Virus record (IMG/VR): IMGVR_UViG_3300023184_000025 | Coordinates: 124,001 to 188,000 of that record | DNA: 64,000 nucleotides | Reading direction: 5' to 3' (one strand) | Shown here: piece by piece, positions 1 to 64,000 of the stretch | Position numbering within the stretch: the first letter of the stretch is position 1 | How the letters are laid out: every line of letters starts with the position of its first letter | Program-made: the position numbers and the translations under genes | The notes under the pieces: model-generated | The model's database searches: none | What the model was told of the DNA's origin: nothing | Seen by the model: only the letters and a program-made list of their open reading frames with translations

Positions 1-352
1 CTAAACTCCAACTAGCGGGCTGTGCTTGAAAATATGTTGTCTCTTCGGCAGTGACAGTTACTTTAGCTCTACCTGTTGGTGCATTAAGTGTTACAAGCTC
101 TTTGGCATATAACAAATTTTCTCCGTCTTGACTAATCATACGAAACGTAAACGTTGCGCCTGTGATGTTTACAGGTTTTTGGTCCTGGTTTAGAAATTGG
201 AATAAAATAACATTATCCACTCCTAAATTTAATTTTAAGTCTTTTGCGTACACTGGTTGCCACCTTCTATCAAAAGTTGAGCCAATGCCTGACGTGTCAA
301 TCAGAATTACCTGTTGGATTTGCTGATATAAATAGGCAGTGGTTGAATACAT
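1..352 (-). CDS. Virion/baseplate protein with BppU-N-like beta-sandwich; 3' end runs off the window (not in ORF track)
   Basis: Manual translation from ATG 352: MYSTTAYLYQQIQQVILID...GVDNVILFQFLNQDQKPVNITGATFTFRM...TGRAKVTVTAEET, open to position 1. The 'F-x-N-x-D-x-KPV-x-ITG' pattern resembles BppU N-terminal domains. CATAAATA lies upstream at 376-369. Confidence 0.7.
   Translation of the reverse strand, partial: MYSTTAYLYQQIQQVILIDTSGIGSTFDRRWQPVYAKDLKLNLGVDNVILFQFLNQDQKPVNITGATFTFRMISQDGENLLYAKELVTLNAPTGRAKVTVTAEETTYFQAQPASWSL
327..334 (+). promoter_or_regulatory. T4-type late promoter TATAAATA
   Basis: Exact T4 gp55 consensus about 40 nt upstream of ATG 374. Confidence 0.55.
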
Positions 353-373
353 TTGGATCTCCAACTAATATTT

Positions 374-751
374 ATGGGTGATAATATCTTTACAAAATTG
401 ACTAAAAAGTATCCGTTTATAACTCTGTGTTTATATGCAGGGATAGAATACGTAGGAATTATACAAAATCAAGATGACGCAATTACAACAATCTACGACT
501 TTGGTGATGTTTCTGACCCTGAACTAAAAAAGCTGTTTATTGAGCTGGCCAATGATTGGTGGTGGGAAAGTAACCATAGTATACCTATAAACATATACTT
601 AAAAGCAGAGTGGGCTCCATTTAAGCCATATTTAAGAACTTTTGCCAACAAAGACCTTGAAATATTACACGGACCTGTTTGCAGTTTAAGTGACATCTCT
701 CGACGAAAAAGTAAACGTAAATCAATTACATTAGTCAGGAAGATTGACTAA
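374..751 (+). CDS. Hypothetical protein (125 aa; ATG 374 preferred over TTG 353)
   Basis: Protein-like ORF downstream of TATAAATA; no family recognised. Confidence 0.75.
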   Translation: MGDNIFTKLTKKYPFITLCLYAGIEYVGIIQNQDDAITTIYDFGDVSDPELKKLFIELANDWWWESNHSIPINIYLKAEWAPFKPYLRTFANKDLEILHGPVCSLSDISRRKSKRKSITLVRKID

Positions 752-1331
752 TTTTTTCAAATTGATCTGCTTCGTTTAACAAATTCATGTGCAGGGCCAC
801 TAACACAGCATAGCTAATTGCATGTGATTTTTTAAATGTATATCCACGACTATCATCACCGTTCCAAACATCAGCAAAGACGGTGTTCCAATCTTTATTT
901 TGTAAGTGTGCTTTTCCTGGCCTAATAATACTGATAAACGCAGCCATCCTAGTTATTGAATCTGGTTGCATTGACTTTAACAATTCTGTATAGTTTCCAA
1001 CGTGTACCAACCGAGAAGCCCAGGCGTTATCTGTCCATAGTCTTGTCCATGTGGGTGTGGTTTTGATCATTTGATCATAGTGTTCAGGATTTTTAACCAA
1101 CTGATAAACGCTCATGTTTAAAAAGTCTATCTTAAAATATCCACGTTGTTCGGCTTCTTCGTAGTTTATAGCCGCACACTGATTCACTGGATCAAATGGA
1201 ATATCAGTAACGTAAACACCACTGTTGTGTCGACGCACTTGTTCATTAATTGACTGTCGTGCAGGAATATGCTGTATTAATTTTAATACTGTTTCTCTGT
1301 CAGCAAAATCAATATCAATATCTGCGCTCAT
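735..1331 (-). CDS. Miniature DNA polymerase III alpha (DnaE/C-family)-like protein, 198 aa
   Basis: Ordered motifs DIDIDF, RRHNSGVYV, GYFKIDFLN, MAAFISIIRPG and GYTFKKSHAISYA match DnaE PDFDVDF, GKHAGGVVI, GLVKFDFLG, ALVALFRPG and GYGFNKSHSAAYA. Start overlaps the upstream stop as TAATG (alternative ATG 1337). Confidence 0.85.
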   Translation of the reverse strand: MSADIDIDFADRETVLKLIQHIPARQSINEQVRRHNSGVYVTDIPFDPVNQCAAINYEEAEQRGYFKIDFLNMSVYQLVKNPEHYDQMIKTTPTWTRLWTDNAWASRLVHVGNYTELLKSMQPDSITRMAAFISIIRPGKAHLQNKDWNTVFADVWNGDDSRGYTFKKSHAISYAVLVALHMNLLNEADQFEKISQSS

Positions 1332-2005
1332 TACCATCCTGCCTTTGCTAAAATATCCTTAGCATACTCTTGATCTGCCATGTAATCTTTAAATTTTTGT
1401 TGCCAAACATCTGCGTCAATGTATGGCCATATCATTGCAATTTGATTTTCATCTAAGCTGTTTAGGAACTCCTGGCCACTGTCACAGTTGTAAATTATCC
1501 AAGGACTAATCTTGCCAGTGGTAATTGCATGACAGATTATATTGATGTTACCGTATCTAAGATAATCCTTTGATGCATGACCATTCTTCTCTTCCCAGTC
1601 AATACTATGTTCAATGGACCTGGCCAAAGCATCATTGACGGACTCAATTTTAAGATACCACAACAGATACTCTGTGTAGATAGTATCTTTACACCAATAA
1701 TCAAGTTTTTTATTTTGTTTGACCACCCATTCAGTAAACCTAGCTGGATTAATTGCTCGAATATCCACACAGTATCTACCAAACTTGGCAAATGCTCGAT
1801 AATACGAACTGTTGGCAAAGTCATCAAATGTTTTTAATTTGGCCGACCCTTGTGTGACTTCATAGAATTTTAAATATGCTTGGAACCCAAGCTGGACTCC
1901 GCGTTCATTCTGATCTTGTCTGCGCTTCTTTTGTTCACAGACGTGTACTGCTAAACTATTTTCTCTAGAAAAGTCTTTTTTACAATACTGGCACTGGTAT
2001 GTCAT
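1331..2005 (-). CDS. Protein with N-terminal Zn finger (CxxC-x12-HxC); C-terminus possibly gp59-like
   Basis: MTYQCQYCKKDFSRENSLAVHVCE at the N-terminus; coupled to both neighbours. The gp59 similarity is only a weak impression. Confidence 0.75.
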   Translation of the reverse strand: MTYQCQYCKKDFSRENSLAVHVCEQKKRRQDQNERGVQLGFQAYLKFYEVTQGSAKLKTFDDFANSSYYRAFAKFGRYCVDIRAINPARFTEWVVKQNKKLDYWCKDTIYTEYLLWYLKIESVNDALARSIEHSIDWEEKNGHASKDYLRYGNINIICHAITTGKISPWIIYNCDSGQEFLNSLDENQIAMIWPYIDADVWQQKFKDYMADQEYAKDILAKAGW

Positions 2006-2445
2006 TTTTCCTGACCGTGATCTTTAACGTATTCATCTAGTTCTTTTTTGGTGATTAACTTACTAAGCAATTCTATCTCGTCCATTTTTTTGGTTGGATA
2101 TAGTTCTGCCAACTGCTTCTTAATACTGCCAGCACCAGGTTCTTTTTTCTTTAGACCAATCCAGGGATGTCGTGGTGTTCCTAGGTCAGGACTAATAGCA
2201 GTAGCACACAACCACTGAAGTTTAGGATGTTTGTTTATAGCAAAAAAATGTTTGTTCAAGTAATGATTACAACTACGCACATAGTATGCTTGTATTTCAC
2301 TACTATCCTCAACACTACTACCCCAACGTATCATAAGATAGTTACTGAACTTTTTTAATTCTTCCGGAGTTAAACTATCATAGAAATTACGATTCTTGGT
2401 ATCAAGCTGGCGCATTTCGTTACTGATGTTTAGTTTATCTGACAT
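2002..2445 (-). CDS. gp62: Clamp-loader small subunit (T4 gp62-like)
   Basis: Size and pattern (KKFSNYLMIRW...HPKLQW...HPWIGLKKK...KKQLAELYP...IELLSKLITKKEL) resemble gp62 family members. Confidence 0.6.
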   Translation of the reverse strand: MSDKLNISNEMRQLDTKNRNFYDSLTPEELKKFSNYLMIRWGSSVEDSSEIQAYYVRSCNHYLNKHFFAINKHPKLQWLCATAISPDLGTPRHPWIGLKKKEPGAGSIKKQLAELYPTKKMDEIELLSKLITKKELDEYVKDHGQEK

Positions 2446-2638
2446 TACCAATTGCCTTTGACAATATATTAATATGGTTTTTCATACGGCCATGCTCTCG
2501 ATGAATACGTTCAATTTCGTTGGCCTGTTGTTTGAGTTTTTCTTCTAGTTCTGTGATCCGAGTGTCAAGGGGGTTAATTTCTTTTTTTAGAATAACCGGC
2601 ACTCGAGGTCGGTCAGCATCGTCTTTGTATTGTTCCAT
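2435..2638 (-). CDS. Small coiled-coil hypothetical protein
   Basis: Heptad-rich LDTRITELEEKLKQQANEIERIHRE; overlaps the downstream gene. Confidence 0.65.
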   Translation of the reverse strand: MEQYKDDADRPRVPVILKKEINPLDTRITELEEKLKQQANEIERIHREHGRMKNHINILSKAIGNVR

Positions 2639-2842
2639 TTAATAAAACCTATTAATAAATTTTTGGTATACTGGAGAAATCCACCGAATGGTTACAAAAG
2701 CAATTGGCCAAGCTGTTATCCAGTGTATTGCCCATAGTATTGCTTCTAAGTGAAAGTAGTCTTGGTGCATGTGAGTAACTGTGAATGTAATCATTCCGGT
2801 TGCAGTTAAACTTGTCAATAATTGTAATATCAACAGTTTCAT
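2639..2842 (-). CDS. Small two-helix membrane protein (DUF2798-like)
   Basis: Two hydrophobic segments; AWPIAFVTIRWISPVYQKFI resembles the DUF2798 C-terminal helix; abuts both neighbours. Confidence 0.6.
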   Translation of the reverse strand: MKLLILQLLTSLTATGMITFTVTHMHQDYFHLEAILWAIHWITAWPIAFVTIRWISPVYQKFINRFY

Positions 2843-3343
2843 TTACCAAGCCTTATTGTAGTCAACAATTTCACAGTTGCGACTAATATCTTTGACAAAA
2901 TATACACACTCAGGATTGTCCCCATCCTGAATAGGAACTGCTAGCATTTGCCCATTTTTAAGTTTAGGCGCATACCAGGCAACTTCATGATAAACATCAA
3001 TTATTTCAATCTCAGGAAAACTGGGTCTGAAACTGGTTAGAGGATTAAATTGGAAAGCTTTAAATCCTCGATCATTGATAGACGTCAACGGCAGTACTTC
3101 AAGGTCTCCCACGTCGGGTTCCCCGATTAAGATTTGCCAATCAACTGGCATACGAATTTGATTTTCACCAATACGTAATACCAGTGCTGGGCTATTAAAA
3201 CTTTCCAAAAAAATTAACGGAATGTAATGATAGTCTGGGTTTGATGGGTCACTGTTATCAAGTATTGCAAAACGCATGTCGTCAACTTCGTCGGGCAATG
3301 TATCTAAATCATAGCAGGTATTATCTAGTGTTAGTATTCTCAT
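2843..3343 (-). CDS. Conserved hypothetical protein, possibly a degenerate stand-alone Hint-fold domain
   Basis: Clear ORF with its own promoter; strand pattern follows Hint blocks but catalytic residues are absent (see findings). Confidence 0.75.
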   Translation of the reverse strand: MRILTLDNTCYDLDTLPDEVDDMRFAILDNSDPSNPDYHYIPLIFLESFNSPALVLRIGENQIRMPVDWQILIGEPDVGDLEVLPLTSINDRGFKAFQFNPLTSFRPSFPEIEIIDVYHEVAWYAPKLKNGQMLAVPIQDGDNPECVYFVKDISRNCEIVDYNKAW

Positions 3344-3350
3344 AGTATGT

Positions 3351-3378
3351 ATTATACAGTATTATTGCAGAAAGTCAA
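3351..3378 (-). promoter_or_regulatory. Sigma70-type promoter TTGACT-N16-TATAAT, 7 nt before ATG 3343 (leaderless geometry)
   Basis: -35 at 3378-3373, -10 at 3356-3351. Confidence 0.55.
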
Positions 3379-3381
3379 CGG

Positions 3382-4848
3382 TTACTTGATGGTCATCCAT
3401 TCTAATTTTTCAGCTGAGAATGGGTAGTTGGCTTCTTTGTAAAACTGTTTTCGTTTGGTCATGTGCCGTTTTGCAAATTTGCAGGTACTAGTTATATCCC
3501 AAATTTGAACATGGTCTTTATCTTCTGCTTTTCTAATGCCCCTACCAATAGATTGAATAACCCTGACAAAGCTTTTGCCTGGTTCGATCAACACCAAGTT
3601 AAAAATTCTCGGTATGTTAATCCCAACTGCTGCCACACCGTAAGTGGCAACAATAATTTTACCTGTTGATTCTGCAATTTCATCATAGTGTTCTTGTCTT
3701 TCTGTGCCTTTGGTTGCACCCGAAACAAATACTGCCTTGTCTCCAAGACGCAGGGCCAGTGCTTGTCCTGCACTAATCCTATCAACAAGAACCAAGGTGT
3801 TACCAGTTTCGTTCACCTGTTTAATTAAGCTAGCAATTGTATCCAGTCTTCCTGATTCTTCTAGTAAGTATTTTAGCTCACTTTGGTAGTTGCTGTACTC
3901 AACATGATCAACTAGCTGTACAATGTTCACATGGCATTGTGCTAGTACACCCCTGTCTTGTAATTCACTAGCGGCTAACTTGCTAATAACCGGTCCTAAG
4001 CTAACATGCAATGCTTCAAATTCAAACTGTTCTTTTGGCACAGTACCAGTTAATCCCCAACGAATCGGCACTTCAGACATCACGCTGGTCAGCAAAGTTT
4101 TTAACGCATCTGCTTTGGCCATGTGTACTTCATCTACAATAACACATACAACGCCTTCGATAAAGTCCCCGATACTGACCTCAGCTTCACCTGACTTTGT
4201 GTTCTTCATCATGTTGTTGAGACTCTGCCAGGTACAGATTGTATGTGTTTTATTATACTCTTTTCTGTCACCAAAATACACGCCAACGTCGAGTCCAAGA
4301 TTAATGTAATCTTTTTCTGTTTGTCTCACTAGGTCTTTGTTGGGAACAATAACAATGCTACGTCCGTATTGTTGTATGCTATAACTCATAGCCGCAGTCA
4401 TAATTGTCTTGCCTGCGCCTGTGGCTACTTCTTGTATGCATTGTGGGTTTTGTAAAAAGTTGTTGACTATCTCTACCTGATAGTCACGCAACATAATTGG
4501 TTGGCCTTCCATCAGATGATTCTTGGGCCAATTTGTTTCAGCAAATGTATCTTCCTTGACTAGCGTAAAATCAAAGGTGGTACGATATTCTCGCAAATCC
4601 TCTACGTCAATGTCGTAGTTGTAGTCTTCTAGGATGGGAATGATCTCTGGCAGTAGATTTACATAGGTACTGCCGCCTAGTTGGAAGAAGCTGACCTTAC
4701 CATCCCATCTGCCCAGTCTTACCGCCGGAAGATATCGTGCATAAGGAACATCGTACTTAAATTTGTTTACTAAGGCACGCCTAGCAGTTAAATCAAGTCC
4801 TTCAATCTTTAAATTTACTTCGTCTCTGATTATTAATTTAGCCTGCAT
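3382..4848 (-). CDS. uvsW: UvsW-like SF2 DNA helicase
   Basis: Q-motif LRDYQ, Walker A ATGAGKT, DEVH, GLTGT, QSIGRGIR; T4-like context. Confidence 0.93.
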   Translation of the reverse strand: MQAKLIIRDEVNLKIEGLDLTARRALVNKFKYDVPYARYLPAVRLGRWDGKVSFFQLGGSTYVNLLPEIIPILEDYNYDIDVEDLREYRTTFDFTLVKEDTFAETNWPKNHLMEGQPIMLRDYQVEIVNNFLQNPQCIQEVATGAGKTIMTAAMSYSIQQYGRSIVIVPNKDLVRQTEKDYINLGLDVGVYFGDRKEYNKTHTICTWQSLNNMMKNTKSGEAEVSIGDFIEGVVCVIVDEVHMAKADALKTLLTSVMSEVPIRWGLTGTVPKEQFEFEALHVSLGPVISKLAASELQDRGVLAQCHVNIVQLVDHVEYSNYQSELKYLLEESGRLDTIASLIKQVNETGNTLVLVDRISAGQALALRLGDKAVFVSGATKGTERQEHYDEIAESTGKIIVATYGVAAVGINIPRIFNLVLIEPGKSFVRVIQSIGRGIRKAEDKDHVQIWDITSTCKFAKRHMTKRKQFYKEANYPFSAEKLEWMTIK

Positions 4849-5383
4849 AATTTTGTAGTTTCAGCCATTCTTGGTAAAAGTTATTATCCAGTTCAGGTGA
4901 TTCTACATAGTTAGCAAGATCCTCAACAGCATACCCTGATAGTATGCGTTCAAGTGTAACAATCTTTTTTGTATGTGTCTTTACCATATTAGAGTAGTCT
5001 ATCAATGTTTTTGCATATCCTGCAACGTCATTGGCACCGCAGAACTGTTGCATCTCTTCCCACACATTTGGTCTGTGTAACTGTTTGAATCTTTCTGCGG
5101 CCCACAATGCTGTGTCAAACTTATTTACAGTAACAGTAATAAAATCTTGACCTGCACTAACATGATAGGTTAAATCATGACTGGGTAAGCTATTATACAC
5201 TAAACTAATGTTTTGTACATACTGAGTTTTTTCTAAATCATTTAAAAAGGTGTGAGGTTTATTTAGTCGACATCTTTCTGCAGGCATCCTAACTGCTGTT
5301 TTTGATAATTCGCAGTTGGTGGAATCTATTATGGCCGCTAACACATGACCGCAGGTTCCGCCTGTATAACAAACAATGTTCAC
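4838..5383 (-). CDS. Hypothetical protein with sulfotransferase/P-loop-like N-terminal motif
   Basis: GTG 5383 overlaps the upstream TGA (GTGA); N-terminal VCYTGGTCGHVLAAII. Confidence 0.65.
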   Translation of the reverse strand: MNIVCYTGGTCGHVLAAIIDSTNCELSKTAVRMPAERCRLNKPHTFLNDLEKTQYVQNISLVYNSLPSHDLTYHVSAGQDFITVTVNKFDTALWAAERFKQLHRPNVWEEMQQFCGANDVAGYAKTLIDYSNMVKTHTKKIVTLERILSGYAVEDLANYVESPELDNNFYQEWLKLQNYAG

Positions 5384-6045
5384 GGTTGGTATTGCCAATG
5401 TATTTTAACATTGCCATTGATCATATCATCAACTTCGGGTAGCCAAGTATAATCAACAAGAGTGTCATTTATATTGATTATGTCATAGTTAACTCGCAAC
5501 AACTTAAATCCGTGTTGTTCCATGCTTAACAACCATGCTTGCAGTAACAAGCTAAAATTGTACTTTAATCGATTATGGAAAATAAAGATATCTCTAAAAG
5601 AGAAAAATATTTGTGTGCCTGTCTTTAAGAACCTGGTTTGAAATTGCCAATACTCTGTGTACTCATCAAATGTTTTCCACCTTAATCTAATAGTGTTGTT
5701 AACAATAAAATTGTCAGCTTGGTTGTACAAATGTTTAACAGAATCTTCTCCTGTGTCAATGACAGCCTTTGGGTACCAGGACAGTACCAAAGGTACTAGT
5801 TCAATTACTGTTAAATTGTCAATTGCAGGGTCAAGATAATATCCAGCACCATCATAGGTAACAGTTTTACCTGGATTAAGATGTTCAATAATATACTTGT
5901 CGTAGTTGTCAAGTATGATTTCTTTTGAATGTCGGTTTCTTACAAAATAGTTATGCTTGGGTTTGCTAAATTTCCATCTTGTGTAACTGGTTCTAAAGTC
6001 TGTTCTTAGAACTGCGTCTGCATATTTTCCAATTACTTTCGACAT
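5380..6045 (-). CDS. Hypothetical protein (221 aa)
   Basis: Long ORF overlapping both neighbours. Confidence 0.7.
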   Translation of the reverse strand: MSKVIGKYADAVLRTDFRTSYTRWKFSKPKHNYFVRNRHSKEIILDNYDKYIIEHLNPGKTVTYDGAGYYLDPAIDNLTVIELVPLVLSWYPKAVIDTGEDSVKHLYNQADNFIVNNTIRLRWKTFDEYTEYWQFQTRFLKTGTQIFFSFRDIFIFHNRLKYNFSLLLQAWLLSMEQHGFKLLRVNYDIININDTLVDYTWLPEVDDMINGNVKIHWQYQP

Positions 6046-6563
6046 AACAATAACTCACATGATGGTACTACCCAGGTAAAACAACTGCCGTCTTCGACAA
6101 ATATTTCGCTACGGTTTAATACAACAGTATCATTGAGATTCTTTTCTAACCATTTGACAATAGCTGTATCAAAGTGTTCAGGTAAATTATGATCAACAAA
6201 TGTTTCTGCGGCATTTAAATAATAACGATTCAAACAAAAGTAAATCCTAGGACATAAATCCAATAACAAATTTAGTTCTGTAATCATATTTTTTACTGTG
6301 AGCCTGCTAAATCGTTGATCGGTGATTACAACTAGTTCAGCATCATTGGGTGCCACCAGTTGAATATTGTGTTTATCAAAAAACTTATCTAATATTTTGT
6401 TATCTTTGAGCACATGAACTTTGATGATACCATTGTTAATGATATAGTCCTCGATGTTTTTTTCCCTACGAATTTTGCACTCCTCGGCAAATAGTCGTAG
6501 CTGTAGTCTACCCCAATTTGGGTGTCGCCATACTTTAGGATGTTTTTCAAACGTGATATTCAT
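6033..6563 (-). CDS. Hypothetical protein (176 aa)
   Basis: ORF with TAAATA (6578-6573) 9 nt before the ATG. Confidence 0.7.
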   Translation of the reverse strand: MNITFEKHPKVWRHPNWGRLQLRLFAEECKIRREKNIEDYIINNGIIKVHVLKDNKILDKFFDKHNIQLVAPNDAELVVITDQRFSRLTVKNMITELNLLLDLCPRIYFCLNRYYLNAAETFVDHNLPEHFDTAIVKWLEKNLNDTVVLNRSEIFVEDGSCFTWVVPSCELLLCRK

Positions 6564-6597
6564 AGGATCTTGTATTTACGGCACTCCTTACCACAAA

Positions 6598-6627
6598 TAA
6601 AAAAAGAGGTACCCTAAAGTACCCCTT
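6598..6627 (-). terminator. Rho-independent terminator after the AAA ATPase gene
   Basis: Minus strand AAGGGGTAC-TTTAGG-GTACCTCTT (one G-U pair) followed by a T tract. Confidence 0.75.
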
Positions 6628-6683
6628 AAACGGATCATCTAGGAGCTAGACTAAAATGATGATCCGGTAACTTTAACTGCTAA

Positions 6684-7715
6684 TTAGGCACTCTTCATAC
6701 ATGTTGTCTCACTCATGCGCTTCCAGTTATTAGGAAAGCTCTTGCGCAGGTCTGCAATCTTGAGCGCCATACGCAAGGATACCTCACGCAAACGATCTTT
6801 GTTGACATGCATGAACTCAATAATGTCGTCTTGTGCATACTCGTTAAAGTCGTAGTCTGCAAACAACACGCCATCTTTGGCAATCTGTTTGATGCGCAAC
6901 AACTTGTCACGCATGGTGTCCAGGGTCAAGTCCAGGTAGTGACAACGTGACTGCAACGCATCCAGGTGATCCCGCAATTTTTGCGACTTCATTTGGTCAA
7001 ATTTTAAATTTGTAATAAAGATAACACTACCTTTAAACTCAAAACGGTCTGGGATACCTTCACGGCGCAGAGCACTGGATTCTGACAACCAGGAGATAAC
7101 ACGTTTCTTGCTGGAGTCCAAGGCACCCTTGAGCAAGTTAAGGGCAACGTCATCTAACAAGATGCTGTCGCAGTCATCAAACACCACCACAGAGTTGGCG
7201 TCAGAAAACTTGTACAAGACTTGATATAGTCCAATTGGTGTGGCACTTCCCTTGACTACCTCTGCACGGAGTCGTTTACTAGCAAGCTTGTCAAACAAGC
7301 AGGCCTTGTCAATCTCTTGCTCCACGCCAAAGCTCTTGCCCACACCTGGAGGACCGCTCACAATCATAGCACGGATGTCACCACTGACACAGGCTTTGGT
7401 CATGTCGTGCAGGATGTCAAATCTCTCACGAATACGGTCCATTGCTTGCTCGTCGGTTTCCACCGGAGCAGTATGTTTAAATTCCACTACCTTGTTTTCT
7501 TTTACACTGGGCATATTATCTCCAACAATTTCAATATCTTGAATACCATCAACTTTGATGCGTACCACATCGTGTTCTGCGCCAAAGTAGCCATTGCTTT
7601 CTACTGTTACAAAGCCGCCTCGAGCACCTTGTGTGTAGTCTTTAACTAGTGTAAAAGTAACACCACGAACAGTTTGTTTGCGATAGTTACCGCTACGAAC
7701 GAGTACTTGCGTCAT
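6684..7715 (-). CDS. AAA+ P-loop ATPase of unknown function with small N-terminal beta domain
   Basis: Walker A GPPGVGKS, Walker B VVVFDDCD, sensor-1-like IFITN, Arg-finger-like SRC. Confidence 0.88.
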   Translation of the reverse strand: MTQVLVRSGNYRKQTVRGVTFTLVKDYTQGARGGFVTVESNGYFGAEHDVVRIKVDGIQDIEIVGDNMPSVKENKVVEFKHTAPVETDEQAMDRIRERFDILHDMTKACVSGDIRAMIVSGPPGVGKSFGVEQEIDKACLFDKLASKRLRAEVVKGSATPIGLYQVLYKFSDANSVVVFDDCDSILLDDVALNLLKGALDSSKKRVISWLSESSALRREGIPDRFEFKGSVIFITNLKFDQMKSQKLRDHLDALQSRCHYLDLTLDTMRDKLLRIKQIAKDGVLFADYDFNEYAQDDIIEFMHVNKDRLREVSLRMALKIADLRKSFPNNWKRMSETTCMKSA

Positions 7716-7748
7716 TGATCAGGCTCCTGTTTTGTTAACTTATGCTAT

Positions 7749-7777
7749 ATTATAGCAAACTGTGAATTACCGGTCAA
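7749..7777 (-). promoter_or_regulatory. Early sigma70 promoter TTGACC-N17-TATAAT (TGn extended -10)
   Basis: -35 at 7777-7772, -10 at 7754-7749; upstream of the AGGAG SD of the ATPase. Confidence 0.8.
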
Positions 7778-7840
7778 CTATTAGTTGATCTTGTTGCAAA
7801 CAATACAAAACTTGTATTCCTTGCTACTTATTATTCTATA

Positions 7841-7869
7841 ATTATAGCAAAAACCTATTTAATGGTCAA
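7841..7869 (-). promoter_or_regulatory. Second early sigma70 promoter TTGACC-N17-TATAAT (TGn extended -10)
   Basis: -35 at 7869-7864, -10 at 7846-7841. Confidence 0.75.
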
Positions 7870-7924
7870 CCAGGATTTTTTGCCTATTTTTTAAGCAGTT
7901 TTTGGATGTTGTTTTTGTGCAACA

Positions 7925-7953
7925 AAAGAAAAACCCTACTACTAGTAGGGTTT
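7925..7953 (-). terminator. Rho-independent terminator
   Basis: Perfect 10-bp stem AAACCCTACT/AGTAGGGTTT, 3-nt loop, T-rich tail on the minus strand. Confidence 0.8.
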
Positions 7954-7982
7954 GATAAGAAAACTGCTTAATTTTTAAGCGT

Positions 7983-8555
7983 TTATTCAACAGGTAGTGC
8001 CCTGTTAACTTTCTGTGTGCAAGTCAATGTGCTTTCGTTAGTAATTAAATATTGCCATCTACCAACTTGTGCAGGGTCGGTTGGATTTTTATCAGGAACC
8101 GTTACTCCGTTAATCTGAACGTTTTCTCTTCCATCGCCACCAGTAACAAAATTATCCACAGTCACAAAATTATCCACAGATGCCATTACAAAGGTTCTTC
8201 CTGGATCGTCAGCACTAAAAATTGGTCCAGCAGGAATAGAGTCAGGATTGTTTTTGTCTGGCAAACGACTTGGATCTACTGTGTATACGTCGCCACCGTA
8301 ATTAGCGGTAATTTTGCCCCAGAATAAATCACCACCGGTCACAGTTAAAGTCAACGGAATTTCACCATATACAGAAGTGTCTGCTTCAAATGTAAACAGT
8401 TCCGATAGGCCGTCGTTGTTAGTCCCAGGAGTTGCCCCGGCTGATGCAGATACTGCGCCTGTAAATACTGCTTGATTGTTAAAATTTAACCTTACTATTA
8501 CAGGTCCAACTGTAGTGAATGCGTTACCATAAAATTTAAATGTGCGTGTAGCCAT
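7983..8555 (-). CDS. Late beta-rich hypothetical protein, probably virion-associated
   Basis: TATAAATA plus AGGAG SD upstream; own terminator; G/T/N/V-rich. Confidence 0.75.
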   Translation of the reverse strand: MATRTFKFYGNAFTTVGPVIVRLNFNNQAVFTGAVSASAGATPGTNNDGLSELFTFEADTSVYGEIPLTLTVTGGDLFWGKITANYGGDVYTVDPSRLPDKNNPDSIPAGPIFSADDPGRTFVMASVDNFVTVDNFVTGGDGRENVQINGVTVPDKNPTDPAQVGRWQYLITNESTLTCTQKVNRALPVE

Positions 8556-8575
8556 TGTGTTATCTCCTATTGCAG

Positions 8576-9295
8576 TTATTTATACCGGATCCAAAACTTC
8601 TGCACAACCGGATCGGTAATTTCGTGAGGTTTGGGATTTCCGTGAAAAATAGCAATACGTGTTGTGGGATCTAATAATGTGCCTGCACCAGGACGACGAT
8701 ATTTTCTTGTTTTAAAGTCAAGACCTCCGTCCAGTAATTGCCAACGCCAGCTTTTGATTAAATTACTGTCAAAGAACCGTATATCCTTTGGGTTTAATGT
8801 TGCTGACAAATAGTCCTGATCACCTGGATATTTTCTTATTAAGTCTGCCAGATTTTGCTTTAAAAAGTCATCCCAGATATAGCTAAATTTAACTGTGTCC
8901 CAAAGCATTAAACTTGAGTTAATTCCTGCCCAATCTCGCCACAGGTATTTAAAATCTTTAATTGTCCAAAAATACTTGCTACTATCGCTCCATAAACAGT
9001 CTATGTTTTCAAATATAACCGTGTCAAGATCTAAGTACAACATTCTGCCCTGAAAATGTTCTGGGTTAAAAAGTTGTAACTTGTACCACCAACTTTGTCT
9101 AGGTCCAGAAACTCCTGGCCAATCTATTAATTCGTGTTTGATAAAAGGTGGCGGTACACCACGAAAAGCTTCTGTGTAAACATGAAATCGCACGTCCATG
9201 CTGACGTTTCTACAAATCATATGATATAAAGTATCAACATAGGACCAGTTATATTTGTCTCCATGTATCAAACATGCGCAGTCAATTGTGGTCAT
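8576..9295 (-). CDS. GT8-like glycosyltransferase (GT-A fold)
   Basis: MLYLDLDTVIF (DxD), NSSLM, GDQDYL, IFHGNPKP. Confidence 0.85.
   Translation of the reverse strand: MTTIDCACLIHGDKYNWSYVDTLYHMICRNVSMDVRFHVYTEAFRGVPPPFIKHELIDWPGVSGPRQSWWYKLQLFNPEHFQGRMLYLDLDTVIFENIDCLWSDSSKYFWTIKDFKYLWRDWAGINSSLMLWDTVKFSYIWDDFLKQNLADLIRKYPGDQDYLSATLNPKDIRFFDSNLIKSWRWQLLDGGLDFKTRKYRRPGAGTLLDPTTRIAIFHGNPKPHEITDPVVQKFWIRYK
8577..8584 (-). promoter_or_regulatory. T4-type late promoter TATAAATA
   Basis: Exact consensus upstream of the SD and ATG 8555. Confidence 0.75.
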
Positions 9296-10083
9296 AAAGG
9301 TGGGTTATGCCAAAAGTGTGGATATTGTTGTAATACCTGTTGTACCAGTGCAGGATACACAGTTGAGACAACATGGGTAGTACACTTATGATTGATAGCT
9401 GATATTGTGTCTAACTGTTTAAAAGCATGCAATACTTGCTCAGGATCTCTGTGTTGACTTTCTATACAACTAACCACTTTATTTTTTATTAGATCATCAC
9501 TGCCCATCCAGGTCCAGTGCCAGCCAACTGATTCATCTAGACCAACACAATGACTACGGTTTTTTCTTTTAACTACTGCTAGATTGCCTTTGTACAAGTC
9601 ATGCGGTGTTTCAAACATACCACGCCTGGCAACCACACTACCTTTCCATCCACGATCTGCACGTTGGTCAACTCGGTACATATACATATCAAATCCACAA
9701 CTTACTGGCCTATTATGTTGATCCATTTGATTAACAATTTTACTCCACTTGGTTGGATCAATGACCTCGTCGAGATCTCCGTGAATAACAATATCATCTG
9801 AATTGCAACTGCCAAGTGCAGTTTTAAATCCCTGTCTCATTGCCGTTTCGCAAATCAGGTTAGTCTGATCAGCAGTTAGTGGTAATCGAATTACTTGTAT
9901 TCTGTCTGAGTATTTGTCATTGTACTTTTTTAAATTGTCAGTCAAGTAATAGGGCTTTTCAATACCACTAAATGTTCTACTTGCTTCTAAAACTATCCAG
10001 CGATCTACATAGTGGTCGGTAATTGCTAGATGTATGTCTAGCATGTCAAATTCGTTGTTAAACAATAAGGTGTCAATGACCAT
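9292..10083 (-). CDS. GT17-like glycosyltransferase (beta-1,4-GlcNAc transferase family)
   Basis: FNNEFDMLDIHL, VDRWIVLEASRTFSG-x-x-KP, HGDLDEV, GWHWTW. Confidence 0.8.
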   Translation of the reverse strand: MVIDTLLFNNEFDMLDIHLAITDHYVDRWIVLEASRTFSGIEKPYYLTDNLKKYNDKYSDRIQVIRLPLTADQTNLICETAMRQGFKTALGSCNSDDIVIHGDLDEVIDPTKWSKIVNQMDQHNRPVSCGFDMYMYRVDQRADRGWKGSVVARRGMFETPHDLYKGNLAVVKRKNRSHCVGLDESVGWHWTWMGSDDLIKNKVVSCIESQHRDPEQVLHAFKQLDTISAINHKCTTHVVSTVYPALVQQVLQQYPHFWHNPPL

Positions 10084-10084
10084 T

Positions 10085-10723
10085 TTAAAACTTATAAATT
10101 ATTTGATATTCATCGTACACAGGATGTTTACCTTTTGATTCAAGATATTCAACAATTCTACGACCTTTGCCAGTTCTTAGATTTGTGTTTTTGAATCTGC
10201 TGTTGTCATCTATTGCCACAATGCATCCTGATTTTAAGTAAGATTCGATTACTTTAAATTCGTTTAAATGGTGCTCGGCGCTGTCCTTATCATTTTCCCA
10301 CTTGACGTCCCACGAATCTAAGTAAAACAAATCAACCATGGATAAATCAGACTGTTCGCTCAACCAAGTTACGCTGTCACTGCATGTGACTTTGAAATTT
10401 TTTGACAGTATTGCTGTTGATGCTGAGGCACAGGCACCCGGGTCAATATCCACTGACCTCACGGACCCGTTGTGCATATCTACAAATTCAGTGAATAATT
10501 TTGCACTCTGACCGTCTTTCCAGTTGCCCGGATTTCGTAGAGTGCCAGTTTCAATTATGTGGTACTGATCTTGACTACGATTTACTAGTTCAGCAAACAT
10601 AATGTTGAATCCGTGTGCTCGTTGATATAGTCCATCAACTAACCCTCGCTTTATTGCGCTAACACGTGGATTTAATAAATTGTAATAATTTTTTCGGTAA
10701 AACTCTAACCAGTCTTGTTTCAT
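10085..10723 (-). CDS. Class I SAM methyltransferase (Methyltransf_24-like)
   Basis: IIETGT, VRSVDID, CSDSVTWL, DLFYLDS, IVAIDD. Confidence 0.8.
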   Translation of the reverse strand: MKQDWLEFYRKNYYNLLNPRVSAIKRGLVDGLYQRAHGFNIMFAELVNRSQDQYHIIETGTLRNPGNWKDGQSAKLFTEFVDMHNGSVRSVDIDPGACASASTAILSKNFKVTCSDSVTWLSEQSDLSMVDLFYLDSWDVKWENDKDSAEHHLNEFKVIESYLKSGCIVAIDDNSRFKNTNLRTGKGRRIVEYLESKGKHPVYDEYQIIYKF

Positions 10724-10730
10724 TCTTTAT

Positions 10731-11312
10731 TTAAAGTAAATTGTTATCAGCTGTTGGTTTTGTAACCAACCAACAACGGCCTGATCTGTGTACTTTTATA
10801 TTCATTGGTCCAAAAAAATCCCAAACGGCCTGTTGAACTCCTGGGTAACCTTTTGTGTAGTCATCACCGGCAAACATAGAACCTGGGCGCATTTTTGGCC
10901 ACCAGGCAGTGAGATCTTTTGTTACTGCTTCATAGCTGTGGCCAGCATCCACGTAACAAAAGTCTACAGATTGATCTTGAAATTGGTTGGCTGCGTTCCA
11001 ACTCATCATGGTCAACATAGTGATTGAATCTATCACTGGTTCGATATTTTTACGGAAAATATTTTCCATGTTCTGCACTACACCTTGATCGTATGCTATA
11101 TCAGACTCACCTTTCCAACTGTCTACACAATAAAATTCACCTAACTTGTCTTGATTGATTAACTCAACCACGCAATATGCCGCACTACGCCCTGTCCAAG
11201 ATCCTAGCTCAACCCAGGTGCCGTTTTTAGGGAATTGTTCTAACACAAGGTCAAGCATGACTGTGTTTCTAACGCTCATAAATCCGTCTATGCCTTGATA
11301 AAAGTGGTCCAT
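10731..11312 (-). CDS. Class I SAM methyltransferase (Methyltransf_24-like); start revised to ATG 11312
   Basis: WVELGSWTGRSA, YCVDSW, DFCYVDAGHSYEAVTKDL, GDDY; TAAATA 4 nt before ATG 11312. Confidence 0.85.
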   Translation of the reverse strand: MDHFYQGIDGFMSVRNTVMLDLVLEQFPKNGTWVELGSWTGRSAAYCVVELINQDKLGEFYCVDSWKGESDIAYDQGVVQNMENIFRKNIEPVIDSITMLTMMSWNAANQFQDQSVDFCYVDAGHSYEAVTKDLTAWWPKMRPGSMFAGDDYTKGYPGVQQAVWDFFGPMNIKVHRSGRCWLVTKPTADNNLL

Positions 11313-11316
11313 ATTA

Positions 11317-11344
11317 TATTTACCATAATATACGTAGATAAATA
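11317..11344. promoter_or_regulatory. Back-to-back divergent late promoters (TAAATA minus 11322-11317; TAAATA plus 11339-11344)
   Basis: 4 and 5 nt from ATG 11312 and ATG 11350 respectively. Confidence 0.65.
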
Positions 11345-11349
11345 TTTCT

Positions 11350-12105
11350 ATGAAAATCGTACTTGTTACAGGTGGGTTTGATCCCATACACTCCGGGCAC
11401 CTTGCTTACTTTCAGTCGGCAAAACAATTAGGTGACAAACTAATTGTCGGACTTAACTCAGACGCATGGCTTACTCGTAAAAAAGGTAGGCCTTTTATGC
11501 CCATGAGTGAACGTTTTGCACTAATTGGTGCGTTAAGCATTGTAGACGAAGTTGTGGTTTACAACGATGATGATAACTCCAGTTGCAATGCAATTCAGTT
11601 GATCAAACAACGCTACCCCGGTGAACAAATTGTGTTTGCCAATGGTGGCGATCGCACCCGAGACAACATTCCCGAAATGATATTTGACGATGTTGAATTT
11701 GCGTTTGGGGTAGGCGGTGAAAACAAAATGAACTCTAGTTCATGGATCCTTGAGGATTGGAAGAAACCCCGGACCACCCGCGCCTGGGGATACTATCGTG
11801 TGTTACACGAAGTGGGTGCAAACACCAAACTCAAAGAGCTAACTGTTACGCCCAAGACATGTTTGAGCATGCAACGTCATGACCAACGTGCGGAGTTTTG
11901 GTTTGTTGCCGAAGGTGAAGCCGCTGTTTATACACTAGACTCTGGTAGTGATCACGATTTAGTTGGCACATATGGTCTGCATGAATATGTGTTTATTGAC
12001 AAAGGACAATGGCACATGCTATGCAACGAAACAAATCAGCCATTAAAATTAATTGAAATTCAGTACGGTGAGAACTGCATTGAAGAGGATATTGAAAGAA
12101 AATGA
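11350..12105 (+). CDS. HIGH-family nucleotidyltransferase (HldE/TagD-like) fused to a mannose-6-P isomerase type II-like cupin
   Basis: VTGGFDPIHSGH, GLNSD, ANGGDR; C-terminal RAWGYYRVL, LSMQRH..RAEFWFVAEG, EIQYG. Confidence 0.88.
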   Translation: MKIVLVTGGFDPIHSGHLAYFQSAKQLGDKLIVGLNSDAWLTRKKGRPFMPMSERFALIGALSIVDEVVVYNDDDNSSCNAIQLIKQRYPGEQIVFANGGDRTRDNIPEMIFDDVEFAFGVGGENKMNSSSWILEDWKKPRTTRAWGYYRVLHEVGANTKLKELTVTPKTCLSMQRHDQRAEFWFVAEGEAAVYTLDSGSDHDLVGTYGLHEYVFIDKGQWHMLCNETNQPLKLIEIQYGENCIEEDIERK

Positions 12106-12779
12106 TTCCAATTTTTATAGGGTATGACCCTAGAGAAGCAATTGCATTTCATACCTGTTCTAATAGTATTATTAGACATGCAACACAACCAGTGCAGATT
12201 ATTCCATTGGCATTAAACCTATTTAAAGACTACAAAGAAACACACACAGATGGCAGCAATCAATTTATCTATAGTAGATTTCTTGTGCCGCACTTGATGC
12301 AATTCAATGGATGGGCTATTTTTATAGACGGTGATATGGTTGTGCGTGACGACATTACTAAATTGTGGGAATTACAAAACCCCTATAAGGATGTATTGGT
12401 AGTCAAGCATGATTATAAAACAAAAATGTCTGAGAAATACCTTGGTTCAAAGAATGAAGACTATCCTAGAAAAAATTGGAGTAGTGTTATTTTATGGAAC
12501 TGTAATAGCTTTCCTAATCGTAAACTAACACCAGAATTTATACAAAAAGCCACAGGAGCCGAACTGCATCGATTTACCTGGATTGATGATAAACGCCTTG
12601 GTGAACTGCCACCTGAATGGAATTGGTTGCCCGATGAATACGGGCCAAACCCCGCGGCCAAGCTCTTGCACTATACCTTGGGCACTCCATGCTTCCACGA
12701 GTTTGCTGACACACCACAAGGCAACGAGTGGCACAGAGAACGCATACTCACTGAGTATTGTTTACAAAGGACACTATAA
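12102..12779 (+). CDS. GT-A glycosyltransferase (GT8-related)
   Basis: IFIGYDPRE, FIYSRFLVP, FIDGDM, PRKNWSSV, WNWL, LHYTLGTP. Confidence 0.82.
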   Translation: MIPIFIGYDPREAIAFHTCSNSIIRHATQPVQIIPLALNLFKDYKETHTDGSNQFIYSRFLVPHLMQFNGWAIFIDGDMVVRDDITKLWELQNPYKDVLVVKHDYKTKMSEKYLGSKNEDYPRKNWSSVILWNCNSFPNRKLTPEFIQKATGAELHRFTWIDDKRLGELPPEWNWLPDEYGPNPAAKLLHYTLGTPCFHEFADTPQGNEWHRERILTEYCLQRTL

Positions 12780-13588
12780 TGGGTAAGTGGTTATTTCTTA
12801 GCAAGAATGGCAAGGATGAATATATCAATATGTTTGCCGCGGGTTGTGGTGGGGAGATAACCAACTCCGACGACTTTGATTATTATTATGATGTATTAGT
12901 TGATGATAGACCCGTAGTACTGCGTGGAATTTTAAAACATAAAATTATGCGCAGTTGCTGGGAAGATAATAAAACATTCTATTACATGGACAGTGGCTAC
13001 TTTGGTAATCAACCCGGGCACCAGAATCCCCAAGGATGGAAGCTTTGGCACAGAATTGTAAAGAATGATCTTCAACACAACGAAATAGTTCCTAGGCCCG
13101 GTGATAGATGGAAAAAACTTCGAATTGACCTGGGTCCAAGAAGACATGGAAAAACAATAATTGTTGCGGCCCCCGATGAAAAACCTTGCAAGTTTTATGG
13201 AATTGATTTAGAAACCTGGCTCATTGAAACTGTGGAAACTTTAAAAAAATACACAGACCGGCCAATTATTATCAGACAACGTGAGCCAAAAAGAATAGAC
13301 CGTGTACAATTGAATCCATTATCTGCTATTTTGTCAAGAGATGTACATGCATTAGTAACATTTAACAGCGTTGCAGCCACAGAAGCAGTCATGCAGGGAA
13401 TTCCAGCATTTGTGTTGGCTCCATCAAATGCGGCAACGCCGGTTGGCAACACAGATCTGAGTAAGATCGAAACACCTTACTACCCCGATACAGATAAACT
13501 TCATGCCTGGGCTCATCATCTTGCATACGGACAGTTTCATGTGGATGAGTTACGAAATGGTACTGCATATAGGATTTTAACAACATGA
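12779..13588 (+). CDS. KpsS/capsule-synthesis-like GT-B transferase, paralog 1
   Basis: TAATG-coupled start; YYMDSGY, IIIRQR, LVTFNSVAATEAVMQGIPAFV. Confidence 0.65.
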   Translation: MGKWLFLSKNGKDEYINMFAAGCGGEITNSDDFDYYYDVLVDDRPVVLRGILKHKIMRSCWEDNKTFYYMDSGYFGNQPGHQNPQGWKLWHRIVKNDLQHNEIVPRPGDRWKKLRIDLGPRRHGKTIIVAAPDEKPCKFYGIDLETWLIETVETLKKYTDRPIIIRQREPKRIDRVQLNPLSAILSRDVHALVTFNSVAATEAVMQGIPAFVLAPSNAATPVGNTDLSKIETPYYPDTDKLHAWAHHLAYGQFHVDELRNGTAYRILTT

Positions 13589-14547
13589 AGGTTATAAGTT
13601 ATCTCTCAACCTTGCCTAAGAAACAAGAGCCTACACCTGAGTCTTTGCAAAAACAAAATAATAAGGCAAATACACTAAGATATTTTATCGACGGAGTAAT
13701 TAACGCTGGCGATGAAGGACAGGTGATTGAAACTATGCAATACGAACCAGCTGATGTTGCAATGATACTAGGCTGGGTTCACGAAAACGGTAAAACTGGT
13801 GCGCACCTGGCGTTCAGACAAGAAATCATCGATCGTCAAAAAGCCATTGGTGGTAGGACTGTTATTGCAGATAGCAATTTGTTTTTGTATAAAAATACTA
13901 CCAATCCTGGATACTGGTTGCGTTATAGCTACGATGGAGTTTTTCCAACCACTGGCGAATATTGCGATCATGAACCTGATCCAGTTAGATGGGAGATTAT
14001 AAAACAAGCCATTGGTGTTGAACTAAGTCCCTGGCGAAAAAATGGAGACCATATTTTGCTTTGCCTTCAACGAGATGGTGGTTGGAGTATGGCAGGGTGG
14101 AATGTGGTTGATTGGGCACTAAATGTCATAACAACATTAAGAAAGTTTACACAAAGAAGTATTCGTATAAGAGCCCACCCTGGCGATAAACGAGCAAAAA
14201 AATACTGCGATCGTCTACTAAAACTTTGTAGAGGAAGAGCATTGCTTAATGTTCATTTCAGCACCAATGAAAGATTAGAAGATGACCTTGGTCGATGTTG
14301 GGCCATGGTTAATCATAATAGTAGTCCTGCAGTTGCATCTGCATTACAGGGCATTCCGGTATTTGTTACTGATCCGGACCGAAGTCAGTGCAAAGAAATT
14401 GCCAATATCAATCTGGCAAATATAGAAAATCCTATTATATACGACCGAGAGTCGTGGATAAAACGCATAAGTCAATTCCACTGGAGCCATTCAGAACTTA
14501 AATCTGGGCATTGCTGGAGACACATGAAACGATGGGCTAACAAATGA
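13585..14547 (+). CDS. KpsS/capsule-synthesis-like GT-B transferase, paralog 2
   Basis: LLCLQRDG, IRIRAHPGD, VNHNSSPAVASALQGIPVFV. Confidence 0.65.
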   Translation: MKVISYLSTLPKKQEPTPESLQKQNNKANTLRYFIDGVINAGDEGQVIETMQYEPADVAMILGWVHENGKTGAHLAFRQEIIDRQKAIGGRTVIADSNLFLYKNTTNPGYWLRYSYDGVFPTTGEYCDHEPDPVRWEIIKQAIGVELSPWRKNGDHILLCLQRDGGWSMAGWNVVDWALNVITTLRKFTQRSIRIRAHPGDKRAKKYCDRLLKLCRGRALLNVHFSTNERLEDDLGRCWAMVNHNSSPAVASALQGIPVFVTDPDRSQCKEIANINLANIENPIIYDRESWIKRISQFHWSHSELKSGHCWRHMKRWANK

Positions 14548-15272
14548 TAGAAATTATTACTAGTTTTGATCAACGATATTATGATTTAATTGGTAAAGAC
14601 TGTGTTAATTCCTGGTTGAAACATTGGAATCCGTATTATAAACTCACTTGTTATGTTGAGGACTTTTCATTTTCTAATAATTACAGAATTAAACAAATAC
14701 AGTTCGATCAATTAGATCAGGACTATTACGCATTACAAAAAGAAGACTTTCATAGAAGCGTTAAAAGATTTTCAAAGAAGGCATATAGTTTTATCCATGC
14801 TATGAATAATACTGACCAACAGTGGATATTATGGATTGACGCAGATGTGATTACGGAAAGTACCATGCCGTGGGATTTTTGGAATAAAATTCTTAATCCG
14901 TCGCATTTATCTTTGTATTTGGGAGTATCATATACCGAAGATAAACAAGGTAATACAGGCAGTTGGCTAGTGCCCGAAACTGGAGTTTTTGCTGTTAATA
15001 CGCATCATCCAAAATTTAAATTATTTAAATCAGAATACACTCGTAGGTATAAGAAAAGAGACCATAAAGATCTCAGACGATTCTATGACAATGATGTATT
15101 TGGGGCGGCAATCAAATTGTCCAAGGCCGACTGCACTGATCTATGTGCTGACTTTGCTAAACCTTATAAAACACCCATGAGACATACTGTTCTCGGTCCA
15201 TATCTGACTCATCACAAAGCTAAACACAGTAAAGAACACTACAGTCAAACTGAGTTTGACGACGACCAATAA
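14544..15272 (+). CDS. GT-A nucleotide-diphospho-sugar transferase
   Basis: KKAYSFIHA, WILWIDADV (DxD), ETGVF, HHKAK. Confidence 0.75.
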   Translation: MIEIITSFDQRYYDLIGKDCVNSWLKHWNPYYKLTCYVEDFSFSNNYRIKQIQFDQLDQDYYALQKEDFHRSVKRFSKKAYSFIHAMNNTDQQWILWIDADVITESTMPWDFWNKILNPSHLSLYLGVSYTEDKQGNTGSWLVPETGVFAVNTHHPKFKLFKSEYTRRYKKRDHKDLRRFYDNDVFGAAIKLSKADCTDLCADFAKPYKTPMRHTVLGPYLTHHKAKHSKEHYSQTEFDDDQ

Positions 15273-16072
15273 GATTCACTTCTAGGACGTACCAAATCTT
15301 TAAGATTACTGCGTCCCGAGTCTTTACGTTTGCCTTTAAGATGGTCAAGATATGCGCCCCAGGGTGTATTAATCAATGGGTGCCCTTCGCCTTTGATCAA
15401 TCCCTTAGACCAATTTAGTTGTTTCCATTCTGGATACTTTACCTGTACTTCTTTGCGTGTTTCATCAAACACCCAGCAGTCGTTGTATTCTGCCATTGAC
15501 ATAACTCGGTCCGAGTCGTATGCCAACTGGAATTCTTTAAGCCATTCTTGTGTGGTTGAATTTTTTAAATTCATTGCATACAATCCACATTCTGTAAATT
15601 TCTTTTCACGACCTAAAAACGCCAGGCCGACATCTGCTGTAACTTGTTTGTTGATAAAATCTATTGTGATAGGAGTATGACATACCATGTCAGCATCCAT
15701 CCAAAACAATACATCAGCATTGGTATTTTTTGCGGCATGACACACTGAATAAATTTTATGGCTAAAACGAATTGCATCCCATCTAAATCCCAGGCCAGGG
15801 GCCTTGCCTTTGTGATCTACAGGACCTGTGGCAACTAAACCGTTGGCTCGTGGATCGTTACACCAACGCTGTTTAAATGCTACAATTTCTGGACTTGCGG
15901 CATGCAGGTCTCTCACATATAAGTTGGGTGCAGATTGTGTAATAGTGCAATCTTCTGTGTAAACATATAGGTCAACTTCTTGAGGCCAGTTTTGTAAAAA
16001 TGTATCAATCATGCGGCTGGCATATTTTTCATAACCGGCAGCATGAAATGTTGTTAGTACTGCGTATTTCAT
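15245..16072 (-). CDS. GT-A nucleotide-diphospho-sugar transferase (paralog of 14544-15272)
   Basis: RFSHKIYSVCHA, VLFWMDADM, ECGLY, DCWVFD, DHLKGKRK. Confidence 0.78.
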   Translation of the reverse strand: MKYAVLTTFHAAGYEKYASRMIDTFLQNWPQEVDLYVYTEDCTITQSAPNLYVRDLHAASPEIVAFKQRWCNDPRANGLVATGPVDHKGKAPGLGFRWDAIRFSHKIYSVCHAAKNTNADVLFWMDADMVCHTPITIDFINKQVTADVGLAFLGREKKFTECGLYAMNLKNSTTQEWLKEFQLAYDSDRVMSMAEYNDCWVFDETRKEVQVKYPEWKQLNWSKGLIKGEGHPLINTPWGAYLDHLKGKRKDSGRSNLKDLVRPRSESYWSSSNSV

Positions 16073-16785
16073 ATTGTTTTGTATATTTTGTTTTCTTTAT
16101 TGTTCCAATACTGATGGTCAGTAATTTGTTGTTTTATAATAGAGGTATCTATCTCATCAAGTGTTTGCTTTCTAGGAACATCTAAATCTAGATTGACCTG
16201 GTCTGGATGGAACCAAAATGCATTTACTGCCCTTGTGTCAAATGTAAAAAACTCATAACCATATTGTGACCACAAATCTTTGTACTTTGACAGTGAACAG
16301 CCATAATGAAACTTTCTATTGTATGTAACTTTTTTTATTGGATTTTCAACATAAGGAAAACTAGCCCAGTCGTTACCAAAGTTCTTGTTAATCTCGCAAC
16401 ACACGGTGGCTGGACGAAATCCCGATTGCAATAGGGCTGACGCTACTTCATAATCAAAACTGTCAATATCTAAACTAAAAAAGTCTGGTTGCTGGTACTG
16501 CTCGGGGATATACTGAGTTACGTTGTCTGGAGAAATCATTTTCTGTATTTTAATCAACTGATCAGGCCACCTTTCGGTCACTGATGAATTCCAGTCCCAG
16601 CCGTCTATGCCAACGCCGCAATACCCTTGATGTAGCAAGTCCAAAGTCATATTTTGTGTTCCATCGCCAAAACCAATCTCTACAAAAGTTTTTTTTGGGT
16701 CAGATATTCCAGCTAACATGTATTCAATAATCCCAGTCTCGGCATGTTGACTAAAACCTTGTCGTTCATACGGTAAATGTATCAT
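16069..16785 (-). CDS. FkbM/Methyltransf_21-like SAM methyltransferase
   Basis: ATGA-coupled start; FSQHAETGII, FVEIGFGDG, FFSLDIDSFDY, VNAFW. Confidence 0.75.
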   Translation of the reverse strand: MIHLPYERQGFSQHAETGIIEYMLAGISDPKKTFVEIGFGDGTQNMTLDLLHQGYCGVGIDGWDWNSSVTERWPDQLIKIQKMISPDNVTQYIPEQYQQPDFFSLDIDSFDYEVASALLQSGFRPATVCCEINKNFGNDWASFPYVENPIKKVTYNRKFHYGCSLSKYKDLWSQYGYEFFTFDTRAVNAFWFHPDQVNLDLDVPRKQTLDEIDTSIIKQQITDHQYWNNKENKIYKTI

Positions 16786-17429
16786 AATGGAGTCCATATT
16801 GTATTGCTCTTACTTTTAACTGGTGCGGCTTCATACGGGCCGCATAAATCATTGAGCCATTGCCTGTGTTGATCTTGCTGGCCGTTGTCCTCAATTAACA
16901 ACCAAGGTCTGTTGCGGCGTATAGTGTCACGACTTCCTTCAAGTACTGCATTTTCAAAACCCTCAACATCAATCTTGATCCAGTCCACAGATTGAAAATT
17001 GAATCGATCCAGCGTGGTCAACTCTCCAGTGTGTTGTTCAAACTCTGGGTTGGGCACAAACTCTGCCACTTGTTTGGTATGCCCACACTTGAGAGTTTGT
17101 AATTCAAATATTGCTGTTTGATCTCTATCGCCAAGACCCAAGTTATGCAATTCTACATTGTTATAATTTTCTAGATTTTTTTGCAGGACTTCAAAATTTT
17201 TAAGCACTGGTTCAAAACATACCACATGTTCAAACTGTTCAGCACTTGGTCTGGCAAATATACCAATGTTAGCACCAATATCAATCATTGTACGTTTTTG
17301 TGGAATATTATTATACACATAGTACCGGTAACGTTGTTGGTAATGTACATCTACAACATTTTGTAAACGCTCGCTGAAGAAACCATCAAGTGGTTCAGGA
17401 GAATACCAGAGTGAGTTAATTTTATACAT
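16782..17429 (-). CDS. FkbM family SAM methyltransferase
   Basis: IDIGANIG, VCFEP, LGLGD, DWIKIDVEGFE. Confidence 0.88.
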   Translation of the reverse strand: MYKINSLWYSPEPLDGFFSERLQNVVDVHYQQRYRYYVYNNIPQKRTMIDIGANIGIFARPSAEQFEHVVCFEPVLKNFEVLQKNLENYNNVELHNLGLGDRDQTAIFELQTLKCGHTKQVAEFVPNPEFEQHTGELTTLDRFNFQSVDWIKIDVEGFENAVLEGSRDTIRRNRPWLLIEDNGQQDQHRQWLNDLCGPYEAAPVKSKSNTIWTPL

Positions 17430-17430
17430 A

Positions 17431-17442
17431 TATAACTATTTA
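17431..17442. promoter_or_regulatory. Overlapping divergent late promoters in an 18-bp gap (TAAATA minus 17442-17437; TAACTA plus 17433-17438)
   Basis: 7 nt to ATG 17429 and 9 nt to ATG 17448; no SD on either side. Confidence 0.55.
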
Positions 17443-17447
17443 ACAAA

Positions 17448-18275
17448 ATGAAATTTAGTCTATTTAATAACTTTGGTGCGTTAAACTCTGCACCGGTATT
17501 TGCGGCCATAGAACAAGGTCTTAAATCTCTTGGCCATCAGGTAGTTCACAACGAATATGACGCAGATGCCGCTGTAATATGGTCGATGTTATGGACCGGT
17601 CGTATGCAAAGTAATCGAGAAGTTTGGAAAACATATCAAAACAAACCTATAATTGTTGCCGAAGTTGGAATGTTAGATCGAGGAAACACATGGAAAATTG
17701 GACTAAATGGTACCGGAGTATCTTGTTATAATTTCACTGATCTGATAGCATCAAGGGCAATAGATCTTGGATTAACATTGGCACCCTGGAGAACTGCTGG
17801 CGATCACATTGTGATTGCGCTACAACGTCAGGATAGTCAACAATGGTCTGGGCTACCGGATACACAAGCATGGGTTAATGATGTGTGCAATCGTTTAAAA
17901 AAATACACAGATCGCCCAATTGTTATTAGATCTCACCCAAGACAAAAAATAATACCAACAGCTATTTCCCCAAATAAGATTGCCAATTCGTACGATTGTT
18001 TTGATTTTAATCAATCATTAGAAAACGCATGGGCAGTTGTTAACTGGAGCAGTGGTCCTGGACCACAATCAATTATAAATGGTGTACCTGCATTTGTTGG
18101 CACAGATAGTCTGGCATCATTGGTTTCAACATTTAATCTAGCAGAAATAGAAAATCCGGCAATGCCGGATCGTAGTAGTTGGTTGAATATAATAGCACAT
18201 TCTGAATGGACACTAGACGAAATTGCGAGTGGTCATCCTATTCAAAGATTACTGCCTAGGTTGGTATCTCTGTAG
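17448..18275 (+). CDS. KpsS/capsule-synthesis-like GT-B transferase, paralog 3
   Basis: IVAEVG, IALQRQDS, IVIRSHPR, VVNWSSGPGPQSIINGVPAFV. Confidence 0.65.
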   Translation: MKFSLFNNFGALNSAPVFAAIEQGLKSLGHQVVHNEYDADAAVIWSMLWTGRMQSNREVWKTYQNKPIIVAEVGMLDRGNTWKIGLNGTGVSCYNFTDLIASRAIDLGLTLAPWRTAGDHIVIALQRQDSQQWSGLPDTQAWVNDVCNRLKKYTDRPIVIRSHPRQKIIPTAISPNKIANSYDCFDFNQSLENAWAVVNWSSGPGPQSIINGVPAFVGTDSLASLVSTFNLAEIENPAMPDRSSWLNIIAHSEWTLDEIASGHPIQRLLPRLVSL

Positions 18276-19226
18276 ATCTGCATTAACCATATCTTCAATC
18301 ATTTGTTTAAATGTTGTTTTTGGTTTCCAGTCCAATAGACTTCGAGCCCTGGTGCTGTCCCCGCATAGACTATATAATTCAGCAGGTCTTTTAAATCGTG
18401 GATCAGTTAGTACTTTGGATTCCCAGTTGGGAATATTAACATAATTAAACGCAACATCTAAAAGTTCTCGAATAGTATGTTGTTCGCCAGTGGCAATAAC
18501 ATAATCTTTGGCTTCATCTTGCTGTAACATTAGCCACATTGCTTCAACAAAGTCCCCGGCAAATCCCCAATCTCGGCGGCTGTCGATATTACCCAATGTA
18601 ATTGTTTCCTGCAATCCTAATTTAATACGTGCAACAGCATCTGTAACTTTGCGTGTAACAAATTCTTTTCCACGCAATGGACTTTCGTGATTGAATAACA
18701 CTCCTGAGCAAGCATAGAGACTATAACTTTCTCGAAAGTTCACAGTCATCCAGTGACTATACAGTTTACTAACCCCATACGGACTACGAGGAGTAAATGG
18801 GGTAGTTTCATTTTGTGTAGGTGTTGTGGCATTGCCAAACATTTCGCTGGTGCTTGCTTGATAAAAACGACTATTGGGACTATGTGTTTTAATTGCATTA
18901 AGAATATTAAGTGGACCCAATGAGTTGACTTCTGTAGTTAACTTATTCAAGTCCCAGCTAATTCCAACAAAGCTCTGAGCCGCAAGGTTATATATCTCTA
19001 CTGGTTTTAAACTTCTAAGTAGATGATTTATTGAATTTTCATCAGTGATATCACCTGTTACTAGTTCAATATCATTTTCAATTCCAAGCCATTTGATATT
19101 GTCAAGGTTTGGATTGCTATATCTTTTAACTAGTCCGTATACTTGATAATCTTTTTCAAGCAATAACTTTGCTAGGTACGGGCCATCTTGACCAGTCATT
19201 CCAGTGACAAAAGCAGTTTTTTTCAT
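18249..19226 (-). CDS. gmd: GDP-mannose 4,6-dehydratase
   Basis: TGMTGQDG, YNLAAQSFV, YQASTSEMFG, SPYGVSK, FNHESPLRG, FVTRK, RDWG. Confidence 0.95.
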   Translation of the reverse strand: MKKTAFVTGMTGQDGPYLAKLLLEKDYQVYGLVKRYSNPNLDNIKWLGIENDIELVTGDITDENSINHLLRSLKPVEIYNLAAQSFVGISWDLNKLTTEVNSLGPLNILNAIKTHSPNSRFYQASTSEMFGNATTPTQNETTPFTPRSPYGVSKLYSHWMTVNFRESYSLYACSGVLFNHESPLRGKEFVTRKVTDAVARIKLGLQETITLGNIDSRRDWGFAGDFVEAMWLMLQQDEAKDYVIATGEQHTIRELLDVAFNYVNIPNWESKVLTDPRFKRPAELYSLCGDSTRARSLLDWKPKTTFKQMIEDMVNADLQRYQPRQ

Positions 19227-19235
19227 TGTTTCCTC

Positions 19236-20000
19236 TTATTCTTTACCTAACCAGGTTAACGATTTATCAATCCAAGGTAGTGTTAGATCTCGTTGTTTTA
19301 CATGTCCATATTTGTTTATACTATCAACAGCAGTCACTGGCAATAACTTTGCCTCGGCTAATTCATACCAGGTAGTAGTTTTTGGATTTTTTGGAGATTG
19401 ATCGCTGTTATAAACAACCGCATGTAACCAAGGACTATCTGGCTGTTTTAAAAAATAGCCATCTCTGCAATCAAATCCTGAAACTGCCAGGGTATGTATT
19501 AAACTGACCATTGTCCAATTATAGTATTGGAAATCTAATTGATCAAACGCCTGTGCATTAAATTCCATATTGGTAGTCTGTGGTAACACTATGGCTAATG
19601 TGGCATTTGGGTGCATGGCCTTTTTCCAGTTGGCCAGTGTTTGAAACGGATTTATAACATACTGAAATGAGTCATGTGACCAAACTACATCAAACAATGT
19701 TTTGTGTATTGCAATTGGATCTTCAAAGTCTTGCCGTTGATATTGTGTATTGTGATATTTTTTAGTCATTGGGAACTGTTCAAATTGATCAATTCCGTAA
19801 CATTTAATATTTAAAGGGTCGGCACGTTCATCTCTGGTGGTTCTGGTAGCCCACCATTCAATGTCTAATCCACGTCCGCAACCCATGTCAACTACTGTGG
19901 CAATACTTTCCATAAAGTCATCATACGCATAAAACTGATTTAATGTTTGCAAACTATGTTGATGACTCTCTTCAGGGGAAATAAAATAAGTTTTGTTCAT
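19236..20000 (-). CDS. Class I SAM methyltransferase
   Basis: VVDMGCGRG, CYGID, FDVVWSHDSFQY. Confidence 0.8.
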   Translation of the reverse strand: MNKTYFISPEESHQHSLQTLNQFYAYDDFMESIATVVDMGCGRGLDIEWWATRTTRDERADPLNIKCYGIDQFEQFPMTKKYHNTQYQRQDFEDPIAIHKTLFDVVWSHDSFQYVINPFQTLANWKKAMHPNATLAIVLPQTTNMEFNAQAFDQLDFQYYNWTMVSLIHTLAVSGFDCRDGYFLKQPDSPWLHAVVYNSDQSPKNPKTTTWYELAEAKLLPVTAVDSINKYGHVKQRDLTLPWIDKSLTWLGKE

Positions 20001-20449
20001 ACTTGAATGTCTTCCATGCCGGACGTTCGTAATCTAACAATATGACCCATTTGCCATTGTTTAGTATCAAGTCCTTTCATAATACCCAGCCATTTATTAC
20101 GCAATAGAGCCACTTCGTTGATAATAGTTTCAAAATCAATAACCTCATCCTCGCCATCGACGTATTTTTCAGCATCTCGTGATGTTAATGCACGGGCATA
20201 TCCTTCTAGGTATTTTTGGAAATGGCGGCGGCGGATTTTGCGTAATTGTATATTGAGAAGATTGAGTACTGCTTCTATTTCTTGAAGCTGATTAAAACGA
20301 TGTTCAGTAATACCCGGCAATTCTTTGATATTTTTTTCAACTAGTCCGCCTATTGCACATTCTCGCTTGGCTAACCCTAGCTCTCGTTCATAATGTGCAA
20401 TAAAATCCGGAATGGCCGAAAGGCTTGCTACTACCTTGCTATAGTACAT
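19997..20449 (-). CDS. uvsY: UvsY-like recombination mediator
   Basis: Helical protein with RALTSRDAEKYVDGEDEV and KGLDTKQWQ, near uvsX. Confidence 0.8.
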   Translation of the reverse strand: MYYSKVVASLSAIPDFIAHYERELGLAKRECAIGGLVEKNIKELPGITEHRFNQLQEIEAVLNLLNIQLRKIRRRHFQKYLEGYARALTSRDAEKYVDGEDEVIDFETIINEVALLRNKWLGIMKGLDTKQWQMGHIVRLRTSGMEDIQV

Positions 20450-20451
20450 AG

Positions 20452-20709
20452 TTAATAATCTTCACCGTCCCAGTCCTCTTCTTCTTCATACTCTTCGTCT
20501 TCATCCTGTTCTTCAGAATCGTCTTGAATATAGTTGACTAGTGCTTTTTTAATATCGCTGTCTGATTTAAATGTTGTCCGGATGTCTTCTGGAGAATAAT
20601 CGTGATCGATTAGCATACTGATAAAACTATCCGCCGCTTCACTGCGATCAATTGTACCAATATAACGTTTTAATTCGCTCCAAATTTCTGCTACTAAATC
20701 TAAATGCAT
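20452..20709 (-). CDS. Small acidic-tailed hypothetical protein between uvsX and uvsY
   Basis: Tightly packed ORF with D/E-rich C-terminus. Confidence 0.75.
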   Translation of the reverse strand: MHLDLVAEIWSELKRYIGTIDRSEAADSFISMLIDHDYSPEDIRTTFKSDSDIKKALVNYIQDDSEEQDEDEEYEEEEDWDGEDY

Positions 20710-20714
20710 TTGTA

Positions 20715-21773
20715 TTATTCTCCCTGATCAGATTCTTCAGTACTTACCGTTTCTGTTTGATTGACAAAGTCTTTCATCACAATATCCAGGCAATCGTCGT
20801 CGTTGCGTTCCCAACCCTTACGGAACTTTTTAATAATTTCTCCAGCACTGGTAGTGAATACTAGGCTGTTGCCTTCTTTCTTGAGTAGGCCTTTCTTCTC
20901 AATCAAATCAGTGAGACCCGAATACGGACTCATTCCAGATTCGTAAGGAATTTTAACCTGCACACCTTCGAAAGGTTTAGCATAGCGTGTTTTCATTACC
21001 TTGCATGCGGCACGAATACCCATGACGTCGGTAATTTTGTTGCCATCTTCATCTTCTTTAAGTTTGAGTTTCTTCATTGCAACAACAATTGAGCTTGCAT
21101 AAACAAAACCTTGTCCACCGCTGATCTTGTCATCTGGATCAAACATGTCTTGACTGGCATATGTGTGATTGGTACATACCAAGCCTACATTGTAACTTCC
21201 AAACATGTTGACACAATTACGAACAAGTGATGTAAGTGCTTTGGGTTTACGTCCCATGTCACCTTTCATATCGCCAGCATCAAACTGATTTACATCAGTT
21301 GGTGTAAGCAACATGCCCAATGAATCAATGACAAATAACACTTTGGGACGTTCGCCATCTGGTAATGATTTGTAATCACTCATGAATGTGGAAATAGTTT
21401 TTGCCACATCATCAATCATGGCCATTGCTAGTTTGAGTAGTTTGCTTTCGCTAGTGTCAACACCAAGATCATGCAACCATTTTTCATCTAGTGCATTTTC
21501 AGAGTCAATCAGCACTACAAAGATACCTTGTTCTTGTGCGTTCTTGATAATGTTGCCGGAACAGATGTAGCTTTTGCCAGCGCCAGACTCTCCGGCAAAC
21601 ACCGTAACCTTGCCCAATGGCACACCTCGGTTAAAGTCTCCGCTGATCAAATAGTTCAGTGCATAGTTGCCTGTGCTGATCCAATCTGTGGGATCGTTAA
21701 AGCCAATGCTTAGGCCTTCGATGCTTTTTGTAATTTCCTTACGGAACTTGCTTACGTCAAACGGTTTTCCCAT
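20715..21773 (-). CDS. uvsX: UvsX/RecA-like recombinase
   Basis: ISTGNYALN, Walker A GESGAGKS, IDSENA, FVIDSLG, TNH, SGG. Confidence 0.93.
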   Translation of the reverse strand: MGKPFDVSKFRKEITKSIEGLSIGFNDPTDWISTGNYALNYLISGDFNRGVPLGKVTVFAGESGAGKSYICSGNIIKNAQEQGIFVVLIDSENALDEKWLHDLGVDTSESKLLKLAMAMIDDVAKTISTFMSDYKSLPDGERPKVLFVIDSLGMLLTPTDVNQFDAGDMKGDMGRKPKALTSLVRNCVNMFGSYNVGLVCTNHTYASQDMFDPDDKISGGQGFVYASSIVVAMKKLKLKEDEDGNKITDVMGIRAACKVMKTRYAKPFEGVQVKIPYESGMSPYSGLTDLIEKKGLLKKEGNSLVFTTSAGEIIKKFRKGWERNDDDCLDIVMKDFVNQTETVSTEESDQGE

Positions 21774-21800
21774 AAATGTTTTCCTAAAAATGTAAAGTTA

Positions 21801-21829
21801 ATTATACTAAAAATTAAGTCAAATGTCAA
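21801..21829 (-). promoter_or_regulatory. Consensus sigma70 promoter TTGACA-N17-TATAAT for uvsX
   Basis: -35 at 21829-21824, -10 at 21806-21801; AGGA SD downstream. Confidence 0.85.
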
Positions 21830-22649
21830 TGTGTAATTGTATGTATTTTTGCCAAAACGCAGAAACTATGTCAGAGTTAAAATCATCGTAGCCCATTTTT
21901 AAATACAATTCTTTCATTGCATTAACATAGTTTTCTTTGACAAAAATATTATTATCAATGTCAAATGATAAAATTTTATTTGTATGCAGTGGATAATATT
22001 CTGTTATTTCTTCTCGAATGTTATCGGGCAAATTTGAAAATTTTTTTATATCAAATCCTGAATATTCAAAATCTTTCCAACTTGGCCAATTTTCAGTGGC
22101 AAGAATCAAATATTTTTCTTTTGATTCATTGTATCCATACCCTAACGTACGATCTCCGGTGGTTTGTTTTAATGCTGATCCAATACTCCAAAATTTTTCA
22201 AAATTTACTAAATTGATAATTCTAGCATTTGGCCAGGCTGTTAATACTTTTGTTCTAGGGTTCAGCTGATAAGGATGGAATGTCAAAAATAAATCAAGTC
22301 CGCTGTTCAATTGTTCCCATATAAAATCACCAGTGATTGACCGTTGCCCTCTAATAATCCAATCTTCTATATCTTGTCTACAAAATAAATCACTATTTTT
22401 CCATTCGTAACCATCCTGGGGATAGCTAGGCACCCACTTTGTCATTTCACTCTTGTTTGGAGGCAATGTTGTGAGTACTGCATTTAATCTGTACTCGTAG
22501 TCATTGGGATATTTTAATAAATGTTTATTAAATTTAGGATTCTTAACCAGCGTGTGTCGGCTCAGCGTTAAAGAATTGCAAATAAAATTCCCGCCGGTGA
22601 ATGCAGGATATCTTAAAATTACAAAATTATGTGGTTCAAAGTCAGTCAT
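21819..22649 (-). CDS. Hypothetical protein with sulfotransferase/P-loop-like N-terminal motif
   Basis: ILRYPAFTGGNFICNSL; AT-rich; ATGA-coupled. Confidence 0.65.
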   Translation of the reverse strand: MTDFEPHNFVILRYPAFTGGNFICNSLTLSRHTLVKNPKFNKHLLKYPNDYEYRLNAVLTTLPPNKSEMTKWVPSYPQDGYEWKNSDLFCRQDIEDWIIRGQRSITGDFIWEQLNSGLDLFLTFHPYQLNPRTKVLTAWPNARIINLVNFEKFWSIGSALKQTTGDRTLGYGYNESKEKYLILATENWPSWKDFEYSGFDIKKFSNLPDNIREEITEYYPLHTNKILSFDIDNNIFVKENYVNAMKELYLKMGYDDFNSDIVSAFWQKYIQLHIDI

Positions 22650-23596
22650 TGAGATACTTTTAAATAATTTTTACTAAAGTAATGATTGTAATTATACTCA
22701 ATGGTATCTTGCTCTAATAGATATAAATCTTGCCAATCATCTGTTGATAGTAAACTAAATTTTGATATCATTGATACTAATTCTAGTAATCTAATAACTG
22801 GATTTTGAATTGTGTCGAATCGATAATCAAACAATTTAGTGTATTTTTTGAATCCATAGTATTTTTCCACATAGTCATGCCAACCGGGTTGTGCATATGC
22901 TAGGAACAATCCTCTGGTTACTACGCTGTATAAAAATTTTTCTGTTACAAATGGATAATAACTTGTGGCCAACGTTTCGCTTACTATGTGTAAAAAACTC
23001 TGTGTTAACTTATTTTCAAGATTATATATGTTGTCTGCATGTGCAAATCTAACATGTCCAAAGCTGTGTATAGTTTCTTGAAAATTATTACTGTTTACAA
23101 AAAATTTACCACTAACACGAGCTTGACCAGGAGTTAGATAATCTAATAGATGTCCATCGACATTATTAGATGTAAATTGAAAATTCTTACTGCAATATTC
23201 AGGAACAAAAAATTTAAACTTATCTAGTATTGAAACTAGTAGTGTTCTACCAACTTGCAACGATCCATTAAAACTACAAACAAAATTTTTATAATCCAGT
23301 TCTGGATGCATATTGTAATTATAAAAATGACCAGTGTTGATTCTTTCCTGCTCTTGTATCAAAAATGTAATTTTAAGATTTGGATATTTTGCTGTTATGT
23401 TGTTGGTGAAAATCTGATGAACTGTGATGTCAAAAATCTTATTCCGTTGAATAGCAAAATCATTTAATCTTTTTAGGATTTTATTTTGCAAATCAATATC
23501 AAATCCGCCTATGTGGTCGTTGAATAGAAATTTATCAGGTACCCAACTTGGGTCTTCTAATATCTTATCATAAACAACAGGGGGCAATGATATCAT
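22646..23596 (-). CDS. Putative glycosyltransferase, GT-B/GT10-like C-terminal region
   Basis: FLHIVSET...FVTEKF...GFK segment recalls the YVTEK motif of GT10-type enzymes; assignment tentative. Confidence 0.5.
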   Translation of the reverse strand: MISLPPVVYDKILEDPSWVPDKFLFNDHIGGFDIDLQNKILKRLNDFAIQRNKIFDITVHQIFTNNITAKYPNLKITFLIQEQERINTGHFYNYNMHPELDYKNFVCSFNGSLQVGRTLLVSILDKFKFFVPEYCSKNFQFTSNNVDGHLLDYLTPGQARVSGKFFVNSNNFQETIHSFGHVRFAHADNIYNLENKLTQSFLHIVSETLATSYYPFVTEKFLYSVVTRGLFLAYAQPGWHDYVEKYYGFKKYTKLFDYRFDTIQNPVIRLLELVSMISKFSLLSTDDWQDLYLLEQDTIEYNYNHYFSKNYLKVSQ

Positions 23597-24318
23597 ATAT
23601 TTTTGTATTCATCAAAGGTACTTACATAATGTTCAACATTATTTTTTAACAACATAGCCGATTTATATGGAGGATAGTACATTGCTTTGATAAATTGTTT
23701 AATTTGATTGTCAGACCAGCCATCCTGTATAATTCCGTTGAATGGTTTTTCTTTGTTAAAATAACGTCCAAGTTTTTTTGGAGGCGTTCCCAAATCTCCT
23801 GTTAACACATGTTTGATTGATTCAATTGCATGGTTTAGTATTTTAAAATTTAAACTAAATGCTGTGTCTTGTTCGTCAATTAAAAACTTCTGTTGAAGTA
23901 TAATATTGCCAGCATCAAATTGACTGTTAACATAGTGCCAGGTATAGCCGGTAAATTTTTCATTGTTGATTAATGCCCAACTTGACATCCATCGTCCTCG
24001 ATATTCTTCAAGCAACCCTGTATGTAAATTTATAATACCGTTTGGAAATTTTTTAATATTATCTTCAGATATTAAAAAAGGAATACCACTGATATTTAAC
24101 ATCAACTCTGCAGATTGTGTAACATACTTATTAAAGTCGTTGTTATTGGAAATTGATGTGTGCTGTATTAACAATTGGTCACAAAATTTTGTTAACAGCA
24201 ACTGATTAGGAGGATGATAGACCTGAATTTCTCCAGGTCTATACCCAAGCTCAAATAATTTACTAACTAAGGGGATACACGATGTATCAGTACAACCAAT
24301 TGATAGATTGCCCCTCAT
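23593..24318 (-). CDS. N10-formyl-THF-dependent formyltransferase (probably sugar N-formyltransferase)
   Basis: IINLHTGLLEEYRG, WAL, TGYTWH, DAGNII. Confidence 0.85.
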   Translation of the reverse strand: MRGNLSIGCTDTSCIPLVSKLFELGYRPGEIQVYHPPNQLLLTKFCDQLLIQHTSISNNNDFNKYVTQSAELMLNISGIPFLISEDNIKKFPNGIINLHTGLLEEYRGRWMSSWALINNEKFTGYTWHYVNSQFDAGNIILQQKFLIDEQDTAFSLNFKILNHAIESIKHVLTGDLGTPPKKLGRYFNKEKPFNGIIQDGWSDNQIKQFIKAMYYPPYKSAMLLKNNVEHYVSTFDEYKNI

Positions 24319-24330
24319 GGTAAGAATTTA

Positions 24331-25320
24331 TTACTTTTGTTGACGTGAGCGAATCATTGCCAAAATGTCTTGTGCATTTTGTCCGCTGGGTTTGGCAGAT
24401 TGCACAGGAGCAGTTGGTGCTGGTGTGTCGTCAGACTCGAAAGGACTATTGTTGCTTACAACTGGCTTAGACACAGGCTTGTTGGTTGGAGCAGGTGTAT
24501 CCTCATCAACTTCTGTAGAACTACCTGCAGGTGCTTGTACGCCTGCTGGACGGAAGTATTGACCCCAACGTTCAAGGTCGTATGGCTTGCCATCTACTGA
24601 TGCTTCAAACATTTCCTTCATTACTTTGAGTTCAACTTCACCGGGCTTCTTGGGTAAGAAGCTGGCAAGATCAAACAATCCGTGTGTTTCGAGAGAAGTT
24701 TGTTCTGCTTCTGTAAGTGCAGATTCTTTACGTGCCCACTTAGACGTACTGTAGTCAGCGTAACCGCCTTTGCTGGTTTTACTAATACGGAAGTCCAGTC
24801 CACGCATTAAATCTGTTGGGATTTCTTCCAGTTCTGGATCCATCAATGCACCTTTAATAATATTAAAGATTTGAGGACCAATGATAAATCTACGGATAGG
24901 ATTTTCTGGTGTCTTGTCGTCACCAATTGGGTTCTCACGAACAAAGCCTTGGAAAATGTAACTGCGTTTTTTCCAGTACTTACGACCCATGTCTTCAAGA
25001 CTCTTGTCCTTGAACCATGTGCGTACTTCTGCTAAGATTGGGCAAGCGTCGCCCCACATCTCAACACAGGGTACTTGTACCATAACCTGTTTAGAATCCA
25101 TTTCTCCTTTGATGCCATTGAATGGCAGTCGAATCATGGCTCGTTCGGCCCAGAAGAATGTGTTTTTAGAGTTTGCGTCTGGTAAGAATCGAATAGTAGC
25201 ATTTGCTCCTTCGTCCATGTTCCAGTGTGGGTAGATTGCGTTGTCGCCGCCTGATGATTGACCGCCTTTGTTTGACTCTGCGGCTGAGAGACGTGCGCGG
25301 ATTTCTGATAATGATGCCAT
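24331..25320 (-). CDS. gp32: Single-stranded DNA-binding protein (T4 gp32-like)
   Basis: IRFLP, CPI, KRSYI, LMRGLDFRI, DYSTSKW, low-complexity acidic/Pro C-tail. Confidence 0.9.
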   Translation of the reverse strand: MASLSEIRARLSAAESNKGGQSSGGDNAIYPHWNMDEGANATIRFLPDANSKNTFFWAERAMIRLPFNGIKGEMDSKQVMVQVPCVEMWGDACPILAEVRTWFKDKSLEDMGRKYWKKRSYIFQGFVRENPIGDDKTPENPIRRFIIGPQIFNIIKGALMDPELEEIPTDLMRGLDFRISKTSKGGYADYSTSKWARKESALTEAEQTSLETHGLFDLASFLPKKPGEVELKVMKEMFEASVDGKPYDLERWGQYFRPAGVQAPAGSSTEVDEDTPAPTNKPVSKPVVSNNSPFESDDTPAPTAPVQSAKPSGQNAQDILAMIRSRQQK

Positions 25321-25366
25321 TTTAAGTTGCCTTTCTAAGTGTTATAAAATGTTTTCTAAGTTGCCT
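25321..25366 (-). promoter_or_regulatory. A-rich repeated gp32 leader (AGGCAACTTA x2, ACTTAGAAA x2); candidate translational operator
   Basis: Direct repeats at 25323-25332/25357-25366 and 25332-25340/25353-25361, directly before the ATG. Confidence 0.55.
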
Positions 25367-25374
25367 GTGATGCT

Positions 25375-25436
25375 AATAAAAAAGCGTGTCACTGTTGTAG
25401 TGTACACGCTTTTAGTGTCAGCGTCAATGATATTTA
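25375..25436 (-). terminator. Terminator-like hairpin overlapping a sigma70 promoter (TTGACG-N17-TACACT), with TAAATA just upstream
   Basis: 10-bp arms at 25380-25389 and 25404-25413 plus a 4-bp inner stem and T tract; -10 at 25404-25399, -35 at 25427-25422; TAAATA at 25436-25431. Confidence 0.65.
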
Positions 25437-25461
25437 TGACGCATTTGCTCTAATAACTATT

Positions 25462-27924
25462 TTATGATTTCATCATGCCAGACAGCTGACGCAATCGGCT
25501 TAGAACATCTTGTTCCACATCATCAAACTTTTGTAGTTTACCAGAGTGTCCGTATTGGCCTTGCAGTGATGTTGATTCTTCAAATGTTTTCTTAAATCCT
25601 TGAACAAAGTCACTTGGATTTGGTGTACCGGCGCCAACCATTTTACCAAGAGCGCCCATATTGGTGTCATCGGCACCTTCGCTCATTACTTGATCAATAA
25701 GTTTTTTGCCACCGTATAGTACAGCCAATAACAAACCCAATGGTATTGCATACTTGGCAGCGGCAATTGCCAGCTCACCAATAGTTTTACTATCAATTGC
25801 GTTGCCAACAATACTGGTTAATGCTCCTGCGGCATCCTTTGCATCTGTGTAAACTTTGTTCATTCCTTGTGGGATTGACTTAGCAATTTCATCTGCTATG
25901 GAATATACACCAGCACCAAGACCAACCTTGCCTGCATTTTGAGCTGTTGATTGTGCGGCTGATTTACCAACTTCTACAGCACCTTTACCAATTCCTGTGG
26001 CTGCCTTTCCGGCCACTTCGGCGCCAGCTTTGCCTGTTTTGGTTGCCATGCGTCCCAATGCAGGTCCAACACGAGATAATATTGGCAATAACATTCTTGC
26101 TCCAGCAGCCAATGCAGGAATAATAGGAGCAATCTCATTAAGCTGTGCTTCGGATAGTTTATTTTCTTTGCTTAGTTCTCTACCGGCCATTTGTCCAGCA
26201 GTTCCGCCAGCGGCCCCACCAATCACACCGCCAATTGCGGCACCAACTGGTCCACCTGCTAATGCACCCAATGCTGATCCAGCAACTGTTCCGCCAACAC
26301 CACCGGCTGTTCCGCCAGCAAGTTCGCCTTTCCAACCTTCGTTCAATCCTGACAACTGGCGCATACGTTCAACGCTTTCACTGCTCATGTTGCTGGACTT
26401 GGTCATCATTACGCCATCGGTGTCAAGGTCCTCGCCAAGATCTGATTCATGCAAACTGTCGTAGGCCAACTCATGTACAAGGTCGCCGTGCTCGTCGTTT
26501 AGTTGGTCCAATTCTTGATCACTTAGATCTGTTCCGTCAGTAAATGAAGCACGGCCAATATATGCATCACTGAAGTCTGGATAGTCTCTAGAATCAACGT
26601 TTTCAATTTCTAAGCTACGCATGTCAACTTCTTTACCATTGAGCATGATACCTTGTCTGGCACCTTCTGTCATGCCTTGCTCACCAGAGTCAGGCCCTAC
26701 AGTAGAATTAATATCGATACCAAGCTCACCTAGACGATTGATAACTTCAGGATCTTCCCAGCAGTCAGCATTGGGATCGCGGTCAGCTAGGTCATTCAAC
26801 CGATCAAACAAGATGTCATCGCCCACTAGGTCATACAATTGTTCTGTTGCATTGGTTGCATCAGCACCCACAATCAATGGCTTACTCATTAATTCTTTAA
26901 GTTTTGCGTCTGATTCAGGCGTGTCAGGTAATGCCCAGGTGCCCTCCATGACATGGTCGGCCCATGATTCAAATTGATCTACTTCTTTCATTTTATCTTC
27001 CTTATTGGCTAATTTTGCCAGAATTGGTAACGCTTCTTCTATGCGCTGGTCTATTGATTGTTCAACAAACAGGTCACGTATGGATTCTACTGCATGATCT
27101 TTTTCGCTAATTTCAGCAGGGTCAAACGTGTCACGTGTTTCCAAATATCCACGACGGCTGATCATGTGTTTGGCTTTGTTCTTGAGTTCAGTATAATGTC
27201 TTACTGCCGACTCGACCATACCAATGGCATCATTGTTTAGGTTTTTGTGTCGTGCGGCACGAATAAATCTACCTAAAGTGTTTAGTTCTACTACCATCTC
27301 GTTGATGTGCTGTCCAAGTGCATCGTAAGGATGGCCGCCTTCGGAACAATGTCTAGCCATGACCTTGCCACACATGAGATTTTTGTGTGGTAACTTATAT
27401 CGACTGCCGTCTGCTGTTTCCACAAACAAACTTTCAATGGCCCGGAATCGTGCTTCGCCTTCTGCAATGTCACGATTGTGCTTGATCATTAATCGTGCTT
27501 CCATGGGCTGGTCACTGTAGCTTATGTTCTTTTTACCATAGTAGCCTTCAAACAAACCTTCTTTGATGGCTGCCATACCTTGCATGGTGTACTTTAATCT
27601 ACTTAGATTGTTCAACTCAAAACTTAATAAATTTCTAGTTGCAAAATTTTTAAGCTGTTCTAGGAACTTGTACCAATCTGATTTATCATCACCTTCCATG
27701 GTACGGCCAACATTGTCCCCAAAGAACACCTGTAGTGTATTGTTAGGGCCTAGCAAAACAACCACAGTTCCGTAGTTTTTATTTTCTGTTTTCCAATCAA
27801 AGCTAAAGATCTCTGTTTGATTAGGGTCAGAAACAGGCTTGCCTGAATTATCCAGTAATTCAGGATCAAGGTCGCGTGTGACTAGTAAGTCGTTGAGTTC
27901 GGTTGCTGGCGTGTTCTGATTCAT
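25462..27924 (-). CDS. Putative prohead-core/internal head polyprotein (820 aa) with glycine zipper
   Basis: TAAATA 6 nt before ATG; many hydrophobic-x-E sites (IKEG, LFEG, VMEG, MTEG, LHES, LNEG, LSEA, MSEG, FEES); RxRQLSG motif twice; next to terminase. Confidence 0.7.
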   Translation of the reverse strand: MNQNTPATELNDLLVTRDLDPELLDNSGKPVSDPNQTEIFSFDWKTENKNYGTVVVLLGPNNTLQVFFGDNVGRTMEGDDKSDWYKFLEQLKNFATRNLLSFELNNLSRLKYTMQGMAAIKEGLFEGYYGKKNISYSDQPMEARLMIKHNRDIAEGEARFRAIESLFVETADGSRYKLPHKNLMCGKVMARHCSEGGHPYDALGQHINEMVVELNTLGRFIRAARHKNLNNDAIGMVESAVRHYTELKNKAKHMISRRGYLETRDTFDPAEISEKDHAVESIRDLFVEQSIDQRIEEALPILAKLANKEDKMKEVDQFESWADHVMEGTWALPDTPESDAKLKELMSKPLIVGADATNATEQLYDLVGDDILFDRLNDLADRDPNADCWEDPEVINRLGELGIDINSTVGPDSGEQGMTEGARQGIMLNGKEVDMRSLEIENVDSRDYPDFSDAYIGRASFTDGTDLSDQELDQLNDEHGDLVHELAYDSLHESDLGEDLDTDGVMMTKSSNMSSESVERMRQLSGLNEGWKGELAGGTAGGVGGTVAGSALGALAGGPVGAAIGGVIGGAAGGTAGQMAGRELSKENKLSEAQLNEIAPIIPALAAGARMLLPILSRVGPALGRMATKTGKAGAEVAGKAATGIGKGAVEVGKSAAQSTAQNAGKVGLGAGVYSIADEIAKSIPQGMNKVYTDAKDAAGALTSIVGNAIDSKTIGELAIAAAKYAIPLGLLLAVLYGGKKLIDQVMSEGADDTNMGALGKMVGAGTPNPSDFVQGFKKTFEESTSLQGQYGHSGKLQKFDDVEQDVLSRLRQLSGMMKS

Positions 27925-27936
27925 ATCTTATATTTA

Positions 27937-29505
27937 TTACATCATTGTCATAACAAACGGCAGTGGTTCAATTACCACATCCTGGTGATCGCGCATTTGT
28001 TCGTCAAGATTCTGGTGATAACTCTGCAATAACTGCATCATTCTAACTACCAGTAAAGTTGACATTACCAGATCGTCTGTTTCTCCCATTTTTGCCGCAT
28101 AGCTTGCGCCTGACGCAACAAAGTTTTTAAGTTCACTGATCAGGCTTTTGCTGTTGATTTTCATACGCTTTGACTCAACCAGGTGTTTTAACTTGGCGCA
28201 AGCAGATAGCTTTGACTTGTTGGTTGTGTTAAATCCTTTACGGAATCTACGACTAACACTAACTCCGGGTTCGCTGAGGAAATAGCCTTGTATGTTTTCT
28301 TCTCCGTATTCAGCAATAGAAATTAGTGCGGCTTCCCCAATGGTGTTATTTTCCACTGAAAAATAGATACTTTTTGGGTCACGCACAGTTTCATTGATGT
28401 GTCGTATAATGTCGGCTAGTATTCTAACTTGGCCAGGAATGTCAGTTTTATTATGTCTCCATTCTCCAACTTGTAGTGTGGAGTTTGCATCAAATATCTG
28501 AATTGCTGCCGGGTCGCCGCCGGTGCCCAGACTAGGGTCAAGTGCAACAACATAAATTTTTTCAGGATCTATTCGACAATACCATCGTACTTCACCAGTT
28601 TTATAAGCTGGGTCTACACCTTCTAGATCAATCAATGTTGTTGGAGCAATCAGCGTTTCATCATTGATGATGAATTCGCAATCCATTTCACGTCGGAAAC
28701 GATCAGTGCCCAGGGCCGCACGTTGTTGTGTTGCCCAAGATTCATCACGGTCCGGATGCTCATTCCAAAAGCTACGATAGGCTTTGAAGCCATTGACACC
28801 AATTTCAGTAGGATTACCAAATTCATCTTCACAACGATTGGCGCCTTTCCATAACAGAGCAAACTGGTCTTCGTCACTGTTGGGAGTTGATGTAATAATT
28901 GCTTTACCACCAGTGGCTAGTGTGGGACTGATAGAAGTCCAAAATTCTGTGGCAATTGTAGGTCGGACAAATGCAAACTCGTCTGCGTACAGTAATGATA
29001 TACTCATACCACGACCGGTGTTTTCTGTGGTTGTTGCTGACACAATACGCGAGCCGTTGTCAAATTCTAAACTACCTTTGTTGTAACTTGTGACGCCAGC
29101 ACGAATATGATCAGGTACCGATTCATAGGCGTATCGTACCCGTTGCATGATCTCTTGTGCTCCTGTGTATTTGTGTGCGGCAACTAGTATAGTACTGTCA
29201 GGAATAAACATAGCATACCAAAGTAGATATCCGGCAGCTGATGTTGACTTACCTGTTTGTCGAGGCATCATTGAAATTGAATATCTATAATTATGGTAGG
29301 TATGAATTAGTCTACGTTGATATTCAAACGGATGATACAACATTCGACCACGAGTTGGGTGCTGTATATAGAAAAAATGGTCCATAAAATAAAGTGGACC
29401 ACTAGCAGGATCGGCACAGGCAATAAACTCATCAAGCTGTTGCTCGGTATAGTTAATACGTAAATGGGGTGGCTTAATTAAAACGCCTTCTAAAGACTTA
29501 CTCAT
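27937..29505 (-). CDS. gp17: Terminase large subunit
   Basis: PRQTGKST, GRGMS, Walker B ADEFAF, TSTPN, nuclease LDPSLG and DDLVM. Confidence 0.95.
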   Translation of the reverse strand: MSKSLEGVLIKPPHLRINYTEQQLDEFIACADPASGPLYFMDHFFYIQHPTRGRMLYHPFEYQRRLIHTYHNYRYSISMMPRQTGKSTSAAGYLLWYAMFIPDSTILVAAHKYTGAQEIMQRVRYAYESVPDHIRAGVTSYNKGSLEFDNGSRIVSATTTENTGRGMSISLLYADEFAFVRPTIATEFWTSISPTLATGGKAIITSTPNSDEDQFALLWKGANRCEDEFGNPTEIGVNGFKAYRSFWNEHPDRDESWATQQRAALGTDRFRREMDCEFIINDETLIAPTTLIDLEGVDPAYKTGEVRWYCRIDPEKIYVVALDPSLGTGGDPAAIQIFDANSTLQVGEWRHNKTDIPGQVRILADIIRHINETVRDPKSIYFSVENNTIGEAALISIAEYGEENIQGYFLSEPGVSVSRRFRKGFNTTNKSKLSACAKLKHLVESKRMKINSKSLISELKNFVASGASYAAKMGETDDLVMSTLLVVRMMQLLQSYHQNLDEQMRDHQDVVIEPLPFVMTMM

Positions 29506-29547
29506 ATCAATATATATGGTAAAACGGCAGTTAAGCCAGAGTTTTAA

Positions 29548-30360
29548 TTAATCAGCTTTGCCACACTTGGCACGTTTAGCGTTGGTCAATGTGCCAAAAT
29601 CTACAGCCCATTCGGTGTCAGGTGTAATTTCTTTTGCATTAGCAGGAAATTTAAACTGTACACCTGCTTGACTTTGAATAGTAGAAATCATTGCACGGAA
29701 TTGAGTTAGATCGTTACCCAGGTTAACATAAGGTTTTGTATGTGGGAATGCCCAGCCAGCTATTTCATGAGTGACATTGTTGATTACAATTTTATAGTAA
29801 GCATGTGGCACAATAACACCGTTACCAATTGTTTCATCGCCGGCGCCATATAACGCACCCACATAGATTGTGTATGCTTGATTGCGTTGTACTACCCATC
29901 CACGTACTGATGTTTCTAACAGTTTCCAAATTCCACGATTAAGTGACCCGTGTTGTGGATACATGTTGGTCATTAGGAATGATTCGTACTCAACTTGCTC
30001 GCTCCAGGATAAATCACCGTCGGGCGCGGCATGGCCTTTGTCGTAGCCTGTGCCAGCATAGTCATCTGGCTTGGCACCATTTGGTACTGAACGATCAGCA
30101 ACAAATGCATTTGTTCTTGGCCAGCATCCTAATGCATTAGGTGGTGTTAGGGTATAGGCAACATAAACAGGAATCTTGACTGGTGCATCATACGCAACGA
30201 AGTACGCTTCGCGACATATAGGTTGTGCTGGTCGCTTTGTTTTTGCAAAGCCGTATGGGCTGTGTATTTGACATGCTTGTGGGGGTAATGGAGCACGTTG
30301 TTCCCATGCTTGAGCTAGACTTGATGCCGCTAGCAATACGGCAAATAACAGTTTTTTCAT
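29548..30360 (-). CDS. DNA/RNA non-specific endonuclease (Serratia NucA family) with Sec signal peptide
   Basis: MKKLLFAVLLAASSLAQA signal; YDKGH, TNMYPQ, LNRGIWKLLE. Confidence 0.9.
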   Translation of the reverse strand: MKKLLFAVLLAASSLAQAWEQRAPLPPQACQIHSPYGFAKTKRPAQPICREAYFVAYDAPVKIPVYVAYTLTPPNALGCWPRTNAFVADRSVPNGAKPDDYAGTGYDKGHAAPDGDLSWSEQVEYESFLMTNMYPQHGSLNRGIWKLLETSVRGWVVQRNQAYTIYVGALYGAGDETIGNGVIVPHAYYKIVINNVTHEIAGWAFPHTKPYVNLGNDLTQFRAMISTIQSQAGVQFKFPANAKEITPDTEWAVDFGTLTNAKRAKCGKAD

Positions 30361-30381
30361 CTGGTATTTAGTTACCCAGAT

Positions 30382-30771
30382 TTAGCGTGGGTAACCTTTG
30401 AATGCGTTAATTGGACTTTTGTTATCAATAAATGGAGGTTCTTTGCTAGGACCAGTTGACACCATCTTTTTGCCGCCAGGAGTGTTGGTCATTTTAAGAG
30501 CAGAGTCAATTATCTGCGCAACGCTATTGTTCATTCCGACTACAATGCCGTGCTCACCAAATGTTGTTTCATCATGCCACTCGGGCATGTTAGGATTAAC
30601 CTCATCCTTAACAGCGTCACTTCTTGCACGAGCAATTGCTACACCAAATCTATAATTTTTATACGGGTCTGCGGCACTGAGGCCGGGAATCACATAGGTG
30701 TAGCGCATAGGGTCAGCTTGCTCAGCCGGCAACTGGGCGGATTGTTCAGTGATAAACTCGCGGGCTCTCAT
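30382..30771 (-). CDS. Putative internal head protein with capsid-targeting-like N-terminus
   Basis: MRAREFITEQ; ends SPINAFKGYPR; paralog of the adjacent gene. Confidence 0.7.
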   Translation of the reverse strand: MRAREFITEQSAQLPAEQADPMRYTYVIPGLSAADPYKNYRFGVAIARARSDAVKDEVNPNMPEWHDETTFGEHGIVVGMNNSVAQIIDSALKMTNTPGGKKMVSTGPSKEPPFIDNKSPINAFKGYPR

Positions 30772-31142
30772 CTTGGGTAGCCTTTGAATCCAGTAACAGG
30801 ACTGACTTTGTGTGTGTCGTTGGGTTCTTTACTAGAATGATCACGAATTAACTCATGTGCATCGGTTCCTGAAACTGTGTTAAATGCCTGTCTCATCATA
30901 TTATGTTCTGTTTCGGTATACGGATATGCCATATTATTCTTTCCAGCAAAACTTTCATCTTCCATGTCCAATGCTTTAGTACTTTTACCATCGGCCATAG
31001 CAGTTGCCTTCATTACCTGATTCAAGTGATATATTCTATCTGTACCATCATCCTTGAATTTATATGCGCCGCGAGAAACAGAGGCATGATCTTTATGCAT
31101 CTTGCCTTTTTTAGATTCAACAATAAATTCGTGTGCTCTCAT
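30768..31142 (-). CDS. Putative internal head protein with capsid-targeting-like N-terminus (start revised to 31142)
   Basis: MRAHEFIVES; TAATG-coupled; ends SPVTGFKGYPR. Confidence 0.7.
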   Translation of the reverse strand: MRAHEFIVESKKGKMHKDHASVSRGAYKFKDDGTDRIYHLNQVMKATAMADGKSTKALDMEDESFAGKNNMAYPYTETEHNMMRQAFNTVSGTDAHELIRDHSSKEPNDTHKVSPVTGFKGYPR

Positions 31143-31420
31143 TATGGTTGCCAAACGCCAACTTGCCCTGAGCTTGCAGTACCAACTTCTTGTATAGTAG
31201 CGTTAGATCCAGTGATTGTGAGTTGATTGCCAACTCCTACCCAAACAGTCACACGATTGTTTGCGGGAATCACAACAGGATTTGAATATAAATTACCAGT
31301 AGACGGACCGTATACTAAATTTACATTGTAGGTAACAGTATTTGTACCTGTGGATATTCTGGCTTTATCTGTGTACCATGTCTGGCTACTAGCAGATGTA
31401 TAAACGTTGGCTTGACTCAT
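31142..31420 (-). CDS. Small beta-rich virion-like hypothetical protein
   Basis: SD upstream; T/N/V/G-rich; coupled to the next gene. Confidence 0.7.
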   Translation of the reverse strand: MSQANVYTSASSQTWYTDKARISTGTNTVTYNVNLVYGPSTGNLYSNPVVIPANNRVTVWVGVGNQLTITGSNATIQEVGTASSGQVGVWQP

Positions 31421-31436
31421 GTTCTTATTTTCCTTT

Positions 31437-32498
31437 TTACCATGCTCGGCAAGACCAATAGCGAGCCGATGTCTTTGGACCAGGGTTCTCGCAATGATGT
31501 CTTGCTCTAAAACTCTTACGACGTGCAGGATTTGATTTCTTGATCTTCATTGTCTTTTGGCCAGCACGTTTTGCACTTGTTCCGCCATGTCCAAAGTTTA
31601 CTTTTTTAATGTTGCCAGTGCTGGGATCTTTAACATAGACTTTAAACTTTTTGACATCACCACGCATGGGTTTGCTCAGCGGCACATTACGTCCGTGATA
31701 CTCAGCTTCGGACATTTCAACTTCATCAGACTCGTCTTGATTACTTTCAATATAGTCAGCGGCTGTGTCAACATAGTCAGCGGCTTTGGTAATTTTTGAT
31801 TGCACCCACTCTGGCATGTTTTCGTTGTCGTCCAGCATGCCTGTTAAACGTCGGGCGGCACGAACAATAGTTTCAAGATCATCCTTGGCCATGTCACCTT
31901 CTTGGTCATATTCTCCGCTGTCTACAACATCAATGTTAGATTCTTTTACTTGATCTGAAGAATTGTCTAGTGTACGAATAACATCTCGTACCCAACCACT
32001 AACATCGCTGGATCCAATTTCTTCTACATCCCCTACCCACTCGGCAACATCTTTTACCGCATCCATTACTGCCTGCGGACCATGACGGCTCAGTAATCCT
32101 GGGTGTTGCATTAAAATACGATGTAGGATTGCACGTTCGGCTGGGGCTGGTTCATCGTCTAAACTTTCGTGTACACCTGGCATTGGGTTAGTAACATCTG
32201 TTTCCAATTCTTTTGCCGTTAACACACCAGCTGATTGATCTTCGCCAATGCTGTATCCCATGCCAGAACTGTTTCCTACTGCACCATAACGACGAATTTC
32301 TTCAGAAGTAAATCCGTGAGATTCTAATAGTTCAATTGCACGAGCATCGGCATGAAGGATAATATCGTTTCCAACCACGTCAACAATGTGTGTTTCTACC
32401 AGGCATTGTTCTCCGTAGTCAAAGGCAAATGTATCGCCAACAGCAGGAGTGGCGGACCACTCTTCGGCTTCAGTTAGATAATCTTTTAATGTTTTCAT
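31437..32498 (-). CDS. Modular internal head protein (353 aa) with basic C-terminal module
   Basis: MKTLKDYLTEA N-terminus; IGED, VHES, VKES and MSEA junctions; modules EGDMAK..LPEWVQSKITKA and RRKSFRARHHC..ARYWSCRAW. Confidence 0.72.
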   Translation of the reverse strand: MKTLKDYLTEAEEWSATPAVGDTFAFDYGEQCLVETHIVDVVGNDIILHADARAIELLESHGFTSEEIRRYGAVGNSSGMGYSIGEDQSAGVLTAKELETDVTNPMPGVHESLDDEPAPAERAILHRILMQHPGLLSRHGPQAVMDAVKDVAEWVGDVEEIGSSDVSGWVRDVIRTLDNSSDQVKESNIDVVDSGEYDQEGDMAKDDLETIVRAARRLTGMLDDNENMPEWVQSKITKAADYVDTAADYIESNQDESDEVEMSEAEYHGRNVPLSKPMRGDVKKFKVYVKDPSTGNIKKVNFGHGGTSAKRAGQKTMKIKKSNPARRKSFRARHHCENPGPKTSARYWSCRAW

Positions 32499-34681
32499 TT
32501 TCTAGAATAACGTTGATATAATTCCCACAGCCGGGCTTCCTGGCTTTCAGCCATTGGTCCAACTGATCCACGAGCTGGATCACGATTAAGAACCGGAGTA
32601 GTGGTTTGTCCTGTTGTCTTTGGTCCGTTTAAACCACCGCTGAGTGTTTTAGTCATTGTGTCAATGCCAGCATACTCTGTGTTGTCTGCGCTGTTAGCCA
32701 ACTCTTCGTCCACTTGTTCGCAACCACATTCTCTAGAACCGCAGGATGGGCAAACTTCCGAGTAACCTTCACTGCTACCGCCCATACCGGCCAACTTTAG
32801 AATCTGTGCTAGTTTTCCTGCATCTTCATCTGTGGCAGACACGTTAAGACTATTATGTCCTTCTGAATCAACAGTGGCATTGATATTCATGCTTTCGTTT
32901 AACACTTCAGTCATTCTAGCGTTGAAACTTTCAGCTAGTTTTGCTTCGTATACACCTTTACCGTACTGCATTCCGCTTTTGCTTGGAGTGCTGTCAGACG
33001 TTTCTTCAACTTCTTTTTTCTTGGCTTTCTTTTCAGGCAAGCCTTTGTGCTTGGTGGCAGCAAAGTCTTCAGCATCTTTCTTTTTCATAGTTTTGGCCAC
33101 TTTGCCAACTTCTTTGCTGGCTGGCTTCCCGCCTTTTTGTGCGGCATGAACCATGCCCATGAACTTTTGTTGCTTCTTGCTTGTTGCTTTTTCGTCAAGT
33201 TCTTTTTCATTGACCTGCGCATTACCTGGCTGATTGTTTTTAATCATGGTCATTGCGGCCCATAGTGAGCTTTCAAGACGACTAGCAAAGCCTGGTGGCA
33301 TTTGTCCTCCGCCCTGAGCTTTTTTGGCAATTGCACGTAGTTCAGCAAGTTCATTATAAATTTCTTGAGCCTGTCCTGAGTCAGAGCCTTCTTTGGTCAT
33401 TAACTTTGAAGTACCGCTTGGTCCTTTGGCACCAATACTCTTGCCTGTGCCTTTTGGACGACCTTTGCCGCGCTTGTCTCCTGCGGCTGGTGTATCATCT
33501 GTGCCCACGCTGTGGCCAGTATTGGGATCAACACGGCGTGTTACTTTTCGACCAGTTGCTGTGTGTTCAATATCATGCAATGCACCACGCTCGATAGAAC
33601 CAACTTTGGGTTTCTCTGGACGTGGCTTCTTCCATGATGTAAATGGATTGTTGTCATCTTCGTCAACTTCTCCTGGTGCACCTTTGATACCAGCGGCTTT
33701 GAGTGCGGCTGCTCTGTCTGGGTAGCCTTTAGTTCCGGGCTTGATGTCTTTGGATGCTTTTCCAATTGCGGCTTTTACCTTTGGCGAGGCATTGCTGGCA
33801 TTAACATGCTTCATTGTTGTTTTGGCCTGGTGACTTTTTGCACCCATTTTACCAATGGCACTTTTCATTGCTTCAGCAGCAACATCGCCCAACATTTCAT
33901 CAACTTCTTGTTTTGCGCCAGCAATTTTGTCAGCAAAAGTAATTTTGTCTTTGGGTTCGGCTAGTGCGGCAAATGATTTTTGCTTGGCAGTCATTGGAGA
34001 ACTACCTTCACCAAATTGCACATTGTCCCCTGCTGAGAATTGTGTGTTGGCCAAACGCTTTGGTAATCGACCTTTAGCAATGATAAAATCTAATTCCTGG
34101 TCTGTTGGGCCTGCTTGTTCTAGATCGTGAGCCAGGTCCTGCATTGCATCGTTGTCCCATATATCGTCGCCATACAATGCGGCAATTGAATCTAGTACTT
34201 TGTCAAAGTTAACTGCGCCTACAGCTTCACCAACGGGCTTTTTGCCTGTCTGTGGCAAGCCTGCTTTGCGTTGTAGGTCACGAATCATGTCTTCGTCGCT
34301 GCCATGGCCCAATGTGTCGAGGGCCTTCTGACCAACTTTCTTAACACCACTGCCAATTTTTTTAACTACATCGCCCATGTCTTCATCAAATGCATCGCCT
34401 ACTTTATCTCCGGCAATTGCGCCACCTACTGCTCCGAGTGGTCCCAGAGCCAGTGCACCTAGTCCAGCACCGATACCAGTTCCAATTATGCCTTCATCAA
34501 CTTCTTTAGCTTTACCGCCTTTGGCATCTTTGCCCAGTCGTCCAGCAATGACATCGCCACGTGTGACCTTGTCATAGGGCTTGGCATTGTTGGCCAAGTT
34601 GCCGTCGCCTTTGCCTTCTTTTAGTGTTTGTTTATCAGCCAGGTCACTCAGCTTTTTGTTTAAGTCGTAAAAAAATGTCAT
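32495..34681 (-). CDS. Putative prohead-core/internal head polyprotein (728 aa)
   Basis: Repeated LKEG, VDEG, VGEA, FGEG, VDEM, VDED, TKEG, LDEK, VEET, LAES, LNES, MAES; glycine zipper; AT-hook-like KGRPKG. Confidence 0.7.
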   Translation of the reverse strand: MTFFYDLNKKLSDLADKQTLKEGKGDGNLANNAKPYDKVTRGDVIAGRLGKDAKGGKAKEVDEGIIGTGIGAGLGALALGPLGAVGGAIAGDKVGDAFDEDMGDVVKKIGSGVKKVGQKALDTLGHGSDEDMIRDLQRKAGLPQTGKKPVGEAVGAVNFDKVLDSIAALYGDDIWDNDAMQDLAHDLEQAGPTDQELDFIIAKGRLPKRLANTQFSAGDNVQFGEGSSPMTAKQKSFAALAEPKDKITFADKIAGAKQEVDEMLGDVAAEAMKSAIGKMGAKSHQAKTTMKHVNASNASPKVKAAIGKASKDIKPGTKGYPDRAAALKAAGIKGAPGEVDEDDNNPFTSWKKPRPEKPKVGSIERGALHDIEHTATGRKVTRRVDPNTGHSVGTDDTPAAGDKRGKGRPKGTGKSIGAKGPSGTSKLMTKEGSDSGQAQEIYNELAELRAIAKKAQGGGQMPPGFASRLESSLWAAMTMIKNNQPGNAQVNEKELDEKATSKKQQKFMGMVHAAQKGGKPASKEVGKVAKTMKKKDAEDFAATKHKGLPEKKAKKKEVEETSDSTPSKSGMQYGKGVYEAKLAESFNARMTEVLNESMNINATVDSEGHNSLNVSATDEDAGKLAQILKLAGMGGSSEGYSEVCPSCGSRECGCEQVDEELANSADNTEYAGIDTMTKTLSGGLNGPKTTGQTTTPVLNRDPARGSVGPMAESQEARLWELYQRYSRK

Positions 34682-34691
34682 GTTGTTTTCC

Positions 34692-35291
34692 TTATTTCAT
34701 AAAGCCGGTTGCAGGCTTGGGTGGTCTTTTAATTGTTGTCAATGGGCTTTTGACTCCCATTGGCAGTTGATTTGTTGTCTGTGCAGGTGCAGTTTTGCCA
34801 CCAGCCACAGTCCATTTAGCATCAGCGGCAGAATTTTTAACAACTTCGTGCTCACTGGGTTCAGCGGCATAGTCAGCTTTTAATTTCTTTTGTTCAGCAT
34901 CTGTGGGTGGCAAATCTGTGGTTAGCAGATCCTTTTGATTTTCAATGCCCAATAACTCTTTGTCCATGCCTTCGGCCCAGTCACGTTGATCCATCACAAT
35001 GCTGTTTGCATCAAGACCCAGCAGTTCAGCAATCTGAACCACCTGTGGTGGTGTAGCCGGATATTTAAAACTAACATCAATGATGTTTACAGACTGATTA
35101 GCATGGTCTGGGAACCCAACTGGTTTAGATAAAATTGGGGTTTTCTTTGGCTCAGAGATTTTGATTGGGTCGAATTTTTTTAACTTTTCGTTAAAAGCTT
35201 TCATAAAACCACCTGGCAAATCACCAATGATTTTAATACGGTAATCAAAGGTTTGAGCACTTTCAATCAAGTATTGTGCAAATGTTTTCAT
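34692..35291 (-). CDS. Putative head protein with capsid-targeting-like N-terminus
   Basis: MKTFAQYLIES; TAAATA and AGGA SD upstream. Confidence 0.7.
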   Translation of the reverse strand: MKTFAQYLIESAQTFDYRIKIIGDLPGGFMKAFNEKLKKFDPIKISEPKKTPILSKPVGFPDHANQSVNIIDVSFKYPATPPQVVQIAELLGLDANSIVMDQRDWAEGMDKELLGIENQKDLLTTDLPPTDAEQKKLKADYAAEPSEHEVVKNSAADAKWTVAGGKTAPAQTTNQLPMGVKSPLTTIKRPPKPATGFMK

Positions 35292-35312
35292 ATTTAGGAT
35301 CCTATATTATAT

Positions 35313-35798
35313 TTATCGATCAGACGTCTTTGTGTTGGTTCGATCAACTAGTCTACTGAGTAATTCATTACGGTCAATAACAGCACCTTGACCAGTTGGC
35401 ATGTTGTTATTGTTAACATCATCTTTATCTAGTTTTGCTTTCTTTAACTGTAGATCAATCATCTTTAGCTTTTTATTCATCTTGGCAGTTTTTGCTGTGA
35501 TAGCATGGCCTAGCATCTGGCTGGCAACACTGAAAATTTCGCTAGCAAAACGGCTGTCTACTTGCATGCCCAGGTCCATAAGATTGTCAAATTCTTTAGT
35601 GGCCTTGGCAGCCAGTTCGTCCATTTCCTGATCACTGGCTTCTAGCCCTCGAACCGCAGGTAATGCTGCCTCAATCTTATCTAAGGCATCTAGGGTTTCT
35701 GGTAGTACTGGGAAAGTGGGCTGTGACTCAGGTGTCACAACAGTATCTTCAGAGTCTGAAGATGGAAGATCAAATAAAGATTCAAGTTTACGAGTCAT
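35313..35798 (-). CDS. gp16: Probable terminase small subunit (gp16-like)
   Basis: Size, helical hairpin plus coiled coil and GAVIDRNELL tail resemble gp16; TAAATA 4 nt before ATG. Confidence 0.55.
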   Translation of the reverse strand: MTRKLESLFDLPSSDSEDTVVTPESQPTFPVLPETLDALDKIEAALPAVRGLEASDQEMDELAAKATKEFDNLMDLGMQVDSRFASEIFSVASQMLGHAITAKTAKMNKKLKMIDLQLKKAKLDKDDVNNNNMPTGQGAVIDRNELLSRLVDRTNTKTSDR

Positions 35799-35813
35799 GC
35801 GGTATTTACCGCA

Positions 35814-36245
35814 TTATTTGTTGCCGTTCTGGAATATGTCGTCTTCGGTAATTACTCTAAAAACCAGGCCCTGGCGCTGACACCATTTTTGAGCACTATC
35901 CCATTTGGCATAATTTACAGCAACCACAGCACGATCACGTTCACTCATTTTGCCTTCTATTACACTTTGCTTTTTGGGTTTGATTTCAATTACTTCAGCA
36001 AAGGTTTTGTTATTTTTTGTTCTGTATGTGACTAAAAAGTCTGGGATGTAATTAGAAATTTTACCGGTTAGTGGATGACGATAAGGAATAACAATAGACT
36101 CGCTGGCCCATTGAAGTATATTGTCGTTGCTGTCGCAAAATCGCATAAATGCTAATTCCCAGCCACTGCGATAACGAGGGCTACTATTGCCTACATACTT
36201 TTGTGTGTTTTCTACTTTATAAACACCTTGTGCAAACTTGCTCAT
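35814..36245 (-). CDS. gp4: Head completion nuclease (T4 gp4; TnsA-N-like)
   Basis: YRSGWE..FM..CD, WASE...IPY, YIPDF, IEIKP, NYAKW. Confidence 0.9.
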   Translation of the reverse strand: MSKFAQGVYKVENTQKYVGNSSPRYRSGWELAFMRFCDSNDNILQWASESIVIPYRHPLTGKISNYIPDFLVTYRTKNNKTFAEVIEIKPKKQSVIEGKMSERDRAVVAVNYAKWDSAQKWCQRQGLVFRVITEDDIFQNGNK

Positions 36246-36604
36246 ATCAATACATTACGGGCGGCATAGTAATTAGGAACAACCGATGAGTTAATTCCCA
36301 GTAGCGTTGCTGGACTACGCATGCCATTTAGGTAGTAGGCCAGTGTGCTGTTCAGTTGTAGTTGATCTTGGTCACTGATTGCAGCCAAGATTGTCATTAC
36401 TGATGTTTGTGTTTTGCTAGCAATTCTAAACAACGTAGTTGTAAAGTTTTGAGCTGCTACTTTGTCTTTCATTGCCTGAAAGAAAAAACTATAAACACTA
36501 TCGTATTCGTTGGTATCTACTTCTTCAGAGTAGTTGTAAAAAGTGTCAAAAATCCGTACAGTTAGATCAATCTTGGGATTGATTTCATTGATAGAACGTG
36601 CCAT
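36242..36604 (-). CDS. Hypothetical structural-module protein (120 aa)
   Basis: Packed between the tube-like gene and gp4 (ATGA overlap). Confidence 0.75.
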   Translation of the reverse strand: MARSINEINPKIDLTVRIFDTFYNYSEEVDTNEYDSVYSFFFQAMKDKVAAQNFTTTLFRIASKTQTSVMTILAAISDQDQLQLNSTLAYYLNGMRSPATLLGINSSVVPNYYAARNVLI

Positions 36605-36606
36605 TT

Positions 36607-37746
36607 TTAGTTCCTAGGTGGGGTTGGAAATAGTGGTGCTTGTAAACGTTGCTGGATGCTGGTCTGGCCGCCAGGCTGTGCTCTTACGGCGGCAGGAATA
36701 GTTGTACGTAGTACATCTTTGAGTCCAGCATTGGCTTCTTCTTTGATAATACTCTGAAGATTCTTTCCTTTAAACGTACCATAAGCTGTGCCTGCTTTTT
36801 GTACTGCACCGATAATACCTGCAACAGATCCACTTTGTAGGTCTTCATAGATACCAATACCGGCATCCAATAATCCGCCTTGTCCAATAATGCTGGAAGT
36901 GCCGCCAGGGCGGCTTAGTGGGCTTGGTTCCTGATCATAGTAATTTGGATCAGCGAATCCTTGAACATTTGTGTCAGGTCTAACTGCACCAATTGCGCCA
37001 CTATAGTATTTCACGGTTTCATAATTGATAGTCATTGAGTTTTGCATAACACCATCCCCTTGACTGTAATCATATGTATCATGAGACCAATCTGAGATCA
37101 TTGGGTTGATCAACACATACTCAACAAACTTGTGTTGATTGAATCCGTAAATTGAAATGTCTCTAAAGAACGCTGGCTTTCCGCCTGCGGCATTGGTACC
37201 ATCAGCATAGGCCTCTCCAATATAACCCCAGTCGTTGATAAATCTATCATTGGCATAGATGTCTCTGGTGTTATACCCAAAGCCGGCTGTTCTGTTTGCA
37301 TTTGCGCCCATAGAGCCGTTTGTGGATGTTTGTCCTCGGTAAGGTTGACTAGGATCTTTGTAGTAATAGCTGTAATAGTTATACCACATTGTACGAATTA
37401 AATCACCGCCATCATCATGAAAATCAACCTGACAAGGTTGATAGTTAATTTTTTTCTGAACCAACCGTTTTCTGTTGTACTGATTTAAAGTTTCTACTTC
37501 GATATTAAACTGCGGTAGTTGAATATTTTTTACTAACAGTCCAACTGTTGATTGCGACCCTGCTTGAAAGACCTGTCTCAGAGCAGGTATTTCAGTGGTG
37601 TTTATGTTAAAATAAACGTGGAAAAGAAACTTGAATCTGGGCAGGTTTTCGTAACCATTGGTACGAAATGTTTTACTCGCATGTGTATAATCTTTGAGAT
37701 AATCGTTCCCAAAGAATGTTTTAAGAAAGTCCTGCCCAAATGCCAT
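36607..37746 (-). CDS. Tail-tube-fold baseplate protein (gp54/gp48-like)
   Basis: LLVKNIQLPQF, QYNRKR, FHDD, and MQNSMTINYE; follows gp19. Confidence 0.75.
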   Translation of the reverse strand: MAFGQDFLKTFFGNDYLKDYTHASKTFRTNGYENLPRFKFLFHVYFNINTTEIPALRQVFQAGSQSTVGLLVKNIQLPQFNIEVETLNQYNRKRLVQKKINYQPCQVDFHDDGGDLIRTMWYNYYSYYYKDPSQPYRGQTSTNGSMGANANRTAGFGYNTRDIYANDRFINDWGYIGEAYADGTNAAGGKPAFFRDISIYGFNQHKFVEYVLINPMISDWSHDTYDYSQGDGVMQNSMTINYETVKYYSGAIGAVRPDTNVQGFADPNYYDQEPSPLSRPGGTSSIIGQGGLLDAGIGIYEDLQSGSVAGIIGAVQKAGTAYGTFKGKNLQSIIKEEANAGLKDVLRTTIPAAVRAQPGGQTSIQQRLQAPLFPTPPRN

Positions 37747-37753
37747 GTGCTAA

Positions 37754-38371
37754 TTAACCGCTGACTACGTTGTTTACAGTACGTGCAACAGTGGCACCAA
37801 CACCAGAACCAAGTGGAGTCTGGAGAGCGTTGTCGAAACGAATCTGCATTGTAATAGTTACAGCTTCACTTGATGAATAGTTCAAGTCATTGTAGTTAAC
37901 GTTGGACAAGTAGCAACCATACAATTCCCAAGTTTCAAGAACCACTGGAGTATATGCGCCATTACCGCCGTCTAGAATTTCACACTTGGTAGTGAACTTG
38001 TAGTCAATACCTGAAGCGGCACTGGCCTGCTCATAGAAGTCCAATTGCTTTTGTAGTTGTTCACCAACTAAACGAGCAACTTGACCGCTGGCGTCATCAC
38101 GTAGGTTAACAGTGACCTGCTCCCAACTGTGTTTACCAGCAACATATAACTTGCTGTTATAGATGTCAATTGGAATTTCTTCAAATGTTACCGACGGGCG
38201 AGTAAAGTCAATCACTTGCTTGGTCAATTCAGTACGCGGTGTCATGATACCGAAGTTTTCGAATATCGCACGAAAGCGATATTTAAGTTTTGGCATTAAC
38301 AAACCTTGGTTGGGATTACTTTGATCACTTGCCAAAGGAACTGTCATTCTGCTAATAGATGCTACGGCCAT
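37754..38371 (-). CDS. gp19: Tail tube protein
   Basis: KYRFR, RPSVTFE, AGKHSWE, WELYGCY, QIRFDNA; downstream of the sheath gene. Confidence 0.88.
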   Translation of the reverse strand: MAVASISRMTVPLASDQSNPNQGLLMPKLKYRFRAIFENFGIMTPRTELTKQVIDFTRPSVTFEEIPIDIYNSKLYVAGKHSWEQVTVNLRDDASGQVARLVGEQLQKQLDFYEQASAASGIDYKFTTKCEILDGGNGAYTPVVLETWELYGCYLSNVNYNDLNYSSSEAVTITMQIRFDNALQTPLGSGVGATVARTVNNVVSG

Positions 38372-38393
38372 ATTAAAATCTCCTATATGTAAT

Positions 38394-38399
38394 TATTTA
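38394..38399 (-). promoter_or_regulatory. Late promoter TAAATA for tail tube
   Basis: CATAAATA followed by AGGAG SD. Confidence 0.7.
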
Positions 38400-38414
38400 T
38401 GGCAAGTGATGACT

Positions 38415-38442
38415 AAAAAAATGGGGCATAAGCCCCATTTTT
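38415..38442 (-). terminator. Terminator after the sheath gene
   Basis: AAAAATGGGGC/GCCCCATTTTT stem with 4-nt loop. Confidence 0.85.
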
Positions 38443-38471
38443 CTGCATTGTAATGCCATATAACCAGCCTA

Positions 38472-41400
38472 TTAGGCAGCGGCTGCGCCACCACCAGAAA
38501 TAGTGCCAGTGTTCTGAATACGAACCGGAATGTAGATAAATTCAACTGCCTTGACAGGCTCAATTGCAATATCAACATACAATTCATTACGATCAATACG
38601 AGCTGGTGTGTTGTTACTTTCGTCACACACAACCAAGTAATCGTAGATGCCTCGTTTTGCCACAAGGTCAATCATTAACCCGTCAATGGCATTGCTGATC
38701 TCATTACGAGTGATCTGATCGTTTGGTTCGAACACAAACTGCTTACCAATCTCCATTAAACGTCCACGGATGAATGCAACTAAACGAGCCACGTTAATAC
38801 GATCCATAGCACTAGTCATTGCACTCTCGGTCTTGTTACCATAGTTTGTGATGCCCACACCTGGAATGAATGTAATTGGGTTGATCTTGTGTTCATACAA
38901 GATATCTCTTACACTTTGACCTGTTGCAATAGTTACAAATTCACCAGTTAAACTGTTGATGTAACCAATACGTTCAGCATTGTCAACAATACCACGACGT
39001 ACACCAGCTGGTGCTAACCAGGGAAATGCCACTTCGTCACTGCGAACAATTGTACGTAACATCATGTGACTCGATGGTTGAACAACCTGTCCACCGCTCA
39101 AGTCAGTGGTTTGACATTGTGGGTAGAACACACCAAGGTATGGATCGCTGGTAGTAATACCATCTTCGCCACCAATGCCCAAACCGCCTTGGTTTGTGGC
39201 CCAGTCAACCAAGCTATTGCCGCTAGGGCCAAGGCGTAATGGTGTGTCACCAATGACAAACGCAGTATTATTGCGCTCATTGTTTAGAGCCACCATGTTG
39301 ATCATTAACTCTGGATACTGTGGGCAAGCAATCAGGTTAAATTGTTGTTGCTCTTCACGTAGCGTATCCTGTGTATCAATTGCTGATTTCAATGCGGCAA
39401 CAATGATTTCACGCTGTGCTTTACGTCCCATGTATGGACTGCCGTCACTCTTGTTACCACTAACAGTTACCCAGGCATTAGTTTCAAGCAATGCCCAATA
39501 ATCGCTGTCAGTAGGCACGTTACCTGTGCTGTTGGCAACGCATACATAAATTACACCGTTGTACAGAGTTTTATTTCCTACTAGGTAGGCAGTCTGAGAC
39601 GAGTATGGATCAACGCTGAAGTCTTGTGCATTGAAATAATCAACGCTGAACTGTTTAACGTTATATCCACTACGACGAGTATTAAATAACAACATACCTG
39701 CTGGATATAAGTCAGCTTCGGGCGCATCTAAGTCTAGATAGTTGCTGGTTAGCAAACTTATAATTGTTGGATATGCATCAGACACTGGATCAGTTGTGCC
39801 ATTTGGTGCCCAACGTGCATCAGCAAACAATACACCGTTTTGGCTAGTTTGGTCTGTGTTGTTGATAGCAACCCAGGTATCAGCGCCGTCAATTTCTTCA
39901 TAGCGATAAATCAATGGGTAATTTTCTAAGTCAGCTGTGTCAATCCACAAATCTCCATACACAAGAGAAGTACCGTCTGTTTGTGTAGTTGGCTGTGATG
40001 CGCTGATAATAGGTCCATTTGGATCAGTTACTGTTAGGTCATAGCCGCGGACATCATTGTCAACTGTTCTATAACCAGCCCAGCCGTTTCCGTCTTGAAT
40101 CATAATGTCAACTTGTGTAGCCGATGAGTAATACCAGTTGCGACCGTTTGCAGGATCTTGGCTTGGAGCATTTGCACTGGCAGTATAATCTAATGCCACC
40201 CAGCTTGAAAGAACTAATGCACTGGTAATGTCATCTGCGTTTGAGTAACGAACGCCAGTTACGGTTGTATTAATGCCAGCATCTCCCACTGGATCGTTAG
40301 TTGTGCTGAGTAATTCAATTACGCCGCCACGACTATGAACCATAGAAATTGATCCGTCGGAGTTTATATTTGCAGAAACATACGGAACATTTGCACTTGA
40401 AACTGCGGCAACAAATGCTGCCGATGTAGTTCCACTAATAGTTACTTCAACCGGAGTACTCATTGTGCTACTATTTGGTGCACTGGCAGAAATAGTAAAT
40501 TGACTACTAGTAGTAAATGTTGGAGTAGTTGTATCGCCGGTGATGGTTGTAGCACCTGTGGACATTCTCTCAAAAATTTCCAGAGTAAATGTATTGTTGT
40601 TGTTTGGTAGCTCAGGTGCTACGTTATATTGCACATAAAGTGAGCCGGCAGTGATATTTTTGCCGCCGCCCGATGGGTCAAGTCCTTTGTTAGCGGCTGC
40701 ATCATCTTGGTAGATTGGAGCAGTTTTTGTAACAAAGCTAGCCAATACAGTACTGTACTCTTTAACAATAATACTTGCACCTGCATTTACAGCAGTTACC
40801 ATATTCCAAACTGATCCAGTTGGACGTGGTTGAGTATCTGTACTTCTCCAGCGAGGAACTGTGTAGTTAGGACTTTGTTGTAATACTGGGGCGTAATAAA
40901 TGCCATCTTGTATGCCCAACTCAGACAGCATAACGTCTGAGCTGTCAGGGTCAATGTTGATAATGCCGCCGTCTGCTGAAGAGCCATCGCTTTCTGCATC
41001 CGAATTGGCGGCTAAAATAAGTCGACTACTGCTGTTGGCAGATGCAACAACACCAGGAATTGCGGCAGCGTTAATGTCAGTTACCAAGTTTGCCAGTGTG
41101 GCATTTGGTGACGATCTTGTTGAAACTGCAACTCCGTTAATAATAATTGTCTGCGTTGCAGTCATTTGGAATGTAACAGAGTTAGTGCCCTGTATTGTTG
41201 GCCACTGCTGTTGCCAATCCATACTACCAACCAGGTACCATGCATTGTCAGTTGACTTATAGTAAACTGGGTTTTTGTTGTTTGTTGCAACTACGGCGTA
41301 GTCACCAATTGATCCAATACTTGCTTTAGGCACACCTGAAGTTAAGTCTGCTGTGTCTGTGATTACCATTGGAGTTTGTGAACTAAACGCACCAGTGGTT

Positions 41401-41852
41401 GCATTCCATTGTAGGATACCCCAAATGCTTGAAGTTGTATCCAACCAGTATGTGCCATTGGCTGGCGCACCAGTTGGGCGAACCAAGCTGGCAGTTAATT
41501 CAGACAAGTCAACGTCAGCACGTTGAACATAAGCACGATTACTGATACCCAACACCGAGTGCGCGGCAAGTAAGCCATACTCGTTGAGCTCGTAGCCGTT
41601 GATCGGTGTGCCGGCTGTGGTTTTGTAGAAGAACGGATTGCCAAACGTTGCGGCAAGATCTCGCTGGCTGGTGATTAAATACACTTTGCCTGCGTTAACT
41701 TTTAATGTTCCAGCGGCAACACCAGTTCCTGTTCCGGAAACTTTATTCTGCGCAGTGGCAAGAAGGATATACGGTACCGAATTTGTCGCGGAAGGTATAT
41801 AATTAGACTCGTCAATAACTGTGACTTGTACGCCTGGGGATACTAGTGCCAT
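38472..41852 (-). CDS. gp18: Contractile tail sheath protein, enlarged (1126 aa)
   Basis: MALVSPGVQVTVIDES, FGNP, PWLAPAGVRRG, INPI, RINVARL, FEPND, AVEFIYI. Confidence 0.95.
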   Translation of the reverse strand: MALVSPGVQVTVIDESNYIPSATNSVPYILLATAQNKVSGTGTGVAAGTLKVNAGKVYLITSQRDLAATFGNPFFYKTTAGTPINGYELNEYGLLAAHSVLGISNRAYVQRADVDLSELTASLVRPTGAPANGTYWLDTTSSIWGILQWNATTGAFSSQTPMVITDTADLTSGVPKASIGSIGDYAVVATNNKNPVYYKSTDNAWYLVGSMDWQQQWPTIQGTNSVTFQMTATQTIIINGVAVSTRSSPNATLANLVTDINAAAIPGVVASANSSSRLILAANSDAESDGSSADGGIINIDPDSSDVMLSELGIQDGIYYAPVLQQSPNYTVPRWRSTDTQPRPTGSVWNMVTAVNAGASIIVKEYSTVLASFVTKTAPIYQDDAAANKGLDPSGGGKNITAGSLYVQYNVAPELPNNNNTFTLEIFERMSTGATTITGDTTTPTFTTSSQFTISASAPNSSTMSTPVEVTISGTTSAAFVAAVSSANVPYVSANINSDGSISMVHSRGGVIELLSTTNDPVGDAGINTTVTGVRYSNADDITSALVLSSWVALDYTASANAPSQDPANGRNWYYSSATQVDIMIQDGNGWAGYRTVDNDVRGYDLTVTDPNGPIISASQPTTQTDGTSLVYGDLWIDTADLENYPLIYRYEEIDGADTWVAINNTDQTSQNGVLFADARWAPNGTTDPVSDAYPTIISLLTSNYLDLDAPEADLYPAGMLLFNTRRSGYNVKQFSVDYFNAQDFSVDPYSSQTAYLVGNKTLYNGVIYVCVANSTGNVPTDSDYWALLETNAWVTVSGNKSDGSPYMGRKAQREIIVAALKSAIDTQDTLREEQQQFNLIACPQYPELMINMVALNNERNNTAFVIGDTPLRLGPSGNSLVDWATNQGGLGIGGEDGITTSDPYLGVFYPQCQTTDLSGGQVVQPSSHMMLRTIVRSDEVAFPWLAPAGVRRGIVDNAERIGYINSLTGEFVTIATGQSVRDILYEHKINPITFIPGVGITNYGNKTESAMTSAMDRINVARLVAFIRGRLMEIGKQFVFEPNDQITRNEISNAIDGLMIDLVAKRGIYDYLVVCDESNNTPARIDRNELYVDIAIEPVKAVEFIYIPVRIQNTGTISGGGAAAA

Positions 41853-41880
41853 AATTTCATCCTTTTAAAATGGTTATCAA

Positions 41881-41946
41881 TATTTAGCAATTGTGGCAAA
41901 ACTCAGCCGGTAACCGGTGCCTTAATTAAGGTTCGCCATATAAATA
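41881..41946. promoter_or_regulatory. Divergent late promoters (TAAATA minus 41886-41881; TATAAATA plus 41939-41946)
   Basis: Sheath gene has an AAGGA SD leader; the HNH ATG is 5 nt after TATAAATA. Confidence 0.7.
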
Positions 41947-41951
41947 CCTGT

Positions 41952-42296
41952 ATGAGACCATTATGTGAAGTATGTAAAAAGAACTTTTCTGCTGTGAACG
42001 GTTACCACAATAACAAGATTTATTATCGTAAACGATGTAATGCTTGTATACGCAAAAAGAAAAAACTTAAATCGCAGACCCCAAGATGGCAGTTAAATGG
42101 TTACAAGAAAAAAGCCGCATGTGATCGTTGCGGCTTTAAAGCTAGACATCCAAGTCAGTTGCTAGTGTATCACGTTGATGGTAATTTAAACAGCACCGAG
42201 CTAAGAAATTTAAAAACTATTTGTCTTAATTGCATTGCCGAAATTAACCGGCTCGATCTTCCGTGGAAACCAGGAGACCTGCCACCAGATCATTGA
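41952..42296 (+). CDS. Small Zn-binding HNH-like endonuclease
   Basis: CxxC pairs (CEVC, CNAC, CDRC, CLNC) and VYHVDGN...NL. Confidence 0.75.
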   Translation: MRPLCEVCKKNFSAVNGYHNNKIYYRKRCNACIRKKKKLKSQTPRWQLNGYKKKAACDRCGFKARHPSQLLVYHVDGNLNSTELRNLKTICLNCIAEINRLDLPWKPGDLPPDH

Positions 42297-42891
42297 TCTG
42301 CTTATACAAATGGTCCATAGTTCCATTATTATCAACCACAGCATCAAAGTCTGTACCAACCCAGGCTGTTTCACTAGCATGTACACCTAGGTGCTTGAGC
42401 TTCTCTTTGGCAAATGCGTCACCATTGTTTGCTTTTCCGGCCATGATATGCCAGCTGGGTAACTCACCTCGTTGTACCCAGATTACTTTGCCGTTGACTT
42501 CTTTGATAGCTTTAATTTCATTTGCAAAACGACAATCACTTATAACAATACTGTCTTTGCTGTTGCGTAAACGTGCTTCTAGACTGGCAATCCAGATATC
42601 GTCATGAAATCCTTTGCGGCATACTTCAGTACCCCACAGTTGTAGCATCAAACGCGGAGTTAGTTCAGGCATGTTTAGGCGGGAGGCCCACCATGGATCA
42701 ACTTGTTCACGCCATTCTCGTGCTTCTCGAGTTCGACCTTCCAGCATGGTTCGATCCCACCCAAACACATGTGCCACAGCATCTTTAAGAGAATTTGCAA
42801 AGCTTTCTCGTCTGAATTCATGTATATTAACAAGGTAATCTGCAATGGTGTCTTTGCCACTGCCAATAAACCCACAAATGCCAATAATCAT
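42244..42891 (-). CDS. gp1: Deoxynucleoside monophosphate kinase (T4 gp1-like); start revised to 42891
   Basis: IIGICGFIGSGKDT, FANSLKD, LQLWGTE, ISDCRF.NE. Confidence 0.9.
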   Translation of the reverse strand: MIIGICGFIGSGKDTIADYLVNIHEFRRESFANSLKDAVAHVFGWDRTMLEGRTREAREWREQVDPWWASRLNMPELTPRLMLQLWGTEVCRKGFHDDIWIASLEARLRNSKDSIVISDCRFANEIKAIKEVNGKVIWVQRGELPSWHIMAGKANNGDAFAKEKLKHLGVHASETAWVGTDFDAVVDNNGTMDHLYKQINDLVAGLLVSTEDRAG

Positions 42892-42904
42892 TAAAAAATC
42901 CTTG

Positions 42905-43603
42905 TTAAAATTTAGGTAATTGGATAGAAATCTCATCTGCCCAGGAGTTCATTCCGTCATGTGTCAAATGCATGTTATCGGCGGCAATCAGATTGTTTTT
43001 AATTCCATATTCAAAAGGAGTAATATCAATGTATTTGTCCCAATTTAAGAAATCCAGATATCCACCAGATTTAGGTATAGCGGATCCCAATGCTGGTGCC
43101 CAATCAAAATCGTTGCTAAAGATATTGTATACAAAACTAAACCTATAGTCAATGCCCTGTGATTCTAAAAATGAGTGGCAAGCTACAATTTTTTGTGTTG
43201 ATTGTTCTACTAGAAACTTTTCATTGTTACTTGAATATTGTAATTTAAAAAACTTTTCGACGTCTGGATGATAAGACGGGGTAATTTTACCTTTATACTT
43301 AAAAAAATTCCCGCCGGAAAAGACTGCAATCCCATCGTTAGTTGGACCGTGTAAATCTTCTTTAAATACCAGATCTTTAGTTTCCTTCGGAAAGTATGCT
43401 TCTCTTCGACGAACTCCTGTCCATAAAATAAAAACAAAATCTGGCTTGCCATTTAATCGAATCTCATCAAATATACTAAAACTTATAAAGTCGTTGCCCG
43501 CGGCACCACGTGCTTTATTTGTGACTGAGCATCCTTGAAATAGATGTTCTGGCCAGGATTGCCTGACTGTGTAACTACAGCCCGATACTAAAACTTTTTT
43601 CAT
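42905..43603 (-). CDS. SGNH/GDSL-like hydrolase or acyltransferase; start revised to 43603
   Basis: VSGCSYT, GAAGN, terminal MHLTHDG; TAACTA 5 nt before ATG 43603. Confidence 0.7.
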   Translation of the reverse strand: MKKVLVSGCSYTVRQSWPEHLFQGCSVTNKARGAAGNDFISFSIFDEIRLNGKPDFVFILWTGVRRREAYFPKETKDLVFKEDLHGPTNDGIAVFSGGNFFKYKGKITPSYHPDVEKFFKLQYSSNNEKFLVEQSTQKIVACHSFLESQGIDYRFSFVYNIFSNDFDWAPALGSAIPKSGGYLDFLNWDKYIDITPFEYGIKNNLIAADNMHLTHDGMNSWADEISIQLPKF

Positions 43604-43634
43604 ACTAATAGTTATTGTTGTAATATGCTGGGCA

Positions 43635-44156
43635 TCAGGCCAGTTCCTTAATGTTAAGGGTTTCCAAACTGTCGTGTAACAAGTCAATCTGTCGACGACA
43701 ATCTTCAAGGGCATGATGACTGGCTGGATATTTATTGAGTCCAGGGCATAACCCATAGACTGTTCTAGCATCTCGAACAACATAAAATTTCCAGGGCAAT
43801 GGAATGTTATAACTTTTGTAGGCATGCTCTAGGATATTCATGTCAAATGTAGGGCCGTTGGCCCATAATCGCTTACTGTGCCAAACAAGCTTGCCTAGTT
43901 CTTCCAGTGATTGTTTTAGTGGTATTCGCCCGTCTTCGGCAAATGCTTCTTCTCTGGCCGCAGTTGGTTGAGTTGCCCACCAATCTATAGTACCTTGTTC
44001 AATATTGCGACCTTCCTGGCTTTCAATATCAATTCTGGCATAGTACTGCTGATTGTAATATCCGCGAGTAAACGGATCAAACGCCTGGGCGGCAATGGTT
44101 AGAATGCAAGCTTCTGGGCCTGTGCCCACAGTCTCAATATCAATCATGAGATCCAT
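43635..44156 (-). CDS. DEDDh 3'-5' exonuclease (Rv2179c-like exoribonuclease)
   Basis: MIDIET, WANGPTFD, RDART, HHALEDC. Confidence 0.88.
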   Translation of the reverse strand: MDLMIDIETVGTGPEACILTIAAQAFDPFTRGYYNQQYYARIDIESQEGRNIEQGTIDWWATQPTAAREEAFAEDGRIPLKQSLEELGKLVWHSKRLWANGPTFDMNILEHAYKSYNIPLPWKFYVVRDARTVYGLCPGLNKYPASHHALEDCRRQIDLLHDSLETLNIKELA

Positions 44157-44172
44157 TTAATCACCTATTTAA

Positions 44173-44832
44173 TTAAGTTATCATTTGTAAAATTTTATCC
44201 GTTAATAATCTGTGGCTGTGCCTGTTAGGATGTGCCCCGTCTGGATAAAAGTATTCAGGGTAATTTTTGTATTCTTTAAATTTAGTTTCTCCATTAAGAA
44301 GAATTTGTAAGTACTGTTCTTTTTGTTTAACATTACCAATCACCGGCAAGCTAATCAACTGTTTCCATCCCGGACTGACTGAATGCTTACTCTCCTTAAA
44401 TTCTGGAACTAACAACTTAGAAAAGCTAGGAATAACATAATTAAGATTTGATGTATTGCACTCTTCAAGTGACGAATACCCCCCAATTAGAATCACTTTA
44501 AGTCGAAATGATTGTTGTATTTCAAATAATTGTGCAAGAGATTCATTACTTAATTTCTCTATTAAATCAAACGGCATTTTGCTATTCAATTCTTGTTTGG
44601 TTGCATCTCTTAAGGGGTCGGTGAAAAAGAATACTAAAAAATCGTAACTATCTGTAGCTGACTTTATAAAATGTTGAATTCTGGTTATAGCCGTTTGGTT
44701 ACTGGCTCCACCTAGTCCCACGTTTATCACCACATGATTTAATTCTTCAAGGTATTGCTGGACGCCAGAATGTATAGGGTATGGATCCCATTCACCTTGG
44801 CTCCAGCTGTCGCCCCCGATTAAAAATTTCAT
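44173..44832 (-). CDS. SGNH/GDSL-like hydrolase or acyltransferase
   Basis: GGDSWSQG, GGASN, DGAHPN..SH. Confidence 0.75.
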   Translation of the reverse strand: MKFLIGGDSWSQGEWDPYPIHSGVQQYLEELNHVVINVGLGGASNQTAITRIQHFIKSATDSYDFLVFFFTDPLRDATKQELNSKMPFDLIEKLSNESLAQLFEIQQSFRLKVILIGGYSSLEECNTSNLNYVIPSFSKLLVPEFKESKHSVSPGWKQLISLPVIGNVKQKEQYLQILLNGETKFKEYKNYPEYFYPDGAHPNRHSHRLLTDKILQMIT

Positions 44833-44834
44833 GT

Positions 44835-45278
44835 TTACCTATTTAGAATTGAATAGTATTGAAGGAAAACGTTTGGCTCTGACAGATCTAACAATATTTC
44901 ACCATTAAAACCAATGTAGCTTGTGGTCCATGTTTGTCCATCTGTTGTATTGATAGTTAATCCTTGATGGATAAATTTTTCATTTAGATTAAACCCATCA
45001 AGATTAACTCCGAGTATTTTAACATATAAATCTTGTGTAATTTTTCCATCCTGATCAAAAATCACATCAGTATTGTGGTCTTTGCCACTGAAACGTAACT
45101 TTACCACTGCTGGTAGATCTAAATAAATTTTTGGTTTAGACAGATACTGCCCGTCAACTAATTCTGGCTGGACCTGGGTTACGTTATCACCCGAAGACAA
45201 TACAACAGTCATGAGTTTATCATTGACACAACCAAATTCAAACTCAATTTCAATATAGCAATGGTTAAGTTTTTTCAT
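44835..45278 (-). CDS. Hypothetical beta-rich protein coupled to the radical SAM gene
   Basis: Overlaps the radical SAM stop; no family recognised. Confidence 0.7.
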   Translation of the reverse strand: MKKLNHCYIEIEFEFGCVNDKLMTVVLSSGDNVTQVQPELVDGQYLSKPKIYLDLPAVVKLRFSGKDHNTDVIFDQDGKITQDLYVKILGVNLDGFNLNEKFIHQGLTINTTDGQTWTTSYIGFNGEILLDLSEPNVFLQYYSILNR

Positions 45279-46725
45279 TCATCAACGTTTCAAGGACAAA
45301 ATGGTTATCCATACTCTGGTGCACGGTGTATCCTAGTGATTTACTAAATTCGGCTAGCTCATTTACCCATTCGGCTCTTAAGGCAGGAGTACTATTAATT
45401 TCTTCGTTGACCCAAGATTGAGGACTTGGGCCAATCATCTTTATACCCAACTCATCTTTATGCCGATCTAGGTATGTGTTAGTAAAAACAGCAAGGCTAC
45501 CACCCCAGTTAACTGAAATCACATCCTTGAATCTAGTATTATCAATCAACCATTGTTTTGCATAATCAATGTCTTTTCTTACTTCTGTGATCCAACCAAC
45601 CAGTGCTAAAAGGTTAATCTTAATTCCGTATTTTTGTGCTTGCTCTAGATGGAATTCAATTGAACTATTTGAGAATTTTTTACCAATATGATATCTAATA
45701 TGTTCATTTAAATTCTCAAGACCAACAATTAAAATTTCAGCGCCGCTACTGGCTACCAGTTCCCAGTCAGTTTCTGAGCTGGCTGTTTTCTCTCTAAAAA
45801 TATAATAACCCGACCAGCTAAAAGAATTATCTGGGTTGTTACGATTGTACTCGCTGAGTAGCGTAATAAAACGATTAAATTCTTTAAGATTTCCGTTGGT
45901 TAACGCATCTTGAAATTTAAAAGTACGAATATTATATTTTTTATTTTGCTCTATCATCTCGTTGAAAATGTTGTCTGCTGTTCTCCAGGTGAAGTTTTTC
46001 CAATTTTCAATGTAATCACAAAACTTACATTTCCTAACACATCCTCTACTACCCATTATGCCAAGAATCTTTTTCCCGTAAACAGAAAAATTGTAGTCAG
46101 AATAATCAGGCGTGGGCAACAGAGACAATTCTTCTCTGTTTAACTCTTTCCAGTCAGAAGTATTGATACCTGGATATTCATTATTTCCTGTAAGAAGTTC
46201 ATACAAAGAGTGCTCGCCGTCGCCACGAATAATGTAATCAACCAATCCAATATTAACCAACTCTTCAGCCAATGGAAGTGGGCCCATAAAACCGTGTTCA
46301 GAACATCCTGGACCGCCCACAATGATCTTGATGTTAGGATTGATTTTTTTTATAAAATACACAATCCATCTAAGACTATTCTGACACAAATAACTAAAAA
46401 CGCTAATGCCCACATACTTTGGATTATATGACACTATCTGTTCTGCAATGCTGATAAACAAGTCCGATAACCAATCTTTAACCTCTTTGTCCACATGCCC
46501 ATTAAAGAAAAAAGATATGATTTCATTTTTGTTTGGGTGTTCGTTAACAAGTTTAACTATGTCTCCATTTAAGTCCACTGCTAGACATGATAGTCCGGCT
46601 TTTTCTATTACTGGTTTTAATGAGGCTGGGGCCATTAATGCAAAATTAGTTTCCGTCCAGGGAATAGAAATAGCAACCATATCTTTGGTTTCGTTGTTTA
46701 TATTATTAAGGCTTGTAAAATTCAT
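45265..46725 (-). CDS. Cobalamin-binding radical SAM enzyme (class B-like); start uncertain
   Basis: B12-binding region GISVF, IIVGGP, GDGE; SRGCVRKCKFC (CxxxCxxC); GLE. Confidence 0.88.
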   Translation of the reverse strand: MNFTSLNNINNETKDMVAISIPWTETNFALMAPASLKPVIEKAGLSCLAVDLNGDIVKLVNEHPNKNEIISFFFNGHVDKEVKDWLSDLFISIAEQIVSYNPKYVGISVFSYLCQNSLRWIVYFIKKINPNIKIIVGGPGCSEHGFMGPLPLAEELVNIGLVDYIIRGDGEHSLYELLTGNNEYPGINTSDWKELNREELSLLPTPDYSDYNFSVYGKKILGIMGSRGCVRKCKFCDYIENWKNFTWRTADNIFNEMIEQNKKYNIRTFKFQDALTNGNLKEFNRFITLLSEYNRNNPDNSFSWSGYYIFREKTASSETDWELVASSGAEILIVGLENLNEHIRYHIGKKFSNSSIEFHLEQAQKYGIKINLLALVGWITEVRKDIDYAKQWLIDNTRFKDVISVNWGGSLAVFTNTYLDRHKDELGIKMIGPSPQSWVNEEINSTPALRAEWVNELAEFSKSLGYTVHQSMDNHFVLETLMNEKT

Positions 46726-46750
46726 TTTTAGTTGTCTACGGGCAATTCCA

Positions 46751-46782
46751 ACAAGTGTAACAGATACACTTGTACCTGTCAA
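46751..46782 (-). promoter_or_regulatory. Sigma70 promoter TTGACA-N17-TACACT with inverted repeat over the -10
   Basis: -35 at 46782-46777, -10 at 46759-46754; ACAAGTGTA/TACACTTGT arms at 46751-46759 and 46765-46773. Confidence 0.65.
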
Positions 46783-46808
46783 CTGTTATATTTTCAAATT
46801 GATATCTA

Positions 46809-47573
46809 TTAACCAATGACCAATGTCAGCGGCTGTGATCCATCTACATAGAGTTTTAGATCTTCTATGCATCTATCCATCTGAGTTTGTGCTTCGCTCT
46901 TCATTGCTGATCCATTTAGGGTGCCACCACCTTGAGGTCCAGCAATGGTGCCAAACTTTTCACGTGCTTCACCAATGATCATTTTAGAAGCGGCAACCAT
47001 GTAATCACGTATCCATTGACTAATTTGAAAGTCGCTTAACAAAGTAATTTCAGGTTTGAGATTGTAGGTCCATAACAACACTACTTCGCCAGTGCCTTTT
47101 GGGTCACGTATTAGCTGTAGTTTTTTTGTAACAGGATTCCAGGTAAAGTTGATATAGCCACCAAACATACGTGCGGCCAGTTCCACATACTGTTGATAAA
47201 AGTCGTAGGTTGCAAGTCCGCCTTGCTGTTGATTAAAGTTTAATAGATAAGTGTTTAATGTTGCGGCGCCAAACGGGTCAAAACTTGTGCCACCGCCTCC
47301 GGTGCTGAGGCCAATTGTGCGTCTGAAAATTTGTCTGACTTGTGTAACTTCTTGTGGCAACGTGTATTCATTTACATCGTTAAGTAATTCCATAAAGCTG
47401 TAGCTTTCTTCATAGGCATTTTGCGCACGTTGGCGATAAGTGCCTATAGTTTTCTGATAAGCGGCTTCGAAGTGTGCTGGGTCTAGCTCAATGTCAATTA
47501 TTTGACTGGCTAGTTGTAACTGCACATATTCTATCAGTTGTTTCTTCAGCGGGTCTAGTGTTTGATCTGCCAT
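46809..47573 (-). CDS. gp13: Neck protein (T4 gp13-like)
   Basis: LQL..QIIDIEL, YTLP, WIRDY..A..KMIIG..R.KF, LNG..MKSEA; TAAATA plus AAGGAG SD. Confidence 0.85.
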   Translation of the reverse strand: MADQTLDPLKKQLIEYVQLQLASQIIDIELDPAHFEAAYQKTIGTYRQRAQNAYEESYSFMELLNDVNEYTLPQEVTQVRQIFRRTIGLSTGGGGTSFDPFGAATLNTYLLNFNQQQGGLATYDFYQQYVELAARMFGGYINFTWNPVTKKLQLIRDPKGTGEVVLLWTYNLKPEITLLSDFQISQWIRDYMVAASKMIIGEAREKFGTIAGPQGGGTLNGSAMKSEAQTQMDRCIEDLKLYVDGSQPLTLVIG

Positions 47574-47594
47574 GTAGGGCTCCTTGCCCTATAT

Positions 47595-48740
47595 TTAGCG
47601 CACCTTCAACAGTATCAAGTTCTCATTGCCACGTCCGTTAAACTTGGTATCTGTTGCCTTGATGTCCTTGAATACCTTACGAGCCTGTGGTGCTCCTACT
47701 GACAGCAACGCTTTGATCTGTTCAGCAGGCTTACGTAGGGTTTTTTGCACACTGGTAGCGGCGTCAAACCCAATGATAGAACTGCTTTTTACAGTAAGAG
47801 AGCCAATGTGACTGTCTGCTGTGACATGGATCAACTTGCGTTTTTTGGTGTCGTACAACCAGGCTTCTGTGGCACCCACCAGGCCCGTGACAGGCACTGA
47901 CTTGAGTTTGAGTTCTGCAAACTCTTTGAGATACTTGAATTTGGCTGTGAGTTTGGCAGGATCAATGGGTTTTGACTTGCGTGGCTTGCGCTCGACCTTT
48001 TTAATTTGCACATAGGCACCACAGTCGTTGATCACTGTCTCGCAGAACTTGATCATATTACGAATGTCAATTTTGCTATAGCAACTGTACGCTTCAACCA
48101 ATTGTGAGTCTTTGCCTTTGGCAACTTCCTCAAATTCTTCTAGTCGTTTTTTCCAAATGTCAGAAATGGTACTGATCATTTGTGGCGCTACATTCATGCC
48201 GCGTATTGTGGCAATAGGTTTGACATTGGCTGACATTTTGGCACCCTCGGTAACAAAGTCATCAAACAGGCCTTCGATTTCGCCAGCACACTCGGATACC
48301 TTTTCACGCAATCGGTCCTGAATGGTTATTTTGGCCGCCGATGCATCCTCAGCCACTACTTCTTCTTTCATTTCTTCTTTGATCTCTAGTAATTCTTTAA
48401 TGAGATTATCTAATTTAATTTGTTCATGTTCGTTTAACTCAAGCCCCATGTCACTCATGCGGCACAACCAGCCTGTGGTCAGACGAATTTGACTGTCGCT
48501 GAGACTGCGAATCTGTTTGGCATCTCGGGTACGCTCATGACGATCCAAATAGGATGCAATCATGTCCTTGGCATCTTTTTTGCCGTAAAAGTAATTGTAC
48601 CATCCAAATGCCTTGCTCAATGCACTGATGCGATAGTCAGATGGTTGGTGTGCCCAAATGGGTTCCATGCCCATGGCATTGGTATCTGCACTACGTGGGT
48701 TCAGTGGCTTGGGTGGTTTAATTTTAGTTTGGGTAATCAT
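47595..48740 (-). CDS. Hypothetical protein (381 aa) in the early island
   Basis: Long ORF with AAGGA SD; no family recognised. Confidence 0.85.
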   Translation of the reverse strand: MITQTKIKPPKPLNPRSADTNAMGMEPIWAHQPSDYRISALSKAFGWYNYFYGKKDAKDMIASYLDRHERTRDAKQIRSLSDSQIRLTTGWLCRMSDMGLELNEHEQIKLDNLIKELLEIKEEMKEEVVAEDASAAKITIQDRLREKVSECAGEIEGLFDDFVTEGAKMSANVKPIATIRGMNVAPQMISTISDIWKKRLEEFEEVAKGKDSQLVEAYSCYSKIDIRNMIKFCETVINDCGAYVQIKKVERKPRKSKPIDPAKLTAKFKYLKEFAELKLKSVPVTGLVGATEAWLYDTKKRKLIHVTADSHIGSLTVKSSSIIGFDAATSVQKTLRKPAEQIKALLSVGAPQARKVFKDIKATDTKFNGRGNENLILLKVR

Positions 48741-48748
48741 GTTAGTCC

Positions 48749-49036
48749 TTACTTAGTTCTGGGCAAGTGTTTTACAGCATCAAAAAGTTTAGCGGCACGG
48801 GTAACGTCAAAATTCTTGTGCTTGTACATCCAGGCTTTTTTGCGTTCTGCTGTTTCCAGGGCCTCTGCCAGTTTCCATTTAGTGTTAAAGTCCACTGTCA
48901 TTATTATACGGCTCATGTCCACAATGTCAAGAGCGTACTCTACCCATTTTTCTGTGGCTTTTATTTTGTCGTAAGACTGTATAAATCCCTTGCCTTTTGG
49001 GCCTGTGTACTTTGTTAAAAAGTTTGTGGCTTGCAT
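48749..49036 (-). CDS. Early hypothetical protein (95 aa; start revised to 49036)
   Basis: AAAGGAG SD and consensus promoter upstream. Confidence 0.75.
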   Translation of the reverse strand: MQATNFLTKYTGPKGKGFIQSYDKIKATEKWVEYALDIVDMSRIIMTVDFNTKWKLAEALETAERKKAWMYKHKNFDVTRAAKLFDAVKHLPRTK

Positions 49037-49063
49037 ATACACTCCTTTGTTGTACAAGTGTAT

Positions 49064-49092
49064 ATTATAGCAGACTCAGATTATGTAGTCAA
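49064..49092 (-). promoter_or_regulatory. Early sigma70 promoter TTGACT-N17-TATAAT (TGn)
   Basis: -35 at 49092-49087, -10 at 49069-49064. Confidence 0.8.
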
Positions 49093-49188
49093 CGGCGTTG
49101 TTGTTTTGGGAGGTGTGGGCCGTTTGGGTGCGGTGTCACAGGATTCGATTCCTTTAAAATGCCATTTTCTGCAATGTGTACATTCCAT
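49081..49188 (-). CDS. 35-aa Cys/His microprotein (not in ORF track)
   Basis: MECTHCRKWHFKGIESCDTAPKRPTPPKTTTPLTT*; AAAGG SD and consensus promoter directly upstream. Confidence 0.6.
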   Translation of the reverse strand: MECTHCRKWHFKGIESCDTAPKRPTPPKTTTPLTT

Positions 49189-49215
49189 TTGTTTAAACCT
49201 TTTAGTTGAGTTGTA

Positions 49216-49244
49216 ATTATAACATTATATTGATTAACTGTCAA
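49216..49244 (-). promoter_or_regulatory. Early sigma70 promoter TTGACA-N17-TATAAT (TGn)
   Basis: -35 at 49244-49239, -10 at 49221-49216. Confidence 0.85.
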
Positions 49245-49301
49245 CTGCTAGTTGTTGTTTTTAGAACACACTAGCTTTAAACTAAACTACAATGCCACCC
49301 A

Positions 49302-49307
49302 TAAATA
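49302..49307 (+). promoter_or_regulatory. Late promoter TAAATA, 7 nt before the gp14 ATG
   Basis: CATAAATA-GTACACT-ATG, no SD. Confidence 0.7.
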
Positions 49308-49314
49308 GTACACT

Positions 49315-50631
49315 ATGCCACGTTTAAGCCTTTATCGCCCTAATAAAACCAGTGACTACCGGTTCTTGGACCGCACTATTGCGGAAATGTACACCGTTGG
49401 TGGACTTGATATATTCATACACAAATACCTTGGGCCCAAGGTCTTAGATGGGTCAGACAGCAATCCTGACGTTACTCAACCAAAATACGATTCAACCAAT
49501 CCGTTGTTTATTCAGGATTTGTTATTGTTAGAAAACAGAGATCGTGCATATGATCCAGACATTTACCGATTACGTGGCGTTTACCGAACACAGGACATTG
49601 ATTTTGATTTAACACAGTTTGGTCTATTCCTTAACAATGACACTTTGTTTCTTACATTCCACTACAACGATATGCTCGATACCATTGGAAGAAAGCTCAT
49701 GAGTGGTGATGTGTTGGAAGTGCCAAATTTAAAAGACTACAATCCATTAAACGATGCAATTCCACGTGCATTGCCCAAATATTATGTGATTCAGGATTCA
49801 GCTTTTGCCAGTGAGGGTTTTAGTCAAACTTGGTTACCACACTTGTGGCGTGTCAAAGCCACACCTATGGTCAATGCACAAGAATATCAAGAAATTGTCA
49901 ACAAGCCTTTTGTTACAGAAAACATCTGGGATCCAGGAAATTTTTATCCAGCTGGTACCATTGTCAACAACGGCAACACATATTATCGGGCCGCGCAGAA
50001 CGTTCTCGTGGGTACTGAAATTACAGATACTGCATACTGGACAGAGGTTGATCCGCCAACTACCAGCGATGTAATGAGCACAAGACCAAAAGATCTTGCA
50101 ATCAATGATGCTATTCTTGCACAGGCTGAGATTGAAGTACCGCTCAGTGGTTACGATACTGTTAAGTTTTATATCTATCCAACTAATCCTGATGGAACAC
50201 CCGGTGATCCTAGTGGACCAACTGCTGACGAAACACTTAATACTGCCGACGGCCTTGAACCAAACTTGTCGGATGCGTCACAGACGCCCATAGGAGATGG
50301 CTACACAATGGGCTATCTCACCGGAGATGGTATTGCACCAAACGGTTTACCAGTGACTCCCGGAGTATCGTTTCCTACAAATCCAGCCGAAGGCGACTAT
50401 GCACTACGGTTAGATTATTTTCCAAATAGACTGTTTAGATTCAACGGCAACGTTTGGCTCAGGATTGAGGACAAGGTCAGAACTGATTTGACAAATGGTC
50501 CTCTCAATAAAACTTTACGTTCAAGCTTTGTAAATAATACCAACGAAGTAGAAACCAACGACAGAGGCGCAATTCCAAGCAGACAAAGCCTCAGTGAGAT
50601 TCTTAAACCCAGAGCAGATAACGGCGGATAA
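49315..50631 (+). CDS. gp14: Neck/head-tail connector (T4 gp14-like) with extra domains
   Basis: DLTQFGLFL.NDTLFLTFH, GDVLEVP, HLWR; precedes gp15; CBM-like insertion. Confidence 0.75.
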   Translation: MPRLSLYRPNKTSDYRFLDRTIAEMYTVGGLDIFIHKYLGPKVLDGSDSNPDVTQPKYDSTNPLFIQDLLLLENRDRAYDPDIYRLRGVYRTQDIDFDLTQFGLFLNNDTLFLTFHYNDMLDTIGRKLMSGDVLEVPNLKDYNPLNDAIPRALPKYYVIQDSAFASEGFSQTWLPHLWRVKATPMVNAQEYQEIVNKPFVTENIWDPGNFYPAGTIVNNGNTYYRAAQNVLVGTEITDTAYWTEVDPPTTSDVMSTRPKDLAINDAILAQAEIEVPLSGYDTVKFYIYPTNPDGTPGDPSGPTADETLNTADGLEPNLSDASQTPIGDGYTMGYLTGDGIAPNGLPVTPGVSFPTNPAEGDYALRLDYFPNRLFRFNGNVWLRIEDKVRTDLTNGPLNKTLRSSFVNNTNEVETNDRGAIPSRQSLSEILKPRADNGG

Positions 50632-50634
50632 CAC

Positions 50635-52017
50635 ATGCAACAGTTTTTTTATGATGAACAGATACGAAGATTTTTGTTACAATTTACAAGAATTTTTTCT
50701 AACTTTGCAATTGAATATGGTAGAGACGAAAGCGCAAACGCAACATTGATACGTGTGCCAGTTCGCTATGGTGATGCCACACGACAAGCACAGACTATCT
50801 TGCAGGAGAACTCTGCTAACAGTTTGCCTTCTACTCCATTAATGACATTTTACATAACTGGTATGGACTACGATCGACCAAGGATGCAAGATCCTTATCA
50901 TGTTAATAAAATGCAGGTTCGACAACGATATTACGATACCAGTACTGATTCCTACGAAACCACACAAGGCAATGCATTTACCATTGAACGATTGATGCCT
51001 GTTCCTTATAAAATGACTATTGGATTAGATATATGGACTTCAAACACCAATCAAAAAATGCAGTTGTTTGAGCAAATAGCAACATTGTTTAATCCTGCTC
51101 TTGAACTTCAGGGAACCGATAACTTCATTGATTGGACCAGTTTAAGCGTAGTCGAGTTAGAGTCTGTCACTTGGACTAGTCGGACTATTCCGCAGAATAC
51201 AGAAAATCCCATAGACATTATGAACATGAGATTTGGTATTCCAATTTGGATCAGTAGTCCTGCTAAAGTTAAAAAGCTTGGTGTTGTTGATAAAATCATT
51301 TATTCTGTGTTTAACAGTTTAGGTGATGCCAGCGACGCTATCACCAACAATGACTTATTACTAGGAACTAGACAACAGATTACACCATATGGTTACCAAA
51401 CTTTGTTAATTGGTAATAAAATACAGATTCTTAAAGAAAGAACAACAGTAGATCAATCAAATTCAAACACAAACTTGCCGGATAGTCCTCCTAGTAACGA
51501 ACTATGGCCAGCAGTGGTTGGAATGTATGGTGTACTGAGACCAGGCATTAGTCAGATTCGACTTGAGGATCAATGGGACGGAACAGGAAATGTTATTGGT
51601 ACTGTGTCTTACGATCCTACAGATGAGCGATTTATGTTGTTTGATGTAGACATAGATACCATTCCTCAGAATACGCTGGCCCCAATTGATTCTGTTATCG
51701 ACCCCTTGATCAGTGGTCCAGGTGTGGGTCTTCCATCAGCTGTGGATGGCACAAGATATTTGTTATTAAATGCTGTGGGGGCTATTGGAAATATTAAGCC
51801 TGCTGAAGCCTGGGGTCCGTTGGTGGCCAACGCTAATGATATTGTTCAGTACATTGATGGCATCTGGGACGTAGTGTTCAGAGCTGTTGACAGCACTGAA
51901 AACTTGCAATTTTGTACAAACCTAACCACAGGGTTACAATATCGATGGACTGGCAGTGAATGGGTTAAAAGTTATGAAGGTATATATTCTGGAGGCACCT
52001 GGAGCCTTGTGCTATGA
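50635..52017 (+). CDS. gp15: Tail sheath stabiliser/terminator (T4 gp15-like) with C-terminal extension
   Basis: FFYDEQIRRF..QF..IFSN, VPVRYG, PVPY, QLFEQIATLFNP. Confidence 0.88.
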   Translation: MQQFFYDEQIRRFLLQFTRIFSNFAIEYGRDESANATLIRVPVRYGDATRQAQTILQENSANSLPSTPLMTFYITGMDYDRPRMQDPYHVNKMQVRQRYYDTSTDSYETTQGNAFTIERLMPVPYKMTIGLDIWTSNTNQKMQLFEQIATLFNPALELQGTDNFIDWTSLSVVELESVTWTSRTIPQNTENPIDIMNMRFGIPIWISSPAKVKKLGVVDKIIYSVFNSLGDASDAITNNDLLLGTRQQITPYGYQTLLIGNKIQILKERTTVDQSNSNTNLPDSPPSNELWPAVVGMYGVLRPGISQIRLEDQWDGTGNVIGTVSYDPTDERFMLFDVDIDTIPQNTLAPIDSVIDPLISGPGVGLPSAVDGTRYLLLNAVGAIGNIKPAEAWGPLVANANDIVQYIDGIWDVVFRAVDSTENLQFCTNLTTGLQYRWTGSEWVKSYEGIYSGGTWSLVL

Positions 52018-52445
52018 TCAATGCTGTTGGTGTTTGGTTTTATAGTTTAGACACCCAAAGGTATTTGTATCTGTTAAGGAACGATCCTAAACATCCAAAT
52101 ACCTGGGGATTGCCTGGCGGCAAAACAGAACCTAAAGAAACTCTACTAGATACAATACACAGAGAATGTGCCGAGGAACTTGGTTTTTTTCCGTTTCATG
52201 TTAAATTAATTCCTTTAGAACAATTTACCAGTGCCGATGGATTATTTTGCTATCATACATTTTTCTGCTGTGTTGCTGGAGAGTTTAAACCAACTCTCAA
52301 TTATGAACACATAGGATATGCCTGGATAGACACGGGTACGTGGCCTAAGCCTATGCACCCTGGATTATGGTCAACGGTTAATTTTGAAGCAGTACAAAAT
52401 AAAATTGATACATTAAAAAAAACCGTTACACGTCACAGTAACTAA
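52014..52445 (+). CDS. Nudix hydrolase
   Basis: Nudix box WGLPGGKTEPKETLLDTIHRECAEELG. Confidence 0.9.
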   Translation: MINAVGVWFYSLDTQRYLYLLRNDPKHPNTWGLPGGKTEPKETLLDTIHRECAEELGFFPFHVKLIPLEQFTSADGLFCYHTFFCCVAGEFKPTLNYEHIGYAWIDTGTWPKPMHPGLWSTVNFEAVQNKIDTLKKTVTRHSN

Positions 52446-53100
52446 CAAATTTTCTAAAATCGTAACAACTTACATTTCGATTGTTCTTCCACATGTCTGG
52501 CATATTTGTTTCTGTGCCAACTAATATGAACTGAGTTGTTTTATAAGCCGTAAACACTGAGTTAACATGTTCTTTCCAGGCAATTCTACCAGCTTGATTA
52601 TCAGTGTCATTGTTATATCCAAGTAAGAATACCTCGTTGTGGCCATCAAATGCCGCAATATAAACTGCCGCTGCCAATTCATCAAGCCGCCCAATGTGTG
52701 GCACTAGATAAAGTTTACCAGGGTACTTAGAAACATTTCTTGCTGTTGTATAAACAATATTCTGGTCAGAATATCCAGTTGCATCAATTTCTTGTAGATG
52801 ACTATCTTCTGAAGTGACATAAAAATCAAACTTCATTGACTTCCACAAGTCTCCTGATCCGTATGTCTGTAATTTTTTCTTTCCAAGTAATCCACCTTTG
52901 TGTTTTTCTAATTTTTTAAAATTAAATTGGTCCTGATCAAGTGCGCTGCCAATGACTGCGGCTCGACCTGAAATATGTTGGTTTTCAATTGGATTGGGTA
53001 ACCATTCTTTTGTTTGGTTTTTTTGATTTCCTGACCAGACTAAATTTGTAACTACAAATTCCCCAGTGTAATCTGCACGGTATCTATTAATAATGTTCAC
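52426..53100 (-). CDS. Maf/DUF115 (MptE-like) fold protein, possible glycosyltransferase
   Basis: RAAVIGS, QTYG, DFYVT, AAAVYIAAFDG.NEVFLLGYN pattern; GTGA-coupled to the fibre gene. Confidence 0.5.
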   Translation of the reverse strand: MNIINRYRADYTGEFVVTNLVWSGNQKNQTKEWLPNPIENQHISGRAAVIGSALDQDQFNFKKLEKHKGGLLGKKKLQTYGSGDLWKSMKFDFYVTSEDSHLQEIDATGYSDQNIVYTTARNVSKYPGKLYLVPHIGRLDELAAAVYIAAFDGHNEVFLLGYNNDTDNQAGRIAWKEHVNSVFTAYKTTQFILVGTETNMPDMWKNNRNVSCYDFRKFVSYCDV

Positions 53101-54689
53101 AAACGTCCTCCTATAACTTCAATTACCCCTGGTTCCGAACTTGAATAGTTTTCCAATGCTTTACCAATGATGCACCCTGGTTGATACTCAGCCAGATTTA
53201 ATTTTTTGGCAACTCCTGGAATATCGCTAGAAACTAGTCGATCTCCTTTTTTGATGTCGCCAACAACACGACAAGGAACTCGTCCTAGCAAAGCAACCAA
53301 AACTGCATTAGCATTATTTTCTCCGGCATTCATTATAAATGCAGGATTTGTGGAAATAATGCCGGCAACGGCTGGACTGCTAGAAACAGTGGTAATTGTT
53401 ACTTCAGCTTTGCCACCAAATTCAACAACTGTACCTGGTGGATAAATTTTATCAGCTACATATTTTTCTGCAACGTCAGCATACTGTGCAGATGTGGCCT
53501 TGGCAAATACTGTGTTGTAATATACACTTGAGCTACCAACATTACCGACGCCGTTGGCGTTGCTATTCACAATATTGCCACCAGTTATTGTGCCAGTTCC
53601 TACTGTTAATCCAGCAAAGGTTGGAGTACTGCCAGTTGTTAATCCTGAAATGTCTGCTTGTGCCAGCGTCACTGCACCGGTGCGACTGGCAACCGACGTT
53701 ACTTTGGCATCAGTGTACGTGGTACTGATACTAGATGCAGTCCAAGTTCCGCTAGTCAACGTACCAACACCAGTAATGTTGGTCTGTGACGCAGTGGTCA
53801 ATGTTCCCACAATGCTTGTGCCGCTTAGATTACCTGAAGTGATATTGCCTGTTACTGCCAATGATCCCAGTGTACCAACACCAGTAATGTTGGTCTGTGA
53901 CGCAGTGGTCAATGTTCCCACAATGCTTGTGCCGCTTAGATTACCTGAAGTGATATTGCCTGTTACTGCCAATGACGTCAATGTGCCCACTGATGTGATA
54001 TTTGTTTGTGCGGCTGTCTGTAAAGTACCTGTTAAGTTCGTTGCAACAACAGCAGTAGCACCAATATTGCCTACATTGGCATTGCCGCTAGCATTGAGTG
54101 TTCCAGTGATATTTGCACCAGTTGTTGATACAACAACCACGTTGCTGGTATTAGCAATGCCAACTGTGACATTGCCACCCGAGCTTACAACTCTGACATT
54201 ACTTGTACCACTTTGAATACTGGTTGCATCAATGCCAGTCAGTTGACTACCATTGCCCAAGATGTAACTGCCTGTGATGTTACCTGTTACACCAAGGGTA
54301 CCGGCAATGTTGGCACCTGTGGATGCTACAACAACTACGTTGCTGGTGCCTGCCACGCCTACAGTGACGTTGCCGCCTGAGCTGACCACTCTAACATTAC
54401 TTGTACCACTCTGGATGCTGGTTGCATCAATGCCTGTTAGCTGACTACCGTTGCCTAAAATATAGTTTCCCGACACGTTGCCAGTTACACTTAAACTTGT
54501 TCCGGTATATGTTTTGTTGGCTATAGTTTGAACACAATTTTGTCCAACTAAAGCAAACCCACCAAGGGTAGCACCATCAGCAATGCGCAACACATGAAGA
54601 TCTGTATCAACGGAAATTTCCCCGTTGGCTCCAAGAAAGTTATTATTTTGTACGGTTGTTCCTCGTCTAAATTGGACTACTGTTGGCAT
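53097..54689 (-). CDS. Tail fibre-like protein with QFRRG N-terminal anchor and C-terminal autocleaving chaperone (peptidase G2-like)
   Basis: MPTVVQFRRGTT; GNIT/GNLS repeats; SAQYADVAE..Y..GTVV..GG..EV, VALLGRVP, IIGKALE. Confidence 0.8.
   Translation of the reverse strand: MPTVVQFRRGTTVQNNNFLGANGEISVDTDLHVLRIADGATLGGFALVGQNCVQTIANKTYTGTSLSVTGNVSGNYILGNGSQLTGIDATSIQSGTSNVRVVSSGGNVTVGVAGTSNVVVVASTGANIAGTLGVTGNITGSYILGNGSQLTGIDATSIQSGTSNVRVVSSGGNVTVGIANTSNVVVVSTTGANITGTLNASGNANVGNIGATAVVATNLTGTLQTAAQTNITSVGTLTSLAVTGNITSGNLSGTSIVGTLTTASQTNITGVGTLGSLAVTGNITSGNLSGTSIVGTLTTASQTNITGVGTLTSGTWTASSISTTYTDAKVTSVASRTGAVTLAQADISGLTTGSTPTFAGLTVGTGTITGGNIVNSNANGVGNVGSSSVYYNTVFAKATSAQYADVAEKYVADKIYPPGTVVEFGGKAEVTITTVSSSPAVAGIISTNPAFIMNAGENNANAVLVALLGRVPCRVVGDIKKGDRLVSSDIPGVAKKLNLAEYQPGCIIGKALENYSSSEPGVIEVIGGRL
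53761..53975. repeat. Tandem direct repeat, period 111 nt (37 aa), about 100 nt identical
   Basis: Copies begin near 53761 and 53872. Confidence 0.9.
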
Positions 54690-54724
54690 GAATTATCCTT
54701 ATATACTGTTATATTTATGCGCTA

Positions 54725-56131
54725 TTATGCGCCAACGTAGGCTTCGCCTGTGGCTAAATCGTTGTAGCTCATTGGTCCTTCGGCGCCACAATCAAATGTT
54801 GACGCTATAGATACGCCAAACGCATCAGTTGTGGCTATATCACTCACACTACCGTAATCACCAAACGGGAGGTCAGTGGCTGTTCCATAAGCCAGAGTAT
54901 TCCAACCCACGCCATCGTAAGTTTCAAATGCGCCAGCAGTGGTATTGTAACGTATAGCGCCAGTAACTGCACTACGCTGTTGAGTTGTTCCAACAGGAAC
55001 TGCAAAACTACCTGTGTTATCAATAACAACATCGCCGTTTGCATTTTCAGTAATAATACTATTTCCAAGGTAAATGGTATTGCCAGCTAGATATAAATTA
55101 CTCCAACGATTAGTTGCATTTCCTAAACTATAGGTAACGTCAGTTACAGGGATAAGATTAGAGTTTACATATCTTGAAGAAAAAGATCCATTGGCATATA
55201 GATTACCAAAATTTGCATTGCCTTGTACGCTCAGGCCTCCAGTGACATCAACTAGGCCTGCGCTGGTAATATTGCCTCCGGTAACATTGCCAGTGGCAAT
55301 CACACGGCCGCTGGTGACTACATTGCCACTGTTGATATTTCCTGATGCTGTAATTGCTGTAACATTAGCATTGGTAGCACCAATGTTACCCACATTGGCA
55401 TTGCCAGTCACACTTAATACACCAGTGGTTACTAGATTGCCGCCGGTGACATTACCTGTGGTTGCTAATAGCCCAGGAACATATAGTCCCGACGAAGCAA
55501 ATATTGCAACATTGCTAGTTCCAGCCACACCAACTGTGACATTGCCATCAGAGCTTACAACATTGACATTACTTGTACCGTTGCTGATGGAATTTAAACT
55601 GATGCCAGTGACTCCAATAGAAACTGACCTTGCCGCGGCATTTCCTATAATAGAAATGTTATTACCAGCAGTCAGAGTCAGTGTATCACCAACTGTGTTT
55701 GCCAGCACCGCGGTACTGTTGGCATAGATATTGCCAAATGCAAACGCTGAATTTTGTTCAAATGTAAGTGCAGTGGTTCCAACAACAATGGGATTATTGG
55801 TAGTAAGCTTCCATTGAGTGTCTTTGTAAACAGTACCTTCGGTCACCATTACAATAGTACCAGCTTCTAGTTCTCCAGTCACATCACTGTCTGTGGCTCT
55901 GATCCAAGTACCTGATGATCCACTGCCCACAGTTTGTACTATATACAATCCATTTTGACTACCAGTTGTTTGTCCAGCAACAAGAATCCTATTATTTGTT
56001 GACAAAGAAACACCGTCAACTAAGGCAGGGGCGCCGCCACTTAATGTGACATTTGAAGTCGTGATTACACGCACCGCTTGCTTGTAATCAATGTTTGAAA
56101 TTTGTTGTGCCGATATCCGTGTTAAACCCAT
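54725..56131 (-). CDS. Fibre-like virion structural protein
   Basis: DYKQAVRVITT, RILV..Q..G.QNGLY, GNVTGGN repeats, AIRYNT. Confidence 0.8.
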   Translation of the reverse strand: MGLTRISAQQISNIDYKQAVRVITTSNVTLSGGAPALVDGVSLSTNNRILVAGQTTGSQNGLYIVQTVGSGSSGTWIRATDSDVTGELEAGTIVMVTEGTVYKDTQWKLTTNNPIVVGTTALTFEQNSAFAFGNIYANSTAVLANTVGDTLTLTAGNNISIIGNAAARSVSIGVTGISLNSISNGTSNVNVVSSDGNVTVGVAGTSNVAIFASSGLYVPGLLATTGNVTGGNLVTTGVLSVTGNANVGNIGATNANVTAITASGNINSGNVVTSGRVIATGNVTGGNITSAGLVDVTGGLSVQGNANFGNLYANGSFSSRYVNSNLIPVTDVTYSLGNATNRWSNLYLAGNTIYLGNSIITENANGDVVIDNTGSFAVPVGTTQQRSAVTGAIRYNTTAGAFETYDGVGWNTLAYGTATDLPFGDYGSVSDIATTDAFGVSIASTFDCGAEGPMSYNDLATGEAYVGA

Positions 56132-56160
56132 GTGCCCACCATTTGATCAGATATTTAGTC

Positions 56161-56190
56161 AAAAAAATAGGGCCGTTACGGCCCTATTTT
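56161..56190 (-). terminator. Terminator after the giant fibre gene, followed by TAAATA (56157-56152)
   Basis: 12-bp perfect stem AAAATAGGGCCG/CGGCCCTATTTT, 3-nt loop. Confidence 0.9.
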
Positions 56191-56203
56191 GTCCTTTAGT
56201 TGA

Positions 56204-59200
56204 TTATAGTCGACCTACCACAACTTCAATAACGCCTTCTGTGCCATTAAAGTCGGATAATGCCTTACCAATAACTGTACCAATCTGTGGACTTGTGCAA
56301 GCACAAGCACGACCGTCACCTGCAGAAATCATCATGTCACCTTTACGTACTGTGCCAACTACTTTGGTTGGAACACGACCGGTCAACGCAACAATTGCTG
56401 TGTATTCAGCTTCTAATCCTGAGTTCATGATGTAACTTGGATTTGTAGAAATAACACCTGCCACACTACTTGCGCCAGTGCCAGCTATGGTAACTTCTTT
56501 TGATCCGCCAAACATCATAACAGTACCCGGTTCATACGTAGCGTCTGATTCGTAGTACTCTGCCAAGTCAGCGTACTGAGCTGATGTTGCTTTGGCAAAC
56601 ACAGTATTAAAGTATGTTGTACTTGAACCAATATTACCAACACCGTTGGCGTTGCTATTTACAATGTTGCCACCAGTAATGGTTCCTGTACTGACACTCA
56701 GGTTACCACCAGTGATGTTGCCAGTAACTGTCAATGATCCCAGTGTACCAACTGAAGTAATGTTGGTTTGTGCCGCAGTGGTCAATGTTCCCACAATGTT
56801 GGTACCCGATAGGTTACCACCAGTGACGTTGCCAGATACACCAAGTCCACCTATGATAATAGCAGTACCTGTAGCGGTTGTAGTAGAAGTTGTGTTGGGT
56901 GCATTCAGCTTCATTGCCACGTTGGCTGCCATACTGCCAGCAACTGCAAATCTAATTTGTCCACCAATGTCAACAGCGCCAAGTACTAGATCACTTGGAT
57001 TACCTGCGGCCACATTACCTGTAACGTACAAATACGCATCATTAGGAGTAACTGAGGTACCCATGGCGTTGTTGAGAACTGCTGTGGCACCGTTATATGT
57101 GCTACTGGCAATACCAAAGTCAGCATAATATGTGGCGTCATTACCGTTGTTTGAAGTCAACACCCAGTCACTTGTGGCTGTGTTTCCTGCACTTTGGTTC
57201 TGATTGTTAATCTGAGCGTAGTCATCGTACTGTGATACAAAGTTGACCACAGACTGTGGTAGTATACTAAATCCAGCTGGCAGACCAGCGTACAAGGCAT
57301 TGAAACCAGTGGATGCATTACCAAAGAATTGACCTGAGTTACCAGATATCTGTTGGATGTTACCCGCAATGGTTGTTGTACCAGACACATACAAGTTACC
57401 AATTGTGGCATTACCTGTTGACATGGCAATGCCTCCTGGTGTAATATTACCAGTAACTGTCAATGAACCTAAAGTACCCACGGCAGTAATATTTGTCTGA
57501 CTTGCAGTGGTTAATGTTCCCACAATGTTGGTACCCGATAGGTTACCACCTGTGATGTTGCCAGATACACCTAGTGTACCAGTAATATTGGCTCCTGTGG
57601 AGGCAAATACTGCCACATTTGATGTAGCACCAATACTAACTGTGGCATTGCCGCCCGAGCTCACAACTTTAACATTACTTGTGCCACTTTGAATACTAGT
57701 TGCATCAATACCGGTTAGTTGACTACCATTACCTAGTACGTAGTTACCAGTGATGTTGCCTGTTGCAGTGATATAACCTGTGACATTGGCACCTGTACTA
57801 GTCACAACCGCAACGTTGGCTGTGCCAGCTGAGCTAACAGTGACGTTGCCACTGGCAAATGCTCTAACATTACTTGTACCATTCTGTATACTTGTGGCGT
57901 CAATACCAGTCAACAGACTACCATTACCTAGTACGTAGTTACCAGTGATGTTGCCTGTTGCAGTGATATAACCTGTGACGTTGGCACCGCCTGAGCTTAG
58001 AGTTTGTACTGTTGCACCTGCAATATTGGCACGAACGTTACCACCTGAAGTAAGCACAGATACTGCACTGGTACCGTTGGCAATGGTTGTTGTGTCAACG
58101 CTTGAGCTAGCAATGGTTGCAGGAGTTGTACCATCTGCGGCATAGAATGCCATTTGTCCATTCACTGCTTTGAGCTGTAGGTTGCCTAGGTAAATTGTGC
58201 TACCAGACACATACAAGCTATTCCACCAGCTTGTTGCATTGCCCAATGAGAACGTTGCATTGGCTGTTGGCAAAATATTACCTGTGGCTGAAAGTGTTCC
58301 CTGGCCGTCAACTGCCTCAAGAATTGCAGAACCTGTGGCATTTTGAAGTGCTGTAACTGTGGTTGTAGTTGTTAAAATACGTGCATCAATCACGTCTGTT
58401 GTCAACGGAGCTTCAGTGAATGTCAGCACATTGCCTGTTACAGAATAAGCACTGGTTGGAATCTGTACAACGCCGTTGATTGCAACAATAGTACTGGCAG
58501 TTGTGGAATTTTCACTGAGTACAAACGCTGTTTGGCTGTTAGTCCCGTTGAATTGATCAGAAACAACAACAGTAAATGTTGTACCTGCTGACGTCCACTT
58601 GGAGTTGTCATAGTACTCTAAACTGTTAGATGATGTGTTAAAACGCATCATACCAGTTACACCACTACCTGGACGCTGTAGTGTATTACCCACTGGCATA
58701 ACAATACTAGTTGCAGAATTAAATGCCACTAAGGCATTAACTGTTTGAGTTGCATTTCCAAAGCTGGCTGTGTTTGCTCCGGCATCCACATAAAATACAT
58801 TGGCGGCACCACCATTCACTGCAAAGTCAACGTCGCCCAGGGCTGTGTTAAAGTTTACTCGTCCATTTGTGTCAGTAATGTTATCACCACTGATTTGAAT
58901 GTTGCCTATGTTGGCTTGGCCAGCTGTGGTAATGTTACCGCCAGTGATGTTACCAGTTACACCCAGTGTACCTACAACAGTACCGTTGCCGGTTACTGCC
59001 AGTGTAGCAATATTGGCAATACCTGCTGTGGTTACGTTACCACCAGTGATGTTACCAGTTACACCCAGTGTGCCTACAACAGTACCATTGCCGGTTACTG
59101 CCAGTGTGCCAATGTTGGCAATACCTGCTGTGGTTACGTTACCACCAGTGATGTTGCCTGTGGCCACAATCAAACCAGCTGTGCCTAGGTTACCCACATT

Positions 59201-61234
59201 GGCATTGCCTGTTACACCCAGTGTGCCTACAACAGTACCATTGCCGGTTACTGCCAGTGTGCCAATGTTGGCAATACCTGCTGTGGTTACGTTACCACCT
59301 GTAATGTTACCAGTTACTGATGCTGTTCCTGTGACTTCTAGTGTGCCAATGTTGGCTGTGCCTACTGTGTTTACGTTACCGCCTTTGAGGTTTCCAGTTA
59401 CGTCCAAGCTTGTGCCAGTTGCAACACCAATGTTTGGTGTTGTTAAGTTTGCACTGGCCTTGACAATGATATTGCCGCTGCCATCAAATGCTGTGGTATT
59501 TTGATCAACCTTGGCGCTGAATGTTGTGCTGTTTAATACCAAACCAGCACTGGTGTTGGCTGTGTAGGTCTGTGAACTTGAGAACTGAGCAAAAGTAATA
59601 TTGCTTGTACCAAAAGTAATAACTCCTGGAGGTGCGTCAACAATATATGCAGAACCTTTATTGACATCACCACTCTGTACAAAGAAGTAGTCGTTGATGC
59701 TCAAGTCTGTTGTGCTGTTAGGACCATATGTGTCTGCGTCTGTTGTTCTAGTGATAACAGTTGCGCTGGTGTATTGATATATACCATTTTGTGTGGCGTC
59801 AGCCTGGTCCTTGACCAGGATACGTGTGCCAGCTGTGGCAACGTTGGCAGTATCAATTAAGGTAAATGTACCTGTTGTGGTTAATGTTGCACCAACACCA
59901 GCTGTACCGTTGTTGTAGGTAATGGTGCCACCTGTGGCTGCGGCCAGGTTACCTGTTGTGGCTGCCACTACAGCGGCGTGATATGCCAACTGAGTTGACA
60001 CCATGTTGTCAACATAGACTTTGGATGCGGCATCGTTGGCTTGAACAGGCTGACTCAATCCATTGATGTATGTGCTATTGAGAACAATGTTGCCTGATGT
60101 TGGAGACAAGTTTATGTCGCCAGTGGCTGTGCTAACAGTAATGCCTGATGCTCCACGTACCACTGCTGTGTTTACGTTACCACCGTTGACATTGCCAGTT
60201 GTGGAAATAACACCAGCACCTGCTGATATATTACCACCGGTGATGTTGCCTGTTACGCCTAATGTTGTGGTAACTGTGGCTGCACCAGTCACTGCTAGTG
60301 TGCCAACGTTGGCTATGCCTGCTGTGGTCAAGTTACCACCAGTTACATTACCTGTGGCTGTGATAAAGCCACTAGTGCCTAGGTTGCCAACGTTGGCATT
60401 GCCTGATACACTTAAAGTTACACCTACTACTGCGGCATTGCTGACCAAGTTGCCGCCGGTAATATTACCTGTAGCATTGATTTGCCCGGTAGTTGATAAG
60501 TTTCCAGCTGATAAATTTCCAGTTAGTGTAGTTGATCCAGTAACTGCCAGATTGCCAACATTGGCTGTGCCTGTTGTGGTCAAATTGCCACCGGTGATGT
60601 TGCCAGTTACACCCAGTGTGCCTGCAACAGTACCATTACCTGTCACGGCCAGTGTGCCAATATTGGCTGTACCTGTTGTGGTTACGTTACCACCAGTTAC
60701 ATTACCTGGAGTTGAAATGTTGGCAGCAACTATGTTACCTGTGAAGTTTGTTACATTGCCAACGATGTTGCCTTGAAATTCTGATGTTCCGATTACAATC
60801 AAGTTAGCGCCAATGTTGGCATTGCCCGCACCGGTAAAATTGAATGTTTTCAAACTGGCATAACTTGCGACAGTGACAGTGGTATTGGTTACTTCACTGC
60901 TGGTGTAAACAGTTTCAAACTGACCAGCTGATTCTTTCCAGACAAATGCAATATTTGTACTATTACCGCGTTTGCCAATAAAACCAATATCCAGTGAAGG
61001 AGCACCAGTTTGATTGTCTGCCAATAGTAATATTGGATCTTGAATACTGACATTAACTGTGTCAATTGTGGTAGTTGTACCGTTAACTGTTAAGTTGCCC
61101 GAAACAGTAAGATCACTACCATAGGTAATATTATTGGCAAGTTTTTGTGAGGTTATTGAATAGCTAACCAGCTTAACGTTAGCATCAATGGTTGAATCAG
61201 TAATCTGATTATTTTTAATTCTGGTTACGGCCAT
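56204..61234 (-). CDS. Giant tail fibre/adhesin-like protein (1676 aa) with C-terminal autocleaving chaperone
   Basis: Dense GNITGGN/GNANVG repeats; SAQYADLAEYY, VALTGRVP, VIGKAL. Confidence 0.85.
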   Translation of the reverse strand: MAVTRIKNNQITDSTIDANVKLVSYSITSQKLANNITYGSDLTVSGNLTVNGTTTTIDTVNVSIQDPILLLADNQTGAPSLDIGFIGKRGNSTNIAFVWKESAGQFETVYTSSEVTNTTVTVASYASLKTFNFTGAGNANIGANLIVIGTSEFQGNIVGNVTNFTGNIVAANISTPGNVTGGNVTTTGTANIGTLAVTGNGTVAGTLGVTGNITGGNLTTTGTANVGNLAVTGSTTLTGNLSAGNLSTTGQINATGNITGGNLVSNAAVVGVTLSVSGNANVGNLGTSGFITATGNVTGGNLTTAGIANVGTLAVTGAATVTTTLGVTGNITGGNISAGAGVISTTGNVNGGNVNTAVVRGASGITVSTATGDINLSPTSGNIVLNSTYINGLSQPVQANDAASKVYVDNMVSTQLAYHAAVVAATTGNLAAATGGTITYNNGTAGVGATLTTTGTFTLIDTANVATAGTRILVKDQADATQNGIYQYTSATVITRTTDADTYGPNSTTDLSINDYFFVQSGDVNKGSAYIVDAPPGVITFGTSNITFAQFSSSQTYTANTSAGLVLNSTTFSAKVDQNTTAFDGSGNIIVKASANLTTPNIGVATGTSLDVTGNLKGGNVNTVGTANIGTLEVTGTASVTGNITGGNVTTAGIANIGTLAVTGNGTVVGTLGVTGNANVGNLGTAGLIVATGNITGGNVTTAGIANIGTLAVTGNGTVVGTLGVTGNITGGNVTTAGIANIATLAVTGNGTVVGTLGVTGNITGGNITTAGQANIGNIQISGDNITDTNGRVNFNTALGDVDFAVNGGAANVFYVDAGANTASFGNATQTVNALVAFNSATSIVMPVGNTLQRPGSGVTGMMRFNTSSNSLEYYDNSKWTSAGTTFTVVVSDQFNGTNSQTAFVLSENSTTASTIVAINGVVQIPTSAYSVTGNVLTFTEAPLTTDVIDARILTTTTTVTALQNATGSAILEAVDGQGTLSATGNILPTANATFSLGNATSWWNSLYVSGSTIYLGNLQLKAVNGQMAFYAADGTTPATIASSSVDTTTIANGTSAVSVLTSGGNVRANIAGATVQTLSSGGANVTGYITATGNITGNYVLGNGSLLTGIDATSIQNGTSNVRAFASGNVTVSSAGTANVAVVTSTGANVTGYITATGNITGNYVLGNGSQLTGIDATSIQSGTSNVKVVSSGGNATVSIGATSNVAVFASTGANITGTLGVSGNITGGNLSGTNIVGTLTTASQTNITAVGTLGSLTVTGNITPGGIAMSTGNATIGNLYVSGTTTIAGNIQQISGNSGQFFGNASTGFNALYAGLPAGFSILPQSVVNFVSQYDDYAQINNQNQSAGNTATSDWVLTSNNGNDATYYADFGIASSTYNGATAVLNNAMGTSVTPNDAYLYVTGNVAAGNPSDLVLGAVDIGGQIRFAVAGSMAANVAMKLNAPNTTSTTTATGTAIIIGGLGVSGNVTGGNLSGTNIVGTLTTAAQTNITSVGTLGSLTVTGNITGGNLSVSTGTITGGNIVNSNANGVGNIGSSTTYFNTVFAKATSAQYADLAEYYESDATYEPGTVMMFGGSKEVTIAGTGASSVAGVISTNPSYIMNSGLEAEYTAIVALTGRVPTKVVGTVRKGDMMISAGDGRACACTSPQIGTVIGKALSDFNGTEGVIEVVVGRL
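58941..59310. repeat. Near-identical 102-nt (34-aa) tandem repeats in the fibre gene; further copy near 60590-60705
   Basis: Unit GNITGGNVTTAGIANIGTLAVTGNGTVVGTLGVT; copies at 58941 and 59043, third after a short insert. Confidence 0.9.
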
Positions 61235-61337
61235 TTTTGGTCTCCAATTGGGCTTCTTCGCTACCTATTGAAGCGCCAATAGGTTTTACTATACCTATTT
61301 ATGGTACACCATGAAAAATTAACTGAGTATAGTTGGA

Positions 61338-62600
61338 TTATGAACTAATGTTTGCGCCAAAAGACACACGTTTCCAGGCGCTGTTGGCATAAACAGCTAG
61401 ACAAGGACTGCCGCTGTCACCATTGCTGACATAAATCAATTGACCATTAGCAACATTACCTAGACTGTTGGCCTGTGAAACTGTGTATGTGGGCAACTGT
61501 AGACTGTGTGTGTTTGTTATATTTACCACACCGGGCACAGTTATTGTGAGCTCTTGACCTGATGCGTTGGTAACAGCATTGATTGTGGTCAGCATTGCTG
61601 TGAATCTAACGTCAATCACGTCAGACGCTATTGGAGGCTCAGCAAATGTGATTGAGTTTCCAGCAACTGTGTATGCAATGTCAGGAAACTGTACCACACC
61701 GTTGGTGCTGACAATAACGGCAGCGGCAGTGGTACTTTGGTCCAGTGTAAAAACTGTGGTAGTACCATCCCCTGTGATATATTGATTGGTGATTTCTGAA
61801 ACAGCACCACCAATTCCTGCCCATTGAGCACCGTCCCAAACTTCTACATCTGTTGATCCGGTGTTGTATCGTATTGTACCTTGAACAGGGCTTGCTGGGC
61901 GTTGAGAGGTATTTCCAGTCGGTAACACCAGGCCTGTTGTGGTATCAATAATTGCAAAGCCGTTTCCTGTTGGTTCTAGAATAATATTACCATTAATCTG
62001 ATTGGTAGTTATAGTGGTATTTGCAATTAATATATTGCCAATTGTGGTATTTCCTGGTAGATTTGTAGTTCCAAGTAATCCTGAATATTGATAACCCGCT
62101 ACATAAACCACATTTCCTGCTGTGAGTACTGTGGGAATAGTTTCGCCTATGAAGTTTAACACTCCGGATTGTGTATCAAGGTAATATTCACCCACACCAC
62201 CAATACCAGCAGAAAATATCTGTGTACCAGTTGATTCAATATTGGCAGCGGCGCTGGGTCCAACAAATACTTTTGGCAGCCAGGTAGCGCCAAATTCTTG
62301 TGGAATCCAGTACGTTTTGTTGGTTAACCAAGTGGGTCTGATGGCACCAATAGGCGGGACTGTGGTATCTGGAGTACATTCAATTGCTCCGCTATTTCTA
62401 TAGGCAGTGGTAATTCCGGCAATTGCCTGGGCAGTATTTCCAATTTGATCAGACTGCACCCATACAATATCGCCACGCAACAAAGGTGGACTAGCAATAC
62501 TTTCGTTTGACGCACTCTTGGTTGCGGAGTTGGCAGTTTTTGCAACGCCTTGCAGTTTCTTAAAGAGTAAGTCAACGTATTGTGCAATTGAGACTGCCAT
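61338..62600 (-). CDS. Virion structural protein sharing modules with the fibre genes
   Basis: LVLPTGNTSQRP..GTIRYNT; GDGTTTVFTL..V.TNGVVQ.P..Y modules. Confidence 0.8.
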   Translation of the reverse strand: MAVSIAQYVDLLFKKLQGVAKTANSATKSASNESIASPPLLRGDIVWVQSDQIGNTAQAIAGITTAYRNSGAIECTPDTTVPPIGAIRPTWLTNKTYWIPQEFGATWLPKVFVGPSAAANIESTGTQIFSAGIGGVGEYYLDTQSGVLNFIGETIPTVLTAGNVVYVAGYQYSGLLGTTNLPGNTTIGNILIANTTITTNQINGNIILEPTGNGFAIIDTTTGLVLPTGNTSQRPASPVQGTIRYNTGSTDVEVWDGAQWAGIGGAVSEITNQYITGDGTTTVFTLDQSTTAAAVIVSTNGVVQFPDIAYTVAGNSITFAEPPIASDVIDVRFTAMLTTINAVTNASGQELTITVPGVVNITNTHSLQLPTYTVSQANSLGNVANGQLIYVSNGDSGSPCLAVYANSAWKRVSFGANISS

Positions 62601-64000
62601 TAATTACTCGCCGCGTTAAGTGATAGGCCAGTTACTGACTGTCCAGATGCAAGAGCAATTCTCACATAGATTTCGTTTGTTGCTGTGCTTGAACTTGATA
62701 CTGTTCCAAACGTGCAAGTCTTGTTTGTGCTTGCGGTGTTTACGTTGGGAACAACCACGCCTCCAAGGGCACAGCCGTTTGATCCGTTACCTGGACTATT
62801 AACACCAGGGTAGCCAGCACCAGCATAAGCAGTGGTCATACTAATCCATCCGTTGGCACTAGAACTTGAATCAATAACCGATCCTGGTAGTGCTACCCAC
62901 ATACCAGCAACATTACCAGCATAGGTAATATCAAATTTTGATACGTTGGTACGCACAAATTTAATTGTAAAGTATTGTGTGCCTGTGCGTCCAGCACTTA
63001 GATTAGGACCTGCAGGCAGGTATCCTGTTGAATAATTGGTTTGATCGTGCTTGAGAACACCGGCTGATCCTGATCCAACTACCGTGGCATCATATGTTTG
63101 TAAAGTACTTGATTGGCTGTTAAATGCTGCCTCACTGCCGGTGTATGTTGGATTATTCACTGATCCAGGATTGATAATTCTATATGCATTACCTGATCCG
63201 GTGCCAACACTGGTAACAATGACATTTCCTTCGTCAATGGCAGTGGCAGAGCCTGACTTGTACAGAACTATATTGCCCAGCGCCGAAGTCAAAGTCAGTG
63301 TGCCCGAGCTGTAGCTGTTGTTAACTGTAATACTTGGGCCAGTTGAACTGGCACCAAACCCAGTGGTCACTGTGGCAGTGGTTGAGAATGAAGCTGATGC
63401 AAATGAGTTTAGAACATTGCTGCCAATGTTGCTGGCATTGTAGTTGACTGATGCAGGTGCCGCAAAAGCGCCGCCTGATGATCCTGTGGCCAACACATTT
63501 GATGTTGGATAAGTGTTGCCACTGACATTGGCCACATTTGCAGAAATTGCAAATTGATTTGCATTGGTAAAGTGAGGAATAGTACTACTGTACAACAAAG
63601 TAGTTGACCCCGGAGGAGTCATTGTGGCTACACTAAAACTTGGGGTTGCAGGACTTGAGTTGTCATAGTACCAGCTGGGGGTGTTTGTGTTTCCTGTAGC
63701 AGAGTCTGCTATGTATATTTCGTTCCAGCCTGCTGGAGCAACTGTGCCTGAAATTGCTGACGAGAACACATACCAAAATCCAGCCGCAATGTTGGCATTG
63801 GCAGAATTATAATCAAAGTTGTTGGTAATAACCAAGTTGCCGCCGTAGGTGCCGTTGGCAGTTGGGCTGGCTCCTGCGTTCAGTGTCACTGTGCCCACAT
63901 TTGCACCGTTACGAACAGCAGTGATTATGCCAGTGTCGCCTGGCCCAACTGTGCTGATAGTGTTGGTAGCATATGTGGCAGCTCTACGCACTGATGTCAC
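62600..64000 (-). CDS. Ser/Thr/Gly/Asn-rich virion structural protein, C-terminal part (start beyond the window)
   Basis: Frame open from the window edge to the stop at 62600 (TAATG coupling). Confidence 0.8.
   Translation of the reverse strand: MTSVRRAATYATNTISTVGPGDTGIITAVRNGANVGTVTLNAGASPTANGTYGGNLVITNNFDYNSANANIAAGFWYVFSSAISGTVAPAGWNEIYIADSATGNTNTPSWYYDNSSPATPSFSVATMTPPGSTTLLYSSTIPHFTNANQFAISANVANVSGNTYPTSNVLATGSSGGAFAAPASVNYNASNIGSNVLNSFASASFSTTATVTTGFGASSTGPSITVNNSYSSGTLTLTSALGNIVLYKSGSATAIDEGNVIVTSVGTGSGNAYRIINPGSVNNPTYTGSEAAFNSQSSTLQTYDATVVGSGSAGVLKHDQTNYSTGYLPAGPNLSAGRTGTQYFTIKFVRTNVSKFDITYAGNVAGMWVALPGSVIDSSSSANGWISMTTAYAGAGYPGVNSPGNGSNGCALGGVVVPNVNTASTNKTCTFGTVSSSSTATNEIYVRIALASGQSVTGLSLNAASN

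What the first reader, a model, noticed from the sequence alone, without database searches (positions are those of the whole stretch)
735..1331. 198-aa miniature DnaE: C-family catalytic core without PHP, thumb or most fingers
Seen: five DnaE motifs in order, including counterparts of all three catalytic aspartates (DIDIDF and KIDF) and the KSH motif. The thumb between DIDIDF and HNSG and the YQEQ/RRAMGKK fingers segment are cleanly missing. Known: bacterial DnaE is over 1000 aa, and T4-like phages normally replicate with a family-B gp43. Inference: this is too small to be a processive replicase, yet the catalytic residues are kept. It may be a distinct nucleotidyltransferase (primer synthesis, end-tailing, gap filling or signal nucleotide synthesis), or one subunit of a split enzyme with the coupled Zn-finger and gp62-like genes.
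Basis: partly seen in the sequence, partly recalled or inferred. Interest (0 to 1): 0.85.

Follow-up and report, generated by a model that had tools for sequence, protein, structure and literature searches.

The report
Half of a split mini DnaE polymerase
This 198-residue phage protein is the metal-binding half of a two-piece, stripped-down relative of the bacterial replicative polymerase DnaE; the family was described by sequence analysis in 2021, I found its partner half about 95 kb away in the same phage genome, and its activity has never been tested.

Summary
Window 735-1331 (minus strand) encodes a 198-aa protein whose motifs DIDIDF, HNSG, KIDF, IIRPGK and FKKSH match E. coli Pol III alpha residues 401-406, 511-514, 553-556, 637-641 and 756-760, in that order. 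The PHP domain, the thumb and the YQEQ/RRAMGKK finger segment are absent. Profile and fold searches hit only C-family polymerases. The gene is under strong purifying selection (dN/dS about 0.08).

It is not a new kind of protein. It belongs to PHROG 11778 and is the C-terminal unit of the "split minimal DNA polymerase III alpha" that Iyer et al. (2021) described in group 2.2 jumbo phages.

The missing NTP-binding piece carries the GRGS motif (E. coli 319-392). It is a separate 174-aa protein encoded 95.6 kb downstream in the same genome, next to a GroES-like gene and the clamp loader.

The adjacent zinc-finger protein has an all-helical fold with no match to any solved structure. The "gp62-like" ORF shows no gp62 similarity. 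Both are nevertheless conserved neighbours of this gene.

I found no experimental work on the family, so the biochemical activity remains open.

The parts
735..1331 (-). C-terminal unit of the split minimal Pol III alpha (198 aa; an alternative ATG at 1337 would give 200 aa)
   Evidence: ORF list. phrog_11778 full-length match, E 2.4e-55. The PDB profile search hit only Pol III alpha. AF2 model pLDDT 96, and Foldseek hits are only C-family polymerases. Family dN/dS about 0.08.
1305..1322 (-). DIDIDF motif: D6 and D8 are the counterparts of catalytic D401 and D403 of E. coli alpha; D10 matches D405
   Evidence: Codons read directly from the sequence. Alignment to E. coli 399-418. D6 and D8 are invariant and D10 is at least 90% conserved in 82-84 diverse homologues.
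1218..1229 (-). HNSG motif on a predicted beta-hairpin, counterpart of E. coli HAGG 511-514
   Evidence: H37 and G40 are at least 90% conserved. The E. coli sequence was read. The equivalence rests on motif order and inspection, because HMMER did not align this stretch. Hairpin E24-30/E33-42 is in the AF2 model.
1122..1133 (-). KIDF motif: K69 and D71 are the counterparts of K553 and the third catalytic aspartate D555
   Evidence: Alignment of positions 55-140 to E. coli 539-641. K69 and D71 are invariant.
912..929 (-). IIRPGK, first finger segment, counterpart of E. coli LFRPGP 637-642
   Evidence: P140 is invariant; I138, R139 and K142 are at least 90% conserved.
822..836 (-). FKKSH motif, counterpart of E. 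coli FNKSH 756-760
   Evidence: Alignment of positions 154-180 to E. coli 742-769. K169 and H172 are at least 90% conserved.
1331..2005 (-). Upstream, translationally coupled 224-aa protein with an N-terminal C-x2-C-x12-H-x-C zinc knuckle and an all-helical body. It is a conserved neighbour, not a DnaE piece.
   Evidence: phrog_11058. Homologues lie upstream of the C-unit in 77 related loci, including Phosso, Paride, Atu_ph07 and PBECO4. C5, C8, H21 and C23 are invariant. AF2 pLDDT 92; best Foldseek PDB probability 0.08.
2002..2451 (-).
   Evidence: phrog_11758. Conserved in synteny in 71 loci. No PDB match including T4 gp62, and no Pfam or NCBIfam match.
353..751 (+). Convergent small ORF (125-132 aa) overlapping the 3' end of the C-unit gene; conserved in relatives
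   Evidence: phrog_11637, E 4e-33. An opposite-strand small CDS sits at the same place in Phosso, Paride, Atu_ph07, PBECO4 and the fusion scaffold L404.
3382..4848 (-). UvsW-like superfamily-2 helicase that opens the conserved block helicase / small ORFs / C-unit / primase / DnaB
   Evidence: Pfam ResIII, DEAD and Helicase_C, plus a weak UvsW_N match. The same order is seen in cultured relatives and in the sister contig.

Best explanation
The ORF encodes the C-terminal unit of a two-piece, minimal C-family (Pol III alpha / DnaE-type) nucleotidyltransferase. This enzyme is typical of T4-related 'group 2.2' jumbo phages.

This unit carries the metal-binding strands of the Pol-beta-like palm: DxD on the first strand, the HxxG hairpin, and KxD on the third strand. 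It also carries a shortened finger module (RPGK and KSH motifs), which Iyer et al. assign to template-DNA binding. It lacks the helix-loop with the GRGS motif that holds the incoming nucleotide's triphosphate. A separate 174-aa N-terminal unit supplies that piece. Its gene lies 95.6 kb downstream in the same genome, beside a GroES-like gene and the RFC-type clamp loader.

The split falls between the counterparts of E. coli residues 392 and 399. The two proteins most likely associate to rebuild one active site.

Shown:
- homology, the residue mapping and the fold;
- conservation and purifying selection;
- the existence and position of the partner gene;
- conserved synteny of both halves with replication genes.

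Inferred:
- the two halves form a heterodimer;
- the heterodimer is catalytically active;
- it acts as an auxiliary, short-patch or specialised DNA polymerase alongside the phage's main replicase, rather than as a processive replicase. It has no thumb, no PHP or proofreading module, no clamp- or tau-binding tail, and no counterpart of finger arginines R709/R710.
For: - phrog_11778 'DNA polymerase', full-length match, E 2.4e-55, and phrog_405 (DnaE-type), E 1.3e-6.
- A profile of 84 homologues hits only Pol III alpha in the PDB, in three collinear segments. The mapping was checked on real E. coli dnaE.
- AF2 pLDDT 96, pTM 0.89. Foldseek top hits are all Pol III alpha or phage DnaE.
- D6, D8, K69 and D71 are invariant across homologues at 27-65% identity.
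- 80 of 80 related loci carry an intact ORF; median dN/dS 0.076.
- The N-unit profile maps to E. coli 319-392 and ends exactly before the C-unit starts.
- An N-unit (174 aa, PF07733...WGVGRGSSVASY...EFLR) lies on the contig that is 100% identical to the window over 11.3 kb, 95.6 kb from the C-unit.
- C-units and N-units occur in 96 and 92 phage records, with nearly the same counts per host genus.
- A natural in-frame N+C fusion exists, P0179, 375 aa.
- 71 of 71 clamp-loader loci with enough upstream DNA carry an N-unit just upstream.
- The C-unit always lies between a UvsW-like helicase and primase/DnaB.
- Iyer et al. 2021 describe the same split minimal Pol III alpha (PMC7824862).
Against: - No biochemical or genetic data exist for any member; none was found in four literature searches or in the papers read.
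- Heterodimer formation is inferred only from complementarity, co-occurrence and one fusion seen on a single 2.4-kb scaffold.
- The finger arginines, which contact the dNTP in Pol III alpha according to the literature as I recall it, and the thumb have no counterpart. Template-dependent DNA synthesis is therefore not assured.
- A family B polymerase, expected in this phage group, was not seen in the roughly 168 kb of this genome that I could read. Its presence here is assumed from relatives.
- I could not model the two halves together.
Confidence: 0.72

Rival explanations
1. The 198-aa protein works alone as a distinct small nucleotidyltransferase (primer synthesis, tailing or signal nucleotide synthesis), using only its own three aspartates.
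For: The catalytic carboxylates are invariant and the protein folds confidently on its own. Its gene is far from the N-unit gene: 95.6 kb here and 182 kb in Atu_ph07.
Against: It begins at the DxD strand and has no GS nucleotide-binding loop. A complementary N-unit co-occurs in essentially the same phages and in this genome. A natural fusion of the two exists.
Confidence: 0.08
2. The enzyme is split with its immediate neighbours: the coupled zinc-finger protein and/or the 149-aa ORF supply the missing palm, thumb or fingers, or are obligatory subunits.
For: There is a stop/start overlap (TAATG) with the zinc-finger ORF. Both neighbours are conserved upstream of the C-unit, from environmental relatives to Phosso, PA5oct-like phages, Atu_ph07 and PBECO4.
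Against: The zinc-finger protein model (pLDDT 92) is all-helical and has no structural match to DnaE or to anything else in the PDB. The 149-aa family has no gp62, Pfam or PDB similarity. The sequence that is actually missing, the GRGS segment, is found in another protein. An accessory role, such as DNA or partner binding, is not excluded.
Confidence: 0.12
3. It is a decaying fragment of a once full-length phage dnaE.
For: It covers only about 17% of the length of a bacterial DnaE, with two clean internal deletions.
Against: About 6,500 clusters at 90% identity hold proteins of nearly the same length, mostly 192 aa among those listed. 80 of 80 related loci are intact, with median dN/dS 0.076. 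The catalytic residues are invariant, and synteny is conserved across phages of alpha- and gammaproteobacteria.
Confidence: 0.01
4. The pair has lost polymerase function and serves a non-catalytic role in the replisome, such as a scaffold or a DNA- or clamp-loader-binding factor.
For: The thumb, the finger arginines and the clamp-binding tail are lost. Both genes are tightly linked to other replisome genes.
Against: All three metal-binding aspartates, K69 and the GRGS motif of the partner are invariant or nearly so over deep divergence. This is hard to explain without catalysis.
Confidence: 0.07

Closest known systems
Split minimal DNA polymerase III alpha of group 2.2 jumbo phages (Iyer, Anantharaman, Krishnan, Burroughs & Aravind 2021, Viruses 13:63), C-terminal 'Mg2+- and DNA-template-binding' unit; PHROG 11778
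   Same: The length, motifs and stand-alone status are the same. The N-terminal NTP-binding unit is encoded at a distance. The host genome is a 345-kb contractile-tailed phage with T4-type replication genes. The gene neighbourhood matches that of PA5oct-like, Rak2-like (121Q/PBECO4), Atu_ph07 and Phosso phages.
   Different: It shares only 33-44% identity with the cultured members. It belongs to a freshwater/environmental lineage in which the two genes are 95.6 kb apart, against about 30 kb in Rak2-like phages, 44 kb in PA5oct and 182 kb in Atu_ph07.
Bacterial replicative Pol III alpha (DnaE; E. coli 2HNH/5FKV, Taq 2HPI/3E0D/4IQJ, M. tuberculosis 5LEW)
   Same: It shares the Pol-beta-like palm strands with D401, D403 and D555, the HAGG hairpin, K553, the RPG finger segment and the KSH motif, all in the same order.
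   Different: There is no PHP domain. The N-terminal palm segment with the GS loop sits on another protein. The thumb and about 100 residues of the fingers, including YQEQ and RRAMGKK, are absent. There is no beta-clamp motif, OB fold or tau-binding domain. The protein has 198 residues against 1160.
Full-length phage DnaE-type polymerases (e.g. Bacillus phage G group 3.2, Gordonia, Streptomyces and Lactobacillus phages; PHROG 405)
   Same: They are the best structural matches among viral proteins and give a weak profile match.
   Different: They are single polypeptides of 570-1470 residues with a PHP domain and full fingers, and they are the phage's main replicase. Here the enzyme comes in two small pieces, and according to Iyer et al. 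it accompanies a family B polymerase.

Membership tests
C-family DNA polymerase catalytic core (Pol III alpha / DnaE) | Three catalytic carboxylates on the Pol-beta-like palm (E. coli D401, D403, D555) | tested here: met
   D6, D8 and D71 align to D401, D403 and D555 and are invariant in 82-84 homologues.
C-family DNA polymerase catalytic core (Pol III alpha / DnaE) | Nucleotide-binding GS loop (E. coli R362-G363-S364) on the same polypeptide | tested here: not met
   The ORF starts at the counterpart of E. coli residue 399. The GRGS segment (E. coli 319-392) is on a separate 174-aa protein.
C-family DNA polymerase catalytic core (Pol III alpha / DnaE) | N-terminal PHP domain | tested here: not met
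   Nothing precedes the DxD motif, and there is no PHP hit in Pfam, NCBIfam or PHROGs.
C-family DNA polymerase catalytic core (Pol III alpha / DnaE) | Thumb domain between the DxD strand and the HAGG hairpin | tested here: not met
   18 residues separate the end of the first aligned segment (residue 21) from H37..G40, against about 92 in E. coli (residues 419-510).
C-family DNA polymerase catalytic core (Pol III alpha / DnaE) | Complete fingers including YQEQ and RRAMGKK (E. coli 686-689 and 709-715) | tested here: not met
   Profile positions 140-154 bridge E. coli 641 to 742. Neither motif is present in the sequence.
C-family DNA polymerase catalytic core (Pol III alpha / DnaE) | KSH finger motif (E. 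coli K758-S759-H760) | tested here: met
   FKKSH at residues 168-172 aligns to FNKSH 756-760. K169 and H172 are at least 90% conserved.
C-family DNA polymerase catalytic core (Pol III alpha / DnaE) | C-terminal clamp-binding, OB and tau-binding modules | tested here: not met
   The protein ends 28 residues after KSH.
C-family DNA polymerase catalytic core (Pol III alpha / DnaE) | Template-directed DNA polymerase activity | not testable with these tools
   This needs biochemistry. No experimental report was found.
Split minimal Pol III alpha of group 2.2 jumbo phages, C-terminal unit (PHROG 11778) | Full-length match to the family profile as a stand-alone protein of about 190-200 aa | tested here: met
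   phrog_11778, E 2.4e-55, residues 5-189 against profile positions 7-193 of 197. Homologues are 33-44% identical in Phosso, PA5oct-like phages, Atu_ph07 and PBECO4.
Split minimal Pol III alpha of group 2.2 jumbo phages, C-terminal unit (PHROG 11778) | A separately encoded N-terminal NTP-binding unit in the same genome | tested here: met
   L406:14930-15454 encodes a 174-aa PF07733 protein, E 7e-56 to the N-unit profile. It lies on ENA contig k141_1370736, which is 100% identical to window 1-11331, 95.6 kb downstream of the C-unit on the same strand.
Split minimal Pol III alpha of group 2.2 jumbo phages, C-terminal unit (PHROG 11778) | Conserved neighbourhood: UvsW-like helicase, small ORFs, C-unit, convergent small ORF, primase, DnaB-type helicase | tested here: met
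   Window plus sister contig compared with Phosso, Paride, Atu_ph07 and PBECO4.
Split minimal Pol III alpha of group 2.2 jumbo phages, C-terminal unit (PHROG 11778) | The genome is a T4-related jumbo myophage that also encodes a family B DNA polymerase | tested here: inconclusive
   The contig is 345,154 bp and carries a tail sheath, large terminase, DnaB, primase and an RFC-like clamp loader. No family B polymerase was seen in the roughly 168 kb read, and the remaining 177 kb or so could not be read.
T4 gp62 (small clamp-loader subunit), claimed for the neighbouring ORF 2002-2451 | Sequence or profile similarity to gp62 | tested here: not met
   A profile of 27 homologues finds no gp62 chain in the PDB (best hit E 0.19, a homeodomain protein). 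No Pfam, NCBIfam or annotated PHROG match.

The most novel reading that the evidence does not exclude
The N+C heterodimer is not a conventional template-copying polymerase. It would instead be a minimal C-family nucleotidyltransferase with a different chemistry or substrate, for example de novo primer synthesis, template-independent end extension, or handling of modified nucleotides. The support is that it has shed the thumb and the finger arginines yet keeps the metal site under strong selection, and that its two genes are wired to the primase/helicase module and the clamp-loader module respectively. If so, it would also be the smallest known C-family catalytic core and a working model for the ancestral enzyme, as Iyer et al. 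proposed.
Probability: 0.15. Interest if true: 0.8.

Novelty: new member of a known kind. Interest (0 to 1): 0.4.

Why it matters
C-family polymerases are known as large, multi-domain bacterial replicases. A two-piece version totalling about 370 residues would define the minimal catalytic core of the family. It bears on how that family arose, because the published proposal treats it as an ancestral-like state. It would also add a second polymerase activity to the replisomes of a large and environmentally abundant clade of jumbo phages: about 6,500 C-unit and 3,100 N-unit protein clusters at 90% identity.

The idea is already in the literature, so this window adds a new environmental member rather than a discovery. 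This analysis adds the following:
- exact residue mapping of the split point;
- location of the partner in the same genome;
- strict linkage of the N-unit gene to the clamp loader;
- evidence of strong purifying selection;
- a natural fusion;
- the finding that the conserved zinc-finger neighbour has an unmatched fold.

The function is still untested and is easy to test in E. coli and Pseudomonas phages.

Tried and rejected
- A single-sequence search of the PDB found nothing relevant. The relationship only appears with a profile.
- Pfam gave only a sub-threshold DNA_pol3_finger hit. NCBIfam gave only sub-threshold DnaE hits.
- Megablast of the first 12 kb against cultured phages found no match.
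- Looking for the N-unit inside the window with the GRGS regex, phmmer and two HMMs on all six frames found nothing.
- Several attempts to fetch the N-unit of this genome from IMG/VR failed. I tried profile-based locus searches, a degenerate DNA pattern, and single-protein searches with an N-unit and a clamp loader of a related phage. The returned lists are truncated and the window's contig never appeared.
- I then walked along the identical ENA contig in 10-kb steps. Nine walking look-ups found nothing, and the tenth, which was the last of the 12 look-ups allowed, found it.
- I tried to build one alignment carrying both halves on the natural fusion P0179, so that the reconstituted enzyme could be modelled. 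MAFFT placed either the N-units or the C-units correctly but never both, under six settings and with bridging fragments. That model was therefore not run.
I rebuilt the alignment without them.
- I rejected the gp62-like reading of ORF 2002-2451, the reading of the zinc-finger ORF as a DnaE piece, and the decaying-fragment reading.
Full report
**What is there.**
- The feature is an ORF on the minus strand, 735-1337 (200 aa, MVMSADIDIDF...).
- Gene callers on identical contigs, and nearly all homologues, start at the third codon.
- On the minus strand the junction with the upstream ORF reads AGGATGGTAATG. The upstream stop TAA overlaps the ATG at 1331, and an AGGA lies 5 nt before it. This is a classic coupled start.
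- Residue numbers below follow the 200-aa form, because the alignments were made with it.

**Is it DnaE-like?**
- PHROGs gives a full-length match to phrog_11778, annotated 'DNA polymerase' (E 2.4e-55). It also gives a weaker match to phrog_405, a 1190-position DnaE-type family (E 1.3e-6, residues 51-147 against positions 577-684).
- Pfam and NCBIfam give only sub-threshold DnaE finger hits.
- A profile of 84 homologues at 27-65% identity, searched against all PDB sequences, returns only Pol III alpha chains from E. coli, M. tuberculosis and Thermus (E 5e-5 to 3e-4). The match is in three collinear pieces: positions 4-21 with E. coli 399-418, 55-140 with 539-641, and 154-180 with 742-769.
- I fetched E. 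coli K-12 dnaE and read the residues. The mapping is:
  - D6, D8, D10 correspond to D401, D403, D405.
  - K69 and D71 correspond to K553 and D555.
  - IIRPG corresponds to LFRPG 637-641.
  - FKKSH corresponds to FNKSH 756-760.
  - By motif order, HNSG (37-40) corresponds to HAGG (511-514). HMMER did not align this stretch.
- E. coli 419-510 and 642-738 (with YQEQ 686-689 and RRAMGKK 709-715) have no counterpart. I recall the thumb as residues 433-510 from Lamers et al. 2006.
- Nothing precedes the DxD strand, and the protein ends 28 residues after KSH.
- An AlphaFold2 model built on 82 sequences is very confident (pLDDT 96, pTM 0.89).
- Its top ten Foldseek hits in the PDB are all Pol III alpha (probability 0.66-1.00, nine of them at or above 0.96), and the next hit drops below 0.1. 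Its top 21 hits among predicted viral structures are phage DnaE-type polymerases.

**Is it alive?**
- The family is very large: 6,566 clusters at 90% identity, and those listed are mostly 192 aa. There are 367 representatives at 50% identity.
- Across 82-84 diverse members, D6, D8, K69, D71 and P140 are invariant. D10, H37, G40, R139, K142, K169 and H172 are at least 90% conserved.
- In 80 IMG/VR loci the ORF is intact in all 80. Median pairwise dN/dS is 0.076, range 0.036-0.16, over 95 pairs.
- It is not a decaying fragment.

**It is already described.**
- tblastn finds the protein in 96 cultured phage genomes, all below 60% identity. These include Sinorhizobium phage Phosso, PA5oct-like Pseudomonas phages, Agrobacterium phage Atu_ph07, Xanthomonas phages, and the Rak2-like group (121Q, PBECO4). 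Annotations vary between 'hypothetical', 'DNA polymerase' and 'DnaE-like DNA polymerase III alpha'.
- Iyer et al. [quoted passage not shown]
- The window ORF is the C-terminal unit.
- I found no experimental study. A 2026 review of jumbo phages does not mention it. Earlier genome papers only annotate the N-unit as Pol III alpha.

**The partner.**
- One metagenomic protein, P0179 (375 aa), has the C-unit at residues 190-373. Its N-terminal half contains ...GVGRGSSSAS...EFIK.
- Using that half as a query finds a 170-182-aa protein in 92 phage records, with nearly the same counts per host genus as for the C-unit.
- Its profile aligns to E. coli alpha 319-392 (E 2.2e-5). That stretch includes R362-G363-S364 and ends at ...ERFL, six residues before the point where the C-unit alignment begins. 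The split therefore falls between E. coli 392 and 399.
- No N-unit is encoded in the window.
- The window comes from IMG/VR contig IMGVR_UViG_3300023184_000025, 345,154 bp. ENA contig k141_1370736 is 100% identical to window 1-11331.
- Walking along that contig, I found a 174-aa PF07733 protein 95.6 kb downstream of the C-unit on the same strand. It reads ...NRVIWGVGRGSSVASYVLYLLEVHQVDSLHYDLDPTEFLR and scores E 7e-56 against the N-unit profile. It is followed by a GroES-like gene and a 306-aa RFC-type clamp loader.
- The distance between the two genes varies: about 30 kb in Rak2-like phages, 44 kb in PA5oct, 182 kb in Atu_ph07, and about 5 kb in two environmental contigs.

**Neighbourhoods.**
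- The C-unit always sits in the block UvsW-like helicase / 3-5 small ORFs / C-unit / convergent small ORF / 1-2 ORFs / primase / DnaB-type helicase.
- The N-unit is always followed by a small ORF, a GroES-like gene and the clamp loader.
- Of 79 IMG/VR clamp-loader loci, 71 have an N-unit within 6 kb upstream on the same strand. The other 8 simply lack upstream DNA.
- Both halves are thus embedded in replication modules.

- The coupled 224-aa ORF (1331-2005) has an invariant C5-C8-H21-C23 zinc knuckle and is conserved upstream of the C-unit in 77 loci, including the cultured relatives.
- Its AF2 model (pLDDT 92) is all-helical and matches nothing in the PDB (best probability 0.08). It is not the missing palm, thumb or finger piece.
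- The 149-aa ORF (2002-2451) is also conserved in synteny. A 27-sequence profile finds no gp62 and nothing else.
- Either protein could still be an accessory factor. That is untested.

**How it most likely works.**
- The C-unit carries the three metal-binding carboxylates, K69 and the RPGK and KSH finger remnants.
- The N-unit carries the GRGS loop, which in Pol-beta-type nucleotidyltransferases holds the triphosphate.
- Together they rebuild one active site.
- Supporting this are the exact complementarity of the split, the co-occurrence of the two units, the partner's presence in this genome, and a natural in-frame fusion. The fusion junction reads ...EFIKDNKEGIYNIADFDID..., with a linker about as long as in E. 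coli, although it is seen on a single 2.4-kb scaffold.
- The pair lacks the PHP domain, the thumb, finger arginines R709/R710 and all clamp- or tau-binding modules. It is therefore unlikely to be a processive replicase.
- An auxiliary polymerase working with the primase-helicase and clamp-loader machinery is the best guess. Heterodimer formation, catalysis and substrate are all inferences.

**Limits.**
- I could not model the two halves together, because MAFFT would not co-align them on the fusion.
- I read about 168 kb of the 345-kb genome and did not see a family B polymerase in it.

**Verdict.**
- This is a new environmental member of a family described by computation in 2021. Its biochemistry remains open and is readily testable.

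Noticed in passing
L003 (Atu_ph07, NC_042013.1) 6001-6561: The RefSeq CDS for the Atu_ph07 C-unit starts at locus position 6067. The protein match begins at 6001, and an in-frame ATG at 5986 gives MKNIPDIDIDF. The annotated protein therefore lacks the DxD catalytic motif, which looks like a start-codon mis-annotation.
   Followed up: partly
L404 (ENA scaffold XIEF21-1_...scaffold_211374) 1066-2193; BFVD entry A0A249Y020: P0179 is a natural in-frame fusion of the N-unit and C-unit (375 aa), seen on a single 2.4-kb scaffold. A 374-aa viral protein in BFVD also matches the C-unit model (probability 0.99) and may be a second fused or unsplit form.
   Followed up: partly
L247 (IMGVR_UViG_3300045450_000131) 1915-2499 and 7463-7522; L283: In two environmental contigs the N-unit and C-unit genes lie only about 5 kb apart on the same strand, unlike the 30-180 kb seen elsewhere.
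   Followed up: no
window 2435-2638 and 2639-2842 (minus strand): Two tandem 67-aa ORFs lie between the helicase block and the 149-aa ORF. One carries a DUF2798 hit in the precomputed Pfam table and looks hydrophobic.
   Followed up: no
L172-L175, L297-L299, L403-L406 (same genome, 0-104 kb beyond window position 1): There is an unusually rich set of auxiliary genes. They include NifU-like and HesB-like Fe-S assembly proteins, three radical-SAM proteins, class I ribonucleotide reductase with glutaredoxin, ClpX/ClpS/ClpP/HSP20, Fe/Mn superoxide dismutase and NAD synthase. Also present are an eIF-1A-like protein, a glutamate-type transporter with its binding protein and an Asp/Glu racemase, UvdE, a PAAR protein, a fatty-acid desaturase and PhoH.
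   Followed up: no
window 56204-61234 (minus strand, 1676 aa): Short stretches of this very large ORF (window 56333-56698) resemble, at 71-79% nucleotide identity, DNA about 6-8 kb from the N-unit motif in two other environmental phages (L199, L204). Fibre-like genes likewise precede the N-unit in L226 and in this genome (L406). In this genome the N-unit / clamp-loader module follows a different fibre-like gene, which suggests rearrangement of modules.
   Followed up: no
window 1331-2005 (minus strand): The zinc-knuckle protein upstream gives a confident all-helical model with no structural relative in the PDB. It is a conserved orphan fold within the replication module of this phage clade.
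   Followed up: yes
L005 13485-14549 (same genome, between primase and DnaB): A 354-aa protein between the primase and the DnaB-type helicase has a weak ZapE/AAA hit (E 0.003). It may be a helicase loader.
   Followed up: no

What the first reader, a model, noticed from the sequence alone, without database searches (positions are those of the whole stretch)
8576..24318. About 16-kb late-expressed glycan synthesis and decoration cluster, candidate virion glycosylation system
Seen: about nine glycosyltransferase-like genes, Gmd, five SAM methyltransferases, a nucleotidyltransferase-cupin fusion and a formyltransferase. Several operon heads carry late TAAATA promoters (10728-10733, 11317-11322, 11339-11344, 17437-17442). 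Known: T4 DNA glucosyltransferases act during replication, and virion glycosylation is established for some mycobacteriophages and giant viruses. Inference: late timing and methylated/formylated sugar chemistry fit a complex glycan placed on the virion (fibres, sheath, capsid) or host surface better than DNA modification.
Basis: partly seen in the sequence, partly recalled or inferred. Interest (0 to 1): 0.75.

Follow-up and report, generated by a model that had tools for sequence, protein, structure and literature searches.

The report
Hypervariable glycan-making island in jumbo phage
An uncultured freshwater jumbo phage carries 18 soluble sugar-building and sugar-decorating genes on both sides of its recombination genes; about two thirds sit behind late-gene promoter motifs, so they probably coat the virus particle or another phage product with an unusual methylated and formylated glycan, though the target cannot be decided from sequence.

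Summary
Window 8576-24318 holds 18 glycan-related genes:
- Gmd;
- a formyltransferase closest to Brucella WbkC (GDP-perosamine N-formyltransferase);
- a cytidylyltransferase-like/cupin fusion;
- nine glycosyltransferase-like genes (three family-level, six weaker);
- four or five methyltransferases;

The stretch is not one cluster. UvsX, an 85-aa ORF and UvsY lie inside it. SSB, UvsX and UvsY are adjacent in cultured relatives, so the sugar genes are insertions on both sides of UvsX-UvsY.

All four TAAATA sites exist. TAAATA is the most enriched hexamer before gene starts genome-wide (14.6x). It precedes sheath, tube, adaptor and portal genes and none of 12 replication genes, and a gp55-like sigma gene is present. 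Only 12 of the 18 genes lie behind such motifs. Gmd and one methyltransferase follow UvsX/UvsY behind a perfect sigma-70 promoter; the formyltransferase, U5 and U4 follow SSB.

About 35 related uncultured aquatic phage contigs keep the same sites with shuffled, diverged content. No cluster protein has a membrane segment, and the genome has no thymidylate-synthase-type base hydroxymethylase. Virion or phage-product glycosylation is the best reading (about 0.4). Host-surface remodelling remains open, and DNA glycosylation is unlikely. This is a new variant of the glycan gene suites known from large cyanophages.

The parts
8576..9295 (-). Glycosyltransferase-like gene (239 aa); last gene of late unit F.
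   Evidence: phrog_1962 'glycosyltransferase', 68 bits. DxD at residue 89 and no TM segment.
9292..10083 (-). GT17-like (GT-A) glycosyltransferase (263 aa).
   Evidence: PF04724, 59.7 bits, above the cut-off; weak PF00535 hit.
10085..10723 (-). Probable class I SAM methyltransferase (212 aa).
   Evidence: PF13578, 24.7 bits, just under the 26.3 cut-off. TAAATA at 10733-10728 lies 4 nt before the ATG and overlaps the upstream stop codon.
10731..11312 (-). SAM methyltransferase (Methyltransf_24); head of late unit F. The likely true start is 11312, not 11387.
   Evidence: PF13578, 73 bits. TAAATA at 11322-11317 lies 4 nt before the ATG at 11312.
11313..11349 (.). 37-bp divergent control region with two back-to-back TAAATA motifs (11322-11317 on the minus strand, 11339-11344 on the plus strand).
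   Evidence: TAAATA-N5-ATG is conserved before the NT-cupin homologues in L018 and L011.
11350..12105 (+). Fusion of a cytidylyltransferase-like nucleotidyltransferase with a type II mannose-6-P-isomerase cupin; head of late unit E. Probably sugar activation.
   Evidence: PF01467 (55.9 bits), PF01050 (70.3 bits), TIGR02199 RfaE domain II (77 bits). Solved relatives of the N-terminal domain are ECT and TagD. The N-terminal domain is 51% identical to proteins of cyanophages S-SSM7 and P-TIM68.
12102..12779 (+). GT8-family glycosyltransferase (225 aa).
   Evidence: PF01501, 31.6 bits; phrog_28018. 41-86% identical in clade relatives.
12758..14547 (+). U1a (12758-13588) and U1b (13585-14547): paralogous phage-restricted putative glycosyltransferases.
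   Evidence: Paralogy. DUF6716 'putative GT' hits in 4 of 20 homologues. Atlas neighbours carry Capsule_synth and are fused to GT8.
14544..15272 (+). U2a: GT-A-like putative glycosyltransferase; last gene of unit E.
   Evidence: Paralogue of 15245-16072. Invariant WxDxD. Atlas neighbours are GT8/Nucleotid_trans. One homologue hits GT2 and one hits GT34.
15245..16072 (-). U2b: GT-A-like putative glycosyltransferase; last gene of late unit D.
   Evidence: Homologues in distant relatives carry TAAATA-N5-ATG.
16069..16797 (-). U3: probable SAM-dependent methyltransferase of a family unknown to Pfam.
   Evidence: 104 environmental homologues, none with a Pfam domain. Conserved SQHGEDGII and EIGxGxG motifs. 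The profile gives only weak hits to solved SAM methyltransferases, E 0.11. hhalign against the FkbM gene was negative.
16782..17429 (-). FkbM-family methyltransferase; head of late unit D.
   Evidence: PF05050 (60 bits), TIGR01444 (89 bits), weak RfbT hit. TAAATA at 17442-17437 lies 7 nt before the ATG.
17448..18275 (+). U1c: third U1 paralogue; a single-gene unit with no TAAATA of its own.
   Evidence: In relatives, TAAATA lies 29-38 nt upstream of the homologue.
18249..19226 (-). GDP-mannose 4,6-dehydratase (Gmd); last gene of the UvsX unit.
   Evidence: PF16363 (404 bits); TIGR01472 (408 bits, cut-off 415). Terminator-like hairpin at 18171-18153.
19236..20000 (-). Class I SAM methyltransferase (Methyltransf_11); its start overlaps the UvsY stop by 4 nt.
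   Evidence: The overlap with UvsY is kept in L027 and L032.
19997..21773 (-). Not glycan genes: UvsY (19997-20449), a conserved 85-aa ORF (20452-20709) and the UvsX/RecA recombinase (20715-21773).
   Evidence: phrog_231 for UvsY. PF00154 and 68% identity to Vibrio phage 2.275.O for UvsX.
21801..21829 (-). Perfect sigma-70 promoter (TTGACA-17-TATAAT) 28 nt upstream of UvsX.
   Evidence: The TAGTATAAT -10 element is conserved in nearly all clade relatives.
21819..22649 (-). U4: sulfotransferase-fold protein (tentative).
   Evidence: Model pLDDT 79. Foldseek top hits are almost all PAPS sulfotransferases, probability 0.99, E 2e-3. VIA Z about 8, which is only middling. The window copy has Asn where the family consensus has Lys in the AGGKF loop.
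22646..23596 (-). U5: GT-B-fold glycosyltransferase of a phage-restricted family; the hallmark gene of the clade.
   Evidence: Model pLDDT 84. All top structural hits are GT-B enzymes; the best VIA match is T4 beta-glucosyltransferase at Z 9.7, followed by TarM, Gtf3 and GT10 fucosyltransferases. Present in all ~35 related loci. One hit in 185,579 species genomes. 109 representative clusters at E<=1e-30.
23593..24318 (-). WbkC-like sugar N-formyltransferase.
   Evidence: PF00551. Best solved relative is Brucella GDP-perosamine N-formyltransferase 5VYS, 111 bits, against 58 bits for ArnA.
24331..25320 (-). Flank: gp32-type SSB. The formyltransferase starts 12 nt after its stop.
   Evidence: phrog_1192, 223 bits.
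7983..8555 (-). Flank: 190-aa protein of unknown family with a full TATAAATA (8584-8577), a Shine-Dalgarno site and a strong terminator (7953-7931). Probably an abundant late protein.

Best explanation
The region is a glycan-biosynthesis and decoration island of an uncultured freshwater Rak2/CBB-like jumbo myovirus (345 kb). It is inserted on both sides of UvsX-UvsY in the replication/recombination module.

Shown by homology or by the sequence itself:
- Gmd would make GDP-4-keto-6-deoxymannose.
- The formyltransferase is closest to the GDP-perosamine N-formyltransferase WbkC.
- A nucleotidyltransferase-cupin fusion probably activates a sugar phosphate.
- There are about nine soluble glycosyltransferase-like proteins, four or five SAM methyltransferases and one sulfotransferase-fold protein.
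- None of these proteins has a membrane segment or signal peptide, and there is no flippase, polymerase, transporter or initiating lipid-carrier transferase.

Inferred:
- The products are assembled in the cytoplasm into a methylated, N-formylated (and possibly sulfated) 6-deoxyhexose-containing oligosaccharide.
- Expression is two-phase. Gmd, one methyltransferase, the formyltransferase, U5 and U4 ride on the SSB and UvsX/UvsY units, which look early or middle. Twelve transferase and methyltransferase genes come on with the structural genes from T4-like TAAATA late promoters, several of them as leaderless mRNAs.
- The most likely acceptor is therefore something that exists only late and in the cytoplasm, namely virion proteins (sheath, fibres, capsid or decoration proteins).
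- The shuffled gene content at fixed sites across the clade suggests diversifying selection on an exposed glycan.
For: - Gene identities.
- Fold models: U5 is GT-B and U4 is sulfotransferase-like.
- No hydrophobic segment in any cluster protein.
- TAAATA is the most enriched upstream hexamer, 14.6x. It precedes the sheath, tube, adaptor, portal and virion-protein genes and none of 12 replication/recombination genes.
- A homologue of the CBB gp55-like late sigma is present (E 4e-50). The same ATAAATA motif is reported before structural genes of CBB and GAP32 (PMC5259590).
- TAAATA-N5-ATG is conserved before NT-cupin and U2 homologues in relatives that are only 32-77% identical in the protein.
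- A perfect sigma-70 promoter precedes UvsX, and its -10 element is conserved across the clade.
- About 35 related contigs keep the layout SSB-[U5...]-UvsX-UvsY-[variable island]. UvsX is 77-93% identical, whereas the sugar genes are 25-86% identical and reshuffled. Other acyl-, radical-SAM and nucleotidyl-transferases fill the same slots.
- The U1, U2 and U5 families are almost exclusively viral.
- No thymidylate-synthase-type hydroxymethylase is encoded.
- Identical island contigs occur in four runs from three studies, 2018-2025.
Against: - No experimental datum exists. The phage is uncultured and no RNA run holds it.
- The acceptor is not identified. Peripheral, TM-less transferases are also normal in O-antigen pathways.
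- The island sits in the replication module, not next to structural genes.
- Six genes, including the committed step Gmd, lack late motifs.
- The 4-aminotransferase needed for perosamine is not in the window. The two DegT enzymes elsewhere in the genome look like C-3 aminotransferases.
- The glycosyltransferase assignments for U1 and U2 and the sulfotransferase assignment for U4 are weak (Z about 8; sub-threshold Pfam hits).
- The best structural match of U5 is a DNA glucosyltransferase.
Confidence: 0.42

Rival explanations
1. Host-envelope remodelling. The enzymes act at the inner face of the membrane on the host's own undecaprenyl-linked O-antigen, capsule or LPS-core intermediates. The infected cell's surface glycan changes as a result, giving superinfection exclusion, less loss of progeny on debris, or altered grazer recognition. 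This is the usual reading of the 'LPS/cell-wall' gene suites of large cyanophages.
For: - Gmd, the WbkC-like formyltransferase, the RfbT-like FkbM methyltransferase and GT8 are classic O-antigen/LPS enzymes.
- The closest phage analogues are the cyanophage suites, which are interpreted this way (PMC9602691, PMC12801897).
- The mosaic, hypervariable content resembles O-antigen loci.
- Many bacterial O-antigen transferases are also TM-less.
Against: - The island has no initiating transferase, flippase, polymerase, ABC transporter, ligase or Gtr-type membrane protein.
- Most transferases are behind late promoters, which leaves little time to replace the existing surface glycan in a lytic cycle.
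- U1, U2 and U5 are phage-restricted families rather than recent host acquisitions.
Confidence: 0.25
2. DNA hypermodification. U5, and perhaps other transferases, glycosylate a modified base in phage DNA, as T4 alpha- and beta-glucosyltransferases or the arabinosyl-5hoC and 5hmC-glycan systems do. This would protect the genome from host nucleases.
For: - U5 lies between SSB and UvsX in every clade member.
- Its best VIA match is T4 beta-glucosyltransferase (Z 9.7), and T4 AGT also scores (Z 8.2).
- Multi-sugar DNA glycans, and late post-replicative DNA glycosylation, are now documented (10.1101/2023.12.21.572611; PMC13326640).
Against: - The 99%-complete genome has no PF00303 thymidylate-synthase homologue, which is the entry point of all characterised 5hmC, 5hmU and 5hoC routes (PMC13326640).
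- No Tet/JBP hit was found, but the control for that search was silent, so it is only weak evidence.
- The Z scores are middling, and other GT-B enzymes (TarM, Gtf3, GT10 fucosyltransferases, MurG) score almost the same.
- GDP-6-deoxyhexose, N-formyl and multiple O-methyl chemistry has no DNA precedent that I know of (own knowledge).
- The DNA assembles readily from many Illumina metagenomes.
Confidence: 0.07
3. The sugars are made for a soluble or secreted glycoconjugate or a natural-product-like small molecule, in concert with the second locus. They would not be for a virion, envelope or DNA target.
For: - Elsewhere the genome has a desosamine-like set: two DegT aminotransferases, a DesII-like radical SAM enzyme (341 bits) and an SDR.
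- It also has a tryptophan-halogenase-like enzyme and a KedN5-like B12 radical-SAM C-methyltransferase. These families are typical of antibiotic sugar tailoring.
Against: - No aglycone-forming (PKS, NRPS or RiPP) genes were seen in the parts examined.
- The second locus also carries two U5-like transferases, so it is more simply a second glycan island.
- Late co-expression with structural genes is not explained.
Confidence: 0.08

Closest known systems
'LPS / cell-wall synthesis and modification' gene suites of large T4-like cyanophages (P-SSM2, S-SSM7, S-SCSM1, S-SCSM2R)
   Same: - Large aquatic myoviruses carrying Gmd, nucleotide-sugar enzymes, a TagD/RfaE-like cytidylyltransferase, a mannose-6-P isomerase and up to 13 glycosyltransferases. 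Their function is unproven (PMC9602691, PMC12801897).
- The nucleotidyltransferase domain here is 51% identical to those of S-SSM7 and P-TIM68.
   Different: - A different virus lineage (Rak2/CBB/Atu_ph07-like jumbo phage; UvsX 68% identical to Vibrio phage 2.275.O).
- The island is fixed on both sides of UvsX-UvsY.
- The hallmark families U1, U2 and U5 are absent or only remotely present in isolate phages.
- It has WbkC-like formyltransferase, sulfotransferase-fold and FkbM genes.
- No GDP-fucose synthase was seen in the island.
Mycobacteriophage virion glycosylation (Freeman et al. 2023, Cell Host Microbe; cited in PMC12619734)
   Same: Phage-encoded soluble glycosyltransferases that decorate capsid and tail-tube subunits in the cytoplasm. 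This is the mechanism proposed here.
   Different: - Those systems have few genes, located beside structural genes, in siphoviruses of Actinobacteria, with glycans demonstrated by mass spectrometry.
- Here there are 18 genes in a replication module, with no demonstrated glycoprotein.
- No sequence relationship was tested; the paper is not held in the library.
Giant-virus encoded glycosylation machineries (chlorovirus capsid glycans, Mimivirus fibril glycans); comparison from own knowledge
   Same: Virus-encoded nucleotide-sugar pathways, including GDP-mannose 4,6-dehydratase and amino-6-deoxyhexoses, together with soluble transferases and methyltransferases. They build methylated glycans on virion proteins late in infection.
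   Different: Eukaryotic viruses. No homology beyond shared enzyme superfamilies was tested here.
Brucella / Yersinia O:9 N-formylperosamine O-antigen pathway (Gmd-Per-WbkC)
   Same: Gmd plus a formyltransferase whose closest solved relative, by a wide margin, is WbkC (111 bits against 58 bits).
   Different: - No perosamine synthase is found in the window, and the genome's DegT enzymes look like C-3 aminotransferases.
- There is no ABC transporter and there are no WbkA/E-type polymerising transferases.
T4 DNA alpha/beta-glucosyltransferases and newer DNA-glycan systems
   Same: A small GT-B enzyme (U5) in a replication-gene neighbourhood, with T4 BGT as the best structural match.
   Different: - No hydroxymethylase or hydroxylase is present to create an acceptor base.
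- There is no sequence similarity.
- GT10, TarM and MurG-type enzymes score nearly as well.

Membership tests
T4-type late-promoter regulon | TATAAATA-like -10 element upstream of late (structural) genes and absent from replication genes. | tested here: met
   TAAATA is 14.6x enriched upstream of starts. It precedes the sheath, tube, adaptor, portal and virion-protein genes and 0 of 12 replication genes.
T4-type late-promoter regulon | A gp55-like late sigma factor is encoded. | tested here: met
   Homologue of CBB_244 at G000:215572-216522, 41% identity, E 4e-50.
T4-type late-promoter regulon | Transcripts start about 6 nt downstream of the motif, late in infection. | not testable with these tools
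   No RNA run holds the phage.
GDP-N-formylperosamine pathway (Gmd-Per-WbkC) | GDP-mannose 4,6-dehydratase. | tested here: met
   PF16363, 404 bits; TIGR01472, 408 bits (cut-off 415).
GDP-N-formylperosamine pathway (Gmd-Per-WbkC) | GDP-perosamine synthase (C-4 aminotransferase). | tested here: inconclusive
   None in the window. Two DegT enzymes at G000:269-273 kb score 270 and 145 bits to DesV/QdtB-type C-3 aminotransferases, against 138 bits to perosamine synthase.
GDP-N-formylperosamine pathway (Gmd-Per-WbkC) | WbkC-type N-formyltransferase. | tested here: met
   5VYS, E 5e-31, 111 bits; the next family scores 58 bits. Activity was not tested.
Wzx/Wzy- or ABC-dependent O-antigen/capsule locus; Gtr seroconversion | Initiating polyprenyl-P transferase, flippase or ABC transporter, polymerase, or GtrA/B/C membrane proteins. 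| tested here: not met
   No such Pfam family and no hydrophobic 19-mer above KD 1.33 in any of the 21 ORFs of the interval.
DNA sugar hypermodification system | Enzyme creating the acceptor base (thymidylate-synthase homologue making 5hmC, 5hmU or 5hoC, or MT plus TET/5mYOX). | tested here: not met
   PF00303: no match in the 99%-complete genome, while the controls rang in 10 of 14 genomes. PF12851: no match, but the control was silent.
DNA sugar hypermodification system | A DNA-directed glycosyltransferase. | tested here: inconclusive
   The best VIA match of U5 is T4 BGT, Z 9.7, but other GT-B enzymes score 8.8-9.1.
Virion protein glycosylation system | Glycan covalently attached to capsid or tail proteins. 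| not testable with these tools
   Only indirect support: late promoters, soluble enzymes, and S/T-rich surface segments in the sheath and tail proteins.
Virion protein glycosylation system | Transferase genes co-regulated with structural genes. | tested here: inconclusive
   12 of 18 genes lie behind TAAATA motifs. The island is in the replication module, and six genes are on SSB or UvsX units.

The most novel reading that the evidence does not exclude
A whole clade of abundant, uncultured aquatic jumbo phages builds its own O-antigen-like coat on the virion. The coat would contain N-formyl-perosamine-type, O-methylated and possibly sulfated sugars. It would be made by phage-restricted glycosyltransferase families from a hypervariable island, plus a second amino-sugar island. 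It would be expressed in two phases, partly from leaderless late mRNAs, and would diversify under selection in the way bacterial surface antigens do.
Probability: 0.3. Interest if true: 0.8.

Novelty: new variant of a known kind. Interest (0 to 1): 0.5.

Why it matters
Large aquatic phages commonly carry sizeable sugar-gene suites, and the target of these suites has never been established. Here the suite is unusually complete: precursor enzymes, about nine transferases, five or six tailoring enzymes, and a second locus. It sits at fixed sites in a conserved module across about 35 related contigs, and it has a readable promoter architecture. That makes the competing targets (virion, host surface, DNA) directly testable by heterologous expression and by virome glycoproteomics. 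If the virion is the target, virion glycosylation would extend from mycobacteriophages and giant viruses to phages that are probably of Gram-negative hosts, with consequences for adsorption, defence evasion and particle fate in lakes. The U1, U2 and U5 families would also be new, phage-specific glycosyltransferase families.

Tried and rejected
- **DNA search for near relatives among isolate phages:** no match. U5 has no protein match in isolate phages either.
- **Expression data:** Reads were laid on DNA contigs. It showed the island unchanged in four runs but gave no 5' ends.
- **U3 as an FkbM relative:** hhalign was negative. The methyltransferase call rests only on motifs and an E 0.11 hit to solved structures.
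- **Profile searches of U1 and U5 against solved structures:** nothing. Two multi-domain distant U5 relatives also gave nothing.
- **The 190-aa late protein next to the island as an identifiable structural or acceptor protein:** no Pfam or PHROG family, and only close relatives exist.
- **The moraphage lineage (PMC12619734):** considered and rejected as the same clade. It is predicted to infect Bacteroidota and reaches at most 307 kb.
- **Rfam and repeat scans of 7000-26000:** no RNA family was found, and the only repeats reflect the paralogues.
- **Full T4 octamer TATAAATA:** only three copies in the window, no more than chance. The functional core here is the hexamer.
- **Sheath comparison with isolate phages:** this gave only about 87% coverage, which did not help decide the target.

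Full report
**What the window is.** The window is bases 124001-188000 of a single 345,154-bp virus contig with 40% GC and a CheckV completeness estimate of 99%. Its UvsX is 61-68% identical to those of Vibrio phage 2.275.O, Pectobacterium phage CBB, Cronobacter phage GAP32 and Agrobacterium phage Atu_ph07. It is therefore a Rak2/CBB-like jumbo myovirus. The DNA is found only in lake and freshwater metagenomes. Identical contigs of the island occur in four runs from three studies dated 2018-2025. The phage is uncultured and its host is unknown.

**Gene content.** Between 8576 and 24318 there are 21 ORFs. Eighteen are sugar-related.
- Family-level support: GT17-like (9292-10083), GT8 (12102-12779), a phrog_1962 glycosyltransferase (8576-9295), Methyltransf_24 (10731-11312), an FkbM methyltransferase (16782-17429), Methyltransf_11 (19236-20000), Gmd (18249-19226, 404 bits), a formyltransferase (23593-24318), and a fusion of a cytidylyltransferase-like domain with a ManC-type cupin (11350-12105).
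- Sub-threshold support: a Methyltransf_24-like gene at 10085-10723 (24.7 bits, just under the 26.3 cut-off).
- The formyltransferase's closest solved relative, by a wide margin, is Brucella WbkC, the GDP-perosamine N-formyltransferase (111 bits; the next family scores 58 bits).
- The remaining ORFs had no Pfam hit. They fall into paralogous families: U1 (12758, 13585, 17448) and U2 (14544, 15245).
- U1 homologues hit DUF6716 ('putative glycosyltransferase') in 4 of 20 cases. Their Atlas neighbours carry Capsule_synth or are fused to GT8.
- U2 has an invariant WxDxD motif, and its neighbours are of the GT8/Nucleotid_trans type.
- U5 (22646-23596) gives a confident model (pLDDT 84) with a GT-B fold.
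- U4 (21819-22649) gives a sulfotransferase-like model, but the scores are only middling.
- U3 (16069-16797) belongs to a family of more than 100 environmental proteins that carry a SAM-binding EIGxGxG motif.

UvsX, a conserved 85-aa ORF and UvsY lie inside the interval. The gp32-type SSB abuts it. In Vibrio phage 2.275.O and in CBB, SSB, RecA/UvsX and UvsY are adjacent. The sugar genes are therefore insertions: three between SSB and UvsX, and fifteen after UvsY.

**Promoters.**
- All four TAAATA sites exist.
- Genome-wide, TAAATA is the most enriched hexamer in the 40 nt before starts: 73 observed, 5 expected.
- It occurs in two position classes. In one it lies 15-28 nt upstream with a Shine-Dalgarno site in between. 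In the other it lies 4-7 nt upstream with no room for one.
- It precedes the sheath, tube, head-tail adaptor, portal and several virion or tail proteins. It precedes none of 12 replication/recombination genes.
- A homologue of the CBB gp55-like late sigma is encoded.
- The CBB paper reports ATAAATA before the structural genes of CBB and GAP32 (PMC5259590).
- TAAATA-N5-ATG is conserved before NT-cupin and U2 homologues in relatives whose flanking sequence has diverged.

I therefore accept TAAATA as a late-promoter motif. It heads three units:
- 11312 to 8576 on the minus strand (four genes);
- 11350 to 15272 on the plus strand (five genes);
- 17429 to 15245 on the minus strand (three genes).

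The site at 10728-10733 is internal to the first unit and overlaps a stop codon.

The other six sugar genes differ. MT11 and Gmd follow UvsY with a 4-nt overlap. This unit is headed by a perfect TTGACA-17-TATAAT promoter 28 nt before UvsX, and its -10 element is conserved across the clade. Such sigma-70 sites number 58 at 11/12 or better, 53 of them on the coding strand, and they cluster in small-gene regions that look early. The formyltransferase, U5 and U4 follow SSB with a 12-nt gap and then 4-nt overlaps. U1c has no motif of its own. 'Late-expressed' is thus true for about two thirds of the genes. The committed precursor step looks early or middle.

**Relatives.** A search with U5 found 38 IMG/VR loci.
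- In about 35 of them the order SSB-[U5, with or without U4 or other genes]-UvsX-85 aa-UvsY-[sugar genes] is kept.
- UvsX is 77-93% identical, whereas the sugar genes are 25-86% identical, present or absent, and rearranged.
- Gmd and the formyltransferase occur only in some relatives. NT-cupin, GT8, U1, U2, U5 and MT11 form a core.
- In relatives, the variable slots hold a hexapeptide acyltransferase, an Asp/Asn-hydroxylase-like protein, an AMP-binding ligase, radical-SAM enzymes and a nucleotidyltransferase-kinase fusion.
- U5 has 109 representative clusters at E<=1e-30. It has one hit among 185,579 species genomes, on a 2-kb contig of a MAG.
- The Atlas neighbours of U1, U2 and U5 are 94-100% viral.
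- The formyltransferase/U5/U4 block has 29.5-32% GC, against 42-46% in its neighbours.

**Rest of the genome.**
- There is no thymidylate-synthase homologue and no Tet/JBP hit, although the control for the latter search was silent.
- A second sugar locus at 264-275 kb has two U5-like paralogues, two DegT aminotransferases nearest DesV/QdtB, a DesII-like radical-SAM enzyme, an SDR, a halogenase-like enzyme and a Na+/H+ exchanger-like protein.
- A KedN5-like B12 radical-SAM methyltransferase lies near 321 kb.

**Interpretation.** No protein of the island has a membrane segment or signal peptide. None of the machinery that exports or polymerises lipid-linked glycans is present.
- *DNA glycosylation.* Known DNA-sugar systems need a thymidylate-synthase-type or TET-type enzyme to create the acceptor base (PMC13326640; 10.1101/2023.12.21.572611), and none is found. 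The location of U5 and its top structural match to T4 beta-glucosyltransferase (Z 9.7) keep this option alive only weakly. Late timing does not argue against it, because DNA glycosylation is itself late (PMC13326640).
- *Host-surface remodelling.* This is the conventional reading for the analogous cyanophage suites (PMC9602691, PMC12801897) and cannot be excluded.
- *Virion glycosylation.* Late co-expression with structural genes, the wholly soluble enzyme set, the phage-restricted transferase families and the precedent of mycobacteriophages and giant viruses make this the best single explanation. I put it at about 0.4.

**Verdict.** The island is a new variant of a known but functionally unresolved kind of phage gene suite. 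Interest is moderate (0.5).

Noticed in passing
Genome-wide; in the window e.g. 11339-11352, 17429-17442, 27925-27936, 30361-30370, 35799-35808, 41941-41954: About 34 genes have TAAATA only 4-7 nt before the ATG, with no Shine-Dalgarno site. They include the portal homologue, a virion protein and several sugar genes. With T4-like geometry this predicts leaderless late mRNAs. The TAAATA-N5-ATG arrangement is conserved in distant relatives.
   Followed up: partly
G000:C1:263222-275071 (outside the window; locus L041): A second glycan locus. It has two U5-like GT-B paralogues, two DegT aminotransferases closest to DesV/QdtB, a DesII-like radical-SAM deaminase (341 bits), an SDR dehydratase/epimerase, a tryptophan-halogenase-like enzyme and a Na+/H+ exchanger-like membrane protein. 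Together these look like a desosamine-like 3-amino-trideoxy-sugar route.
   Followed up: partly
G000:C1:320439-322908 (locus L042 8439-10908): A KedN5-family B12-binding radical-SAM C-methyltransferase lies next to a short (234 aa) DegT-like fragment.
   Followed up: no
Window 21801-21829, 7749-7777, 7841-7869, 48875-49216; genome 44-72 kb, 96-100 kb, 280-326 kb: Arrays of near-perfect sigma-70 promoters (TTGACC/A-N17-TATAAT). There are 58 at 11/12 or better, 53 of them on the coding strand, mostly before small genes. These are presumably the early regulon.
   Followed up: partly
Window 7983-8555 (-): A 190-aa protein of unknown family directly after the island. It has a full TATAAATA, a Shine-Dalgarno site and a strong terminator, and occurs only in close relatives. 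It may be an abundant late protein and a possible glycan acceptor.
   Followed up: partly
Window 21819-24318: The formyltransferase/U5/U4 block has 29.5-32% GC, against 45.6% for SSB and 41.8% for UvsX, so it is compositionally foreign even though U5 is clade-wide. The window's U4 has Asn where the family consensus has Lys in the AGGKF loop.
   Followed up: no
Window 38472-41852 (sheath, residues 434-463); G000:C1:117013-117978: The tail sheath has the most Ser/Thr-rich 30-mer of the proteome (57%). A 321-aa protein upstream of the window carries an (A/P)T-rich repeat of the kind that is often O-glycosylated.
   Followed up: no
Window 11750-11949 and 12550-12749: In lake metagenome contigs the depth spikes 5-50-fold on short conserved stretches of the cupin and GT8 genes. 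This indicates that many co-occurring relatives share these core genes.
   Followed up: no
Window 15245-15272 and 18249-18275: Two pairs of convergent genes overlap by 27-28 nt at their 3' ends (U2a/U2b and U1c/Gmd). No terminator lies between the first pair.
   Followed up: no
Window 25380-25436: Upstream of SSB, in order: a TAAATA (25436-25431), then a weak sigma-70-like site, then a hairpin followed by a T-run that probably terminates the 820-aa virion-protein gene. The promoter of SSB itself was not identified.
   Followed up: no

What the first reader, a model, noticed from the sequence alone, without database searches (positions are those of the whole stretch)
25462..34681. Capsid-internal polyproteins: beads of small modules separated by prohead-protease sites
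Seen: the 820-, 728- and 353-aa ORFs consist of short, unrelated modules joined by recurring hydrophobic-x-Glu-(G/A/S/D) sites, about ten or more in each long protein. Modules include glycine zippers (about 26180-26330 and 34400-34495), an AT-hook-like KGRPKG (about 33450), an acidic DYPDFSDAYI module, a basic RRKSFRARHHC..YWSC module and (R/K)-x-x-x-L-(S/A)-G-(L/M) motifs. Known: T4 gp21 cleaves after Glu in (L/I)-x-E contexts during head maturation. Inference: one gene delivers many peptides (membrane-active, DNA-binding, anti-defence) that are released in the head and ejected with the DNA, a cassette-like effector delivery system.
Basis: partly seen in the sequence, partly recalled or inferred. 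Interest (0 to 1): 0.8.

Follow-up and report, generated by a model that had tools for sequence, protein, structure and literature searches.

The report
Capsid-targeted modular internal proteins, jumbo phage
An uncultured jumbo phage has, between its two DNA-packaging genes, a cluster of genes with T4-style "send me into the capsid" leader peptides, and three of its proteins are strings of small swappable modules joined by likely capsid-protease cut sites, which suggests that many small unexplained aquatic-virus proteins travel inside the capsid.

Summary
ORF820, ORF728 and ORF353 are strings of small modules, and hydrophobic-x-Glu sites occur about twice as often as in shuffled sequence. Only about half of the sites are conserved.

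- **Capsid targeting:** neighbours and ORF353 start with leaders matching the T4 capsid-targeting sequence (T4 MKTYQEFIAE|A; here MKTFAQYLIE|S, MKTLKDYLTE|A, MRAREFITE|Q). More than 40 relatives conserve them.
- **Virion link:** ORF199 and the ORF820 N-domain have homologs in phage PA5oct recorded as virion proteins by mass spectrometry.
- **Shuffling:** modules move as cassettes among the three carriers in over 100 metagenomic relatives. They also occur as stand-alone small proteins.
- **Border sites:** for two modules the predicted cut lies exactly where leaderless stand-alone homologs place their start Met. These are DUF3008 and the basic RRKSFRARH..YWSC module.
- **Structure:** AlphaFold shows short folded elements separated by disordered linkers, which hold most of the conserved Glu sites.

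Not shown: cleavage itself, ejection, and any effector function. The phage's own protease gene lies outside the window and I could not retrieve it.

Verdict: a T4-type internal-protein locus expanded into multi-module carriers. It is a new variant of a known kind.

The parts
34692..35291 (-). ORF199: conserved internal-protein-like gene. Its leader MKTFAQYLIE|S (nt 35262-35291) matches the T4 capsid-targeting sequence.
   Evidence: T4 IPIII and IPII begin MKTYQEFIAE|A. 41 distinct relatives keep MKxFxxYLxE|S. Homologous to Paride_0514, the counterpart by position and length of PA5oct EST35_0202 (E 8e-9), which GenBank lists as 'structural protein, ESI-MS/MS'.
32495..34681 (-). ORF728: multi-module carrier. 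Leader aa 1-22 (MTFFYDLNKKL...LKE|G). Modules include a Gly/Ala-rich hydrophobic stretch (aa 63-93), a helical module (aa 159-211), a conserved block (aa 229-275), a beta module plus AT-hook-like RGRP core (aa 345-411), a helical hairpin (aa 436-482), DUF3008 (aa 498-552, nt 33026-33190), a Cys-containing module (aa 597-659) and a C-terminal helix.
   Evidence: Blocky conservation. Nearly invariant Glu at 100, 152, 431, 497, 560, 596 and 669. AF2 model has pLDDT 56 and pTM 0.29, with folded islands and linkers. DUF3008 and PHROG hits. Cassette indels.
31437..32498 (-). ORF353: accessory multi-module carrier. Capsid-targeting leader MKTLKDYLTE|A (nt 32469-32498), acidic modules, and a C-terminal basic module at aa 265-353 (nt 31440-31706) preceded by MSE|A.
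   Evidence: Leader conserved in its family. Present in only part of the relatives. Its modules occur inside ORF728- and ORF820-type proteins elsewhere. Border in register with stand-alone homologs.
31142..31420 (-). ORF92: small conserved gene of the locus with no capsid-targeting leader. Role unknown.
   Evidence: Homologs in 70 related loci at the same position.
30768..31142 (-). ORF128 (likely start ATG at 31142, 124 aa): small internal-protein-like gene with leader MRAHEFIVE|S and C-terminus FKGYPR.
   Evidence: The ATG overlaps the ORF92 stop codon (TAATG). The family begins MRAxEF(I/V/L)xE. There are 2-3 such genes per related locus.
30382..30771 (-). ORF129: paralogous small internal-protein-like gene with leader MRAREFITE|Q and C-terminus FKGYPR.
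   Evidence: 42 variants keep MRAREF(I/V/L)xE. The EFIxE core is identical to T4 QEFIAE.
25462..27924 (-). ORF820: conserved virion-protein N-domain (aa 1-405, nt 26710-27924) plus a hypervariable cassette tail (aa 406-820, nt 25465-26709). The tail holds an acidic module, the conserved DLDTDGVMMTKSSNMSSES element, Gly/Ala-rich and hydrophobic modules, and a repeated C-terminal RLRQLSGM tag.
   Evidence: N-domain homologous to PA5oct EST35_0206 / Paride_0003, a structural protein by MS. More than 3100 homologs whose tails make total lengths 451-865 aa. Low-confidence loops carry the ~invariant IKE|GLFE|G and VME|G. The linker QG[MV][AT]EG flanks cassettes.
35313..35798 (-). TerS-like gene, upstream boundary of the locus.
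   Evidence: phrog_445 terminase small subunit, E 2.6e-4. Conserved position.
27937..29505 (-). Terminase large subunit. It sits between the small internal-protein-like genes and ORF820.
   Evidence: Terminase_6N and Terminase_6C. 53% identical to PA5oct TerL.

Best explanation
This is a T4-type internal-protein locus of an uncultured jumbo myophage distantly related to Pseudomonas phage PA5oct. It lies between the TerS-like gene and TerL, with ORF820 just beyond TerL.

Proposed mechanism:
1. Short N-terminal capsid-targeting leaders direct ORF199, ORF353, ORF128 and ORF129 into the assembling prohead core. ORF728 probably uses a longer leader.
2. A T4 gp21-family (Peptidase_S77) prohead protease removes the leaders after the Glu of an (L/I/V/M)-x-E site.
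3. ORF728, ORF353 and the tail of ORF820 are carriers. Each has several small autonomous modules fused through disordered linkers that carry the same kind of site.
4. Maturation would therefore cut them into fragments of about 20-170 residues, alternately basic, acidic and hydrophobic. These would stay with the DNA and leave with it at infection.

Modules are exchanged as cassettes between carriers and phages.

Shown: the anatomy, the leaders, module shuffling, the position and conservation of the sites, and virion detection of two homologs in PA5oct.

Inferred: targeting, cleavage, retention, ejection and what the fragments do.
For: **Leaders**
- T4 IPIII/IPII begin MKTYQEFIAE|A.
- The T4 literature places targeting mainly at residues 4 and 7, and processing at residues 8 and 10 (PMC9026906).
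- ORF199 and ORF353 have F/L at 4, Y at 7, L at 8 and E at 10. ORF128 and ORF129 have EFIxE.
- These are conserved in 40+ variants per family.
- Of 567 Met-initiated ORF candidates in the window, 6 fit a loose leader pattern. Only ORF199 and ORF353 show the MKT..Y-L-x-E form.

**Virion link**
- In PA5oct's GenBank record the syntenic genes EST35_0202, 0203, 0205 and 0206 are 'structural protein, ESI-MS/MS'.
- Homology to window proteins was shown for 0202 and 0206 via their Paride counterparts.

**Modularity**
- Stand-alone or differently fused homologs exist.
- ORF353 modules sit inside ORF728- and ORF820-type proteins of other phages.
- The AF2 model shows beads on a string.

**Sites**
- Nearly invariant Glu residues lie in otherwise variable linkers. 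9 of 12 conserved sites fall in pLDDT<50 segments, which make up 45% of the protein.
- Cassette-indel borders lie within 5 aa of [LIVM]xE in 41/38% (left/right) vs 24% of random positions, and in 43/71% vs 30% in a second data set. Controls with D, K or Q at P1 sit near random.
- In ORF820-family tails, [LIVM]xEG occurs 95 times vs 31 expected, and [LIVM][AT]EG 60 vs 3.6.

**Exact register**
- Basic module: T4-like myoviruses have h-x-E|(A/S/G)-E-(Y/F)-x-G-(K/R). Non-T4-like viruses start M-A-x-Y-(K/R)-G.
- DUF3008: forms with a leader read ...LDE|KAVSK. Leaderless forms start MPAKSK.

**Protease specificity in the clade**
- MCP N-termini read ..L-x-E|G-L.
- The clade's protease is Peptidase_S77.
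- [SAG]xE, the phiKZ-type motif, is not enriched.

**Independent hint**
- In roseophage CRP-6 the basic module is fused to a prohead protease domain, Peptidase_S78_2.
Against: - No experimental data exist for this phage. Cleavage, packaging and ejection are all inferred.
- The phage's own protease and MCP genes are outside the window. Four collection scans did not retrieve them.
- The motif excess is only about two-fold. Apart from one border set (71%), under half of cassette borders lie near a site.
- Some conserved sites lie inside predicted helices (E262, E270), and some conserved Glu lack a hydrophobic P3 (E431, E669).
- The homologs analysed are related to each other, so the statistics are not independent.
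- ORF820 has no recognisable N-terminal capsid-targeting leader.
- In Paride, the ORF199 homolog lacks Glu at position 10.
- ORF728 has only a weak, local similarity (E 0.078) to its positional counterpart in Paride/PA5oct.
- In T4, multiply cleaved proteins are core proteins whose fragments mostly leave the head.
Confidence: 0.55

Rival explanations
1. The proteins are packaged in the head and lose at most their N-terminal leader. Otherwise they remain intact multi-domain internal or ejection proteins. The conserved linker Glu residues serve another purpose, such as solubility, charge balance with DNA, or linker flexibility.
For: - Most motif occurrences are not conserved.
- Apart from one border set, under half of cassette borders lie near a site.
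- In SPN3US and phiKZ many head proteins lose only a propeptide.
- E-rich disordered linkers are common.
Against: - The two module borders in exact register with stand-alone homologs.
- The stereotyped QG[MV][AT]EG linker.
- The specificity of the excess for Glu over Asp, Lys or Gln at P1.
- The match of P3 and P1' preferences to the clade's MCP N-terminal L-x-E|G.
Confidence: 0.2
2. They are prohead core or scaffold-like assembly proteins, functional analogues of T4 gp22/gp67/gp68. They would be chopped at many sites so the pieces can leave the head and make room for DNA. They would then be neither cargo nor effectors.
For: - T4 core proteins are cleaved into multiple fragments that mostly exit the head (PMC9026906).
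- The proteins are rich in charged helices and disorder.
- The locus is conserved next to the packaging genes.
Against: - Module content is hypervariable. ORF353 is dispensable in many relatives.
- The same modules exist as autonomous proteins in podoviruses and an archaeal spindle virus with different capsid assembly.
- In Paride a separate candidate scaffold gene sits between protease and MCP.
- Several predicted fragments are as large as or larger than T4 IPI*, which is retained.
Confidence: 0.15
3. They are not virion components but ordinary cytoplasmic multi-domain phage proteins. The leader resemblance and the motif excess would then be coincidental.
For: - No Pfam or NCBIfam structural annotation.
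- No T4 late-promoter excess: 3 matches vs 4.3 expected.
Against: - The leaders are conserved across more than 40 variants in four gene families of one locus.
- Two homologs were detected in PA5oct virions by MS.
- The locus sits between packaging and tail genes.
Confidence: 0.05

Closest known systems
Phage T4 internal proteins IPI, IPII, IPIII and Alt with the capsid-targeting sequence, processed by prohead protease gp21
   Same: - A roughly 10-residue N-terminal leader with the same key positions, ending in (L/I)-x-E|(A/S).
- Diverse cargo behind a conserved leader.
- Small basic proteins among the cargo.
- Several paralogous genes clustered together.
   Different: - The phage is a distant jumbo relative (TerL 53% identical to PA5oct).
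- The locus lies between TerS and TerL.
- Three carriers hold many modules in series, with internal candidate sites, instead of one cargo per leader.
- None of the cargo is homologous to T4 internal proteins.
Extensively processed head, inner-body and ejection proteins of giant phages phiKZ, 201phi2-1 and SPN3US
   Same: - Jumbo-phage head proteins cut at several Glu-ending sites by a gp21-related protease.
- Long propeptides, with several fragments per gene.
   Different: - Those proteases use (S/A/G)-x-E, which is not enriched here. The sites here are T4-like (L/I/V/M)-x-E, often followed by Gly.
- No sequence homology.
- Cassette shuffling of small autonomous modules has not been described there, as far as the papers read here show.
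Polyvalent proteins of phages and conjugative elements (Iyer et al. 2017, PMC5512222)
   Same: - Many unrelated domains in one polypeptide encoded beside virion genes.
- Extensive mosaicism.
- Proposed delivery with the DNA and proteolytic release of the parts.
   Different: - Polyvalent proteins are built from large, mostly enzymatic domains and often carry their own peptidase.
- The modules here are 20-170 residues with no recognisable enzymes or LPD domains.
- Release would depend on the external prohead protease.
T4 prohead core proteins gp22, gp67 and gp68
   Same: Multiple (L/I)-x-E sites in one protein. Small leader-bearing genes exist in the clade's head module.
   Different: - Core proteins are conserved assembly factors encoded between portal and MCP, and their fragments are largely expelled.
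- These carriers are hypervariable, partly dispensable, and made of modules that also live as independent genes in other viruses.

Membership tests
T4-type internal proteins with a capsid-targeting sequence | N-terminal leader of about 10-19 residues resembling MKTYQEFIAE: hydrophobic or aromatic at positions 4 and 7 (targeting), L/I at 8 and Glu at 10 (processing) | tested here: met
   ORF199 MKTFAQYLIE|S, ORF353 MKTLKDYLTE|A, ORF129 MRAREFITE|Q, ORF128 MRAHEFIVE|S, compared with T4 and the rules in PMC9026906. Conserved in families. ORF728 has a longer, different leader ending L-(K/N)-E. ORF820 has none.
T4-type internal proteins with a capsid-targeting sequence | The genome encodes a gp21-family (Peptidase_S77) prohead protease with (L/I)-x-E specificity | tested here: inconclusive
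   Not in the window. Own contig region not retrieved. Present next to the MCP in Paride/PA5oct and hundreds of related contigs. MCP N-termini there read L-x-E|G.
T4-type internal proteins with a capsid-targeting sequence | Diverse cargo behind a conserved leader | tested here: met
   ORF353-family proteins range from 155 to 502 aa, and MTFFYDLN-type carriers from 307 to 1412 aa, behind conserved leaders.
T4-type internal proteins with a capsid-targeting sequence | The protein is physically inside the head, its leader is removed, and it is ejected with the DNA | not testable with these tools
   The only indirect evidence is that PA5oct homologs of ORF199 and the ORF820 N-domain are annotated as virion proteins by ESI-MS/MS.
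Polyvalent proteins (Iyer et al. 2017) | Hallmark domains: LPD families, MPTase or other in-built peptidase, ART, helicase, methylase and similar | tested here: not met
   No Pfam hit other than a sub-threshold DUF3008. No LPD match in 32 N-domain homologs even at E<=1. The only hints are one BFVD fold hit that carries an LPD name and a weak Atlas hit.
Polyvalent proteins (Iyer et al. 2017) | Two to fifteen unrelated domains in one polypeptide, mosaic between relatives, encoded beside virion genes | tested here: met
phiKZ/SPN3US-type processed head proteins | Cleavage motif (S/A/G)-x-E | tested here: not met
   [SAG]xE is not enriched: z -0.4, -1.4 and -0.6 in the three ORFs, and 376 vs 384 expected in the tails.
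T4 prohead core/scaffold proteins (gp22/67/68) | Conserved assembly gene located between the portal and MCP genes | tested here: not met
   The locus lies between TerS and TerL/SSB. Portal, protease and MCP are absent from the window. In Paride, separate genes occupy the portal-MCP interval.
DUF3008 (PF11450) | Match to the Pfam model above the gathering score | tested here: inconclusive
   ORF728 aa 499-552 scores 20.3 bits against a cut-off of 24. However, there are strong PHROG matches (E 4e-21), and stand-alone homologs 61-85% identical mostly carry PF11450.

The most novel reading that the evidence does not exclude
T4-like aquatic phages, from jumbo freshwater-type phages to cyanophages and pelagimyophages, may share a plug-in system. 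Any small phage gene could become capsid-delivered cargo by acquiring a short leader or by being spliced into a carrier protein. The splice would go through a stereotyped linker, such as QG[MV][AT]EG or L-x-E|, that serves both as the recombination joint and as the prohead-protease site. Widespread dark-matter families, such as DUF3008 and the RRKSFRARH..YWSC proteins, would then be pre-made proteins injected with the DNA. The same proteins would be made after infection in phages that lack a gp21-type protease.
Probability: 0.3. Interest if true: 0.75.

Novelty: new variant of a known kind. Interest (0 to 1): 0.6.

Why it matters
- **Reach of a classic mechanism.** If correct, the T4 capsid-targeting and gp21 mechanism extends to a very abundant, uncultured clade of jumbo phages. 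The ORF820 N-domain alone has more than 3100 homologs in metagenomes.
- **Context for unexplained proteins.** Several small viral protein families with no known role would gain a concrete cellular setting: inside the capsid, delivered with the DNA.
- **Testable predictions.** The model predicts exact cleavage positions that mass spectrometry can check in cultured relatives such as PA5oct and Paride.
- **Possible tools.** It suggests natural leaders and linkers for loading foreign proteins into large capsids.
- **Caveat for annotation.** Long 'hypothetical' phage proteins may be precursors of many peptides.

Tried and rejected
- **Near-identical DNA in GenBank phages:** none.
- **Pfam and NCBIfam on the three ORFs and their neighbours:** essentially blank apart from terminase, the nuclease and a sub-threshold DUF3008.
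- **Head genes in the window:** portal, protease, scaffold and MCP are absent.
- **Head module of the window's own contig (IMGVR_UViG_3300023184_000025):** four attempts failed. I used the Paride MCP, the Paride protease, a degenerate MCP DNA pattern and a protease alignment. The collection holds more than 600 related loci, and either only the best 80 are kept or the pattern did not match.
- **ORF820 N-domain:** Foldseek against the PDB gave nothing below E 0.02. PDB sequence-profile searches with A3 and A2 gave nothing meaningful.
- **Polyvalent-protein lead:** the LPD lead from BFVD and the Atlas was not confirmed by Pfam.
- **Expression signals:** the T4 late-promoter motif TATAAATA occurs 3 times vs 4.3 expected and never in the locus. 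Sigma-70-like promoters and intrinsic terminators are at shuffle level.
- **DNA-level repeats at junctions:** only short two-copy matches of 22 nt at 82-86% identity. That is too weak to support linker-mediated recombination.
- **phiKZ-type (S/A/G)-x-E specificity:** rejected.
- **Supplementary MS tables of the PA5oct paper:** not held. The MIJ3 paper has no cleavage data.
Full report
**Setting**

The window is part of an uncultured jumbo myophage. Its ORF820 and ORF728 are 100% identical to genes on IMG/VR contigs of 345 kb and 47 kb. No GenBank phage is close at the DNA level. The large terminase is 53% identical to that of Pseudomonas phage PA5oct/Paride and 41-52% identical to other T4-core jumbo phages.

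All genes of interest are on the minus strand. The order is: tail sheath, two tube proteins, two small genes, a TerS-like gene, ORF199, ORF728, ORF353, ORF92, ORF128, ORF129, a secreted-type nuclease, TerL, ORF820, then a gp32-like SSB. Dozens of related contigs keep this order. In them ORF353 and the nuclease are optional.

**Checking the observation**

Against 500 shuffles, hydrophobic-x-E-[GASD] occurs as follows:

| ORF | Observed | Expected | z |
|---|---|---|---|
| ORF820 | 15 | 7.7 | 2.8 |
| ORF728 | 11 | 5.7 | 2.5 |
| ORF353 | 6 | 3.3 | 1.6 |

- [LIVM]-x-E occurs 18 vs 8.5 times in ORF728 (z 3.8).
- The phiKZ-type [SAG]-x-E is not enriched.
- The excess is real but modest, so the decisive question is conservation and position rather than count.

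**The locus carries T4-style capsid-targeting leaders**

This is the strongest new point.

- I translated T4 ipIII and ipII from the T4 record. Both begin MKTYQEFIAE|A.
- The T4 literature states that the first 10 residues suffice for head incorporation. Targeting depends mainly on residues 4 and 7. Processing depends on residues 8 and 10. gp21 cuts after Glu in L/I-x-E (PMC9026906).
- In the window, ORF199 begins MKTFAQYLIE|S and ORF353 begins MKTLKDYLTE|A.
- ORF129 begins MRAREFITE|Q. ORF128 begins MRAHEFIVE|S. Its real start is the ATG overlapping the ORF92 stop codon.
- Across relatives these leaders are the best conserved parts of the proteins. I found 41, 11, 42 and 47 distinct variants, all keeping the pattern.
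- ORF728-type proteins share a longer leader, MTFFYDLNKKL...QLNE|RD.
- Each related locus has two or three MRAxEF genes, one or two MKxFxxYLxE genes and one MTFFYDLN carrier.
- Of 567 Met-initiated ORF candidates in the window, six fit a loose leader pattern. Only ORF199 and ORF353 show the MKT..Y-L-x-E form.

**Link to real virions**

In PA5oct's GenBank record the syntenic genes around TerL (EST35_0202, 0203, 0205, 0206) are 'structural protein, ESI-MS/MS'. ORF199 is homologous to the 0202 counterpart in Paride (E 8e-9). The ORF820 N-domain is homologous to 0206 (E 1e-16 to 5e-22). ORF728 has only a weak local match to its positional counterpart, E 0.078.

**Modularity and shuffling**

*ORF820*
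- It consists of a conserved 405-residue domain followed by a hypervariable tail. Homologs with 60-98% identical N-domains range from 451 to 865 aa among the listed hits. More than 3100 homologs were found.
- Nearly all tails contain EDLDTDGVMMT(K/R)PSNMSSES followed by a short C-terminal amphipathic helix of the xLxRLxxLAxx type.
- In ORF820, extra cassettes follow that element and a second copy of the tag ends the protein.

*ORF353*
- Its modules at aa 114-177 and aa 184-260 sit inside ORF820-type and ORF728-type proteins in other phages.

*Other phages*
- T4-like cyanophages and pelagimyophage HTVC008M have similar multi-module proteins built from the same families. These often have L-x-E leaders of their own.

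*Structure*
- AlphaFold2 with a 43-sequence alignment gives ORF728 a pTM of 0.29.
- The model has folded islands: helices 2-20, 129-139, 159-211 and 257-311; a beta unit at 363-382; a confident hairpin at 436-482; the DUF3008 helices at 502-538; an alpha/beta unit at 579-630; and a helix at 715-726.
- Low-confidence linkers separate them.

**Are the Glu sites at the borders?**

*Conservation*
- In the ORF728 family, Glu100, 152, 431, 497, 560, 596 and 669 are nearly invariant although they lie in variable linkers.
- Sites at 225, 262, 659 and 712 are 82-95% conserved.
- Nine of twelve conserved sites fall in pLDDT<50 segments, which make up 45% of the protein.

*ORF820 N-domain*
- Its two low-confidence loops are exactly the near-invariant AAIKE|GLFE|G and the invariant VME|G.

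*Cassette insertions and deletions between relatives*
- These are typically flanked by ..VKE|..MDE|..FGE|..LNE|..MSE|.
- In ORF820 tails they are flanked by a stereotyped linker QG[MV][AT]E|G on both sides.
- In the tails, [LIVM]xEG occurs 95 times vs 31 expected, and [LIVM][AT]EG 60 vs 3.6.

*Border statistics*

| Data set | Left border within 5 aa of [LIVM]xE | Right border | Random positions |
|---|---|---|---|
| IMG/VR polyprotein set | 41% | 38% | 24% |
| ORF820-family tails | 43% | 71% | 30% |

- Controls with Asp, Lys or Gln at P1 are close to random.
- The sequences are related, so these figures are descriptive, not probabilities. Many borders have no site.

**Exact-register evidence**

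*The basic C-terminal module of ORF353*
- T4-like myoviruses carry a site directly before the module:

| Phage or protein | Sequence at the border |
|---|---|
| ORF353 | MSE\|AEYHGR |
| C48C1 | LTE\|AEYQGK (the protein also starts MKKFKQYIDE\|G) |
| HTVC008M | LEE\|AEFQGK |
| Melnitz | MME\|SEYQGK |
| Flavobacterium phage immuto | LDE\|GEYRGK |

- In three viruses the protein stands alone with no leader: roseophage CRP-901, pelagiphage podovirus HTVC026P and a Nitrosopumilaceae spindle-shaped virus. It starts M-A-x-Y-(K/R)-G, so the start Met sits where the P1 Glu is.
- In roseophage CRP-6 the same module is fused to a prohead protease domain, Peptidase_S78_2, E 7e-18.

*DUF3008*
- Stand-alone homologs come in two forms.
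- Leaderless forms start MPAKSK(K/A)QQKF.
- Forms with a short T4-like leader read, for example, MKISELIRLDE|KAVSKAQQ, MRIQEIIQLDE|KAVSK and MQLNE|KAKS.
- ORF728 reads ELDE|KATSKKQQ. Again Met aligns with the P1 Glu.

**Protease**

The window lacks portal, protease and MCP. Four scans failed to recover that part of the same contig.

In Paride and many related contigs, a Peptidase_S77 (gp21-family) protease lies beside the MCP. MCP N-termini there read ..(A/G/V)-L-x-E|G-L. Small neighbouring genes start MKINDIITE|G and similar. This fits the P3-hydrophobic, P1-Glu, P1'-Gly/Ala/Ser preference seen in the carriers.

**Interpretation**

The best reading is a T4-type internal-protein locus. Leaders target proteins to the prohead core. 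A gp21-type protease removes the leaders. It probably also cuts the carriers at linker sites into fragments of about 20-170 residues, with alternating charge and some hydrophobic Gly/Ala-rich pieces.

My estimates for each step:
- Capsid location and leader removal: likely, about 0.8.
- Multi-site internal cleavage: plausible, about 0.55.
- Retention, ejection and effector roles: open.

The invariant RGRP core and the strongly basic modules suggest DNA binding, as with the basic T4 internal proteins. This is inference only. Nothing here tests anti-defence or membrane activity.

**Rivals**

- Packaged but internally uncut proteins.
- Scaffold-like proteins cut up in order to be expelled, as T4 core proteins are.
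- Non-virion proteins.

The first two remain possible. The third is unlikely, given the leaders and the PA5oct data.

**Comparison with known systems**

- The leader and protease logic is that of T4 (PMC9026906, PMC3012670).
- Multi-site processing of giant-phage head proteins is known for phiKZ and SPN3US, but with a different motif (PMC5694885).
- Mosaic multi-domain proteins delivered with DNA are the 'polyvalent proteins' of Iyer et al. (PMC5512222). Their hallmark domains are absent here.

The new elements are:
- The serial small-module carriers.
- The cassette exchange among three carriers and with stand-alone genes of many aquatic viruses.
- The stereotyped protease-site linkers.
- The placement between TerS and TerL in a very abundant uncultured clade.

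Noticed in passing
window 27937-35798: The TerS-like gene and TerL are separated by about 5.8 kb of internal-protein-like genes. The arrangement is conserved in the nine long related loci listed, and Paride shows a shorter version.
   Followed up: partly
window 29548-30360 (-): A DNA/RNA non-specific endonuclease (PF01223, E 4e-37) sits between the internal-protein-like genes and TerL. Its N-terminus looks like a Sec signal peptide (MKKLLFAVLLAASSLAQA) rather than a capsid-targeting leader. It is present in only 15 of the related loci, so it is an optional insertion. The signal peptide was judged by eye and not tested.
   Followed up: partly
L388:838-1524 (Roseobacter phage CRP-6 gp55): The basic RRxxFRxRHxC..YWSC module is fused to a prohead serine protease domain (Peptidase_S78_2, E 7e-18). 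This is an independent sign that the module family rides inside capsids.
   Followed up: partly
window 25465-26709, and proteins P0001-P0120: Nearly all ORF820-family tails contain the element EDLDTDGVMMT(K/R)PSNMSSES followed by a short amphipathic C-terminal helix (xLxRLxxLAxx). Its function is unknown. It may be a C-terminal anchoring or targeting tag.
   Followed up: partly
window 45265-46782 (-): A B12-binding radical SAM protein lies among the structural genes. Its best NCBIfam matches are P-methyltransferase and RiPP C-methyltransferase subfamilies, all far below their cut-offs.
   Followed up: no
window 22001-24000, and ORFs at 18249-24318: GC drops to 0.32 at 22-24 kb, against about 0.40-0.45 elsewhere. 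The ORFs there were not scanned against any family library. From their N-terminal sequences they may be sugar- or nucleotide-modifying enzymes.
   Followed up: no
window 56204-61234 (-): A 1676-aa ORF with only 1% Glu, flanked by ORFs with fiber or decoration-like PHROG hits. It is probably a tail fiber or other large surface protein.
   Followed up: no
window 42244-44156 (-): A dNMP kinase-like gene and an Rv2179c-like 3'-5' exoribonuclease domain gene (E 1.6e-35) lie next to the sheath gene.
   Followed up: no
L109:1562-3118 and L111:40735-42240 (Paride_0002, Paride_0515): Paride's positional counterparts also show the xLxxLAG(I/V) motif followed by x-x-E. Examples are MFNINDILRLAGVQAVKE and LDEISKLAGISNVEE. 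The tag-plus-site arrangement may therefore extend to cultured PA5oct-like phages.
   Followed up: partly
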